Source: a virus
Taxonomy: Duplodnaviria; Caudoviricetes
IMG/VR virus record: IMGVR_UViG_3300028797_000093
DNA length: 64,000 bases
Direction: 5' to 3' (one strand)
Shown here: positions 1 to 64,000 of the stretch, piece after piece
Position numbering within the stretch: position 1 is the stretch's first letter
Layout of the letters: the number at the start of each line of letters is the position of its first letter
Position numbers and translations under genes: made by a program
Notes under the pieces: generated by a model
The model's input: only the letters and a program-made list of their open reading frames with translations
What the model was told of the DNA's origin: nothing
The model's database searches: none

Positions 1-9496: not shown

Positions 9497-10699
9497 ATGG
9501 ATATCATTAAAGACAAGACAACACTCACAGAAGAAGAGCTTGCTCAAGTAATCAGTACTCTTGAAGAAGCTAAAAAGAATGATCCCAATATCATAGATGT
9601 GGACTATGAAGAAATAGAGAATGATCCTGATCTGGAACCAGAAAATAAACTGGTTGAGTTAGATGCAAATGGTGTACCTCTTCCTACTACTATTACTGAT
9701 CTTATTGGAGAGAAAGAATCTACTATAAAAGTTACTAATCTATCAATGACAGCTTTCGATACAGATATCAAGAATGATCTGAGAAAGCTAGCTGATGTTG
9801 ATGTTGTTAAGAAGAATCTTGAATCTGTCACAGATATCTCCAAAGAGGAAAATTTAAATTCTATCATTGAAGCCTATGGTGATTATCTTTCTACAGGTGA
9901 TGATAGAATGTATAATAAATTGACTGAAGAAGTTAAGAAAGACATTAGGAAGTACTCCAGTTATATGAGGATTACTCCTAATGAAGCTACTAAGACAGTT
10001 CTGAAAGCTATCTTTAGTCATAGTGCAGTTAAACAGAATAATGCTATTGATATTGAACATATTACTCTAGATGCTATTGGAATGTGTCCATCATCAGATG
10101 AGACTTATCTAGGGTATATGAAAGGATATATTGAGTATATTGATAGAGAAGTTGATAGTAATGATACATATGATGATCTTACTAAGGCTAGACTTCATGA
10201 TATAGCAAAGAGTTTTAAAGATTCTTATACATTCAAACCGATGTATGAGAAGTATGATACTGATAGTAGAACCAGAAAGGCTCTTAGAAGAGATATAGCT
10301 GATAAGAGCAGATATACTAAATACTTTAATGAGTTTAATTACAAGAATGAGAAGTCACTATATAAGATGAGTGAAGCAGGACAATTTGGTAGAGCTCTAT
10401 TTGATATTGTTCTACATTCTGCTGAGTTTACTCTAGATGAAAATAATGATAATTTATTTGGAGTAGATGATGTAAGAAAATTTCTAGTTTTGTTCTTTAA
10501 GACATGTGAGAATCTTAATGCTAATGATCTTAAAGATTCTGCTTATATGTATTACACTATGAAAAATATTACCGAATTATCTAATCCAGAAGAGGCTAAG
10601 ACTCCTTTTGGCGGTGAACTAATTAGTAATATAAAAGAGTTACTAATTTATATCCGCGATAAGGAGGCTAGTTTTAATGCCAATAATCAGTCAAGATAA
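9497..10699 (+). CDS. hypothetical protein
   Basis: 400-aa acidic ORF in operon. Confidence 0.7.
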   Translation: MDIIKDKTTLTEEELAQVISTLEEAKKNDPNIIDVDYEEIENDPDLEPENKLVELDANGVPLPTTITDLIGEKESTIKVTNLSMTAFDTDIKNDLRKLADVDVVKKNLESVTDISKEENLNSIIEAYGDYLSTGDDRMYNKLTEEVKKDIRKYSSYMRITPNEATKTVLKAIFSHSAVKQNNAIDIEHITLDAIGMCPSSDETYLGYMKGYIEYIDREVDSNDTYDDLTKARLHDIAKSFKDSYTFKPMYEKYDTDSRTRKALRRDIADKSRYTKYFNEFNYKNEKSLYKMSEAGQFGRALFDIVLHSAEFTLDENNDNLFGVDDVRKFLVLFFKTCENLNANDLKDSAYMYYTMKNITELSNPEEAKTPFGGELISNIKELLIYIRDKEASFNANNQSR

Positions 10700-13112
10700 T
10701 GTATATATATTAAAATCGCTGATCAAAGCAACTATCAAACCAGATCTTGTACTGACTGTTCTTCAACTAAAGACAGATCAGGAAACAGATCCTAGGACTA
10801 CTTGTAGTTGTTGTTCTTCTGCCTATCAGGTAGAGAGAACTATCCATATATTTGAAGATAGGATCTATAAGTTTACTTACTATAATGAGGGAATCTCTTA
10901 TGAGAATATGATAGGAGAGGTTACCCATATAGAGTGTGATCCTAATTACCCAGATAGTGGATATGTAGAAGTAAAAGCTTATGTTGATGAAGCTGACATT
11001 GAAAGAAAAGTATACGCTAATATTAAGAGAATTCCTATAGCTAATATTCAAGATGCTATAGATATTACACCTTATGATAGTCCAATTGATAAAGGAGATG
11101 ACTATAAACTCATGATCTTAGGAATCAGTGCTCAGAAGGTAAGAGCTCTAGTAATCAATCTGAAGATGATCAATGACAATGAGCTAGATCAGGCAGTTAA
11201 GGAAGTCTCCTTGATTGTTGGAAATAAATACAAAGTATGTTACAATAGTAAAGAGAATGAACTAGACTGCTTTAAGGGAACTCTTACAGGTATGCTAGAG
11301 ATCCCCAATCTTGATCAAGCATTTGCTACAGGTTATAATCCAAACTGTGGATTTGTAAGAGAAGATGGTGAATGTAAATATCCTGAATATAATAAGTATT
11401 ATCTAGGTACTGGAGAATGCTGTTGTGATGGTTGTCCTATAGCAGGTAATTGTCATACAGAAGAGGAAATCTCCTTCTATAATAATACTTATGATAAAGA
11501 TAGATTCCTTAGACTACCTGAAAATATGGTATCTGATGTTCTATTAACTTTTGATATTACTACAGACGAGGATACTTCTACTGTATATAAAAAGATCTAT
11601 CTGTCTCAGATCAGAGATGTATGTGATATGTATCACTACGAAGATCCTGCAAGTACTGATCTTGAGGTAGAAGCTGTTAATAGCACTCTATTTATTTATG
11701 CTAAGAATTCTAGAATTGTAGCCATTAAAGATGGTGAATATAGTAGTTGGGATGAAGCTAATATTAAACCAATTGATATTCATGCCATTTATCCTAATAG
11801 CTATATTCCTACTATGGTTAACATGTATGGTGATGGACAATTTACAGTATTATCAGAATTTATTGATGATACAAGAGCGTTAAAGAACATTAACTTTACA
11901 AGAACAGAGACTACATTAGAAGAGAAAGTAGAAGATTTTGTATCTAAATTTAATGCTTGGGTGGTAAATCATCTATGCTATAATGGAGATTACACTAAGC
12001 CTCTATTAACTGCTTTTTTATCTAATGTAGATGAAACTAATATTATTACCTTTAGGATTAACTATTATAATTCAAATAATATCTCTAATATTGGACAGTT
12101 CATTCAGCTTCTAAATCCAGAAGTTATTGATGACTTCCTTACTAGTGTAGTAATGAAGAGTCTAAATACTATTGATATGACCATCAATGATATTCTAATA
12201 TATGATGATGGTGAAGTTAATCTAGATAATCTATATAAATATATTAAGAGTATATTGGTAAGATTCCTAACTGATGCTACTAATAAAGCTTATGTAAGCA
12301 ATCTAATTTATACTCTTAATGACAATGATAGTCTACTATTTGATTCTGATGAATATAGTGTTCATTATGAGATTAAATACGTTAATGAGACAGATAAAGA
12401 AGAGTTTGAAGATAAAATTGATCTTCTGAATGAACTTGTAAACTTTAGTCTTGTTAAAGGGTCTGATATAGGATTTGATGCTTATAAAGACGATGATGTA
12501 CTGGTTATGGAAGTACAAACTCATAAAGTTTTAGATAACTATCTGAAGAATATTAGTTCTGATCGTAGAAATGCTATCAATAAATTTAATATCAAGAGTT
12601 TTCTTGAGATTTTTGATCATATTGATATTCTAAACGATGACAATCCGTTCAGTATTGATAATGGTGAGGTAAATATTACCTTTAATCCTGATACAAATAC
12701 TGTAGTAAGTATTGATGATAAGACTTTTAATGATCTTATGATTCTTATTCAGAAATTTAATAGAGTAATCTGCCATATTCTTTGTAACTTGCAGAATACT
12801 CTACTATATAAGAATGATAATACAAAAGTACAAATTGTAGATCCTAATAAGATCTTTAATATGGAGCCTATTGATACTTCTTATGAGATCTATGATCCTA
12901 AAGGATTCTATAAACTCTGTAAAGCATTTGAAGATCTATTTACGGATCTTATGAATACAACAAATATGAGTAATTTTGATTACTCCAGTACTCTTACTAC
13001 TACATATAAAGATTCCGCTATTTTTAATGCTTCTGGTATTTGGAATATTGGACATATTGGTTCTCTTACTATTCCATTTACTCTTAATTATATTACAGTA
13101 AGAAATACTTAA
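10677..13112 (+). CDS. hypothetical protein with Cys-rich segments (possible virion protein)
   Basis: 811-aa ORF, AAGGAGG RBS; CSCCS and ECCCDGC clusters. Confidence 0.65.
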   Translation: MPIISQDNVYILKSLIKATIKPDLVLTVLQLKTDQETDPRTTCSCCSSAYQVERTIHIFEDRIYKFTYYNEGISYENMIGEVTHIECDPNYPDSGYVEVKAYVDEADIERKVYANIKRIPIANIQDAIDITPYDSPIDKGDDYKLMILGISAQKVRALVINLKMINDNELDQAVKEVSLIVGNKYKVCYNSKENELDCFKGTLTGMLEIPNLDQAFATGYNPNCGFVREDGECKYPEYNKYYLGTGECCCDGCPIAGNCHTEEEISFYNNTYDKDRFLRLPENMVSDVLLTFDITTDEDTSTVYKKIYLSQIRDVCDMYHYEDPASTDLEVEAVNSTLFIYAKNSRIVAIKDGEYSSWDEANIKPIDIHAIYPNSYIPTMVNMYGDGQFTVLSEFIDDTRALKNINFTRTETTLEEKVEDFVSKFNAWVVNHLCYNGDYTKPLLTAFLSNVDETNIITFRINYYNSNNISNIGQFIQLLNPEVIDDFLTSVVMKSLNTIDMTINDILIYDDGEVNLDNLYKYIKSILVRFLTDATNKAYVSNLIYTLNDNDSLLFDSDEYSVHYEIKYVNETDKEEFEDKIDLLNELVNFSLVKGSDIGFDAYKDDDVLVMEVQTHKVLDNYLKNISSDRRNAINKFNIKSFLEIFDHIDILNDDNPFSIDNGEVNITFNPDTNTVVSIDDKTFNDLMILIQKFNRVICHILCNLQNTLLYKNDNTKVQIVDPNKIFNMEPIDTSYEIYDPKGFYKLCKAFEDLFTDLMNTTNMSNFDYSSTLTTTYKDSAIFNASGIWNIGHIGSLTIPFTLNYITVRNT

Positions 13113-13254
13113 ATACTAATAAAATATAGTAGGTAGTTCTTTATGAGCTACCTACTTATTTATTCATATTTGAATGGATATATGAATAAAATCATTTAAC
13201 AATTGAATAAATAAAAATATATTTTCTCATATACAAAGGTAGGGACCATTTGCT

Positions 13255-13728
13255 ATGACTGCTTTAGAATTTATTGCTACTATAGTCGGTATTATTCTAG
13301 GTAGTTCAGCATTAACAGTTTTGCTGAATAATCTTCATGATCGTTGGAAATTAAATCAGGAAAGGAAGAACTCAAAAGAAGATAAACAAGAAGAAAAAGA
13401 GAATATAGTAGATGATCTTCAATCTGCTACTAATTCTCAAGAGAAAAAGATTGAAGCTCTAGAGAATCTATCCAGTAATATGGCAGAAGCTCTTAAGTAT
13501 CTGCTATTGGATAAGATTCTATTCTTAGGTTCTAAATACATTAGAAGAAACTCCATTACTCTAGAAGAGCGTAAGATACTGAAGGCTATGTATAATGTAT
13601 ATCATAATGGTCTCGAAGGTAATGGAGATGCTGATTTTATCATGAAAGGTGTAGATGCTATTACACCAAATGAACTAAAACAGCATGATAATGAAGATAA
13701 GATCAAGAAAGATGATAATGATAATTAA
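13255..13728 (+). CDS. holin-like membrane protein
   Basis: N-terminal transmembrane helix, coiled coil, and MYNVYHNGLEGNG resembling the YHxLGGNG motif of Firmicute phage holin-like proteins. Confidence 0.55.
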   Translation: MTALEFIATIVGIILGSSALTVLLNNLHDRWKLNQERKNSKEDKQEEKENIVDDLQSATNSQEKKIEALENLSSNMAEALKYLLLDKILFLGSKYIRRNSITLEERKILKAMYNVYHNGLEGNGDADFIMKGVDAITPNELKQHDNEDKIKKDDNDN

Positions 13729-13839
13729 AAAACAAAAGGATATAGGTTCCATTCCTATATCCTATTTTATTAAGTTAATATATTCCACATCTTAGTAAAA
13801 ATATTATAATGTAATATATAGATTGGAAGTGATTATAAA

Positions 13840-14583
13840 TTGAAATATAAATTTCCTGAGTTTACTAAGCTTATAGATGACACTCTAGTATTTAGTGGAG
13901 ATGGATCTTTTGTTTTTTATGTTCCAGAGGTTTATTTTGATAGAAAGAATGCAGAGATTGAAGGAGAATTTGTAAATCTTATTGGAGTAATTGACTACTC
14001 CGTATTTGATAAAGATGGAAAGTCTATTACTGGTCTTAAGAATTTTGATCTTCCTACAAGATTTTTAACTAGACCTTCTACTATTGATAAGATTAAGAAT
14101 GTTAAGCTAACAAGAACCACTGCTCCTAATGATTATAGAGTTCTTACTTATTATAACAATGATCCTATATTTACAACTATTAGGTTAACTCAAGATATTA
14201 TTAATGTAGAGGATTTCTTTAAGATCTTCAAATCCGGAAAACTTCCTACTACTATTCCTTATGATAAATTACCATTCTATTTTATTGAAGGCGGAGCTAT
14301 GAATAATATCAATTTCAAACTCTCTCTTCAGATCTTTGGTATAGTCATTAGTGAATACTGTAGAAATCCTAATAATCTTAAAGAGCCTTTTAGATATACA
14401 GATATGAAGAACATGACAGCATATAAACCACTTAATATTGTAGATATTCCTAAGTACACAACACCATATGCATCACTTACTAGTGAGAACTGGGATAATG
14501 CTGTAATGGGCTCTATTCTTAATCAAAGCGATGCAAAATCTCCCATGGAAAAAATGTTAATGGAGAGCCAATCTGAAGACTAA
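13840..14583 (+). CDS. hypothetical protein upstream of tail sheath
   Basis: 247-aa ORF, TTG start. Confidence 0.65.
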   Translation: MKYKFPEFTKLIDDTLVFSGDGSFVFYVPEVYFDRKNAEIEGEFVNLIGVIDYSVFDKDGKSITGLKNFDLPTRFLTRPSTIDKIKNVKLTRTTAPNDYRVLTYYNNDPIFTTIRLTQDIINVEDFFKIFKSGKLPTTIPYDKLPFYFIEGGAMNNINFKLSLQIFGIVISEYCRNPNNLKEPFRYTDMKNMTAYKPLNIVDIPKYTTPYASLTSENWDNAVMGSILNQSDAKSPMEKMLMESQSED

Positions 14584-14588
14584 CTATT

Positions 14589-14600
14589 AACATACCAGTA
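14589..14600 (+). promoter_or_regulatory. AR9-type late promoter AACA-N6-TA
   Basis: AACAtaccagTA upstream of the sheath-tube operon. Confidence 0.6.
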
Positions 14601-14685
14601 AAATTGGTAGTTATTTTTTATCCAATAATCATTAATAAAATAATCTACTGAGAAAGGTTTTTGATAAAAGGAGGAAAAGTAATAT

Positions 14686-16791
14686 ATGTATCCAGGAACT
14701 ATAATTGAATACGTAGATCAATCATTTATTGAACCTATTACTATAGAAACTGTTGCAAATAGACCTCTTCTGTTTGCACTGTTTACTTCTGATAAAGGTC
14801 CTGAATCCTTCCAGCGTGTTTATGGTAAGGATTTCTTCAGCCTTTACGGTAATGAGATTTCTTTCGAGAAGCATGGTCAGCCTCTTCTGCAGGCTGCTAT
14901 GTCTATTAATGCTGGTGCTGAACTGTTCTGCAAGCGTATTGTAGCTAACGACTCTACTCTTGCTGGTCGTTCTGTCATCGCTAAGATCAGGACTCCTGTT
15001 GGTGGTACTGATGATATCACCAAGCCAACTATCACCCATTATTCATATTATCCTGGTAGTATCAGTCCTACTGATGCTGAAACTCTTTCTGAAGCTACTA
15101 AGAACTACTGTGAAGAGCTTTTCCGTATCAAGGGTGAGACTGAAGACGTTTATAAGGCAAATCCCGGTACTCAGCTCTATACCGAGAGAACTTGTACTAC
15201 TAAAGTAACCACTGCAGTTACTGATCTTTGTGATGCTGATGGTCTTCTTCTGGTAGATAAGGTTGTACATTATGGTACTTCTGGTGTTACTGAGGGTGCC
15301 TGGTATTTCACTGTATCTAGTACTAATTACTTTGTAGTAGAAAAAGATGCGAACAATAATGTTCAGCTGGAAGATATCTCCAATGAGCATTGGTTCCCTC
15401 TATTTGCTATCACTGAGAATGGTCGTGGTGTTTCCACTAAGTCTTATGATGTACTGGAGAACTCCAGACTGAGTAAGAACCTGAGCTTTGCCGTATATGA
15501 TATTGAGGTTCATGAAGGCCTTGATGTTATTGAGACAATTCACTTCTCCATGGATCCCAGTGCTATCTCTGGTACTACTAGCATGAGCCTTAATGAACAG
15601 GCTCGTGGTGCTATTCAGTTTGATGCTTATCAGGATTCTGCTCAGTATGATAATATGATTCAGCTGATCATGAATAATACTGGTAAGACTAAGGCTGAGA
15701 TTGTAGCAGAAGACTTTGTATTTGCCAGAACCCGTGCTGGCCAGACCAATCTTACTTGGCTTGGTTATATGGATGGTTCTGATGGCAACGTAGAGCATAT
15801 TATTAAGACAGATACTAACTCCGAGACCAATATCAATATTAATAATTATACTGCTCTTGGTATGGTTGGTGGTAGTAATGGTAGCTTTGGTAGCAGACCT
15901 ATCAATGCAGCAACATATGGCTCTGCCATGAATGCTGTGTTTGGTATCGACTCCGTTACCAATGTCGAAAACTATCCCGAAATCTATAACCTCGACGAGC
16001 ATAAGATTATGGCTATCGTCGATGCAAACTATCCTGATGTAGTAAAGGCAAGTCTATCTGAGTTTGTAGCTGTTCGTGAAGACTGCATGTTCCTGCGTGA
16101 TATGGGCACCAATGGCCTGAACACTGCAACTGCGATCACTAATGCTGCAAGCCTGGTAACTAATAAGAGTAAGTTTACTGCTCTTTACTGCCAGTATTAT
16201 GATATTAAAGATCCTTATACTTATAAGCAGATTACTGTATCTATTGGCTACAGCCTGGTTCGTCTGCTGATCAACCAGTATAACAATGGCATCAACCTGC
16301 CTCTTGCTGGTCAGAAGTATAACGTAACTATTCCTGAGGCCATTTATGGTACTCTGAACTTTGCTCCTCTGAATCTGCCTTCTGGCAATCAGAAGGAAGC
16401 TTTTGATGATGCTCGTCTGAACTATGCATCTTACTTCGGTGATCTGCTGGTTCTTGAGACTGAGTATACTACTTACGAGAAGTTCAGCCAGTTCTCTTAC
16501 CTGAACAACATCCTTGGTATTCAGGAAGCCATTCGTGCTGTACGTACTCGTTGTCCTCTTATCCGGTACTCCTTCATCAGTGGTGGCGACTTCGACGCTT
16601 ACCAGGCTGATGTTAATGCAGTACTGTCTAACTACACCAACAACTTCGTCTCCCTTGAGCTGGAGTATCTTGGTGATGATACTTATGTTGCTAATAAGAT
16701 TTTCTATGCTGCTATCAAGGTCAGGTTCAAAGACTTCGTCCAGACTGAATGGTTCAAGGTCATTGCTCTTGGCACTAATAGTGAAGCATAA
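14686..16791 (+). CDS. contractile tail sheath protein
   Basis: 701 aa; MYPGTIIEYVD N-terminus, TSDKGPE, sheath-like C-terminal domain; high-expression codon bias; followed by a tube-sized gene. Confidence 0.8.
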   Translation: MYPGTIIEYVDQSFIEPITIETVANRPLLFALFTSDKGPESFQRVYGKDFFSLYGNEISFEKHGQPLLQAAMSINAGAELFCKRIVANDSTLAGRSVIAKIRTPVGGTDDITKPTITHYSYYPGSISPTDAETLSEATKNYCEELFRIKGETEDVYKANPGTQLYTERTCTTKVTTAVTDLCDADGLLLVDKVVHYGTSGVTEGAWYFTVSSTNYFVVEKDANNNVQLEDISNEHWFPLFAITENGRGVSTKSYDVLENSRLSKNLSFAVYDIEVHEGLDVIETIHFSMDPSAISGTTSMSLNEQARGAIQFDAYQDSAQYDNMIQLIMNNTGKTKAEIVAEDFVFARTRAGQTNLTWLGYMDGSDGNVEHIIKTDTNSETNININNYTALGMVGGSNGSFGSRPINAATYGSAMNAVFGIDSVTNVENYPEIYNLDEHKIMAIVDANYPDVVKASLSEFVAVREDCMFLRDMGTNGLNTATAITNAASLVTNKSKFTALYCQYYDIKDPYTYKQITVSIGYSLVRLLINQYNNGINLPLAGQKYNVTIPEAIYGTLNFAPLNLPSGNQKEAFDDARLNYASYFGDLLVLETEYTTYEKFSQFSYLNNILGIQEAIRAVRTRCPLIRYSFISGGDFDAYQADVNAVLSNYTNNFVSLELEYLGDDTYVANKIFYAAIKVRFKDFVQTEWFKVIALGTNSEA

Positions 16792-16832
16792 ATTACTGGG
16801 ATATCTATATCCTGAAAGGAGAATAAGAGAAT

Positions 16833-17726
16833 ATGTTTGAATATCTAAAAGAGCCCCGTAACCTTCTAGGTTATACTCTTATGCGTGGTACTACAGACTG
16901 GACTCAGCTCGAACAGTTCAATCTGTATGAAAAAGGATATCCCTTCCTGATCGTTGTAGGTATCCCTGAATTTCTCCGTACTGCTGCTCAGAAGGATGCT
17001 CGTATGAGCAACCTGATTAAGAACTATGTCCATATTCTGGAGTATGAGTTCCGTGGTATGAGTGGTCTTGCAGATCTTACTGCAAACACCTCTCCTATTA
17101 CCAATGGATTCAATGACTTCAATGTAATTACTCGTACTCAGGAGCAGGGTTCTGAAACCTTTACGTTTAACTATACTGAAAAGTCTGGTTCTACACTCTC
17201 TAAGGTTCAGGAATTCTATCTCCGTGGTGTACGTGACCCCAACAGTGGCTTCAAGCATTATAACGGTCAGATCAATAAGTCTAGTGATTCTCTCTACAAT
17301 CCTGCTGTCAGTGGCAGTATTGGATTTGAGAAGGAAACCTTCAGCTTCCTGTATCTGCATACCGATAACACTGGTCTTATGCTTGAGAGAGCCGTATTCC
17401 TTGTTGGCGCTCAGCCCACTAATGCTCCTTTCAGCACTCTCTACAATGCTGACAAGGGTTCCATCGAGTTTGCTGAGATTGGTGTAGAGTTCATGGCTTA
17501 TCCTATCTATGGCACTGAGGTTGACAAGCGTGCTCAGCAGATCCTGGATTGGATGAACAATGAAGCTGCTAACACCTACCATGTTGCTCGTAACAGCTAC
17601 GACTACAAGTGGTCTCGTGTATCCCCCACCGACTTCAAGGGCAACTCCACGAATGTCTACAAGGGAACTCTTCAGGAGACTCACCTTACTGCTGCTTCTG
17701 GCAACGATGCCAGCTGGATCGAGTAA
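16833..17726 (+). CDS. tail tube protein
   Basis: 297 aa directly after the sheath gene; FTFNYTEKSG and GVRDPNSG motifs; strong codon bias; terminator follows. Confidence 0.7.
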   Translation: MFEYLKEPRNLLGYTLMRGTTDWTQLEQFNLYEKGYPFLIVVGIPEFLRTAAQKDARMSNLIKNYVHILEYEFRGMSGLADLTANTSPITNGFNDFNVITRTQEQGSETFTFNYTEKSGSTLSKVQEFYLRGVRDPNSGFKHYNGQINKSSDSLYNPAVSGSIGFEKETFSFLYLHTDNTGLMLERAVFLVGAQPTNAPFSTLYNADKGSIEFAEIGVEFMAYPIYGTEVDKRAQQILDWMNNEAANTYHVARNSYDYKWSRVSPTDFKGNSTNVYKGTLQETHLTAASGNDASWIE

Positions 17727-17828
17727 TAAGATTCTATATGGGATGTACTCTATTATGGGTACATCCCATTTTTATAAAAAATAAGAGGATGGTGAGTAAA
17801 TACCCACCATCCTTTAAATATTGCATAA

Positions 17829-18986
17829 TTAGAGGATTTCGGTTTCCTCAATCACTTCATCTACGTTATCATAGGAATCCATATCCTTATAAAAATTGGA
17901 TAGAACAGAAAATTTACTATATAGATTAATATTAAAATCTGTATTATTCTCCAGATACTCTTTGATTCTGATAGTAGTATCATCAGGTCCATCTGGATAA
18001 TCAGATACAAAGAAATCTTCCAAGAACTTATATATCTTCATCTGGATAAAATCATATGTATATTCAATATCATTATGTTTCCTGATAAGGATATTGCACA
18101 TATTGAAGATATGATTAATCCTATCAAAGTATATATCATAATTCTCTCCAAAGAAGTCTTTTAACTGCTCCAGAATATATCCTGGGTTATCTGCATTAAT
18201 GATTACTAGATAATTATCCATTGCAAGTGATTTATCTAGATTTATAAGATCAGAAAGATCATTATCATATTCTTCTGAATCAAGTTCTACCTGAGTGGCT
18301 TCATTGGTAAACATATAGTTTACAACATCGCTCATCCCAGGAATAGTAGTATCATCAAAGATAATAGACTTATAGATCTTATTAGAAGATGCAATAGTTT
18401 TAATTATTTCACTACCAATAATACTGTAGTTAGTACTATAATATCTTCTAAAGTAGAATTTAAAGTATTCAAGAGATCCATATATAAGAACATTATACTC
18501 ATCTATAGCTTTATCATTATTAGTCTTAAATATAGCAATAGAATGATCTGGATTTCTATTATAAGCAGTCCAGTCTGAAATAAATCTATCAAGAGAATTG
18601 ATAACAATAATACTACCAGGCTGAGATGGATCTACTTCAATCTTCATACCAATGATAATATTAATATATTTAGTAAATCCACTGTTATCTAGTAGCTTCT
18701 TATTTTCAATATAGGTATTATACATTTCTTTATAGATACCTTTAATCTTATTGAAATTAAAGTTACTAGATGCATCTGTATAAAGTCTATATAGTTTATA
18801 AAATGTAGGAATAGGAGGAGTACAATTAATAACCTTGGCAGTAATACTATAAGGAACTCCAGGTTTGGTATAAGTAGACTTCTCCTTTTCTACAGGAACC
18901 TCTTCAACTTTCTTTTTCTTTTTAGAGAAGATATTTAGAATATTCTTTTTCTTTGTGGTAAATGGATTATCAGTCTTTTTTGTCAT
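17829..18986 (-). CDS. hypothetical protein
   Basis: 385-aa ORF, last gene of the nucleotide-metabolism operon. Confidence 0.6.
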   Translation of the reverse strand: MTKKTDNPFTTKKKNILNIFSKKKKKVEEVPVEKEKSTYTKPGVPYSITAKVINCTPPIPTFYKLYRLYTDASSNFNFNKIKGIYKEMYNTYIENKKLLDNSGFTKYINIIIGMKIEVDPSQPGSIIVINSLDRFISDWTAYNRNPDHSIAIFKTNNDKAIDEYNVLIYGSLEYFKFYFRRYYSTNYSIIGSEIIKTIASSNKIYKSIIFDDTTIPGMSDVVNYMFTNEATQVELDSEEYDNDLSDLINLDKSLAMDNYLVIINADNPGYILEQLKDFFGENYDIYFDRINHIFNMCNILIRKHNDIEYTYDFIQMKIYKFLEDFFVSDYPDGPDDTTIRIKEYLENNTDFNINLYSKFSVLSNFYKDMDSYDNVDEVIEETEIL

Positions 18987-19800
18987 ATAGAGATCTCCTT
19001 TTATCTATAAGAGCTTCTATAAACATATAACTTTCATCCATAATCTTAGTAAAGATAAGTTCTTTACTCTTTTCTCTTTCTGCTTCATCAGTAAGAGTCT
19101 TTACAAAGTCAATCTCAGGAAGACCAATATTAATACTCATAGTATTAGTAGGTCCATTAAGATTCTTGATTCTTTTCTTGATCTTTCTATCTTCAATATT
19201 CTTAGAATAGATAAGATCATATACATAATATACATTACCACTAAGTACTTCATCTACTTCATTAAGATCCTTATTACTTTTAGCTAATCTGATTACTCTA
19301 GCTTTCTCATAAGGCATCCTAAGGAATATACTAAGATCTTCTTGAGGAAGACTAAGTAGATTATATTCAAATCCGTATATCCATTCCACTACATCTATAA
19401 CACTATTTACATCAGGCATCATTCTAGCTGCATTGAATAGATTGGAGTTTACGAATCTATCAAAAAGGATAATATCTACCTTACCCATCTGATCTTCAAT
19501 GATATTTTTATATGTATCATATCTATCAAAAGCATAATACATACTATATTTACAACAAAGTTCTCTATTAAGTTCTAAATCTCTATACTTTGGATTGTTA
19601 AGAAACTGTCTCACAAAGTATGAACTCTCTCTATCGTATTGAGGAAAGCTGGTAGAGAATACAGAGTATCCATCACTTTCCAACTGTTTCTTGAGTGCTG
19701 CTACATTGGTCTCCTTAAAAGAGCAATCTAGTCCTTCAACAGAAATAATTGTTGTCTTAGTTTTATTTAGCATTCTTTCTACCTCTTTTCTGGGTTTCAT
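18970..19800 (-). CDS. tmk: thymidylate (dNMP) kinase
   Basis: ISVEGLDCSFKET (variant P-loop), SFPQY, AFDRY, LFDRFVNSN; true start may be 19773. Confidence 0.8.
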   Translation of the reverse strand: MKPRKEVERMLNKTKTTIISVEGLDCSFKETNVAALKKQLESDGYSVFSTSFPQYDRESSYFVRQFLNNPKYRDLELNRELCCKYSMYYAFDRYDTYKNIIEDQMGKVDIILFDRFVNSNLFNAARMMPDVNSVIDVVEWIYGFEYNLLSLPQEDLSIFLRMPYEKARVIRLAKSNKDLNEVDEVLSGNVYYVYDLIYSKNIEDRKIKKRIKNLNGPTNTMSINIGLPEIDFVKTLTDEAEREKSKELIFTKIMDESYMFIEALIDKRRSLYDKKD

Positions 19801-20014
19801 TTATTTTAATACCATATATAGGCATATTCTTATTAGTACTTACATTAACCAATCCTCTATTAATCTTTTCTTTTCTGCGAGCTATTTCTTTTTCATTCCA
19901 TCCACATCTATGACATTGTGTAGGGTCACAATCTGTTTTAGATTTTTGTAATATACACCCTTCAATCAAATTAAAGGTTTCTTTTCTACTCAAGTGGTTA
20001 TTCAACTCCTTCAA
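19763..20014 (-). CDS. small hypothetical Cys-containing protein
   Basis: 83 aa, C..C..CHRCGW. Confidence 0.5.
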   Translation of the reverse strand: MKELNNHLSRKETFNLIEGCILQKSKTDCDPTQCHRCGWNEKEIARRKEKINRGLVNVSTNKNMPIYGIKINETQKRGRKNAK

Positions 20015-20072
20015 ATATATTTGTAAGAGTTAAAGAGAGTATACTAATAAACAGTATACTCTCTTATAAATA

Positions 20073-20897
20073 TCATTCTGTAGGTCTATTCTTTAAATCT
20101 TCAACCTTAGCAGCAATCTTGGGTTTTGCTTCTTCCATCATCTCATCCCAATCACCATTAAGGAAGTAAGTATTATTTCCATTATAATAAGTAGTAATAT
20201 TATTATTCTTATCTTTAATTCTCTTAATATAACCATCAAGAAGTTCAAAATCTCTTTCATAACAATGATAAGAGTTAGCTCTATGAGTATATGATCCAAC
20301 AGGAATATTCAGAGCTTCTGCTACTTTCTGCTGAATAGCAACCAGAGCATACATGTTCATAAAAGCAGCTTTACAAGCATCATTAGATCTAAATAGAGCT
20401 TTAAGATGTAAAGATCCATTACGAATAAAGAACTGCATGTGCTGAAGACAAGCAGGATCATCACTATACATATCAGAAGCATTATCTCTGATATTAATAA
20501 CAGCTCTACGACTATCAGGATTTCTTTTTAGATCTTCAATTACAAACTGAATCTGATCAGCAAATGGAGTCTCTAGTTTGAAAATATTAGGATTCACAGG
20601 GAACTGAGTCATTCTCTGATGATAAGTATACTTCCAATTACCTCTATCAACTTCAAAGTCAAGAATACCATCCACCATTTCCTGAACATACTGCTCTAAA
20701 TCATCAGGTCCACCTGCAAATAGAGCTGAAATACGAGGCTCAAGAAGAGGACGTTCTACAACCATAGTCATACTAAGTTCTTTCTGAGTTGTATTATAAT
20801 CTGGGCAATTTACAATCTCTCCTTCTCTCTGAAGCCAATCAAGAGAGCAATGATAAACTTCAGGAAGAATATTACCAGTAATAAAGCACTCTTTCAT
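20073..20897 (-). CDS. thyA: thymidylate synthase family protein (short, archaeal-like type)
   Basis: SRRAV, DPACLQ (catalytic Cys), FRSND, FMN, SYHCYE. Confidence 0.85.
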   Translation of the reverse strand: MKECFITGNILPEVYHCSLDWLQREGEIVNCPDYNTTQKELSMTMVVERPLLEPRISALFAGGPDDLEQYVQEMVDGILDFEVDRGNWKYTYHQRMTQFPVNPNIFKLETPFADQIQFVIEDLKRNPDSRRAVINIRDNASDMYSDDPACLQHMQFFIRNGSLHLKALFRSNDACKAAFMNMYALVAIQQKVAEALNIPVGSYTHRANSYHCYERDFELLDGYIKRIKDKNNNITTYYNGNNTYFLNGDWDEMMEEAKPKIAAKVEDLKNRPTE

Positions 20898-21415
20898 TCT
20901 GCATAAACCTCCAATATATTTGTTGTTGGTGTATTATCTAGAGATAGTTTAAATAGATATTCTTTTATTGCATCATCTAGTTTATATTTTTGATCTTTTA
21001 GAACTAGATGATGGAATCTAGTATCTGCTTCTAGTCCTTTAATATCTTTATCATAATCATTCTTGACCTTATTCATAGCAGTTAGATTCTTCTGGTTTGG
21101 ATCATTTGTATATCTAATAGAGACTTTAAGATTCCAGAAATCTTTAAGATCAATACTAGGATATACAATCAATACAGGAATATCAAGATTTTCTTTAGTA
21201 GCAATATAGTCTCTAGTCCATGGATGAGTTGACATGAATACAATCCTATCTTGGTTAGCAATATGGATAGCCATATCTACATATACTTTATACCAATTAG
21301 GATCTCTTTCTCCATTAATTTTGAATACAGAAGATTCAAGATCTATAAAATCCTTACAATTTCTTGCAAGGGTAGACTTACCAATTCCAGGATAACCGAA
21401 TATGATAGCTTTCAC
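20894..21415 (-). CDS. P-loop NTPase/kinase-like protein
   Basis: N-terminal GYPGIGKST followed by DLESS. Confidence 0.7.
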   Translation of the reverse strand: MKAIIFGYPGIGKSTLARNCKDFIDLESSVFKINGERDPNWYKVYVDMAIHIANQDRIVFMSTHPWTRDYIATKENLDIPVLIVYPSIDLKDFWNLKVSIRYTNDPNQKNLTAMNKVKNDYDKDIKGLEADTRFHHLVLKDQKYKLDDAIKEYLFKLSLDNTPTTNILEVYAE

Positions 21416-21428
21416 TCATTATTCTCCT

Positions 21429-21953
21429 TTATAGGTTAGGGTTATATACTATTTGTGACAAATCAAGATCTTTAGGATCTCCCCTATAACAAATTCCTGG
21501 AAATAGATCTACAGATCTTTTTCCTATACTATTATCATATTGAAATAAATATCTCATATTATACTCAAAGCTCATATAATAATCATCATATTCTCTTTGA
21601 GAGAACTGTCCACTCTTTTTCATTTTATTTATATCATCTTTCCATAGTTCTCCATAATCTGGATCTGGATAAATGAGAGTTAGAGGAACTTCTTTCTTAT
21701 TAGTCATATTATGCTCTTTAGCATATTGTAGATTTCTTCTATATTTATCAAACCAATATATAGCTTTCCAATTCAAATACCCTATAACAACATTTCCTTG
21801 TTTAGCAAGTTCTGTTAACAATATAGGATAGTTCTCTTCTAATGCATCGTGATAAATCATCAGTTTATCACTAATCACTACAGTATTATCATTATTTTTT
21901 AATTTTAGTATATTACTACATGGATATACTAAGTAAATATGTCTATAACTCAT
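21429..21953 (-). CDS. hypothetical protein (possibly a degenerate paralog of the downstream P-loop protein)
   Basis: 174 aa; VPLTLIYP resembles IPVLIVYP of 20894-21415. Confidence 0.55.
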   Translation of the reverse strand: MSYRHIYLVYPCSNILKLKNNDNTVVISDKLMIYHDALEENYPILLTELAKQGNVVIGYLNWKAIYWFDKYRRNLQYAKEHNMTNKKEVPLTLIYPDPDYGELWKDDINKMKKSGQFSQREYDDYYMSFEYNMRYLFQYDNSIGKRSVDLFPGICYRGDPKDLDLSQIVYNPNL

Positions 21954-22058
21954 TATAAACTTCCTAACTTGATTGAATTCGATCTAATTAATTGTTTTAG
22001 ATCAAATTAAATTGTAATTTCAACTGTATATTATTAAATAGATAAGTAGTAAGAAAGG

Positions 22059-23015
22059 ATGCTGACTCTAATGTTTAATATAAGACAAATAGAGAATGCA
22101 GATGATATATTTAAGTTTTATATAGATAAAGTTAGAACTATATTCAATTATTTTAATGGAAGAATCAATAGAATAAATAGTAATGTGCAACTAGTCATAG
22201 ATTATTATGACTATATAAATAGAAACTATGGATGTTTTATATCTCCTAATATAGTATATATTTATATTGGAGAAATAATAGAAGGATCTTATAGATTCTT
22301 TAACTATATGAATCATGATGCTATAGTTACAGAGATTATAATATCATGTATACATGAGTTAGTACATGCAGAGCAAGCATTGGATAATTCTATGTATAAG
22401 AAAGATACTACATATAAAACTCAATTAGAATTACATGCAGAGTTGGTATCTTTTGATTATATAATAAGAAATCAAAAAGAGTTGGAGTATCTATTCTCTT
22501 TTAACGTAAACTTTGGTATAGATAATATACCTGGAATGATACTACAGAATATAAACTATAACACATACACTTCTGTATTTAATAATAGTGATACTCTCAA
22601 TAAATTTGCTTCCATAGAAGATATGTATATGCAAATTTTCAAAAATGAGGGTTTTATGCAAAATTCTGAGGTTTCCTGGCTACTTACACAGGAAAGTGTA
22701 GATAACGTCGTTTTTGCAATTTTTGACTCTCTGAGAGTATTCAATTTAATGCACTCAGGAAGCCATAATTCAAAAAATTTACCATATGATGAAAAACATA
22801 TGGTAATTATTAAGAGAAATAGATTATGGAGCACAGATGGGTTTCCTAAATTTGTAGATATGATTAATAGACAAATTATACAATATAAACCACTTAAATA
22901 TAGAATATCAATTGAAGTATTAAATAGATATGATGAGTTTAAACAATTTAAAAGTTATGGATATATTATATTAAACATAGATAAAGAAAATAGATATATA
23001 AATCCAATAAGATAA
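22059..23015 (+). CDS. HExxH motif protein (putative metallopeptidase)
   Basis: CIHELVHAEQ; TATATTAT motif upstream. Confidence 0.6.
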   Translation: MLTLMFNIRQIENADDIFKFYIDKVRTIFNYFNGRINRINSNVQLVIDYYDYINRNYGCFISPNIVYIYIGEIIEGSYRFFNYMNHDAIVTEIIISCIHELVHAEQALDNSMYKKDTTYKTQLELHAELVSFDYIIRNQKELEYLFSFNVNFGIDNIPGMILQNINYNTYTSVFNNSDTLNKFASIEDMYMQIFKNEGFMQNSEVSWLLTQESVDNVVFAIFDSLRVFNLMHSGSHNSKNLPYDEKHMVIIKRNRLWSTDGFPKFVDMINRQIIQYKPLKYRISIEVLNRYDEFKQFKSYGYIILNIDKENRYINPIR

Positions 23016-23050
23016 AGGATTGGACCAATATCCAATCCTTTATTTTTTTT

Positions 23051-23994
23051 GTTTAAATGATAGGGTGGCGCCAAAACTCCAGTCGGTACTACTAGCAGAA
23101 TATGATAAACTAATATAGAAAGCACCACAATAGAGACCACGATTCGAGCGACTACCACGATAAGTATAATGAGCACCATTACTTTGAGCAAAATAATCAC
23201 AATAAAAAGAAGAGGCTTAAATGATAGAGCAGCACCAAGGCTCCAATCTGGACTAGAAGCAGAAAGCATACCACTAACAAAGAAAACACCACAATAGAGT
23301 CCACGACCTGATGCACCACCACGATAGGAATAGTGTGTACCACCACTTTGATAAAAATAATCACAATAATAGCTACCACTAATTTAAATGATAGGGTAGC
23401 ACCAAGGTACCAGTAAATACCAGAAAACAAATAGTTCAGAGCAACAAAGAAAGCACCACAATAAAGACCAGAGTACGAATAACAACCACGATAAGCATAA
23501 TGTGAACCACTACTTTGATAAAAATAATACTATGGTTTAAATGATATGGCAGCGCCAATATACCAGCGATTACGACCAGAATAGTCGTTTAAACTAGCAG
23601 AGAAAACACCACAGCGTAAACCATCGTCGCATTTATCTCCATGAATAGCATAATGATCACTTGAACTTTGATAAAAATAATCACAATAAAAAGACTGGTT
23701 TAAATGATAGGGCGGCGCCATAGACCCAGTAGGTATAACCAGAGCCGTAGTAGAGATTAACAAAGAAAGCACCACAATAGAGGCCATAGCTCGAGGCACC
23801 ACCACGAAGAGAATATACAGTACTCGTAGCTTTATACATGGTTTAAATGATAGGGCGGCGCCAACTCCCCAGTGGGCAAAGCTATCAGAAGACGAGCCAG
23901 AAACAGAGAAAACCCCACAAGCAAAGCCATAACTACAGAGACCACCACGAACAGCATAATGAGTGCTACTACTTTGAGAAAAATAATCACAATA
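23051..23994 (-). repeat. DGR variable-region-like cassette cluster 2 (6 tandem cassettes)
   Basis: Units start on the plus strand at ~23051, 23216, 23383, 23535, 23698 and 23841; five YCDYF-type and one KATST-type; bounded by terminators at ~23012-23043 and ~23999-24031. Confidence 0.9.
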
Positions 23995-24033
23995 AAAAAT
24001 ATGGAGAGGTAACTTAATACCTCTCCATATATT

Positions 24034-24564
24034 TTACTTCTTGTACATGGGGCATCCACTCTGTACCTTAATAGTATCATGAGCAGGAACAGTAGTGGGA
24101 ACCTTGGAGTAACGAGGAGTTCCGTCCTCATTTACACCAACCTTACGAGGATAGCTCTTTGTAGTCTCAGGAACTTCCTTACGAATGAAGGATACATCAG
24201 AATGTTCGCGGCATCCAAGAGGAAGCTTACGATTAGTCTGCATATAGGTGAGAATAAATTCCTTACCAATACGAACCATAGCATCAGATTCGATCTTGGA
24301 AGCATCTCTTTTCTGAATCAGCTTGATAGCTTCATCAGTACTGATATGGGTAGTATCAGTTACGATCTCTACACACATATTCTTATAGTCTTCAGCAGGA
24401 CAATATTCTCCTTCGAGACCATCCTTACCAAAAACACCAACCTTATAGCTCGTATCATTGAGCATAGCTTTCATAACACGAGACTCGTCTTTCTTAGAGG
24501 AACCCTTCTGAGTTAGATTCTTCTGGATATCCTCAATACAAGCCTTTACAGTTTCGTTTGCCAT
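24034..24564 (-). CDS. HU/IHF-like DNA-binding protein with N-terminal extension
   Basis: C-terminal half (SKIESDAMV...RKLPLG...SFIRKEVPETTKSYP...TTVPAHDTIKV) follows the HU helix-strand-arm pattern; high-expression codons. Confidence 0.5.
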   Translation of the reverse strand: MANETVKACIEDIQKNLTQKGSSKKDESRVMKAMLNDTSYKVGVFGKDGLEGEYCPAEDYKNMCVEIVTDTTHISTDEAIKLIQKRDASKIESDAMVRIGKEFILTYMQTNRKLPLGCREHSDVSFIRKEVPETTKSYPRKVGVNEDGTPRYSKVPTTVPAHDTIKVQSGCPMYKK

Positions 24565-24590
24565 TGTGGTAAAACCTCCTAAAAATCTTT

Positions 24591-24764
24591 TTAATTAATA
24601 ATTACGGGTACTAGTGGATCAATCAATTTTCTTTCTTTTCCTTTTTCTAGAATTAACTGATTGATTTCTTCTGGGGTCATTGAAGCTAAGAGAGTAAGAA
24701 AATTATCTTTTCTAATTTCTTTCTCTTTCTTCTCCTCTTCTGTTAATTCTTTTTTAGATGGCAT
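24591..24764 (-). CDS. small hypothetical protein (57 aa, not in ORF track)
   Basis: GGAGG RBS then MPSKKELTEEEKKRKEIRKDNF...PVIIN*. Confidence 0.6.
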   Translation of the reverse strand: MPSKKELTEEEKKEKEIRKDNFLTLLASMTPEEINQLILEKGKERKLIDPLVPVIIN

Positions 24765-24812
24765 TCTATACCTCCATCTTTTTATTTAATTAGTTTAGTT
24801 TGTATTATTTTA

Positions 24813-25151
24813 TTATATTGAGGAATATGTTAGAAAATCTTTAGGATAAAGGAATTGAAGTTCTGATAATGCTACAGAAGAGTTATACTTCTCATTTACA
24901 GCAGATATCATATCTTCTATTTTCTCTTTATCTTTAATTAGTATATAAATTTCTTGATACTTATCAGCTAGATTGATCTTAGAAGCTGTATAGGTACTAT
25001 TCATAAATATACTGATGACTGAAGCAAAAGCAACTTTAGCAACTATAAAGTCTCTCTCTTCAGTAATATTTTTTATATCTTCTACTTTCTTTTTAAATTC
25101 ATACTCTAATCTTTGTCTCATTATTTCAGGGTTTTGTGGTTTCTTTCCCAT
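24813..25151 (-). CDS. hypothetical protein
   Basis: 112-aa ORF with AAAGG RBS. Confidence 0.6.
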   Translation of the reverse strand: MGKKPQNPEIMRQRLEYEFKKKVEDIKNITEERDFIVAKVAFASVISIFMNSTYTASKINLADKYQEIYILIKDKEKIEDMISAVNEKYNSSVALSELQFLYPKDFLTYSSI

Positions 25152-25302
25152 ATATCATTAACCCTTTCTATATTTTTATAGTATTTAATCCTAATTCTAT
25201 TTAAATAGGAACTATTAGTATGTATTGCCTGTTTTAAAAGGTTATTTTAGATCATATTAACAAAATAATAAATTGAAATATAGCCCAATTGGAGGTTTAT
25301 AT

Positions 25303-27837
25303 ATGAAAACAATAGAGGATCTAAAGCCATTACGGATGTATTCTCCAAAAACTAAACTATATGCTCCTACAAATGTAATGAATAAAAGAAAAGGAGCTGC
25401 AATATTACTATTAACTCGTAGTACTGATGAATCAGAAATGATAATGAATCTTCCATATATCTATAACCCAAATCTATTTGTATCTTACTATATCAGCAAG
25501 AATGTAAATGCTTACATTAAGTCTAATAATATAGAAGTAGATACGAATGATATTGATGATGATACTAGTCTGAGTACAAAAGAAATGGATGAGCTGATGA
25601 ATGAAGCTACAATCTTTTCAAGACTAGGAAACAGATATCCTAATATTAAATATGATAATGAATCTTGTTCCACATATGATATAGCTTTCTTCAAAGATGC
25701 TTTGTCTAAGGATTTTATTACTGAATGTATGGAGAAACTTCAGTATAATAATCTATCTGGTACTATCACAGTATTTGCTCATAAAGATCCTGATGATTTT
25801 ATCAGTAAAACCAGTGATGCAAATCCTTACAGTTATTATACTTCTAATCAACTCCATATGCTCTCCAAATCTTCTTGGGAAGCTAATTGTAGTGATAAGA
25901 GCTATACTGATTATATAAGAACAGTATTTGTATCATATATGATCAAGAGAATGAGTCCTAAGATCAATTTCTTCTTAGCTCATCTATATGCTTCTTATAT
26001 TATAAAAAATCCAAATAATAATGTAGTAGAATATACTAATATTTTCAATGGTCTAGATAAACTGGTAGCAGAATTTGGTTTCTCTACTATCTTGGCCAGT
26101 ATTTACAAGTACACCATTGATCCTGTATATAAATTTCTTAATACTAATACAGTAAACTATATTAAGAGTTCTATCAAGACATCTACATCTGTATTATCAG
26201 AGATTACTCTTAATGATGCTATTCAATCACATGGATATTACTATGATGAGAGATGGAATAGTATCATTGAATATAATGGTGATCTATATAGAGAAAGAGT
26301 AGAATGTCTTGTAATAGATAAAGAAGACAAATCTGTCTTTCTTTATTTTAAGAAAGATGGATCATACAATATTCCTGGTGGATCTACAGAAAAAGATAAA
26401 GAAAATGAAGATCAAGTGGCTGCTGAATGTAAAGAAGAAGCTAGAATCTCTATTAAGAATATTAAGAGTACAGAATTGGTTTATCTGGTTAAATATGATA
26501 GTTCTCCAGATTGGATGAAGTTATACCCAATTAAATGGTCTGGAGCAATTAATAGAGTATATACTGCAGATTATGATAAACCATATACTGGTATTATAGA
26601 TGATATAGATAAAGATAATGATATGTATAGGTTTGGTAAGTTCTATAAGATAGAGGATGTATATAAATTTCTATCTCCTATACATAAGGTTGCTATTATG
26701 AATTATCTAAAAACTAATAAGATGAAGATTAGATTAGCTCTTAATACAACCAAAAGTTCAGTAAATGAATCTGGAGATAGATATGAAAAATTAAATCAAT
26801 CCAACTATAATGAAGCTGTTTTAACAGAGAATGGTTATCTTGTAGAAGATGATTATTTTATCTATAATAATATCAATGATGAAAGTATAATTTCTTTCTT
26901 TAACAAACCAGAATATATCACTGAAGCTATTAAAATCAATAAGAAGTTTGATGATACTGTTTTAAGAAAATATCTATATAAAGAACGTATCAGAACTAAT
27001 AGAGAACTAACAGCTATGTATGCTGATATTAAAGCTAGAAACCCATGGATAAAAAGAACTTATCCATATATCAATAGATACATGGGATTTAATATCTATA
27101 TAGATTTTTCATATTATCATTCTGTATTCTTAAAGAATAATATGATCAAAAATGATAAGGGTGTAGGAGTTTATTGGGATATTATTAATAGACTTCTAGA
27201 TACAGAAGAAATTAATAAGAACTATAATAAACAGACTATTATAATTCCTGTGAATGCTAACTCATGGAATGTAAGCAATCCTGAGGATCTATTTAACTTT
27301 AGAGTTAGTATCAATCCAATATCTACTATAGTAAGACTACTAAGAAGTAATCCTATGGAACTTCATAAATGGGATAATAAGAAAATCCTCTTTGTAAGTA
27401 ATAAAGGATTCTTTACACTAGATTTTGGCACTTTCTCTATGGCTAATATAAATAGGTTTAAGAAGTTCATTAGAATGCTGATGAATTTTGAACCTATTGT
27501 ATATGAAGATGACGATGAAGATATTAATGTAGATACTAAAGCTGTAACTATCAATAAAGCTCTAGATAATATTGAGAAGTCTACTGGTGTACAACTCAGT
27601 AATTCCAGTGAACCTCAAATAAATAAAGATATAGTAAATATCAAAAGTGATATAGTATCAGGTTCTGCTATTAGAGTTATGACTCTTACTAAAGCTAAAG
27701 TAGTGCTTCCTATAGTTAATGGAGTTAAGAATCTAGTATATTACCTTACTCCTAGTCAGGATACTACCATTAAGAGTCTAAATAAAGAAGATAATATCTC
27801 TAATAAAAAAGAAATTAAGAATATTACAGTAATCTAA
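25303..27837 (+). CDS. probable virion protein with a degenerate Nudix domain and a domain paralogous to the RNAP beta N-terminus
   Basis: IPGGSTEKDKENEDQVAAECKEEARI (Nudix-box-like); start at MKTIED after GGAGG; AACA-N6-TA at 25259. Confidence 0.6.
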   Translation: MKTIEDLKPLRMYSPKTKLYAPTNVMNKRKGAAILLLTRSTDESEMIMNLPYIYNPNLFVSYYISKNVNAYIKSNNIEVDTNDIDDDTSLSTKEMDELMNEATIFSRLGNRYPNIKYDNESCSTYDIAFFKDALSKDFITECMEKLQYNNLSGTITVFAHKDPDDFISKTSDANPYSYYTSNQLHMLSKSSWEANCSDKSYTDYIRTVFVSYMIKRMSPKINFFLAHLYASYIIKNPNNNVVEYTNIFNGLDKLVAEFGFSTILASIYKYTIDPVYKFLNTNTVNYIKSSIKTSTSVLSEITLNDAIQSHGYYYDERWNSIIEYNGDLYRERVECLVIDKEDKSVFLYFKKDGSYNIPGGSTEKDKENEDQVAAECKEEARISIKNIKSTELVYLVKYDSSPDWMKLYPIKWSGAINRVYTADYDKPYTGIIDDIDKDNDMYRFGKFYKIEDVYKFLSPIHKVAIMNYLKTNKMKIRLALNTTKSSVNESGDRYEKLNQSNYNEAVLTENGYLVEDDYFIYNNINDESIISFFNKPEYITEAIKINKKFDDTVLRKYLYKERIRTNRELTAMYADIKARNPWIKRTYPYINRYMGFNIYIDFSYYHSVFLKNNMIKNDKGVGVYWDIINRLLDTEEINKNYNKQTIIIPVNANSWNVSNPEDLFNFRVSINPISTIVRLLRSNPMELHKWDNKKILFVSNKGFFTLDFGTFSMANINRFKKFIRMLMNFEPIVYEDDDEDINVDTKAVTINKALDNIEKSTGVQLSNSSEPQINKDIVNIKSDIVSGSAIRVMTLTKAKVVLPIVNGVKNLVYYLTPSQDTTIKSLNKEDNISNKKEIKNITVI

Positions 27838-27892
27838 AAAAAATAAATAGTAGAAGGGTAAATATCCTTCTACTATTTTTTATATGATACTG

Positions 27893-28032
27893 GTTTAAAT
27901 GATAGGGCGGCGCCACGATGCCATACAAGCCCAGAAGCAGCAAAGTTCAGAAAAACAAAGAAAGCACCACAAACGAGCCCATTGTTCGAGGTACCACCAC
28001 GAATAGCATATGCAGTACTCGTAGCTTTATAT
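27893..28032 (-). repeat. DGR variable-region-like cassette cluster 3 (single KATSTAY-type cassette)
   Basis: Encodes KATSTAYAIRGGTSNNGLVCGAFFVFLNFAASGLVWHRGAALSFK; lies between two convergent terminators. Confidence 0.9.
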
Positions 28033-28083
28033 ATGGGATAAAAAATAAAAGGTAAGCATATTACAGCTTACCTTTTATTTAAA

Positions 28084-29061
28084 TTATTTCTTATCCAAAT
28101 TCTCAAGGTACTTCAATACTCTTGTAGCAGTTTTTCTGTCTTTTACTGCTTTTACAATATTTGTACCATCAGACATATGAGCAAATACTATAGCATTATT
28201 TGAAAATGGATTTGCAACAATCTTTTTATCATCTGTGATAGGATATACTTCAATCATTGGAAAATCACAATACATCAACCAAGGAGTATCATCATTTCTG
28301 ATATTATATTTAACCAAGAAGCATAAATAATCTGTATAATATACAAATCTATAGAAAGCGTATTTGATAGAGATATCTTCACCATCATCTACAAAATTAT
28401 ATGTCTTAATCATATTAAATCTAGTCTGCAAAGCTACCAATATAAGATCTATAACTTCAGCAGAAAAATCACTACCAGGATATGTGATAGCATACTTAGT
28501 TAAATTTTCATCATATACTTTATAATATTCTTTACCATAATCAGATCTACTGATTCTACTAGAATCCTGAGTAGGAAAGCTGTTTTGTCTCAGCATTCTA
28601 GAAGCATATTCAAAAGGAATCTCAATATAGTTTGGATTACCAACTTCTTCTCTGCTTCTTACAAAGAAATGATTATTATTAGTCTTGAAGATAAAATCTC
28701 CAATATGAAGTCTATGATCACCATTTTTACCAGCAGAAGCTTTAAGTACTTTACTGGTTACAAATTTTCCATTTAGAAGAACTTTCTCTTCTTCATATAT
28801 AATATCATTAGAGACTTTAGCCTCAGGATTAGTAAAGATTTTCATAAAGTTAAAAACTTTATCAATATCTCCATCATATTGAATTCCAACGAGAATTCTA
28901 TTATCATGAACTACAAAGCTTAGATCATCTTTATCATATGCAATACAAATAGTATCATACTGATTTATATCAGGAATTTCTTTTTTCTCCTGTTTCTCTT
29001 TCTTAGATTCTTTATATTCTGAAAAGAAACCTGAGACATCTTTCTTCTTATTTTTATTCAT
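28084..29061 (-). CDS. hypothetical protein with a domain resembling 29062-29367
   Basis: VGIQYDG...IGDFIFKTNNNHFF. Confidence 0.6.
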   Translation of the reverse strand: MNKNKKKDVSGFFSEYKESKKEKQEKKEIPDINQYDTICIAYDKDDLSFVVHDNRILVGIQYDGDIDKVFNFMKIFTNPEAKVSNDIIYEEEKVLLNGKFVTSKVLKASAGKNGDHRLHIGDFIFKTNNNHFFVRSREEVGNPNYIEIPFEYASRMLRQNSFPTQDSSRISRSDYGKEYYKVYDENLTKYAITYPGSDFSAEVIDLILVALQTRFNMIKTYNFVDDGEDISIKYAFYRFVYYTDYLCFLVKYNIRNDDTPWLMYCDFPMIEVYPITDDKKIVANPFSNNAIVFAHMSDGTNIVKAVKDRKTATRVLKYLENLDKK

Positions 29062-29367
29062 TCAAACCTCCTCATATGTCTTCCAGAATATATCTGGTTT
29101 ACAAGGATAGAATTCTCCATTTACTCCCTTTATAATAAAATCACCTTTATTAGCAATCATATCACCCTCAAGGGTTCTGATAGCAAAGCTAATTTTAGGA
29201 CTTTCTTTGTTAGGATCAAGAGCATCATATACTTTTACAATACAATTCTCTTTACCAACAAACTGAATAGCATACTCATAGTTATCTTCTGTATACTCTA
29301 GAGCCTCAATAATTACAGGCTTCTTTTTATATTTCCTAATGTTCTCACTCTGTCCTCTATTAGCCAT
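29062..29367 (-). CDS. conserved phage protein (KKPVxIEA...TLEG...YPCKPDIF family)
   Basis: YKKKPVIIEA, IRTLEGDM, GDFIIKGVNGEFYPCKPDIF. Confidence 0.75.
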   Translation of the reverse strand: MANRGQSENIRKYKKKPVIIEALEYTEDNYEYAIQFVGKENCIVKVYDALDPNKESPKISFAIRTLEGDMIANKGDFIIKGVNGEFYPCKPDIFWKTYEEV

Positions 29368-29418
29368 TATAATATATTACCTCCTAATAAATTAAATTAT
29401 TATTAGGTAATAAATAAT

Positions 29419-30228
29419 TTAAATTTTAAACTTATAGAAAGTTTCAAATTCATTAATTAACCAAATATCTGCTTGGTCAAATGTTTTGGTTATCTTTCTA
29501 TTCATATAAGCAATCCAATCAACAATTTCTTCCTCTTGAGCCCAAGGTCCATATGTATGATTGCAACTGCTCAATAAACCACATTCAGAAAGATAAGCAT
29601 GAACAATCTCATGATGTAGAGTATGTCTTTCTTGTTCATATTTCCATATAGCAGGTTTATCTTTATATCTATCTGTAGTAGATGTATCTAGTAATTTAAT
29701 CTGCTTAAGATTTACATCACACATTCCTTGAATTACAGAATCTATTTCATTAGTTCCATCAGGATATCTAAACATACAATAATCTGTTCCAAGAATAGAA
29801 ATTACATTATTCGTATTTTGAGTCTCTTTTTCTATTCTATCTTCTTGATTCTCACATACAGCTTCTATCATATCTTCTGTTATACTTTTCTTCTCAATCA
29901 TATTTACTTCCTTAAAATTCTTATCAAATATTTCAGGCTTATAAGTATAATAATACTTCTTCTTAATATCATATACTAGATATTCATACGTGAATAGATA
30001 GATATGATCTTCTGTATTATTGAAATCTATCTTAATATCTATATATGTTTTAGAAGTTCCATCATTATATTGATCTGAAAGTAAAGAATAACTATATACA
30101 ATAGGTTTATCATCCAAAAATACAATAGGTCTATTTTCTAAGAATTCTATAACATCTTCTGCATTGTATCCAGTATATAGAATAGCATCATAGAAGTTTC
30201 CTTCTTTGTCTTGATACTTTTTAAGCAT
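29419..30228 (-). CDS. two-domain protein: KPxIF-type N-terminal domain plus HExxH C-terminal domain
   Basis: YTYKPEIFDKNFKEV; HHEIVHAYLSECGL. Confidence 0.65.
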   Translation of the reverse strand: MLKKYQDKEGNFYDAILYTGYNAEDVIEFLENRPIVFLDDKPIVYSYSLLSDQYNDGTSKTYIDIKIDFNNTEDHIYLFTYEYLVYDIKKKYYYTYKPEIFDKNFKEVNMIEKKSITEDMIEAVCENQEDRIEKETQNTNNVISILGTDYCMFRYPDGTNEIDSVIQGMCDVNLKQIKLLDTSTTDRYKDKPAIWKYEQERHTLHHEIVHAYLSECGLLSSCNHTYGPWAQEEEIVDWIAYMNRKITKTFDQADIWLINEFETFYKFKI

Positions 30229-30246
30229 TATTAGATACCTCTCTTC

Positions 30247-30342
30247 TTATTTCCTTTTATTGTTCTTAATAACTGTAATAGCACATATAATGATAACCAG
30301 TAATAATATAATGGAAAGAGCCATCAAAATATATATGATCAT
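30247..30342 (-). CDS. small membrane peptide (31 aa)
   Basis: MIIYILMALSIILLLVIIICAITVIKNNKRK*, ATGA-coupled to the upstream gene. Confidence 0.45.
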   Translation of the reverse strand: MIIYILMALSIILLLVIIICAITVIKNNKRK

Positions 30343-31298
30343 ATTTCACCTATCTTACGGAAATGCCTATTCAGTTCTTTTTCAGATTTAATAATCCGAA
30401 TATCGCTAATGTGTTCATATGGTCCTATAATGAAAGCAACATAATCATTATCATTTACTATATCTACACTAACAATCTCATTTTCATCATTAGTCTTATA
30501 TAGATAGATTCTATGATCATCTGTACTACAATCGTAATAGAAAGCATAATTAAACATATCACGAGGTTTGGTAAATTGCTTAATATACCAATTATAGAAT
30601 GATACACAAGAAGGATGATCATTCGAACTAGAGAATTGTGTTACATACACATTGAAATATATAAGAGCATTAGAAGGATTTTCATCTTCAGAACACAAAT
30701 ATTCTGCACACTTAGAATTCTTAAACCTATGTGTAAAATCAGGTATAACCAATTCTTTACCCCATTCAATTTCAGGTTCATCATCTTTATATCTTGTAAG
30801 AGGACTGATCCTGATAAATCTATTACTATCTTCTACTTCTTCTTCCTTCTTGATGAAGTAAGAATTTCGATCAAAAGATTCAAACAGATAGTCTCCATAT
30901 CCTAATTCTTTACCAGAAGCTGTATCTACAAATCGTCCTATACAAGTCTTCTTATTCTTATTATCATTTAAAGACCAGTGAATTTGTTTATAGTCATTTA
31001 CAAGATGATCAAGATCATCTTGAGTTATTCCTAAGAAGGTAATAATATCATCCATATTATCACCATTTTCAAATAGAGTATATCTAATACCTCTAATAGG
31101 CTTTCTATTGTGCAAAAACAAAGAAACTTCTTTTGGATATTCAAATTCCTTTGGAGCATTCTTTCTCTTAAGCTCTTCAGCATTTATCTCTGATTCATAT
31201 TTATTAATAATCTGAGTAATATTCTGTAACTGTTTTCTTGCAGACTTCTCTAAATCTTTTAGAGAAGATAAGAATACCTTTTTGTCATTTAAAGTCAT
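30339..31298 (-). CDS. hypothetical protein
   Basis: 319 aa; RKPIRGIRYT...GDYLF resembles the neighbouring family. Confidence 0.6.
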   Translation of the reverse strand: MTLNDKKVFLSSLKDLEKSARKQLQNITQIINKYESEINAEELKRKNAPKEFEYPKEVSLFLHNRKPIRGIRYTLFENGDNMDDIITFLGITQDDLDHLVNDYKQIHWSLNDNKNKKTCIGRFVDTASGKELGYGDYLFESFDRNSYFIKKEEEVEDSNRFIRISPLTRYKDDEPEIEWGKELVIPDFTHRFKNSKCAEYLCSEDENPSNALIYFNVYVTQFSSSNDHPSCVSFYNWYIKQFTKPRDMFNYAFYYDCSTDDHRIYLYKTNDENEIVSVDIVNDNDYVAFIIGPYEHISDIRIIKSEKELNRHFRKIGEI

Positions 31299-31831
31299 CT
31301 GATATCATCCCTCACTCTCATAAGAACTTGTCCTAAAAGATTCTGTCCCCATTTATCAAACTCTTTACAAATAAACTCAGAGGATTCTTTACTATAACCA
31401 ATACCCCAGATTCTATCATAAGGAGAGCACTCTACTAATACATATTCTTTAGTGTCAATAAGTTTCTGTTTAATATCACTATTTCTCTCATCAGTAAACT
31501 TAGCTTTAATAACTTCAGTATATATAGCTCTCTTATTGAGATCCCAAATACTTGAATCGAAATTCTTAACAGTTCTTCCTAGATTCTTAGCCACTTTAGG
31601 ATAATCTGTTATCATAATCTTATTAGCAGTTTCTATATCATTAAATAGCATTGCTTTAAAGAAATGAACAGCATGTTCTGATGTCTTAAATTCATAAGAT
31701 TTAACACCATCTTCATTCATATAAGATACAGTAAAAGGACTATAATAAAAATTGCTGAGAAAACCATATTCTTCATTTTCTCTAAAGAATCCAATGAAGT
31801 TTTGCTCTTCTCTATAACCTGATTCAATCAT
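31295..31831 (-). CDS. NADAR (YbiA-like) family protein
   Basis: FLSNFY, TSEH...KAMLFND, AKNLGRTVKNFD, LVECSPYDRIWGIG, GQNLLGQVLMRVR. Confidence 0.92.
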   Translation of the reverse strand: MIESGYREEQNFIGFFRENEEYGFLSNFYYSPFTVSYMNEDGVKSYEFKTSEHAVHFFKAMLFNDIETANKIMITDYPKVAKNLGRTVKNFDSSIWDLNKRAIYTEVIKAKFTDERNSDIKQKLIDTKEYVLVECSPYDRIWGIGYSKESSEFICKEFDKWGQNLLGQVLMRVRDDIR

Positions 31832-31906
31832 TATATTAAACCTCCTATCATAAGAATATAGAGATAGTAGAGTAAATTCTACTATCTCTATTATATATAA
31901 TTATTT

Positions 31907-33676
31907 TTACTTATTGATAAAGTCTACATATACGTTATGTGCAGGAGAAGGAACGATAAACTGATTAGTTGTGAACATAAGACCAACAATCTTCACAACA
32001 GAATCCAAGATAATCATATCAGATTCAATGGAAGACTTAGCAGTACCATCACACTTACCAGTTCTCAGATTGAAAGGTTTATCATTCTCTTTGAGCATCT
32101 TCTCAGCCATATCTTTATCCCATCCATTCATACTCTTTTCATAGAGTCTGATAATGAGATTATGATATGCATTATAGATTACTTTAAGAACATCCTTATC
32201 AATTGTATATCCTTCTGTATAAGTTTTCTCTTCATTATCTTTGATCATATTTAGGGATACATCATATGCTTCATAGTTAGCAGCTCTACCAACACCATTG
32301 ATAGCTGCAGATCTGGTATTGAGAACACTATCTTCTACAAGATCTCTAGCAGCATCCCTATCAGCAGGAGTAATACCACCAACTAAATATTCTACCATAT
32401 TACCCTTAAGAGAATTTAATCTCCTCTTAAGATTACCGGTAATACTAATACCATCGCCTTCAGATTTAGATTTCTTAATCTCAGACTCCAAGAAGGTGAT
32501 TAATGACTTATATAGTTCGCTATAACTTCCATCTTCATTCTTCATCATATCAGGATTGATGAACTTAGTCTTATTATTATCAATAACTACCTGCTCTGCA
32601 TGTCCACACCATTCAGCAATATTATCCAGAGTAGGAGCTCTTCCATTCTCTATATCATTCTTCTGAATATTAGGATCAATATACTTTCTAATAGTCTTAC
32701 CACCACAAAGATTGGCAATATCATAGAAAGTTTCCATATCACTTACATCATTAACAATACACAGAGGAGGTCTCTGTGCTGCAGGAACTTTACTAAACTC
32801 AGTTACTACTGTATTCATGAATGCACTGAGATCTTTAGAGATATGAGGTGCAACAATTATAGTATTAACAACAGGCAGAGGCTGTTTTTGCATACCAGTA
32901 TTTTTATCTTTAATTACAACTTGGAGAGGATTGAAAATATTCATAAAAATAATCCTATCCAAGAAATTAGCCATCTCTGGAGTATCAATAGGATCTTCAA
33001 AGAAATAGATATGAGCATCTCTAATATCACAGATATTCTTCTCAGAATTATTGATATAGCAACTATCTGAAAAACCATTATTAAGAGTAAGACCATCATA
33101 AATCTTAAGCTTGTTCTCAGGTCCATCAGAAATAGATACATCAATAAATACATCATTACCAAACTGCTCATAAATATTCTTGATATTAGCAGAGATTTCT
33201 TCATTACCATCACTGGAGATCATAGCAATATCATAGAAGTCTTTAAGTTCAGCAGGTTTTGCGTTCTTTTTGATTCCTTCTTTAATTTCTTCTACTACTC
33301 TCTTCAGAGAAGCTAGTACAGCAGAAGGATGATAATTCTCAAATACACCCTTATTGAGTTCTTGGAAGATATAGTTAGAAAGAAGTACAGCAGAAGTTGT
33401 ACCGTCACCTACAGTGGTGACAATATAACGAGTAATCCCTTCAATATCGTCTTTGATAGACTGCTCAATAATACCATGGTAATAAATACTCTTTAGAATA
33501 TTATAACCATCCTTGGTATATACAGGAAGAGCATTCTCTTTTTTGATACATGTAGTAGAACCATTAGGCCCAAAAGAATTAGATAGAACATCTGCTAAGT
33601 TCTCCAGAACAGCAGACTGTACTTCTCTCAATTCTTTAGCCGGTACTACATTAGATGCATATGTTAAAGTGGACAT
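31907..33676 (-). CDS. groEL: phage chaperonin (GroEL-like)
   Basis: SFGPNG, TKDG, VGDGTTSA, DLVEDSVLNTRSA. Confidence 0.92.
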   Translation of the reverse strand: MSTLTYASNVVPAKELREVQSAVLENLADVLSNSFGPNGSTTCIKKENALPVYTKDGYNILKSIYYHGIIEQSIKDDIEGITRYIVTTVGDGTTSAVLLSNYIFQELNKGVFENYHPSAVLASLKRVVEEIKEGIKKNAKPAELKDFYDIAMISSDGNEEISANIKNIYEQFGNDVFIDVSISDGPENKLKIYDGLTLNNGFSDSCYINNSEKNICDIRDAHIYFFEDPIDTPEMANFLDRIIFMNIFNPLQVVIKDKNTGMQKQPLPVVNTIIVAPHISKDLSAFMNTVVTEFSKVPAAQRPPLCIVNDVSDMETFYDIANLCGGKTIRKYIDPNIQKNDIENGRAPTLDNIAEWCGHAEQVVIDNNKTKFINPDMMKNEDGSYSELYKSLITFLESEIKKSKSEGDGISITGNLKRRLNSLKGNMVEYLVGGITPADRDAARDLVEDSVLNTRSAAINGVGRAANYEAYDVSLNMIKDNEEKTYTEGYTIDKDVLKVIYNAYHNLIIRLYEKSMNGWDKDMAEKMLKENDKPFNLRTGKCDGTAKSSIESDMIILDSVVKIVGLMFTTNQFIVPSPAHNVYVDFINK

Positions 33677-33693
33677 ATGTTTACCTCCTATGA

Positions 33694-34416
33694 TTATTCT
33701 TTTATATTCATATCTTTATAAGCATTACAAATTTGGCAATTATTAGTATCACCAATATTGATGATAACTTGAGGTTTTAGTAAGAGCATATCTTTATCTT
33801 TATTATAGAATAGATTTTCTCTATAATTAAGAATTAGAAAACTCTTAGTTACTGGATCGTTGAATTTAAGAGCTAGATCTATATCATCCAATACAAATCT
33901 AGCATAATCTTTAGGATTAATATTCTCTATAGTATCTACAAATATAGATACTTGAGAACTATCTATTCTTAATGCATTCTCTGCAAAGTTTTTCTCTGTT
34001 TCATTTCTACAAAGTATAGAGCAACGTATATCTTTTCCTATAGTAGTATATGCATGTATTAGAGTAGACATTAATGTAACTGGAGATATCTCCAATAGAG
34101 TTATATACTTAGTTGTATCATTTACTATTTCATTATAGATATTATAAGCAGATTCTTGAGTCTCTGAAGAGAAGCAAGCTTTTATAATATCTATATCTTC
34201 ATATACATGTATTTTCTTTAACTCATCTACAGACTTACCTGTAAAATCGGTATTAATATATGGAGATCCATAATAGAATCTATCCATAAACTTTACAAAT
34301 CCAATCTTAGTATCTACTAATGAAGTAAATAGAAACAATATTCTATTAAATCCACTGGCATTATGATGAAATTCAGATTGACCTATAGGTCTCCATTGTA
34401 TACTATTCTCATCCAT
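33694..34416 (-). CDS. hypothetical protein
   Basis: 240-aa ORF, GAGG RBS. Confidence 0.65.
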   Translation of the reverse strand: MDENSIQWRPIGQSEFHHNASGFNRILFLFTSLVDTKIGFVKFMDRFYYGSPYINTDFTGKSVDELKKIHVYEDIDIIKACFSSETQESAYNIYNEIVNDTTKYITLLEISPVTLMSTLIHAYTTIGKDIRCSILCRNETEKNFAENALRIDSSQVSIFVDTIENINPKDYARFVLDDIDLALKFNDPVTKSFLILNYRENLFYNKDKDMLLLKPQVIINIGDTNNCQICNAYKDMNIKE

Positions 34417-34506
34417 AATGGATTACCTCTCTTAATAAAAAATAAAAGGAGTGTGCTAATAAATAGAACACTCCTTTTATTATATGGTAAAAGTCCCTTC
34501 TATAAG

Positions 34507-35361
34507 TTAATCTAGAAGACCATCATCAATGTCATCTAGACTACTTAACTGATTATACTTATTAGCTCCTTCAAGAGCAGAGGAAGTGTTTCCTCCATTA
34601 TTATTATATCCATTATTACTACTGCTATTTCTACCATTGTTGTCAAAGAAAGATCCTGTTGATCTCTGGGATCTACCAGTATATTCAACACCTAGTTTAT
34701 TCATAATAGCATCAATCTTATTATTCATAGTATTCTCTCTATACTCATTTGCTTTACCAGCAGCTGCTGCATATGCATATGTAGAAGCATTGATAAAATT
34801 CTCCAGCATACAAAGAAGCTGCTCAATTTCCAGATTTCTATAAGAATCGAAATCTTTATCAAATCCTCTGATTTCATTATCACTAGCATCAAGATTAGTG
34901 ATAGCATAATGATAATCTATCTTGAACTCATAAGCATAAGTCTTCTGTACAGTTCCATCAGTTTGATCAATCTGACGAATAATCAAACAGGGATTAGTAG
35001 TACCATGTTGAGCTCCATTATTAAGAGTAACAACACCCTTAGTAGTATTTACACCACTGTTATTATATTTAACAGGGTCTTTCAGGAAGTTCTTAATTAC
35101 ATTAGCAAAGATTCTAGCCTTATCTGGAGTCAGAAAGATAACAGCAGAATCCATATCATCGAATACAATCTCATTATTTCCAGTATCTTTTCTATTAGTA
35201 ATCTTAATCTTTATCGTACTATTCCAATACTCATAGCTAATTCTAGTTTTATCAACAGTACTATCAGGATTAATGTATTTAATTGGAGTATAGGTAGTAC
35301 GACCTTTGTTTTGCTGTTGATTGTTGTTTCCTACGTTAAAATTGCTTCCGTTATAGGCCAT
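34507..35361 (-). CDS. putative single-stranded DNA-binding protein
   Basis: Beta-rich core, N/G/S-rich linker, acidic tail DDIDDGLLD. Confidence 0.5.
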   Translation of the reverse strand: MAYNGSNFNVGNNNQQQNKGRTTYTPIKYINPDSTVDKTRISYEYWNSTIKIKITNRKDTGNNEIVFDDMDSAVIFLTPDKARIFANVIKNFLKDPVKYNNSGVNTTKGVVTLNNGAQHGTTNPCLIIRQIDQTDGTVQKTYAYEFKIDYHYAITNLDASDNEIRGFDKDFDSYRNLEIEQLLCMLENFINASTYAYAAAAGKANEYRENTMNNKIDAIMNKLGVEYTGRSQRSTGSFFDNNGRNSSSNNGYNNNGGNTSSALEGANKYNQLSSLDDIDDGLLD

Positions 35362-35497
35362 GCGAATAATCTCCTTTTTATATACAAAATATTTTTCATT
35401 CGCTATTAATTAGTTATAGTATGTATAAAATGATATTATTCAACTATTATTTAATTTAATTACCTAAAAACACTAGAATAAAGGAAGGTGAAATATA

Positions 35498-36115
35498 ATG
35501 GATGAGAATTATTCCTATATATATCCCACTATAGCTATTTGTATAGAAGATATTGATAGACTTGCAGGTAAAGAATATAAGTTTACAATCCCTTCTATTA
35601 ATTTTAATAAAAGCTCTTCAAGTGAAGATAAATCAGAAGAGAAGAATCAAGGTATTACCAATATTGCCAATGAAGATAATGTAAGTATTGGTAAAGTAGA
35701 GATTAATAACTATTTTATGATATATGTTCCAAATGAACTTATAGCTACTACTTATACGACTGTTGGTATGGATGGTACCCTTATAGGTGAAGGTCATAAT
35801 TATAGTGATATAAATTTTAAATCTGTGCAAAGTGGTAGTGGTAATGTAAATACAAAAATAGTAATTCCACCACATCCTATTTCATCATATACTATTACCA
35901 GTTTTATTATGAGTTTATTTAAAATTGGTAGTGGTAATATGAAGGGTATTAAACAAAATTATGATAGTTATAAAATCCATGCTAAAACTCCATCTTCTAA
36001 TCATGATATGAGTGTAATGCCATATGATAGATATATACCTAAAGGATCTAAATGGATTGTAGTATTTATAGATGGAGATCCTACTAAACCTGCTATTGTA
36101 GCAAGATATAGATAA
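35498..36115 (+). CDS. putative baseplate spike/hub protein (gp5/gpV OB-fold-like)
   Basis: IPKGSKWIVVFIDGDPTKPAIV matches the PxxGxxVxVxFxxGDxxxP signature; late promoter at 35469. Confidence 0.5.
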   Translation: MDENYSYIYPTIAICIEDIDRLAGKEYKFTIPSINFNKSSSSEDKSEEKNQGITNIANEDNVSIGKVEINNYFMIYVPNELIATTYTTVGMDGTLIGEGHNYSDINFKSVQSGSGNVNTKIVIPPHPISSYTITSFIMSLFKIGSGNMKGIKQNYDSYKIHAKTPSSNHDMSVMPYDRYIPKGSKWIVVFIDGDPTKPAIVARYR

Positions 36116-36142
36116 ATAAAAAGGATAAGGCCAATTAAGGCC

Positions 36143-36391
36143 TTATCCATTATATTTAGTATTCATAATAAATCTAATATAATTATCTATAGTATTCATA
36201 TACTTATCTCTGGAATCTATCTTAATATGATCAAACTCATAAAATTCTGATTGAGTGTAGAGTTCTTTGTTCTCTTTTATGATATATAATGGATTATCCA
36301 TTACGTCTATAGCTTTTATTTTATCCATTTGATTGGTTCTAATCATTTTAAATATAATAGTATCATAAGTATATTGAGCAAAGCCAGTCAT
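36143..36391 (-). CDS. hypothetical protein
   Basis: 82 aa, AAGGGG RBS. Confidence 0.5.
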   Translation of the reverse strand: MTGFAQYTYDTIIFKMIRTNQMDKIKAIDVMDNPLYIIKENKELYTQSEFYEFDHIKIDSRDKYMNTIDNYIRFIMNTKYNG

Positions 36392-36436
36392 AAATATCCC
36401 CTTTTATTTATATTAAATTTTTATTATTAAAATGTA

Positions 36437-36540
36437 ATAAAGTGAATAGGTTACTAAAACTAGTAACCTATTCCTGGCTGTTCAAAAGAGAGGAAGCAAA
36501 TCTGAGAGGTACAGCATGTCAACTACCAAATTCAAAACCT
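36437..36540 (-). ncRNA. candidate small RNA
   Basis: Exact AACA-N6-TA promoter (36540-36551), no RBS-led ORF, CU-rich tracts, terminal hairpin 36444-36473. Confidence 0.45.
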
Positions 36541-36611
36541 ACTAATATGTTATAGAGTTCAACATTATTATTAAAAAATAATTTTACACATTTATGGGAG
36601 GATTTTAATAT

Positions 36612-37574
36612 ATGTTTAATAGTGATCTAATTGATCCACTGGAGATTGTGGATGTAGAGTATGAGGAAATTCCTAATACTACTAAAGATATGTTTGGAAT
36701 GGACTTTAGCTTCTTCCAAACAGACAAAGCAAAAATTACTCCAGCTGATGATGGAGTAACTAGTGCTGATAAACCTAAGAGAAAATATACCAAAAAAGAA
36801 AAAGATGGAACTATTACAGTTGCTGAAGTTCTTGATGCAAATGCTCCTGTAAGGAGTCAGTATGATGCAGCATTTGAAGATACTAATGTAGAACTTAGAA
36901 AAGCTATTGCCCAAACTGATATTCTTATTAATGAAATTAAAGAAGATATTGATAAGATAAGAGCAAGTTCTACTATTAAGAATAAGTATACATATACTAC
37001 TAATCTTACCACTAGTCAGAGTAATCTGATTGCTACTAAGATTCAAGCTATCAGAGAGCTCAATAATAGTAAAACAACTGCTCTTAAGATGGATCTTGAT
37101 AGGCAGAAACTCTTTAAAGAAGATGCCAGTAAACAGGACGATAATATGCGTATCATGGATCTATATAACGCATTTGTTAATGCTCCTGTTGGTGCATATA
37201 ATCCAAATCCAATGCCCAGTATGATTGATCTAACAGCATCTGCTACAGGTGGTGCTGGTGGTGATATTAAGTTTATGGGTGTTGATATTGATACAGATGA
37301 TCCTAAGATGCTGTCTCAACAGCAAATCACTATGAGAGCATCTGAAGATAGAAATCTTAAAACTGTAGTAAGATATAATGCAGAAACAGGTGCTAGAGTT
37401 TTTGATGTAGTAAATGTTCAAACTGGTGAATCTGTAGCAGGTGTTGAAAGACCTGATAGTTTCCTATTACAGGATACTACTCTAGATATTCAAAATAGAA
37501 TAGCAAAGAATAGAAATATTGGAGCTAATTGGGAACTAATTATTGAAGGAAACACTGCTCTAGATGAATATTAA
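36612..37574 (+). CDS. hypothetical protein with coiled coil
   Basis: 320 aa, GGGAGG RBS, terminator 37580-37606. Confidence 0.7.
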   Translation: MFNSDLIDPLEIVDVEYEEIPNTTKDMFGMDFSFFQTDKAKITPADDGVTSADKPKRKYTKKEKDGTITVAEVLDANAPVRSQYDAAFEDTNVELRKAIAQTDILINEIKEDIDKIRASSTIKNKYTYTTNLTTSQSNLIATKIQAIRELNNSKTTALKMDLDRQKLFKEDASKQDDNMRIMDLYNAFVNAPVGAYNPNPMPSMIDLTASATGGAGGDIKFMGVDIDTDDPKMLSQQQITMRASEDRNLKTVVRYNAETGARVFDVVNVQTGESVAGVERPDSFLLQDTTLDIQNRIAKNRNIGANWELIIEGNTALDEY

Positions 37575-37620
37575 TAATAGCTGTGCTCTCATCTTGGGAG
37601 CACAGCCTATTTTTTCTTTT

Positions 37621-38580
37621 TATTGTGATTATTTTACTCAACGTAGTGGTACAAATTATAGTCTTCGTGGTGGTGGATCTAATGATGGTGCTATTTGTGG
37701 AATTTTCTATATTGTTATTTACTACAGCTCCAGTGCTGCTAGTTGGCGTTCTGGCGCCTCCCTATCATTTAAACTATATATATTATTTTTATCAAAGTAG
37801 TGGTGCTCATTATTCTTATCGTGGTGGTAGCTCTGGTTATGGCTTTGCTTGTGGTTTCGCTTGTGTTGTTCTCGTTGCTGCATTTTCTGCTAGCTCTTGG
37901 GGCATTGGCGCTGCCCTATCATTTAAATAAGATAGTTATTATTGTGATTATTTTGGTCAAAGTAGTGGTGCTCATTATGTTCGTCGTGGCGGTCGCTGTA
38001 CTAATGGTTTCAATTGTGGTTTCGCTTATATTAGCCTTGGTGACGGCTTCGGAACGGCCAACTGGTACACAGGCGCCTCCCTATCATTTAAACCATATGT
38101 TTTTCTTTTTATTGTGATTATTTTACTCAAAGTAATGGTACCAGGTATTCTCTTCGTGGCGGTGCCTGTAGTTTTGGTTTTTATTGTGGTATTTTCTATG
38201 TTTACCTCGGCAGTAGCTCTGGTGCCGGCTGGAGCATTGGCGCTACCATATCATTTAAACCGGTCTTTTTTATTGTGATTATTTTGTTCAAAGTAGTGGT
38301 GCTCATTATTCTTATCGTGGTGGTAACTGTGCCCATGGTCTTAATTGTGGCATTTTCTATGTTAATGAATCGGCTGCTGCTAGCAATACCAACTGGTATC
38401 GTGGTGCCGCCCTATCATTTAAACCAATAAGTGATTATTTTTATCAAAGTAGTGGTACTCACTATAGTCTTCGTGGTGGTGCCTCTAGTAATGGCTTCTA
38501 TTGTGGCGTTTTCTTTGTTATTCTCAGCGCCGGCTCTGGTTATGCCAGCTGGTACATTGGCGCCGCCCTATCATTTAAAC
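37621..38580 (+). repeat. DGR variable-region-like cassette cluster 4 (6 tandem cassettes)
   Basis: TATTGTGATTATTTTnnTCAA...CGTGG(T/C)GGT...TGTGG...TGG...GG(C/T)GC...TATCATTTAAA six times, between terminators at 37580-37606 and 38589-38620. Confidence 0.9.
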
Positions 38581-38629
38581 AAAAAAAAATAAAGGATTGG
38601 AGATTAGTCCAATCCTTTATTTATATTTT

Positions 38630-39091
38630 TTAGATAAGAGCTCTATATCCTTTTATAGATTCAGTATCATCTGGATCTACAGCTCCAGAGCAGAAAGTAT
38701 ATAATTGTCCTTTCTTATTATGTACCATAAAATACCACATACCAAGAGGATTCTTATACATCTCTTTCCAGAATTCTTCCAATTCATCAATTGTATCAAA
38801 TGTATAGTAATCTTTTATTCTGCTACAATCTGTATAATTGTCTGTAAATGTAAAGAACCAATCTTCACATGAAGTATCTTTTGCTTCATCGCTATCATCA
38901 GCAAATGCTATTAAGTATTTAAAATTATTATTAGAAAGAGTATAATCTATATCAGATTCTAGTGGACAATTACGATAATATTTTGTCACTAGTTTCTTCA
39001 TTCCATATAAATCAGTTTCAATACTAGTTTCAGGAGTTAATACAACACCTTTACCATAACAACAGTTCTTACATTTATAACTTTTCAACAA
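38630..39091 (-). CDS. hypothetical protein
   Basis: 153 aa, GGGAGG RBS, TTG start. Confidence 0.6.
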   Translation of the reverse strand: MLKSYKCKNCCYGKGVVLTPETSIETDLYGMKKLVTKYYRNCPLESDIDYTLSNNNFKYLIAFADDSDEAKDTSCEDWFFTFTDNYTDCSRIKDYYTFDTIDELEEFWKEMYKNPLGMWYFMVHNKKGQLYTFCSGAVDPDDTESIKGYRALI

Positions 39092-39100
39092 TATCCTCCC

Positions 39101-39803
39101 TTATACATGTATCATATTACTATAGTTATTATTTACATTACCTCTAAAGATACCAATAGACTCTAGAGGGAATAGTGATACACAATCATTTATAATACTC
39201 TTATAATCAACAAATGGTAAAATCCATTTAGGAACTTCTTCAGATTCTGGTAGAGCCATAGCATCTATAGACCCAGCATAATCTTTAGTCCCCATAAGAT
39301 TAACCATCTTCATATATACTTCAGGATAAGTATCCTTGATAGCATCTACATTCTTTAGAGTAATATTAGTCTTAATAATATCTATAGTATTTCTTTGTTC
39401 CAGATTGATAGTACTCATACTATCATCTTTAATACTATTATAAGCTAAAGAAGATTTAATCCCTTGTATCCTCATAGGATCATCATAAGCTGCTAAAGAC
39501 TTAATCCTAGCAGGCTTATAGAACTTCTTTTCTCCATTCTGAATACTATCAAATATACCTTTCTCTACAATAGCTATATCTTTCAATACCTTAACTTGAT
39601 CAATCTCATCAGAGTTAAGAATATCTTCTAGCAATATAGTTTTAAGTTGTTCTCTTGTAGTAGCATTAGTAGTCGTTTTAACAAAACAAGGAATACCTTT
39701 AATATCTAATGCTTTTTCTCCTGGTACTATATTACCTTCTTGAAGTAATTGATAAGATGCATAATTCTTTTTAGCATTCTCCAGCAATAGTAACTTCTTA
39801 AAC
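39101..39803 (-). CDS. family B DNA polymerase catalytic subunit, exon 2
   Basis: After splicing reads ...MKNEFL/FKKLLLLENAKKNYASYQ (KKxY motif), DIKGI. Confidence 0.85.
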
Positions 39804-40198
39804 CGCTTGTTCCCTATATTTTCATATAAGGGCAGACTATATCTTCATCTTAGTATCTGTTACCAATATCTAAGATGCCTCCCATTTCGAGATAACTATT
39901 ATAAAGATATCTCTACTCTACTCGGTTCTCATATATAGTATTTCTCTATATATTACCCTTTCGATAGTCGTTGAACCTGCTGTGTTATTTACACAGATTG
40001 GCTGCTGATTGCCCATTGATAATAGGTTTTAGGATTTCTCCATAACCCATCTCTCTACTTGTTTCTGCTTTTCAGCTCCATATAGGCTAGAGAGCTTTAG
40101 GGTGTCCCAGCAATTAAGGAGGTTTACATTCTAATGTCACCATTAGAAGTCCCAATATTCAAATTCAATGTTCTAATCGCATTGAATTGAATGCTTCT
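39804..40198 (-). ncRNA. group I intron (395 nt, no homing endonuclease)
   Basis: P AATTGCTGGGA, Q AATCAGCAG, R GTTCAACGACTA, S AAGATATAGTC; 5' exon ends in U, intron ends in G; removal restores the frame (CT+G = Leu). Confidence 0.92.
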
Positions 40199-41556
40199 AG
40201 GAACTCGTTTTTCATATACATGAAGCAACTATGATTTTCTGGATTATAGCTATTACTATTCATGCTATATCTGATCATAAAATCATTAGTTATTTCTGTA
40301 ATTACATAACAGATTATATTTATAATAGAATATTTAAGATTATCTTGTGGAACAATCTTATTAGGAGTTATAGCTCTATCAATCTCTATAACTTCATCAT
40401 GCTCGAAATCATAATCTTTAGTATATATTTTAGTAACTTCATCTGTATCCATATTGAGTTCCATCTCCATGATAGGATACTCAAGTCCAGAATTCAGTAC
40501 TTTATCTAGAATAAATCTATACCAACCATCAAGAGATAGAATACAAGAATCAGTATCATTAATAAGTGCTACACTTCTAATAAGAGACTCCATCTTCTCT
40601 GTTCTATCTATATGCTGATGATCATAATATACATATTCTCTTAATAGATTAGAGAATACTTTAAGCTCTTCTTTAATTTCATCTGGTACTTTATTAGGAT
40701 TTACAAAAGGAGCACTAAGTTTCTGTAAAATATAGAGAATAGATCTCAATACTTTACTATTTCTCTCTATAAAAGCAAATAGGTTATTCTTATAATAAAG
40801 TCTATTAAGATCTGTAGGAGATAGACCTGTAAGAATATTCCAAATGATCTGTAGATCTTTCTCATCAGGAAGATATCCAAATCCTATAGATTTTACTATA
40901 TGATAGAAAGTATCATCTATAGATACATCTCCATCAAGAATCTCATAATCAGAGAAGTATCTCTCTTCAGTAATTACATGATTAATGAAAGTGATCACTT
41001 CATTAAGAGAAGAGAATGGTACATTATTATTCAGGAAAGATTCAAACAATAGAGTTGCAGAAGATATAAGATTTCTACCTTCAGTAGTAATAGAAGTCGC
41101 TACGTGAAGATTATAATAGATACAAGAGAACTTACCCAATGCACCATAGAATGCATTAGCATCTATCTTATCCAGTAGCTGTAATAGATTATATCTCTCA
41201 AAATCTTCAGAACCTTTTTCATATTGGAACATTTGTTTCTTATGGATACTTCTATTATCCAAGAACTTCTTGACCATTTCTATAGTAGGATTTGGAACAG
41301 TACCATGCCTACTAAACATAACCCCATAATGAGTTATGATAGGTCTTCTATCATTGATATATTCTACAATATCTTTTAGAGTAGTACTGATAATTTGCTT
41401 CTTATAATTATTATTAATTCTAGCAGGATGATTGGTCTGTCTTTTATCAATAGACCAATTTATAGCTTCTTCAATTTCAGGAACTGTAAGCATCGGAAAA
41501 CTTAGTTTTAGCATTCGTCTAGATATATCTTTATAATCTCTATAAATATCTTCCAT
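40199..41556 (-). CDS. family B DNA polymerase catalytic subunit, exon 1 (spliced product 686 aa)
   Basis: Motif B QLLDKIDANAFYG, ITTEGR, motif C NDTDS; no exonuclease domain, as in the split polymerases of phiKZ-like phages. Confidence 0.85.
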
Positions 41557-41723
41557 AGTTTCCTCCCTAAGGAATATATTATTTCTTTCTCTTTTAATAT
41601 AAAGTTTTAAGATATATAAATAATCAAATATATACTATCTAGTCAAAAAGAATTTAATGACTTCATATAACAACATAAAAGTAAATATATCTAATACAAT
41701 CTATACAGGAGGATTAATATAAA

Positions 41724-42128
41724 ATGTCTATTTTTGGAAAGAAGGATGATACCATGAGTGGAAAGCTGAAGAATCCCAATGCTCTTCGTGAAGCTTATCT
41801 ATATGAATATCTAACTGCAAGAGGACAGGAGAAGAAGTTTGTAGACTCTCCAGAAGCATCTGTAATGAAGGAAGAAGGAATGATTACAGATGAACTAATT
41901 GAGAGACTTTCTGCTGCTAAAGCAAATAATAAGAATCTAGAAATGACTGTTCTTCATCTTGCTAAGGCAGAAGATGATCCTCTATTTGATCGTCTTGTAG
42001 CAGCTAGAGCTGAAGAGAGAAATATCATGAATGAACTGATTGCTAAATATCAGGAGTCTGCTGTAGAACTTACTGATAAGTATGTGGATAAGTTCCTGAA
42101 TCAGGAGCTTCCTAAAGAATTTAAATAA
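41724..42128 (+). CDS. hypothetical, probable virion protein
   Basis: 134 aa; AACA-N6-TA at 41672; terminator 42143-42169. Confidence 0.65.
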   Translation: MSIFGKKDDTMSGKLKNPNALREAYLYEYLTARGQEKKFVDSPEASVMKEEGMITDELIERLSAAKANNKNLEMTVLHLAKAEDDPLFDRLVAARAEERNIMNELIAKYQESAVELTDKYVDKFLNQELPKEFK

Positions 42129-42177
42129 AATAATAATAATATAGAGGTAGGTCTATAAAGATCTACCTCCTTCTTTT

Positions 42178-42979
42178 TATTGTGATTATTTTTATCAAAG
42201 TGGTGGTACACACTATTCCTATCGTGGTGGTCACTCGAGCAGTGGTTTTATTTGTGGTTTCACTTGTGTTGGTCTAGGTGGCAACTCCAGTGCGACAGGC
42301 TGGTACTATGGCGCCGCCCTATCATTTAAAACTATATGTGTATTATTTTTCTCAAAGTAGTGATACTCACTATTCTGTTCGTGGTGGTCACTCTGGTAAT
42401 GGTTTTTATTGTGGTTTTACTTTTGTTCACCTCATCCGAGGCTCTGGTTTTGCCAGCTGGGGAGTTGGTGCTGCCCTATCATTTAAACCTCTTCTTTTTT
42501 ATTGTGATTATTTTTATCAAAATAGTGGTACTCGTTATGCTTTTCGTGGTGGTTATTGTAATATTGGTTTTGATTGTGGTTTTGCTTTTGCTGGACTCAG
42601 TTATTCTACTGCTGTTGCCAACTGGAATCTTGGCGCCGCCCTATCATTTAAACCATCTTTTTTATTGTGATTATTTTTCTCAAAGTAGTAATACTCATTA
42701 TGCTTTTCGTGGTGGTAGCTCGGGCAATGGGCCCCGTTGTGGTTTTGTTTGTGTCTATCTATACTACAACTCTAGTTATGCCCTCTGGTATGTTGGCGCC
42801 GCCCTATCATTTAAACCAGTCTTTTTATTGTGATTATTTTTATCAAAGTGGTGGTACAAATTATACTTTTCGTGGTGGTGCCTCGAGCGGTGGCTTCTAT
42901 TGTGGGGTTTTCTATGTTGGCCTCCACCGCAGCTCTGGTTATGCCAGCTGGTCCATTGGCGCCGCCCTATCATTTAAAC
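42178..42979 (+). repeat. DGR variable-region-like cassette cluster 5 (5 tandem cassettes)
   Basis: Units ending CTATCATTTAAA(C) at ~42330, 42488, 42653, 42817 and 42979; starts directly after a terminator. Confidence 0.9.
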
Positions 42980-43148
42980 CATGGTATTATTTATAATAAT
43001 TATATATTATAAATATGAATCTCAGCATCTGTATCCTCATATAGTTATATCTTATATCTACTGATATTGGATTTACTATTTTATTTTTTGTATGCCAAAC
43101 TTATTAATAAGAAAGAATATATTGCTCTATATAGATGGAGGTTTATAT

Positions 43149-46100
43149 ATGGATTATATCACTGAAGCTCAAGCAAATAAATATAAGAATGATATAAATT
43201 GGATTAATGGTGTATATAAGGGAACTTCTAATCTTAAAGATCAAGAGTCTTCTTATATAGATACATCTAATATATTCAATAATGCTAAGACATTAGATCA
43301 ATATACTAATGCTCTTATTAAAGCAGTAAATGAAGAAAAAGGAAAGTCTAATCAAGTTATCGTTATTCCTCTAGATCCATGGTTTGAACAGTATAATTAT
43401 AGTAGTGGATCTGCTACTGGAGATTCTATCTTTAAAGAGAAGAATATTGGTCCTATTAGTGCCATCTATAAGATGCTTAAAGAGAATCCCTCTAAGTTTA
43501 AGAGAGTATTTGCAGGTATTAAGTTCTATTTTATTATGGGAGAATCCTGTTTTATTTTAGACTCTAATACTGTAGGAAGTACTACTTATAGAACTTTTAG
43601 AGATCTTATTCTGGCTTCTTATGTACCAGCTATGCCTAATGGTGAAAATAAAACTCTTGTAAAGAAGACTAAGAATCTTGATACAGTTTTAAATGATGAA
43701 AAAGAAGAAGCTAAAGAGAATCCATTGAATCCTTTAAAGCTTCCTGAGAATGATAAGAGAACTATCTTGAATACAAAAGAGATAGAGCTTGAAATCATGG
43801 ATATAGTAAATAATATTGTTAATATGGCTTCTAGTGAAGAAGAAGCTAATAAGATGATGCAAGAGGATATGAGACTAAAAGAATTATTAGCTCAAGTACA
43901 AGCTAATAATATGTCTAATATCAATACATCTTCTGCTATGGTTAATATGAATAAGATGAGAAGCAGAAGAATGCAAGGACTCAATGCAGATTTTATGAAC
44001 TTACAAGTCAATGGTAAGACTGTAAGAGATATGATGAAAGATAAAGTAGAAGAAGATATACCTGAAACTTCTCTTAAGATTGATAGTATCAATGATGAGT
44101 GGAAGAAACTTAAGTATATTAACTTTGAAAAGAAATATGATCTAGACAGTGATATTGTAAAGTGTATTTATCATTTTACTAAAACATCTTATCCTATCTC
44201 TATTAGAAATATTAAAGTAGAAGATACGTCTACTACAGAGGACTATATTAATACTTATACTGTAGAATGTGAGGATTATACTGGTAAGAGATTCACTCTG
44301 AAGTTTGATGTACCTCTTTTTATCAATAATAGATTTATGAAACTTGGTGGTAATGAGAAGATCATCAATGGTCAGCTATTGTTACTTCCATGTATTAAGA
44401 CAGATAATGATACTGCTCAGCTAGTATCTAACTATAATAAAGTCTTTGTAAGAAGATATGGTATGGTAGGAAGATCTTATTCTTCTTCAGATAGACTTAT
44501 TAAAGCCCTTAAGAAAGCTAATGGTAAAGTAAAAGATCTTAAGATCACTACTGGTAATAATAGTAAGATCTGTATGAAGTATAGTCTATATGCAGATTAT
44601 ATAGATTTAGCTTCTAACTTCTCTGAGATTAAAACTAAAGATTTCGACTTTATTTTTAATCAGGATTTCTATAGACAGATTGATCCTACTCTTGATAATA
44701 AGAAACTTCCTATCTATATAAATCTTAATGGTAATGAAATGATTATATATGATGACAGTAAGAATAATGTACCAGTAAGTACTGTCATTGCTCAGCTTCT
44801 TTGTGATCAATCTCCTGAGTTTAAAAAGATCTATGAAGCTACAGCCAAAGCAAACAAGATGGTGTATTCTCAAGCTTCTATACTGAAGAATAGAATGCCT
44901 GTCATTGTTATTCTTGGATATCTTCTTGGATTGACTAATACTCTTAAGAAGGCTGGTATTAAGTACAAATTTATTGATAAGAAAATCAATAAGTCTACAT
45001 CTGATGCTGAACTTAAGATTATGTCTAATCCTGATCTATATGATAATATTAAATTTAATGATGGTTACTTATACTATGAACAGACCTATGAATCCAGTAT
45101 GTTAATGAATGGTCTGTTTGATTGTGATACTGAAAACTATTCATTCTCTGAAGTAGATAATAGAAAATTCTGGCTTGATCAGTTGGATCTATTTGGTGGT
45201 AGATTACTATCTGATGGTCTAGATAACTTCTATGATCTGTTCATGGATCCTATGACTGAAGAAGTATGTAATAAGTTTAAATTACCAACAGATTTCTGTG
45301 GACTATTGCTATATGCCAATGATCTACTAGTAGATACTGCATATAATAAGCACACAGATATTACCGGTAATAGATATAGAACTAATGAAATTGTAGCTGG
45401 TTATGTTTATAAAGAACTAGCATCAGCTTATGGTAAATATAGACTCTCTATCAAACATGGTAGAAAAGAGCCTATGAATATTAAACAGAATGCTATTTTA
45501 ATTGCTGTTATGACAGATTCTATGAGTAGCGATCTATCTACTATGACTCCTCTACTGGAAAAAGAATCTGCTAATACTGTATCTTTTAAAGGTCTTTCAG
45601 GTATGAACTCTGATAGATCTTATAGTCTAGATAAACGTACATTTGATGATTCTATGATCAATAAACTAGGACTTTCTACAGGTTTCTCTGGTAATGTAGG
45701 TATTACTAGACAAGCTACAATAGATATGGATATTGAGGGAGAACGTGGTTATGTAAAGAACAGTTCTCTTAATGATGTAAGTGATGCTAAAACTATGAGT
45801 GCAACAGAAGCTATGACACCATTTGGTACTACTAGAGATGATCCTTTTAGATCTGCTATGACATTTGTACAGACTTCTAAGCACTCTATGAGAACTAAAG
45901 GATCTGCTCCTCTACTTATTACTAATGGTGCTGATGATGCACTTCCGTATATGATAGGAAATACTTTCGTATTTAAAGCTAAAGAAAATGGTAAAGTAGT
46001 TGAACTAGTTGAAAATGAGTATATGATTCTAGAGTATGATAATGGAGATCATGACTATGTAGATCTGTCTGTTATCGTTAAGAAAAACTCAGATGCTGGT

Positions 46101-47051
46101 ATTTATGTAACTGTTCAACTAAAACCTGATAAGAAGCTAGGATCTAAATTTAAGAAGGGTGAAATTGTAGCACATGATCCTCTGTCTTTCTCTACAAAAT
46201 ATGGTGCTACTGATGAACTCTCTTATAATATTGGTACTCTAGCTAAAGTAGGTATTCTTGCCACAGATGAAGGATTTGAAGATTCTACTATAGTAAGTGA
46301 ATGGCTATCTGAAGCTATGACATCTGATGTTACTATGATGGATGATGTTATACTGGATGCTAATGCTAATATTTATTATCTTGCAAAACCTGGACAGAAA
46401 GTTCAGGAAGGTGATACACTTCTACTATTCCAGAATGCATTTACAGAGGAAGAACAAAATGCTCTACTAAGAAACATTACAGATCCTGATCTTGTTAATG
46501 ATCTTGGTAGAATTAAGAAGACTTCTCATTATACTGGAGTAGTACAAGATGTAAAGATCTATAGAACAAAACCTATAAGTTATTATTCTAAATCTATTCA
46601 AAAAGCTATTATAGACTATGAGAATAGATATAAGAAGAAGATTGAAGAATATAATAAATATGGTATTACTGGTATTAGAAAAGAAGTTAATAACTATGAG
46701 CTTCCTAATACTGGTAAGCTAAAGAATGTAGGAGATGGTATTCTCATTGAAATCTATATCATGTATGAGGATAAGTTCTCCATTGGTGATAAGAATGTAG
46801 CTCAGTCTGCTTGTAAGGGTGTATGTAAAGATATATTCCCTGCTGGAAAAGAACCTTGGTCTGAGTATAGACCTGAAGAGAAGATTCATGCTTTCTATGC
46901 AATTAATTCTTTCATGGGTCGTATGATTACAAGTGTTCTAGTAAGTGGAGCTATTAATAAAGGTCTTATAGAACTAGATAGACAAGTTAAAGAAATCATG
47001 GGCTATAAATGGAAAACCCTTGAGGAAATGCAGCTACCTACTAAAAAATAA
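43149..47051 (+). CDS. rpoB: phage multisubunit RNA polymerase beta subunit (probably virion RNAP)
   Basis: TPFGTTRDDPFRSAMTFVQ, GFEDSTIVSE, IGDKNVAQSACKGV, SFMGRM; start at MDYITEA after GGAGG. Confidence 0.9.
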   Translation: MDYITEAQANKYKNDINWINGVYKGTSNLKDQESSYIDTSNIFNNAKTLDQYTNALIKAVNEEKGKSNQVIVIPLDPWFEQYNYSSGSATGDSIFKEKNIGPISAIYKMLKENPSKFKRVFAGIKFYFIMGESCFILDSNTVGSTTYRTFRDLILASYVPAMPNGENKTLVKKTKNLDTVLNDEKEEAKENPLNPLKLPENDKRTILNTKEIELEIMDIVNNIVNMASSEEEANKMMQEDMRLKELLAQVQANNMSNINTSSAMVNMNKMRSRRMQGLNADFMNLQVNGKTVRDMMKDKVEEDIPETSLKIDSINDEWKKLKYINFEKKYDLDSDIVKCIYHFTKTSYPISIRNIKVEDTSTTEDYINTYTVECEDYTGKRFTLKFDVPLFINNRFMKLGGNEKIINGQLLLLPCIKTDNDTAQLVSNYNKVFVRRYGMVGRSYSSSDRLIKALKKANGKVKDLKITTGNNSKICMKYSLYADYIDLASNFSEIKTKDFDFIFNQDFYRQIDPTLDNKKLPIYINLNGNEMIIYDDSKNNVPVSTVIAQLLCDQSPEFKKIYEATAKANKMVYSQASILKNRMPVIVILGYLLGLTNTLKKAGIKYKFIDKKINKSTSDAELKIMSNPDLYDNIKFNDGYLYYEQTYESSMLMNGLFDCDTENYSFSEVDNRKFWLDQLDLFGGRLLSDGLDNFYDLFMDPMTEEVCNKFKLPTDFCGLLLYANDLLVDTAYNKHTDITGNRYRTNEIVAGYVYKELASAYGKYRLSIKHGRKEPMNIKQNAILIAVMTDSMSSDLSTMTPLLEKESANTVSFKGLSGMNSDRSYSLDKRTFDDSMINKLGLSTGFSGNVGITRQATIDMDIEGERGYVKNSSLNDVSDAKTMSATEAMTPFGTTRDDPFRSAMTFVQTSKHSMRTKGSAPLLITNGADDALPYMIGNTFVFKAKENGKVVELVENEYMILEYDNGDHDYVDLSVIVKKNSDAGIYVTVQLKPDKKLGSKFKKGEIVAHDPLSFSTKYGATDELSYNIGTLAKVGILATDEGFEDSTIVSEWLSEAMTSDVTMMDDVILDANANIYYLAKPGQKVQEGDTLLLFQNAFTEEEQNALLRNITDPDLVNDLGRIKKTSHYTGVVQDVKIYRTKPISYYSKSIQKAIIDYENRYKKKIEEYNKYGITGIRKEVNNYELPNTGKLKNVGDGILIEIYIMYEDKFSIGDKNVAQSACKGVCKDIFPAGKEPWSEYRPEEKIHAFYAINSFMGRMITSVLVSGAINKGLIELDRQVKEIMGYKWKTLEEMQLPTKK

Positions 47052-47138
47052 TAAAATAAGAGAGAAGGATATTATTCCTTCTCTCTTTATGTTTTTATAT
47101 ACTCTTATACTTATTAGTAATAGGAGGTATAAAATATT

Positions 47139-47528
47139 ATGACTTATAGAGAATTTTGTAATCTCAAAGGTAATGATCCTATGGAGAATATATTTCCTAA
47201 AGGAACAGATCCAGATGAAGCTCTAACTATTTTAGAGCAAACATTTACTGGTCATATAACTTGTGCACCATATTCTGTTATTATAGAATCTATTATAAAT
47301 GCATGTAAGAAACATCATAAAATAGATTATAATACTATACGTGGAATTAATGATCCAAAAGAAGCTATTGATGTTATAAAGAAAGAATTGCTTGGAGAAG
47401 ATTGGTATATAGGTTATCCTTGTGGGTTTTCTCAATATGCTACTGAAGTTGTTGGGAGTATTTTATATAGATATGGTCCTAAAGAAAAAGTACCATTTCT
47501 TACACGTATACGTAACTTCTTTAAATAA
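47139..47528 (+). CDS. hypothetical protein with internal repeat
   Basis: KGTDPDEALTIL / RGINDPKEAIDVI; AGGAGG RBS. Confidence 0.65.
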   Translation: MTYREFCNLKGNDPMENIFPKGTDPDEALTILEQTFTGHITCAPYSVIIESIINACKKHHKIDYNTIRGINDPKEAIDVIKKELLGEDWYIGYPCGFSQYATEVVGSILYRYGPKEKVPFLTRIRNFFK

Positions 47529-47657
47529 AAAAATAGAGTAGGAGAAATCCTACTCTATATTATTTTTTGTTTTTCATAGATGTACTGATAGCCACCCTAC
47601 TACCAGTACATCTATACGACACCATCATGGGAAAAACGGAAGCCACCAATGCGCGAC
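47525..47657 (-). ncRNA. candidate structured small RNA
   Basis: AACA-N6-TG promoter (47657-47668), GC-rich non-coding stretch, stem ATAGATGTACTG/CAGTACATCTAT, then a bidirectional terminator. Confidence 0.4.
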
Positions 47658-47737
47658 AATAGTATGTTAAGTTAACAGTATTCATTATTGTTATTTTATT
47701 CATTATAATTATGAATATTTTTAATTGTATATCATAA

Positions 47738-48075
47738 ATATGAATATAGGGTAGTAGCTCTGAACTACTACCCTATACTTTTATTCCACCCGAAAGGAGG
47801 TGAAATAAGATGACGAAGCTTATAGCTTCACCTAGGATCTCTAAGGCAATCCACGATCTTAGAGATCTTCCAGAACTCCACCATATGGATGTTCTGAGTC
47901 CTTTAGAAAAATATTGTGCTGATAAGATGATAGAATATATCATGAAAAATCCACATGTAGATTTCTATCTGAAAAGTCTAATGCACAATATTAACGGCTG
48001 ATGCCATATCCTCATAATATAAAAAGATATGGAGCTAGGGAATTGGTTTCTCTAGCTCCACTTAATTTTATTTTT
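47738..48075 (+). repeat. duplicated mini-gene module, copy 1
   Basis: Leader and terminator nearly identical to 51997-52325. Confidence 0.85.
47810..48001 (+). CDS. small protein, paralog of 52068-52265
   Basis: AAAGGAGGTG RBS; LxASPxISK...RDxPE...VLSPxEKxCxDxM. Confidence 0.75.
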   Translation: MTKLIASPRISKAIHDLRDLPELHHMDVLSPLEKYCADKMIEYIMKNPHVDFYLKSLMHNING

Positions 48076-48895
48076 TATTTACACAATAATCTCTGATCTC
48101 ATCCTGGATGTAGTTCTCCAGATTGACAACAAAGATAGCACCATCTTTAGTAACTAGTTGTACATCTCTATTTCTATTAACTAGTTTCATGGACTCATAT
48201 AGAGTATCAAACTGAGATAGAATAGACTTGATGTTAGCGGACTCCTGCTTGATATAACTAATGACCTGTTCATTAGTGATAGGAATAATCTTACCCTTAT
48301 CATTAACAGAATCAAATGTAGCTTTACTAATAGCGGCTTCTGTAATGATCTGCTCAGTGTAAGCTTTCTTATGAGAAGGATAAATAACAGAGTCATAGGT
48401 AATGAACTTTAGATTCTTTACCATATTATGACCACCAATATTCTCTAGAGTACCAAGAGCTCTTAGAGAGAATGCTGGTTTCTTACCATCACGGAGATCC
48501 TGATCAAAGTATTCTCCATAGTTATTATTAGTACCCTGGAACTGTGCTTTGATTAAGTTTCCTTCAGTCCAAAACTTCCTGAACTCTACACAGACATTCT
48601 TAGGATCAATAGTCTGCTGACGGATAACAGAGTCATCCAGAGGATGACCATACTCTCCATTCATCTGACGATGTTCTAGAAGTTCTCTGGTTCTATCACA
48701 ATTGATTTCTCTAACTAGTTCAGATAGAGAATAGCATCTGCCATTACGGTTATCAGCTTCAGCTTCCTGAACAGTGCCTGCAGCTAAAACTCTACGCTTA
48801 TTATCAGAAACTAGTTCCATATCACTAGTTTCAACAGAAGACTCCAGAATAGCATAACCAATTCTTGTATCTTTCATTATATATAAACACCTCAC
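48068..48895 (-). CDS. prohead core protease (T4 gp21-like)
   Basis: NRNGRCY, GEYGHP, FSLRALG, ITYDSVIYPSH; true start probably MKDTR. Confidence 0.88.
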   Translation of the reverse strand: MRCLYIMKDTRIGYAILESSVETSDMELVSDNKRRVLAAGTVQEAEADNRNGRCYSLSELVREINCDRTRELLEHRQMNGEYGHPLDDSVIRQQTIDPKNVCVEFRKFWTEGNLIKAQFQGTNNNYGEYFDQDLRDGKKPAFSLRALGTLENIGGHNMVKNLKFITYDSVIYPSHKKAYTEQIITEAAISKATFDSVNDKGKIIPITNEQVISYIKQESANIKSILSQFDTLYESMKLVNRNRDVQLVTKDGAIFVVNLENYIQDEIRDYCVNKK

Positions 48896-49006
48896 AAAGA
48901 ATTAACTTTATATGATTTATTATTATGTAGATATGATTTTATTATATTCTCATTCAATTATATACAATAGAATAAATAAGCAATATACTAATAGGAGGTT
49001 TACTCA

Positions 49007-49609
49007 ATGGAACTTACTAAGATTATTAAAAAGAATGGTGGTAAGTTTTTACACCTTTATGATCTAGTCTATAAGACTAAGAATGGTAATGATAAAGTAT
49101 ATGAAATGATCAGTAGAAATGATGATCTAAAAACAGCTAATGATGTGACTAATGATAAAGTAAGAGGAGCAGTTATCTTAGCTGTTACTGATGATGAAAA
49201 GATTCTTATCAATAAAGAATTTAGAATGGCTTGTAATTCTTATATCTATAATCTCCCCGCAGGTCTTATTGAAGAAGGAGAAACTCCTGAAGAAGCTGCT
49301 AAGAGAGAACTATTTGAAGAGACAGGTATGGAAATGACTGATATCATTGCTGTATCTAGACCTTATTTCACAGCAGATGGTTATACTAATGAAAGATCTG
49401 TAATGGTATTTTGTAGAGTAAAAGGTGAGCCTACAAATAAGAATGAATCTGAGGATGAAGAGATTACTCCTATGCTTATTGATGCAAATCAAGCAAGAAA
49501 GATACTCTATATTGATGAAAATTTATGCGGTACTCGTACTCAATTAATCTTAACCTTCTGGACTCTTCTTGATAGGATAGGAGATATTATTGAGAATAGA
49601 GATGATTGA
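49007..49609 (+). CDS. Nudix hydrolase (ADP-ribose pyrophosphatase-like)
   Basis: LPAGLIEEGETPEEAAKRELFEETG. Confidence 0.92.
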   Translation: MELTKIIKKNGGKFLHLYDLVYKTKNGNDKVYEMISRNDDLKTANDVTNDKVRGAVILAVTDDEKILINKEFRMACNSYIYNLPAGLIEEGETPEEAAKRELFEETGMEMTDIIAVSRPYFTADGYTNERSVMVFCRVKGEPTNKNESEDEEITPMLIDANQARKILYIDENLCGTRTQLILTFWTLLDRIGDIIENRDD

Positions 49610-49670
49610 AAATCTAGAATATTTCGATTATATATTATAAATATGAGTAATAGGAAAGGAGGATCTCATA

Positions 49671-49733
49671 ATGTGGGATGAGCCCCTGGTTATTGGTATT
49701 CCTATTGAAGAATCTGATGAAGATGATGAGTAA
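49671..49733 (+). CDS. candidate acidic micropeptide (20 aa)
   Basis: TATATTAT motif, AGGAAAGGAGG RBS, MWDEPLVIGIPIEESDEDDE*. Confidence 0.45.
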   Translation: MWDEPLVIGIPIEESDEDDE

Positions 49734-49935
49734 TAATAATATTTAAATCAATAAATATTTTAAAATATATTTCAATTATATATAATAATATTGATATCTG
49801 AACCTTTCATAATGAAGTCCATTCCCAGCGAAAAAGAATAGGTGGTTTGTCCTTTCCCACCTATTCTTTTTTATATTTTAGTAGCTTCACATAGTATTAA
49901 TAAATAAGATTATTGATGCTTGAGGTGTTGTATAT

Positions 49936-51759
49936 ATGAATACATTACAGAATGGATATGATGTAATTCTTAGAGAAGCTGAAGAGTATGCCTTTAAAGA
50001 GACAGACTTTAAGATGGAGCTTCTTGATATCAATAAATTTGTAAAAGTAAATGATGTACAAGAAATTTCTAACCCTGTATTTTTTATTAGAAGAGATGTT
50101 CCTACTAGTGATGGACTACTCTCTAATGAGATCTTTGGTATTACTAAACAAGAGAGATCTAATATATATGGATATGTAAATCTTGGAGAGAAGTTTATAC
50201 ATCCTTTCTATTATAAGGTATGGTGTAGTCTAGATTCTAAGATTAAAGAGGTTGTTCATGGTACAGATACTTTTATTGTAGATTCTGAAGGACAACTTCA
50301 AAGAGATCCTAATGGTAAGAATGGAATAAAATTCTTATATGATAACTTCAGTAAGATTAAGATTAAAGCATCTTCTTCTCTTAGAAGAGATCTTAAGCTA
50401 CAGTTTTTCGAAGCTTATAGAAATAAGAAGGATGTTATATTTATTGATAAATATATAGTACTACCAGCTTACTACAGAGACGTTAATACTGAAGGTGGTA
50501 AGATTGGTGTAGGTGAAATCAATAGTCTATATAGAAACCTTATTATAGCTGTAAAGTCTCTAAGAGGTTCTATGGACTTTGGTCTAACTCTATCTTCTGC
50601 TACTAGAGGAAGAATTGAAGAGATTCTTCTACAGATATATAACTGGTTTGGTATGGGTACTACTATTAGTGGTAAACCTACTACTAATGTAATTCCTGGT
50701 AAAACTGGTGTCTTAAGAAATGCAGTATTAAATAAAACTACAGACTATTCTTCTAGATTGGTAATCTCTGCTCCTCAGTTAAAGGTTAATAAGATTACTG
50801 ATCTACAAGCAGATATGGATCATGTAGTTCTCCCACTAGCATCTGCTCTTGTAAACTTCTTACCTTATAATATATTCTTTATAAGAAGATACTTTGAGAA
50901 TCTGTTTAGTGGTGAAGCTCTTATTCCTGTTTTAGTATATGATGCAAATCCTGCAACCAGTGTAATAGATGCAGCTAGGAATATTAATGATGTAACTGTT
51001 AATAAAGCTACCAGTTATAGAGAAGTAAAACTACATGTAAAGGACTATCAAACTCAATTCTCTGATGCTGCTATTCAGAAACAGATTGATAGATTCTTAA
51101 AGGGATATTCTAATAGATTTATTCCTATCACTGTGGAGATGGAGAATCCTACAGATAAGAATAGACCTATTCTTTATACTCTTGCATTTAAAGGACACAA
51201 TGTAACTAAAGAACAGTATGAGAAAGGTAATATAGGGAAACCTAATGTAATCAGAGCATTTACATGGTGTGATCTATTTTATATGGCTGCTGTAGAAGCA
51301 ACTAGAGATAAACATGTACTGATTACTAGATATCCTCTTGATACTTGTTATAATATATTCCCATCTAAAGCTAGAGTATCCTGTACTAAAGATAGTGAAC
51401 CTATGGTATTTAATCTCTTTGGTAAAGATAATTTCTATCCTAATTATCCAAAGATTAGACCTAAGGATATTCTATCTAATACAAGTAATAAGTTTGTAGA
51501 TACTCTTAATATTTGTAATCTATACCTAGCTCCTATTGGAGGAGACTATGATGGTGACCAAGTAACTGTTAAAGGTATCTTTGGTGAACAAGCTAATGAT
51601 GAACTTGAGAAGTTTATGAATAGTAAAGCTCATCTAGTAGGACAAGGTGGTAAAGGACTATTGGAAAACAGTAAGGAAGCTCTTATGTGTGCTTATAGTC
51701 TTACTATGTCACTGTCTGCTGATAAGAATAAGTTTACAAATCCTGTATTTAAAGAATAG
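49936..51759 (+). CDS. rpoC: phage multisubunit RNA polymerase beta' subunit, N-terminal/catalytic part
   Basis: GLLSNEIFG, GKTGVLRNAVLNKTTDYSSRLVI, TRYP, catalytic GGDYDGD. Confidence 0.92.
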   Translation: MNTLQNGYDVILREAEEYAFKETDFKMELLDINKFVKVNDVQEISNPVFFIRRDVPTSDGLLSNEIFGITKQERSNIYGYVNLGEKFIHPFYYKVWCSLDSKIKEVVHGTDTFIVDSEGQLQRDPNGKNGIKFLYDNFSKIKIKASSSLRRDLKLQFFEAYRNKKDVIFIDKYIVLPAYYRDVNTEGGKIGVGEINSLYRNLIIAVKSLRGSMDFGLTLSSATRGRIEEILLQIYNWFGMGTTISGKPTTNVIPGKTGVLRNAVLNKTTDYSSRLVISAPQLKVNKITDLQADMDHVVLPLASALVNFLPYNIFFIRRYFENLFSGEALIPVLVYDANPATSVIDAARNINDVTVNKATSYREVKLHVKDYQTQFSDAAIQKQIDRFLKGYSNRFIPITVEMENPTDKNRPILYTLAFKGHNVTKEQYEKGNIGKPNVIRAFTWCDLFYMAAVEATRDKHVLITRYPLDTCYNIFPSKARVSCTKDSEPMVFNLFGKDNFYPNYPKIRPKDILSNTSNKFVDTLNICNLYLAPIGGDYDGDQVTVKGIFGEQANDELEKFMNSKAHLVGQGGKGLLENSKEALMCAYSLTMSLSADKNKFTNPVFKE

Positions 51760-51770
51760 GAGATGTAACT

Positions 51771-51923
51771 ATGATCATTACAAAGAGTTATCTAAAGAAG
51801 GTATATGATAGTATACCTGAAGAAGATAAAAAGAAATATGAAGAACAATTGGATAAAGATTCTGAAGATAAGAAAGCTACTTTAGTTATTGCTTCAGATA
51901 ATCCTATTAAGATTATTAAATAA
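51771..51923 (+). CDS. small hypothetical protein (50 aa, not in ORF track)
   Basis: AGGAG RBS, MIITKSYLKKVYDSIPEED...; terminator follows. Confidence 0.55.
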   Translation: MIITKSYLKKVYDSIPEEDKKKYEEQLDKDSEDKKATLVIASDNPIKIIK

Positions 51924-51996
51924 ATAAAATTAGAGGTAGAGTTACTTTACTCTACCTCTATTTGTAATAGTTTATATTTATGATTATATAATATAG

Positions 51997-52325
51997 ATAT
52001 GAATATAGGGTAGTAGTTACAGCTACTACCCTATACTTTTATTCCACCCGAAAGGAGGTGAAATAAAATGACAAGTCTTACAGCTTCCCCTAGTATCTCT
52101 AAGATTGTTAAACAAATTAGAGACTTCCCCGAAGACCGTCATTCACATGTTCTGTCACCTATAGAAAAAGAATGTGTTGATAGGATGGTAGATAACTTTA
52201 TGAAAAGTCCAGTTATAAACTTATATTTAAAATTTAAAGTAAGTGAAAAACTGGCACTCCTCTAATATAAGAAGATATGGAGCTAGGGAATTGGTTTCTC
52301 TAGCTCCACTTAATTTTATTTTTTT
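51997..52325 (+). repeat. duplicated mini-gene module, copy 2
   Basis: Leader and terminator nearly identical to 47738-48075. Confidence 0.85.
52068..52265 (+). CDS. small protein, paralog of 47810-48001
   Basis: Same RBS context and shared motifs. Confidence 0.75.
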   Translation: MTSLTASPSISKIVKQIRDFPEDRHSHVLSPIEKECVDRMVDNFMKSPVINLYLKFKVSEKLALL

Positions 52326-52596
52326 AAGCATTAAAATACTGCAATAGCTTGGATGATCTATCGAATAGTTCTCTTGATTTATTCATCATCTTATCTACAT
52401 CAAAACTATCTTCTATTTCTTCCTTAGAAGGCTTTTTATCTTTCTTTTCCACTAATTTCTTTATAGGTTTTAAGACTTTCTTTTCCTCTTCTTTTTCTTT
52501 TTTCTCTGGCTTCTTTACTTTAGCCAGAAGATCTTTCATACCTTCATTTATGATAATAGGATTTTGTGATGCTCTTACAATATCCATTATAGTCAA
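52324..52596 (-). CDS. small charged protein
   Basis: 90 aa, K/E-rich, GAGGAG RBS. Confidence 0.55.
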   Translation of the reverse strand: MTIMDIVRASQNPIIINEGMKDLLAKVKKPEKKEKEEEKKVLKPIKKLVEKKDKKPSKEEIEDSFDVDKMMNKSRELFDRSSKLLQYFNA

Positions 52597-52667
52597 ACTC
52601 CTCTAGATTTTATTACTACTATGTGGTATATATTCTATCATAATTCTACCTAGATAGATAGTGAGAG

Positions 52668-52679
52668 AACATTAAAGTA
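52668..52679 (+). promoter_or_regulatory. AR9-type late promoter AACA-N6-TA
   Basis: AACAttaaagTA upstream of the tape measure gene. Confidence 0.6.
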
Positions 52680-52719
52680 AATAAAATAGACCATTTTAAA
52701 GGCGGTGATTTATTAGGTC

Positions 52720-55700
52720 ATGGCTTCTAAAGTTAAAGATATAGAAAGATCTCCAAAGGTAGCCGCTTTCATGAGAAAAGTAGGTAAATCTTTTAAGATC
52801 ATAGCTGCTGATGTTATTGAAAAGGAAAATCTAATTCCTAATACTAGAAAGCAGTTCAAGGTATATAATGATTATTTTAATGAAATGAAAATCAAAAGGA
52901 ATGAGAAGAGAGATCTCATTCAATCTGCTAGACAACTAAATAGAACCAGAGTATATGACTCTTCTAATAAATTCATGGAAAAGGCTTGGAGTGAATTAAG
53001 ATCCAATCCTATCTATGAACAAGAAAGAGAAGAATACTTTGAAGATGAAGAAGAAAAAGAGATCACCACAAGTGATCTAAATGAATCAATTCAGAATAGT
53101 GGAAAAGCCACATCAACGATGATTGGGCATGTTGGTGAGTACATTATCAGCAACATGCGAATTTCTGACAATTTACAGAAAAATAGTAGTCTGAAACTAT
53201 TGAATTCTGTCACTTCAGGATTCAAGATTACAACAAATTTCCTTGATAAGATTGAGAGTAATACATCTCAACTAAATGCTCATATGAGTAATAGTATGAC
53301 TTTCTATCAGAATATGCTGAATCTTCAGAAGCAATCTGTAGAAACTCTTATGAGCATGTATGAAAATCAGAATATTCTCAATACAAAGAATGATTATCAG
53401 CCTAATACAGATTTTGATAAAGTTTATGGTAAAGGATACTTCGACTTCGGAGAATACTTCAAAATAGTCGGAGCTAATATGTCCACTATGTTGTCTTCTA
53501 ATAATATGACTAGTGGACTTAAGTATAAGTTTATTGATCCTATTATGTCTACTGATCTTGCTAAATTGAAGACTAATCCTATAGAGACTATTCTTTCTCT
53601 TACAACAAGATTAGCTGTTCGTAATTTAGGAGCTGTAGAATCTCTCAGTACAAGAATTTCTGAGGGTATTGATAATTTCTTCCCTAATCTACTCAGTAGG
53701 ATTGCTAATCTTTCATCTTCTGATAATCCTATTATTAAGAAGATTATGAGTAATCCTATGGCTAGCAAGATTCTTGCTATCCTTGGTCTAAAAGTTGAAG
53801 AAAAGAAAACAATTGATACTGGTAAATATGATAAAGGACCTGTACCTTTTGACGGTGCAACTAGAAGAAGTATAGTAAAAGTAATTCCAGAATATCTGGC
53901 TAGCATAGAAGCTGCTCTTACAGGTAAAGAAGAGCGCTATATGGACGTAGAGTCTGGTAAATGGATTACTAAGACTAAACTAAAAGAGCGTAATAAAGAA
54001 CTCCTTGATACTGGTTTTAGAACTTCTACTAAAAATATCAGAGAGCAAATGGAAGCTTCTCTTCCAGAAGAAGCTCTTGAAGATAAAAGATATAAAGAAA
54101 CTATAGATACATTCCTCAGACAGAAATATAATATGGGTAGATTATCCATAAAAGATATTGCTGCTGGTGGTGTTGATAGAAAAGCTCTATATGATTTAGC
54201 AAGAAGTAATGGTATGACAGCTTCTGAAGCTATGAAGTTAGTGAAAACTCTAGATTCAGAAGGGGTCAAGGATGAAGCCATATCTTTTGCTTTTAAAACA
54301 AATAGAGCTAGAAATGAACAGAATAAAAGACTAGCCAATATTGAATCTATTGGTTATGATAATATAACACAAGAATTTGATGATAGTAATGAATTAGCTA
54401 GAGGTGGTAGAGTTAGAGGTCGTAGAGGTGAACCAACTCTGGCTATTATGACTGCTGGTGAAAAAGTAGTAAATACTTTTGGTCCTAGAGAAACAGCAGA
54501 AAATATTGCTAAAGAATCTGCATATGCCAGACAGTTGGGATTAACAGATGTACCTCAATTTGCTGAAGGTACTGGTGCTAATCCTATTAGATCTGCTAAA
54601 AACTTTGTCTCTAAAGCTTTTAATACTGGAAGAGAAAAGGTTAATGGGTTCATTGAGACTCTTAGATCAGACGATATGGCTGATTTAGTCCTAGAACTTG
54701 CTCCTAATGCAGATAAACAGAAAGTACAGACAATTCTAAATAAAACTGCTACAGCTATTCCTAGAGGATTAAAGGGTGCTGGTATTGGTGGACTTATTGG
54801 TTTCTTTACTGGTATGCCTCTTATTGGTATGGCTGTAGGTTCAGGTATAGGTATTGCTTCTGTAAGTGATACAGTTAAAAATCTTCTATTTGGTAAGGAT
54901 GAAAGTATCAATCCAGAGACTGGAGAACTAACTCCTGGTAAGAAGGGAATTATTCCTAAGTCTTGGGTTAATTTTGCTAAGAAAGCACTTCCTAATGCTA
55001 AAGCTGGAGGTATTATAGGTGGTGTCGCTGGTCTTCTGACTGGTGGAATTGGTATACTTCCTGCTGCTATTATAGGTGCTGGTGTTGGTACTGTTCTATC
55101 TTCTAATACAGTAAAAGAATTTTTATTTGGTAAGACCAATGCTGATGGTACTTTTGAAGATACTGGTCTTATTAAGAAGAAAGTACAAGACTATGTAAAA
55201 CAGAAAGCTCCAGGTATGGCTTTAGGTGCAGTCAGTGGAATGGTTTCCACTCTACTGGGTGTTGGACCTTTTGGCCTGCTTGGTAATGCTGTTCTTGGTG
55301 CTGGTACAAGTCTATTAGTTACTAGTGATAAATTTAAAGATTTCATGCTCGGTAAAGAGGATGAAAATGGTAAGAGATCTGGTGGTCTTCTTGGTGATCT
55401 TAAACTAAGAGTACTAGATCCTCTAGAAAAAGCAGGTAAAGAGCTTCTTGATGAAGCTAAGAAGTTCTTTAAAGTAAATGTATTTGATAATATTAAGAAG
55501 TTTCTTGGAACAGCTGGAGGTCTTATTACTAATACTATAGCCGATTTCAGATATATGATGGCTAATATGATGAGTAATGGATCTGTTCCTATAGATGAAA
55601 CTTTAGGCAGTTATACCAGAGGAGCTATTAATTTTGGAAAGAAAGTACTCACAGCACCAGTAAGACTAGCTGCTGGGATTGCTACTCTCCCCTTTAGAGC

Positions 55701-58700
55701 TCTAGGTGGAATTTCTAATAAAATTACTGATAGAATGATCTCCAGAGGCAATGCATCTAATATGACTGCTCAGGAGAGACTTAACTATCGTAGAACTAGA
55801 AAAGGTAGATTGGCAAGATATAGTGATAGATATGCAGAAGCTGATAAGACTCTAGCTAATGCATCTCTTGAAGATCTAAGAAAACTATATGTAGTATCAG
55901 ATCTAGGTGGTCCTAATATTGAAGGATTCACATCTACAGCAGCTGATATTATTCATAGATTTACAGATTTTCTTCTTAAGAATAATGAGCAGCTTCCTAT
56001 TAAAGAGAAGAATATTAGAATTCTACAGAAAGATCTTGCTCATGGAGACTCTGATGGGTTCTCTAAACATCTAAATTCTCTTAAGGAGCTTAACTCTACT
56101 CAGAAAGCTAGAATATATGATTATATTGATAATGATCTTGTAGTTCTACAAGAACTTAAAGACAAACAAGGAGATCTAAGAGCTTCTCAATCTAGAAGTA
56201 TAGATTATATCAAAAAGACCTTTGGTATCAAGGGTAAGTTTGATAGACTCCAGCTTAATAGATTTAATAGAAGCCTCAATAAGGAAATTAGTGCTAGAGA
56301 AGCTGCTGAAAAAGCAGAAGAAGATAAGACTAATATTATAGATCCTGAAGGAAATCAATATGAGAATGCTTTCAGGAATGTAGTATCTGAGAAACTAGAT
56401 AAACTGATTAGTCTTCTTAGTGATGAAGTAGAAAATACTGATCAAATTAAGAAAGACGCTCAGAAAACTGTAGAAGAAGAACAAACTGTAGCAGGTAGAG
56501 CTGGTTTAACGAGAGATGAGAATGGAAATCTCTCTGTTAGAGAAAATGCTAATGCTACAGCATCTCGTAATAGATTTAATTTTAGAAATAAAATTACAAA
56601 GTTTAGAGAAGATCTTAGAGACAGAAGAAGAACTATGAAGAACCATATTAAACTAGGATTTAGTTATGGTTGGGGTGCTTCTAGATATCTAATGCAAAAC
56701 GGGATTAATCTGGGAAATCTAGATCCTGCTCTTATTAAAACTTTAAAGAAACTTAATCTAAAGATCAATAGTAAAGATACTGCTACTCTTGAGTATATTA
56801 TTAAGTCTGAGAATAGAGATAAGCTGCTAGAGCTTATTGATATCATCAAGACTAAAGGACTATTTGATCTTAATTCTAATGATATAATAACTTTAGACGA
56901 ATATATTGAAAATAATAGAGAAAATTATAATAATATAGTAGAATTCTTTAATCTTGTATTTAAAAAAGGTAGATATAGATTAAGATCTAGTGGAGATTTA
57001 TATCTAATTCTAAATAAAGCTGATATTTCAAATAATGGATTAGGAAATTTAGATAGAAATCTTAAGTATTTTAAATTTACTGGAGAATATGATAACGCAG
57101 AATCTGTAATAAAATTTACAAATAATGATATTAAAGATCTTGATCCTAGTGAAGGAAACAGACTTGGTGCTACTATTAGATATGCTCCTAAGAAAATAGG
57201 AAAACTAATTAAATCTACTGGTAAAAAGCTAGCTATGACCAAAGCAGGCCAAGCCGTAATGAAGTTTGGTCAGCAAGCTCTATACGGTAGAGAAGAAAAG
57301 AAAGATGAAGTCACTGGTATTTTTGATTTTGTAAAAAATTATGGTATCGTTGGTGGCTTCAGAGCTCTATTTACCGGAGATGAAAACAGCAAGAATAAGT
57401 TCCTAAAGAATGGTGGTCTCTTTGGAGCTGTCAAGAGTGGAGCTAAGAATGTTGTAGGATTCTTCTTTGGTAAAGATAAAGATGGTGCAACTATATTCCA
57501 GAGACATGGTTTACTAGGATATATTCCTGCTGCTATCTTTGGAGATGAAAGATCTCCAGGTTTGCTTGGGAATACTCTTCTAGGTAAAGGTGTTAAAATA
57601 TTTGGTAAGATTCTTAAGGGTCTACTAATAGCTGCAGTTGCTGCTCCTATTGTAGGTCAAGCTGTACATTTCTTAAAAACAACTCTGAAACCTGTATGGG
57701 CTACTATTTTGCAGCCTTGGTGGAATGAGCATATTACTCAACCTCTCAAAGAGAAGTGGGAAGTTTTAAAGAAAACTCTCTTTGGAGAAAAGAAAGTTAA
57801 AGATGAAGATGGTAATACATACTATGAAGGTGGATTACTAAGTGGTCCTTTAAATGCACTTCATGGTCCTATTACTAAGATTAAAAATTTCTTTGATGGT
57901 GTTAAAACCAAATGGAATGAAGCAGAAGAAAAATCTGGTTCTAAAACCATTGGTGGTGTATTAAAGTATTTCTTTACCGGAGATGGAAAACTAGTAACCA
58001 GAGGATCAGATGGTCTTTGGTCTAGTAATAATTCCTTAATAGGAAATGCTCTTAAATTTATTCTAAATGGATATAAATACGTTGCTCAAGATATAGTAAC
58101 TCCAATTACTGGATTCTTTAAAAATAGTGTTCTTCCATGGATAGAAAATACTGCTGCTCCATGGTTATCCGGACTTCTTCAGACACTATTTCATAATATA
58201 AATCCATTAAATAATGATCATTGGGATGATTTTTCTAGTAGCACATTGATTACTCGTGGTGGAGGAGAAATAAATACACAACCTCCAACAGGAGATAAAA
58301 CAGATAATAATATTTCAATATATGATCCATCAAATTACTATTACGACACAGAACGTGGTGGAGTAATTGATAGTAGATCTGGAAGTTTTGTTAATAAAGA
58401 AGACAATCCAGAGATATATGAAGAATTTAATTATAACGGTTATAAAGTAGTAACTCCTGGATATGAAGGAACAATTATTAAGAAATATGCAAAGATAACT
58501 ATTACACCAGTCAATAATTATATTGATGCAAATTGTGATAATATTTATCATATTAAAGGCACTTATGGTAAGAAGAATACTGATAAGATAGATGCTTACT
58601 ATAAGAAAAATACTAAAAAGAAACTATATGTTCCAGCAGTAGCTGTATCGTTAATTGGTATTACAGCAGCTGAGCTAATAAATCCATTTAACGGTGTAGT

Positions 58701-61164
58701 AAATGCTGATAGATTAAATAATTTTGCTAAACTAATTACCGGAAAGAATTATCAAGGAAAACAAATATACTATTGCGTAAATAATGAAACCTATTATGTA
58801 AAGAATGATAAAGGTACAGAACTAGTAATTATTTCATCTTCTTTGGTAGAAGAAAACGGTGATCTAAACACCAGAAATACTGGTGGTAGATCAAGAAATC
58901 ATATCTACCAGAATGATCCTAAGATTAGAAATACTAGATTTGGTAAATCTACTATTGGAGATGCTGGATGTGGTCCTGTAGCTGCAGCCAATCTTATGGG
59001 TGGTGCTCTAGGATACGCTACAGATTATGCTCAAAAAGGTGGATTTGTCAATAATGATGGTTCTACATCTATAAATTATTTCACCTCAATGTTTAATGGT
59101 AAGAATACTACCAGTAAAGAAGAGGTTAAGAATAGACTAAAGAGTAATAAACCTGTTGTACTCCTTGGTAAGGATGAAAGTGATGGTGTCTATGGTTCCA
59201 ATAATCACTTTGTAACTGCTAAGGGTTACGATAAGAGTGGTAATATTGTAGTAGAAGATCCTGATCTTCCTCAATCTTCTATGAGATATCCTGCTAATAA
59301 AGTTCTTAAAGGAATGAAAGCAGCATCTCTTATTGGTGGTAAGAGAAGACAGGATGAACATAAGTTTGTTAATATTGAAGGAGATGAAGCAACTCCTACA
59401 GGAAATATAGGAAGTAAAAGTAATCTCCCATCTACACAAACTTCTTCTTACGATATTGGTTATACTGGTAGTGATACCAGTACAGGATCTAGTGATACTA
59501 CTAATACTATATCTAGCATTTTTACAAAGCTTGGCAATCTTGCTAGTTTAATATTTAAGAAAACATTTGGTATCACCTGGAATGATATTACTGGATCTAC
59601 TGATACTGGTGGTAGTACTACTGTAGGTTCAGGATCTACTCTTTTGGGTGATAATCTTACTAGAGAAGCTGTTGCTAAAGGTAGCCAGAGAGATAGGATT
59701 ACACAAATAGCTCTATCTCAAGTAGGTTATAAAGAAGGCAGTAATAATAATACTAAATATGGTAAATGGTATGGTTATAATAATAATCCATGGTGTTTGA
59801 TGTTTATTTGTTGGTGTGCTAATCAAGCTAATATCCCTCAAGATATTATTCCAAAGATAGCATCTACAACATCTATGGTAGATTGGTATACTAGTAGAAA
59901 CAGATTTTTCAACAGAGAAATGTATGTTCCTCAAGCTGGAGATCTAGTATTCTTTACAGATAACGGTATGAAATCAGGACTCTATCATACTGGTCTTGTT
60001 GTTGGACTTGCTGGAGCTACTCTATATACAGTTGAGGGAAACTATTCTAATTCTGTTGTAAAAAGAGAATATACTAATTATCTGACTAATAGTAAAATAT
60101 ATGGATTTGCATCTCCTAATTATAAGGATGATAATAAACAAGTTTCTTTCACTGTAGATGATGGTTCTTCTGGTTCTGGTAATGAAGGATCTGTAAGTGT
60201 ATCTCCTGATAAAGAAACTATATGGAAATTCCTGAGAAACAAAGCAGGTCTCTCTCCTGTTGGAGCTTCTGGACTGTTTGGTGCTTGGGAAGCAGAAAGT
60301 GGTTTAAAACCTAAGAGAGTAGAATATGATTATTCAAAGAAATTCCCTGGTTATGATGCTATGAATAATCATGATACTATGAATAATTTCACAAAGAATG
60401 TACTGTTTAAGCAATATGATTCTCAAGGACTTAGATATAATGCTAATGCATATTATGGATCTGATGGAAATCTATATCCTGGTCTTGGACTAGCTCAATG
60501 GACAGGTCCTAGAGGACAGTCTCTATATGAGTATACTAAGAAAAATGGATATAATTCTATCTTTGATACTGATGCTCAGCTAAATTATGCTAAGTCTGAG
60601 TTTGATAAGAGTTATCCTAACCTTATAGGAAAACTTAATAATGCTGCTACACCTGAAGATGCTGCTAAGGTTGCTCTAGATGGTTATGAGATGTATAGTG
60701 GATTTGCTGATAAGCGTCCTGATATACTTGCTCCCAGAGCTAAGAATGCTAGAGCATACTATGAACAGTATAAGGGTCTTGGTAGAGATGATAGAGAAGA
60801 GATATATAATAATCCTATAGCATATGGTCCTGAGAAAGTAGTAACTGCTCAGGCCAGAGATGAAGGTTCTTATGTATCTTATGATGAGTATTTGGAGACT
60901 ATTGTTAAGATTCTTCTTACAATCTCCGATAACACTAATGCTGTTAATACTATTCTTGATATTATGAATAAAGAAGGAGCTAATCTTAGTGCTAAAGCTA
61001 GAGAAGATATCTCTAATGCAGTAAAATCTAGCTCCAGTATCCAGAATCTTAAAGATTCATTGAAAAATAGTATGTCTGGTAGGAGTACTGGTATATCTTC
61101 TATGATTGGTAACTCCAGAACAGACTTAATTATTAAAACAATGAAAGAAATAGCTTCACAGTAA
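52720..61164 (+). CDS. tape-measure-like tail protein with C39-like peptidase, CHAP and phage tail lysozyme domains
   Basis: 2814 aa; Gly-rich hydrophobic repeats; YQNDP..GCGPVAAA..HFV; WCLMFICWC..GDLVFF..HTGLV..TVEGN; EAESGL..GLGLAQWT. Confidence 0.85.
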   Translation: MASKVKDIERSPKVAAFMRKVGKSFKIIAADVIEKENLIPNTRKQFKVYNDYFNEMKIKRNEKRDLIQSARQLNRTRVYDSSNKFMEKAWSELRSNPIYEQEREEYFEDEEEKEITTSDLNESIQNSGKATSTMIGHVGEYIISNMRISDNLQKNSSLKLLNSVTSGFKITTNFLDKIESNTSQLNAHMSNSMTFYQNMLNLQKQSVETLMSMYENQNILNTKNDYQPNTDFDKVYGKGYFDFGEYFKIVGANMSTMLSSNNMTSGLKYKFIDPIMSTDLAKLKTNPIETILSLTTRLAVRNLGAVESLSTRISEGIDNFFPNLLSRIANLSSSDNPIIKKIMSNPMASKILAILGLKVEEKKTIDTGKYDKGPVPFDGATRRSIVKVIPEYLASIEAALTGKEERYMDVESGKWITKTKLKERNKELLDTGFRTSTKNIREQMEASLPEEALEDKRYKETIDTFLRQKYNMGRLSIKDIAAGGVDRKALYDLARSNGMTASEAMKLVKTLDSEGVKDEAISFAFKTNRARNEQNKRLANIESIGYDNITQEFDDSNELARGGRVRGRRGEPTLAIMTAGEKVVNTFGPRETAENIAKESAYARQLGLTDVPQFAEGTGANPIRSAKNFVSKAFNTGREKVNGFIETLRSDDMADLVLELAPNADKQKVQTILNKTATAIPRGLKGAGIGGLIGFFTGMPLIGMAVGSGIGIASVSDTVKNLLFGKDESINPETGELTPGKKGIIPKSWVNFAKKALPNAKAGGIIGGVAGLLTGGIGILPAAIIGAGVGTVLSSNTVKEFLFGKTNADGTFEDTGLIKKKVQDYVKQKAPGMALGAVSGMVSTLLGVGPFGLLGNAVLGAGTSLLVTSDKFKDFMLGKEDENGKRSGGLLGDLKLRVLDPLEKAGKELLDEAKKFFKVNVFDNIKKFLGTAGGLITNTIADFRYMMANMMSNGSVPIDETLGSYTRGAINFGKKVLTAPVRLAAGIATLPFRALGGISNKITDRMISRGNASNMTAQERLNYRRTRKGRLARYSDRYAEADKTLANASLEDLRKLYVVSDLGGPNIEGFTSTAADIIHRFTDFLLKNNEQLPIKEKNIRILQKDLAHGDSDGFSKHLNSLKELNSTQKARIYDYIDNDLVVLQELKDKQGDLRASQSRSIDYIKKTFGIKGKFDRLQLNRFNRSLNKEISAREAAEKAEEDKTNIIDPEGNQYENAFRNVVSEKLDKLISLLSDEVENTDQIKKDAQKTVEEEQTVAGRAGLTRDENGNLSVRENANATASRNRFNFRNKITKFREDLRDRRRTMKNHIKLGFSYGWGASRYLMQNGINLGNLDPALIKTLKKLNLKINSKDTATLEYIIKSENRDKLLELIDIIKTKGLFDLNSNDIITLDEYIENNRENYNNIVEFFNLVFKKGRYRLRSSGDLYLILNKADISNNGLGNLDRNLKYFKFTGEYDNAESVIKFTNNDIKDLDPSEGNRLGATIRYAPKKIGKLIKSTGKKLAMTKAGQAVMKFGQQALYGREEKKDEVTGIFDFVKNYGIVGGFRALFTGDENSKNKFLKNGGLFGAVKSGAKNVVGFFFGKDKDGATIFQRHGLLGYIPAAIFGDERSPGLLGNTLLGKGVKIFGKILKGLLIAAVAAPIVGQAVHFLKTTLKPVWATILQPWWNEHITQPLKEKWEVLKKTLFGEKKVKDEDGNTYYEGGLLSGPLNALHGPITKIKNFFDGVKTKWNEAEEKSGSKTIGGVLKYFFTGDGKLVTRGSDGLWSSNNSLIGNALKFILNGYKYVAQDIVTPITGFFKNSVLPWIENTAAPWLSGLLQTLFHNINPLNNDHWDDFSSSTLITRGGGEINTQPPTGDKTDNNISIYDPSNYYYDTERGGVIDSRSGSFVNKEDNPEIYEEFNYNGYKVVTPGYEGTIIKKYAKITITPVNNYIDANCDNIYHIKGTYGKKNTDKIDAYYKKNTKKKLYVPAVAVSLIGITAAELINPFNGVVNADRLNNFAKLITGKNYQGKQIYYCVNNETYYVKNDKGTELVIISSSLVEENGDLNTRNTGGRSRNHIYQNDPKIRNTRFGKSTIGDAGCGPVAAANLMGGALGYATDYAQKGGFVNNDGSTSINYFTSMFNGKNTTSKEEVKNRLKSNKPVVLLGKDESDGVYGSNNHFVTAKGYDKSGNIVVEDPDLPQSSMRYPANKVLKGMKAASLIGGKRRQDEHKFVNIEGDEATPTGNIGSKSNLPSTQTSSYDIGYTGSDTSTGSSDTTNTISSIFTKLGNLASLIFKKTFGITWNDITGSTDTGGSTTVGSGSTLLGDNLTREAVAKGSQRDRITQIALSQVGYKEGSNNNTKYGKWYGYNNNPWCLMFICWCANQANIPQDIIPKIASTTSMVDWYTSRNRFFNREMYVPQAGDLVFFTDNGMKSGLYHTGLVVGLAGATLYTVEGNYSNSVVKREYTNYLTNSKIYGFASPNYKDDNKQVSFTVDDGSSGSGNEGSVSVSPDKETIWKFLRNKAGLSPVGASGLFGAWEAESGLKPKRVEYDYSKKFPGYDAMNNHDTMNNFTKNVLFKQYDSQGLRYNANAYYGSDGNLYPGLGLAQWTGPRGQSLYEYTKKNGYNSIFDTDAQLNYAKSEFDKSYPNLIGKLNNAATPEDAAKVALDGYEMYSGFADKRPDILAPRAKNARAYYEQYKGLGRDDREEIYNNPIAYGPEKVVTAQARDEGSYVSYDEYLETIVKILLTISDNTNAVNTILDIMNKEGANLSAKAREDISNAVKSSSSIQNLKDSLKNSMSGRSTGISSMIGNSRTDLIIKTMKEIASQ

Positions 61165-61265
61165 TAATTAACGTAATAAAGTTGAGTAGGTTCATTTTTG
61201 AGCCTACTCAACTATATATTAAATAAATACAAGTCTTTCTAAGATAATAGAGAGGTGATTATATA

Positions 61266-63152
61266 ATGGCATATAAGTCTAAGCAATTGATTAGTAATGA
61301 GATTCCTGTTACTTCTGATGGGACTTCTATGGGTCCAGCTCATCAATTATATAAAAATGCAGTTGTATATGTAAATGCTGATATGAGTGGTAGTAAGCTT
61401 ATCAATGGTATCACTCATTATTTTGTATATACATATGGTAGAACATCAGATGGTTATATAGATTCACGAAATCTAAAAGAACCAGAAGATATCAATACCA
61501 ATATGTATCCAAGTACATCTACAAATCTTCCAAGTGGATATCAAACTGCAACTGAAAGAGCAAATCAAGCTCAATCTATTAATAGCTATAGTGATGATCT
61601 TGGTGAAATAGATCAATGGGCAGCTTCTGAATATGCTTATCTTAGTAATGGTATAGAAATAGAATACGATGTAAGTAATATCAGAGCTGCTATGGCTATA
61701 TTTGGACTACCTTATCAGTTTCTACCACATGTAGATATGAGAATGTCTGCTGTAAATGCTACAAGTGGTATGGGAAATGTATATGGTGATGCTCTAAGAA
61801 TTAATAATGGTTTAAGACCATCTTCTGATCTAGTATCTGAAGCAGATGAGTTAGGTCTTGGATATAGATGGATGTATAATATCTATGATAAGATGCCTCT
61901 TCTACTTATGACTCCTGGTAAAGCAAATTTCCTCAATAAATATACTCATGAGGAAAGAGAAAGTGTTGTAACCATGCTAGCTTCTGCTTTCCAGAGTGGA
62001 GCTGATAATGCTGGTGCTCTTTCTGATGTATTTGAAAAAGAAGGAAGATATTATGAATTCAATGCAGATCTTGCTACTTATTATCACTACGTAAATCCTA
62101 TGTGCAGAGCTGCTGCTATGTTTTTAGGTATTGGAGATAAGACTATAGATGACACTATGACAGGTGCTGGAACTCCTCTAAAGAAGGCATCATGGGATAG
62201 CTTTACATCTACTAGACTAAAATCATTCCAAGATCTAGGATCTACTGGTTTTATTGGATTTTATATTGACACTCCTAGTGAGATTAGAGAGTCTTTTGGA
62301 AACCAGACCAGTGAGAGTAGTCTAAAAGGAATGGCAGACTCTATATCTGAACAAGGTAAAGAATTAAATTTCCTATTTGGATATGGCGCATCTGCTCTTG
62401 ATATCAATGATACTGAGATATCTAATTCTATTGCTGAATTGGCTAATGATATTTCAAGATTGACTTCTAAGAATAATATACTTAATAGTATTACTAAACA
62501 TCTACAAACTGTTGCTTCAGGTGGTAGATTGGTATTTCCAGAGATTTGGTCTAACTCTAGCTTTGATAAGTCATATAATATAGATATTAAGCTAGTATCT
62601 CCTGATGCTGATAAACTTAGTATATATCTAAATATCATTGTTCCTCTTATGCATCTTATTGGTCTTGTTGCACCTCGTACTAAAGGAAAGAATACAGGTG
62701 GTATGAATCAGAATGCTTACTTCCAACCTTTCCTGGTTAGAGCTGTTTATAAGAGCATGTTCTCTGTAGATACAGGTATTATTACTTCTATGGATATCAG
62801 TAAAGGTGATGAAGGAAGATGGACTCCTGATGGTCTTCCTACTTCTGTTACTGTATCTTTTACTATTAAAGATCTCTATCAGGTAATGTCTATTTCACCT
62901 ACAGAGTATCTAGAAGGTGGTATGCTTACAGGTGTTGGTAGTGACACTTATTGCAATACTACTCTCATGGATTATATAGGAACTCTCTGTGGTGTAAATA
63001 TCTTTGAGCCTGATGTTAAGAGAGCTGTAGATATGTGGTATATGATGAATCTTGGTAATTCTGTTAATGATATCATCAAAACAGATGTCTTCACTGGAAT
63101 ACAAAACAGCATACAGAATGTTGTTCAATCCTGGTGGAGAGGTGGATATTAA
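61266..63152 (+). CDS. putative baseplate/tail structural protein
   Basis: 628 aa after the tape measure gene; FPEIWSNS...PFLVRA...GIITSMDISKG...WTPDGLP..VTVSFTIKDL is tube/baseplate-like. Confidence 0.55.
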   Translation: MAYKSKQLISNEIPVTSDGTSMGPAHQLYKNAVVYVNADMSGSKLINGITHYFVYTYGRTSDGYIDSRNLKEPEDINTNMYPSTSTNLPSGYQTATERANQAQSINSYSDDLGEIDQWAASEYAYLSNGIEIEYDVSNIRAAMAIFGLPYQFLPHVDMRMSAVNATSGMGNVYGDALRINNGLRPSSDLVSEADELGLGYRWMYNIYDKMPLLLMTPGKANFLNKYTHEERESVVTMLASAFQSGADNAGALSDVFEKEGRYYEFNADLATYYHYVNPMCRAAAMFLGIGDKTIDDTMTGAGTPLKKASWDSFTSTRLKSFQDLGSTGFIGFYIDTPSEIRESFGNQTSESSLKGMADSISEQGKELNFLFGYGASALDINDTEISNSIAELANDISRLTSKNNILNSITKHLQTVASGGRLVFPEIWSNSSFDKSYNIDIKLVSPDADKLSIYLNIIVPLMHLIGLVAPRTKGKNTGGMNQNAYFQPFLVRAVYKSMFSVDTGIITSMDISKGDEGRWTPDGLPTSVTVSFTIKDLYQVMSISPTEYLEGGMLTGVGSDTYCNTTLMDYIGTLCGVNIFEPDVKRAVDMWYMMNLGNSVNDIIKTDVFTGIQNSIQNVVQSWWRGGY

Positions 63153-63238
63153 TTATTTAATTAATCCTAAACAGTTTAATAAAGGATACAGGAATTATCC
63201 TGTGTCCTTTATTTTTAGTATACAATGGAGTTTAATAT

Positions 63239-63967
63239 ATGAGTAGATACAAACGGAGAACAAGAAAAACAAAACAAAATGAGTATGAAAGAAAATACTC
63301 TGGTATTCCTCTAGATTATAATGAGAGACTATCCTGGTTATATGATGAGCTTAATATAACTCCTAAAGATGAACAGGATATTCTCATAAAGAGGAATTAT
63401 CTTATATCAAATCTATTCTATTATGATTTTAATGTTATTCTAAATGAAATACCTGAGGGAACTCCTAGACCTAGATTTAGAATAACGAGAGGAAACTATG
63501 GAAGCATGGCTGCAAGTTTCCCTGGATTTGTAAGAGTATACTCTCTTACAGGTAAGGAAGATCAAGTATTTATGCAGAGACTCATAGGAGATGATTTAGT
63601 TCAACTTGATAAACTCATATCTACTGCATGTAATATAGACATCTGTACCTTCACAGAAACTCCTAAAGGATTTAATAAAGCAGATAAGATACTATCAGAG
63701 ATAGGTCTTATACGTCCTTTACAAAAACCAGACTGGGATAATATAGAAAAGAAATATTCAGATATGTTTAACTCTAATATATGGCTTGATGATACTCTTG
63801 TAATAGATGGATCTATACATAAGTATTATTCTGTACTTCCTAGAGTTGAAATTAGAATTAAGTATCTGAATATGGTATATAATAAATACCAATATGACAA
63901 AATACTCCCAAGAATAATAAAAGAAACTGGAGATGAAAACTCTACTCTCCAGATGCCTCTGTATTAA
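63239..63967 (+). CDS. rusA: RusA-like Holliday junction resolvase
   Basis: PRPRF, KPDWDNIEK, WLDDTLV, KYYS..PRVEI. Confidence 0.85.
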   Translation: MSRYKRRTRKTKQNEYERKYSGIPLDYNERLSWLYDELNITPKDEQDILIKRNYLISNLFYYDFNVILNEIPEGTPRPRFRITRGNYGSMAASFPGFVRVYSLTGKEDQVFMQRLIGDDLVQLDKLISTACNIDICTFTETPKGFNKADKILSEIGLIRPLQKPDWDNIEKKYSDMFNSNIWLDDTLVIDGSIHKYYSVLPRVEIRIKYLNMVYNKYQYDKILPRIIKETGDENSTLQMPLY

Positions 63968-64000
63968 TAAGACTATAAGGAGTGATAATCAATGTATTTT

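Follow-up and report, generated by a model that had tools for sequence, protein, structure and literature searches.

Silent loci whose donor cassettes serve gene conversion are known from Neisseria (pilS), Borrelia (vls) and Treponema (the tprK donor sites). Group IIC (bacterial class C) introns, in the passage that cites them in PMC3240598, are described as homing just downstream of intrinsic terminators. The same paper characterizes the DGR hairpin or cruciform as a 7-10 bp GC-rich stem with a 4-nt loop, located on the downstream side, 4-34 bp past the variable repeat (PMC3240598). Here, we compare with these systems the cassette arrays of a phage (Caudoviricetes; IMG/VR record IMGVR_UViG_3300028797_000093), of whose 244-kb genome a stretch of 64,000 nucleotides, hereafter the window, was analysed.

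In the whole genome, nhmmer recovered 58 cassette copies in 16 clusters, comprising 13 ORF-less arrays, two real target genes and one template repeat. The cassette unit (~163 nt) corresponds to the last ~54 codons of two ~530-aa DGR target ORFs, lacks a start codon, consists of conserved segments around a variable core and always ends in the GC-rich motif GGCGCCGCCC. Units lie head to tail yet mutually out of frame, contain in-frame stops and lack a long ORF, and the arrays are composed of such units only, amounting to 0.15-1.1 kb of untranslated, stop-laden DNA each. The +1 frames of the arrays contain long hydrophobic ORFs, which would probably be harmful if expressed. The arrays thus have the composition of a silent-cassette library, in which each unit repeats a portion of the variable region of an expressed gene, between conserved flanks and without a promoter. 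Searches for the exact cassette end motif gave 0 matches in IMG/VR, and GenBank phages returned short intron-like matches only. The phage carries a whole DGR, with a reverse transcriptase (RVT_1, 75.2 bits) and an AAY-rich template repeat from which the variable repeats of the two real targets differ at adenines exclusively (0/76 non-A mismatches, 12-14/28 A mismatches). The orphan cassettes, with 2-24 mismatches at the 76 non-adenine positions as against none in the real targets, are therefore not products of the resident template, nor do they qualify as current DGR targets.

Five of the arrays fall into the window, all delimited by nhmmer. Cluster 1 (genome cl12; 614..1032, minus strand) consists of three type-2 units with in-frame stops and without a long ORF; the hairpin and T tract in front of it (1071..1097, minus strand) are bidirectional, being called on both strands, and upstream of them we found no gene, merely a 2.7-kb gene-free repeat region with short ORFs. 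Cluster 2 (cl11; six units, 23045..23998, minus strand) follows the terminator (23999..24030, minus strand) of gene 24034..24564 (minus strand), the T-run of its first cassette starting 2-4 nt past the stem, and its 3' end meets the terminator (23009..23046, plus strand) of the convergent gene 22059..23015. Cluster 3 (cl10), a single type-2 cassette at 27888..28019 (minus strand), is enclosed by the terminator (28043..28080, minus strand) of gene 28084..29061 (minus strand) in front and that (27845..27878, plus strand) of gene 25273..27837 (plus strand) at its 3' end; the latter hairpin is also found in a related contig (L016) that carries no cassette there. Cluster 4 (cl9; six units, 37617..38586, plus strand) lies behind the terminator (37580..37606, plus strand) of a 320-aa gene of unknown function (36612..37574, plus strand), which served as query for related loci, and ends at a second hairpin (38587..38622, minus strand), the terminator of the convergent gene 38630..39091. 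Cluster 5 (cl8; five units, 42174..42985, plus strand) follows a 134-aa gene (41724..42128, plus strand) and its terminator (42144..42169, plus strand), whose T tract, 3 nt past the stem, is at the same time the cassette T-run (TCTTTTTATTG). Immediately after this array stands a promoter-like motif (TTATATATTATAAATATGA; 43000..43018, plus strand) matching the promoter consensus of the genome, with an RNA polymerase beta-like gene (43092..47051) downstream.

The first-pass annotation had placed an intrinsic terminator in front of each of these clusters. Folding bore this out for all five hairpins, each a strong, G+C-containing stem-loop (-12 to -21 kcal/mol) followed by a T-rich tail on the cassette strand, and a consensus scan independently called four of them: 37580-37606 (plus strand), 42144-42169 (plus strand), 24030-23999 (minus strand) and 28043-28080. 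The scan returned 19 terminator-like sites in 19.9 kb, compared with 6.0 +/- 2.3 in shuffled sequence. A co-oriented stop codon precedes the stem by 5-48 nt at 4/5 window sites and 9/11 sites genome-wide, the exceptions being hairpin 1071-1097, which has no upstream gene, and that of cl16 (gap ~150 nt). Array-free sites in two relatives still carry the terminator hairpin, which assigns the hairpins to the neighbouring genes, and they are predicted to be the ordinary intrinsic terminators of these genes. On the other hand, some hairpins have been copied along with array ends: the 5' hairpin plus T tract of cl5 and cl10 is 92% identical over 49 nt despite unrelated upstream genes, the 3' hairpins of cl9 (38587..38622) and cl11 (23009..23046) are 92% identical over 38 nt, and each of the two sequences occurs just twice in the genome, at equivalent array ends. 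Otherwise, hairpin sequences vary between sites, with the remaining nine 5' hairpins being unrelated in sequence. Shared stems such as GAGGTAG... were rejected as an array feature and represent a genome-wide habit of this phage's terminators.

Genome-wide, 11/13 ORF-less arrays begin 0-40 nt behind a hairpin and T tract; for the five window hairpins, the distance from the stem to the first recognizable cassette base is 4-40 nt. The earlier claim that every cluster starts behind a terminator thus holds for 5/5 clusters in the window, but has two exceptions in the genome: cl4, which resides in the DGR locus, is anti-oriented and lacks a hairpin, and cl6, which begins 182 nt behind its terminator. 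Random intergenic placement would yield such a position with p0 = 0.066 per array (P(>=10 of 13) = 3.5e-10); given that 47% of gaps >=40 nt hold a terminator, the corresponding P is 0.027 for 10/13 and 0.006 for 11/13. The first element of every array is the cassette's own T-run, which either merges with the terminator T tract or comes straight after it. All arrays begin at the natural 5' end of the unit and never at a random point within its ~163 nt; in five of them, this T-run lies 0-9 nt past the stem and takes the place of the native T tract. At several 3' ends, a truncated next unit stops within the same T-rich segment, and some internal linkers, CCTCTTCTTTTT for example, look like the T-run and preceding 3' arm of the cl8, cl14 and cl15 hairpins. 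The second hairpins at 23009-23046, 27845-27878 and 38587-38622 confirm that clusters 2, 3 and 4 also face the terminator of a convergent gene. Convergent junctions, where arrays have a hairpin on both sides, are over-represented among array sites (4/13 arrays vs 20/236 gaps).

As for orientation, all five window clusters had been counted as co-oriented with the upstream transcript. Only two of these are informative, since the convergent flanks of the remaining three satisfy co-orientation either way and so prove nothing. Across the genome, the rule does stand, with co-orientation at 7/7 informative sites between same-strand genes (p about 0.008, a statistic based on only 7-8 sites). The proposed tally of all genomic cassettes against terminators and orientation accordingly came out non-random, at 11/13 behind a terminator and 7/7 co-oriented.

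How much room an array has was gauged from the 45 array-free gaps between same-strand genes in which a terminator is present. Here, the median distance is 10 nt from the stop codon to the stem and 77 nt from the stem to the next start codon. These ~77 nt are occupied by three elements: the T tract, the leader and the promoter consensus TATATTATA..ATAGA, which precedes many gene starts by 23-75 nt. Because terminator, promoter and 5' leader leave only roughly 5-15 bases free, adjacency of an array to the terminator is largely forced. Array 3' ends adjoin a promoter within 0-15 nt. The arrays are bounded by a terminator on one side and, on the other, by a promoter or another terminator; the 3' motif they have in common is the promoter consensus of the genome, present at many array-free genes too. 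Large segmental duplication of arrays along with neighbouring genes was rejected, as array flanks resemble each other over no more than 22-49 nt.

On five related metagenome contigs, 7/7 arrays likewise start behind a hairpin and T tract. The alignment with relatives suggested by the first-pass annotation did yield array-free sites, in L015 and L016, yet at ~80% identity these are too diverged for exact breakpoints. L015 has a hairpin homologous to 37580-37606 without cassettes, and its convergent site shows this single shared hairpin, the one corresponding to 38587..38622 being missing. L016 has a hairpin plus 44 nt where array 42174-42985 stands, and in a third relative (L017), the array and the RNA polymerase gene follow another upstream gene with another hairpin. 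A 262-kb contig carries an 85%-identical homologue, and the related contigs compared contain no target gene. Even where the flanking gene is 99-100% identical, strains differ almost entirely in the content of cluster 4, with the proviso that these strains are represented by short metagenome contigs that may be misassembled. We rejected a polarized, CRISPR-like addition of cassettes at the hairpin end, since these strains share single cassettes only, in scrambled order. In a tree of 2.5 kb of DNA, the five lineages require at least two changes of state at the site behind gene 36612..37574, under a gain and a loss reading alike; the protein tree was unresolved. Further afield, IMG/VR contigs (185-244 kb) that encode a flanking-gene homologue of 34-46% identity are free of cassettes around the site, and a 54-aa cassette query had no match in five whole records of distant relatives. 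With cassettes absent both near the site and from these records, distant relatives give no information on array-free sites.

Several explanations may be considered for this arrangement. By analogy to DGR retrohoming, it had been proposed that the hairpins direct insertion; as target-recognition hairpins, they would guide mutagenic retrohoming into the arrays, and the presence of a DGR as well as the GC-rich end motif retained by the cassettes would be compatible with such a role. The analogy, however, breaks down. The known element is downstream, GC-rich and has a 4-nt loop, and in this genome the only two hairpins of that kind (stem TTCGCGC, loop ACAT, plus a second G5/C5 stem) are found behind the real targets, ~32 nt past the end of template homology. 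Array hairpins, in contrast, are confined to the upstream side of the first unit, with A/T-extended stems, loops of 3-10 nt, of 3-8 nt in the five window hairpins, and subsequent T tracts, are mostly unrelated to each other and occur at array-free sites. Together with the non-adenine differences of the orphans from the template, this makes a DGR function of the five hairpins very improbable. Alternatively, the hairpins could belong to the arrays, with a hairpin-cassettes-hairpin/promoter module being copied whole to a gene end and supplying its terminator. The similar hairpin pairs of cl5/cl10 and cl9/cl11 are what such copying would leave behind. Yet L015 and L016 retain a hairpin at these positions where they lack the arrays, no sequence similarity links the other nine 5' hairpins, flank similarity stays within 22-49 nt, and the motif at the 3' side is the general promoter consensus. 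We deem this explanation quite unlikely.

More deserving of consideration, though still doubtful, is an active, terminator-directed seeding, in which units or arrays would be inserted specifically at a hairpin plus T tract, possibly by recombination or copy-choice between the terminator T tract and the unit T-run, which might pair with each other during replication, or possibly by the reverse transcriptase switching templates to the 3' U tract of an mRNA that ended at the terminator. Seeding would account for array starts at the natural 5' end of the unit (including the five T-runs 0-9 nt past the stem), for truncated 3' units stopping in the same T-rich segment, for linkers such as CCTCTTCTTTTT that look like terminator arms, for the repeated switching of the site behind gene 36612..37574 and, automatically, for the 7/7 co-orientation. 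Besides, DGR reverse transcriptases are related to the enzymes of group II introns, whose IIC class targets terminators (PMC3240598). Against seeding, the ~5-15 free nt behind a terminator render targeting unnecessary for adjacency, and the cassettes extend ~44 nt further upstream in the target gene than the template repeat does and hence are not copies of the DGR template RNA. Moreover, there is no integrase or ribozyme at the arrays (an Rfam gathering search of the window returned a group I intron only, away from them), no cassette footprints were found at other terminators of the genome, the tree does not separate gains from losses, and the nearest array-free sites, at their level of identity, do not reveal exact breakpoints. 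That a mechanism recognizing terminator hairpin and T tract seeds the arrays, with terminators as landing pads for a library of receptor-tip variants, strikes us as unlikely.

Instead, we lean, with moderate confidence, towards compactness plus selection against array transcription as a better explanation than hairpin-seeking insertion. Arrays lie at transcription-unit boundaries, either in the little sequence that separates a terminator from the following promoter or in the space enclosed by convergent terminators, and these would be the sole places of this compact genome where 0.15-1.1 kb of extra DNA could be accommodated without breaking a gene, operon, terminator or promoter. Transcribed arrays would then be removed by selection, above all those transcribed in antisense, whose RNA would be complementary to the mRNAs of the target genes and to the template RNA. 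Co-orientation might follow because only that direction would keep the T-run behind the stem and make any read-through RNA sense; alternatively, T-run and T tract may have provided microhomology when arrays were seeded. Judged by the predicted signals, from which we infer that the arrays are silent, selection for transcriptional silence, the other option raised in the first-pass annotation, would fit better than directed insertion when combined with compactness. Array starts at the cassette T-run are compatible with selection, but selection by itself gives no reason why they should coincide precisely with the edge of a unit, and both the hairpins copied with array ends (cl5/cl10, cl9/cl11) and the anti-oriented, hairpin-less cl4 count against constraint or selection as well. 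A further point on that side is the RNA polymerase subunit that the phage itself encodes, as this enzyme may or may not stop at these hairpins.

Either way, the positional rule could be regarded as a design principle for a phage library of spare receptor-binding tips, which would be stored at the borders of transcription units, shielded on either strand and in sense orientation throughout. It predicts that arrays are silent and that new arrays arise only behind terminators. Should terminators turn out to be active landing pads, they would represent a novel route by which non-autonomous DNA spreads in viruses, and a protein-fragment counterpart of group IIC intron homing; if not, the arrays would provide a clean example of how a compact genome limits where extra DNA survives.

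Among the known systems, the BPP-1 (Bordetella phage) DGR hairpin (PMC3240598) resembles the present case in that a DNA hairpin stands beside variable-repeat sequence, and the real targets do have GC-rich ones; the array hairpins, in contrast, are on the other side of the cassettes, terminator-like, and pre-exist at array-free sites. With group IIC introns, the arrays share a position a few bases behind a terminator stem-loop (11/13 arrays), co-orientation (7/7 informative sites) and the link to a group-II-like reverse transcriptase. Unlike these introns, they contain neither a group II ribozyme nor an intron-encoded reverse transcriptase or other protein and are made of tandem protein-gene fragments, and their targeting is only putative. 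With the pilS, vls and tprK donors, the phage cassettes have in common that they are promoterless, untranslatable partial copies arranged head to tail with conserved flanks. What sets the phage cassettes apart from those donors is their occurrence in a phage, their coupling to a DGR, and their dispersal over 13 sites at transcription-unit boundaries, in co-orientation with local transcription.

The window corresponds to bases 92340-156339 of a phage contig (244,302 bp, 31.6% G+C), on its reverse strand. The whole contig was searched with a profile made from the window's eleven cassettes on the plus strand. This search returned 58 cassette copies in 16 clusters. One AAY-rich copy adjoins a reverse transcriptase (RVT_1, 75 bits) and is the DGR template repeat, and two long ORFs (~530 aa) carry a copy as their C-terminal ~54 codons. 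Relative to the template, these ORF-borne copies have 12-14 mismatches at the 28 A positions and none at the 76 non-A positions, whereas the remaining 55 copies, none inside a long ORF, show 2-24 mismatches per 76 non-A positions. The cassettes, which form 13 arrays, thus copy the 3' end of the two DGR target genes; they lack promoters and are out of frame with one another.

As the first-pass annotation had described, the hairpins at 1071-1097, 23999-24031, 28046-28078, 37580-37606 and 42143-42169 all fold into strong predicted stem-loops with T-rich tails on the cassette strand. Four of the five were also recovered by an independent scan, which found 19 terminator-like sites in 19.9 kb versus 6.0 +/- 2.3 in shuffles. 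Four of the hairpins follow a gene on their own strand, 5-12 nt behind its stop codon; the one at 1071-1097 is preceded instead by a 2.7-kb gene-free repeat region. This region (window ~1100-3740; 27-29% G+C, 36-bp tandem units, many TGAATCTTTC-type repeats) could represent an origin of replication or a field of iterons. Clusters 2, 3 and 4 indeed face the terminator of a convergent gene, a second hairpin at the far end of each.

The proposed genome-wide tally placed 11 of the 13 arrays 0-40 nt behind a hairpin plus T tract, that is, a terminator as predicted, like the gene calls, by simple custom scripts. One exception, cl6, starts 182 nt behind a terminator; the other, cl4, neighbours an HNH-like ORF within the DGR locus and is the sole array both anti-oriented and hairpin-less. 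It could be what is left of a third target gene. The ORF itself (genome 5872-6579, +; outside the window, partly in the fetched locus L001) contains CxxC motifs and sits between the template repeat and cl4. Under random intergenic placement and orientation (0.066 per array), P(>=10 of 13) is 3.5e-10; if arrays choose among gaps of at least 40 nt, where a terminator is present in 47%, P is 0.027 for 10 and 0.006 for 11. Two hairpin sequences are found only twice each genome-wide, in both cases at corresponding ends of two arrays (cl5/cl10, 5'; cl9/cl11, 3'). Some array ends were therefore copied along with their hairpin, and the 11 cases are hence not all independent.

Co-orientation, initially given as five of five, needs a stricter count: an array flanked by convergent genes has a co-oriented terminator next to it in either orientation, so clusters 2, 3 and 4, and one further array genome-wide, are uninformative. 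When only arrays between same-strand genes were considered, 7/7 follow local transcription (p = 0.008; p = 0.035 with cl4 scored as a failure).

In 45 array-free same-strand gaps holding a terminator, the median spacing is 10 nt from stop codon to stem and 77 nt from stem to next start codon, the latter stretch being filled by the T tract, a promoter-like consensus and a 5' leader with ribosome-binding site. Regions upstream of genes are enriched for the consensus (TATATTATA..ATAGA), which stands 23-75 nt ahead of start codons; examples are at window 43000-43018 and genome 13918, 21313 and 178267, and three copies are identical across 19 nt. Written as (T)ATATATTATAA(T/A)(A)ATAGA, the consensus precedes many start codons genome-wide at this distance. 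Only ~5-15 nt of the gap are free, so that an array sparing both signals must sit right after the terminator; the other array end lies 0-15 nt from the promoter motif. Convergent junctions are enriched for arrays (4/13 arrays vs 20/236 gaps), and the second hairpin there would provide a shield from the opposing gene. Array placement thus fits such constraint combined with selection against array transcription, the latter already among the explanations first offered. Grounds for selection could be the long hydrophobic ORFs found in the +1 frames of the arrays and antisense array RNA, which would be complementary to target mRNAs and template RNA. Besides, the 1319-aa product of window 43092-47051 (+) matches families of phage RNA polymerase beta subunits (E = 2.5e-127), and a phage-encoded polymerase probably transcribes part of the genome.

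What constraint leaves unexplained is that the start of each array coincides with a unit's natural 5' end. In type-1 units, the T-run CTTTTTATTG begins 0-9 nt after the stem, the native T tract being replaced in five arrays; type-2 units start immediately behind a complete T tract, and several arrays close with a truncated next unit that stops within the same T-rich segment. Seeding of arrays by T-tract-guided recombination or template switching would account for these starts and yield co-orientation automatically, yet we regard it as an unlikely origin. Separately, about seven array-internal linkers (e.g. window 42484-42505) read C(C/T)TCTTCTTTTT and are nearer to the 3' arm plus T-run of the hairpins leading cl8, cl14 and cl15 than to the target-gene sequence GAGTTCTTTTT; past copying of units from a position near a hairpin could explain the likeness, which in pyrimidine-rich DNA might also arise by chance.

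When metagenomes were scanned with the gene preceding cluster 4 (320 aa), seven close relatives were retrieved (78-100% identity). Five carry arrays, seven in total, and all seven arrays begin behind a hairpin plus T tract; in L017, a different upstream gene and a different hairpin precede the array and RNA polymerase gene. The alignment also yielded the empty sites that had been sought: L015 has the hairpin of window 37580-37606 without cassettes or second hairpin, and L016, which also lacks cluster 4, has a hairpin and 44 nt in place of the array at 42174-42985. The presence of a hairpin at array-free sites shows that terminators exist independently of arrays, the closest such sites being ~80% identical and too diverged for exact breakpoints. 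On a 2.5-kb DNA tree, the cluster 4 site (array 37617-38586) requires at least two state changes, gains and losses being indistinguishable. Contigs with a 99-100% identical flanking gene have just single cassettes in common (92-98% identity), in changed order, which points to fast turnover of arrays, to which repeat assembly from short reads may contribute. In L013 (5349-5994; flanking gene 100% identical), the cluster 4 site holds four cassettes, two of which are of a clearly diverged type (nhmmer E = 3e-10 and 1.5e-14) that has no close counterpart in this genome.

Other elements were seen in the window. A group I intron at 39813-40170 (-; Rfam RF00028, 83.8 bits) interrupts a DNA polymerase gene, both halves of which (ORFs 40165-41556 and 39101-39787) match PHROG DNA polymerases. 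L016 lacks window 39799-40205 and thus has an intron-less allele, and in L013 and L014 the intron contains ~0.8 kb of additional sequence that may encode a homing endonuclease. A module is present twice, at 47703-48076 and, 4.26 kb away, at 51962-52324 (segments 80-98% identical); it comprises an AT-rich leader, a hairpin (GGGTAGTAG...), a ribosome-binding site with the start of a small ORF, and an identical terminator hairpin.

The suggestion that the array hairpins act as DGR retrohoming hairpins did not hold. Retrohoming requires a hairpin/cruciform located 4-34 bp downstream of the variable repeat, with a 4-nt loop and a GC-rich stem of 7-10 bp (PMC3240598). In this phage, GC-rich hairpins of that type occur only behind the two real targets, whereas those of the arrays are on the opposite side of the cassettes and terminator-like in form. 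A closer functional analogy is provided by group IIC introns, which home behind terminators (PMC3240598), although the arrays, unlike these introns, have no ribozyme.
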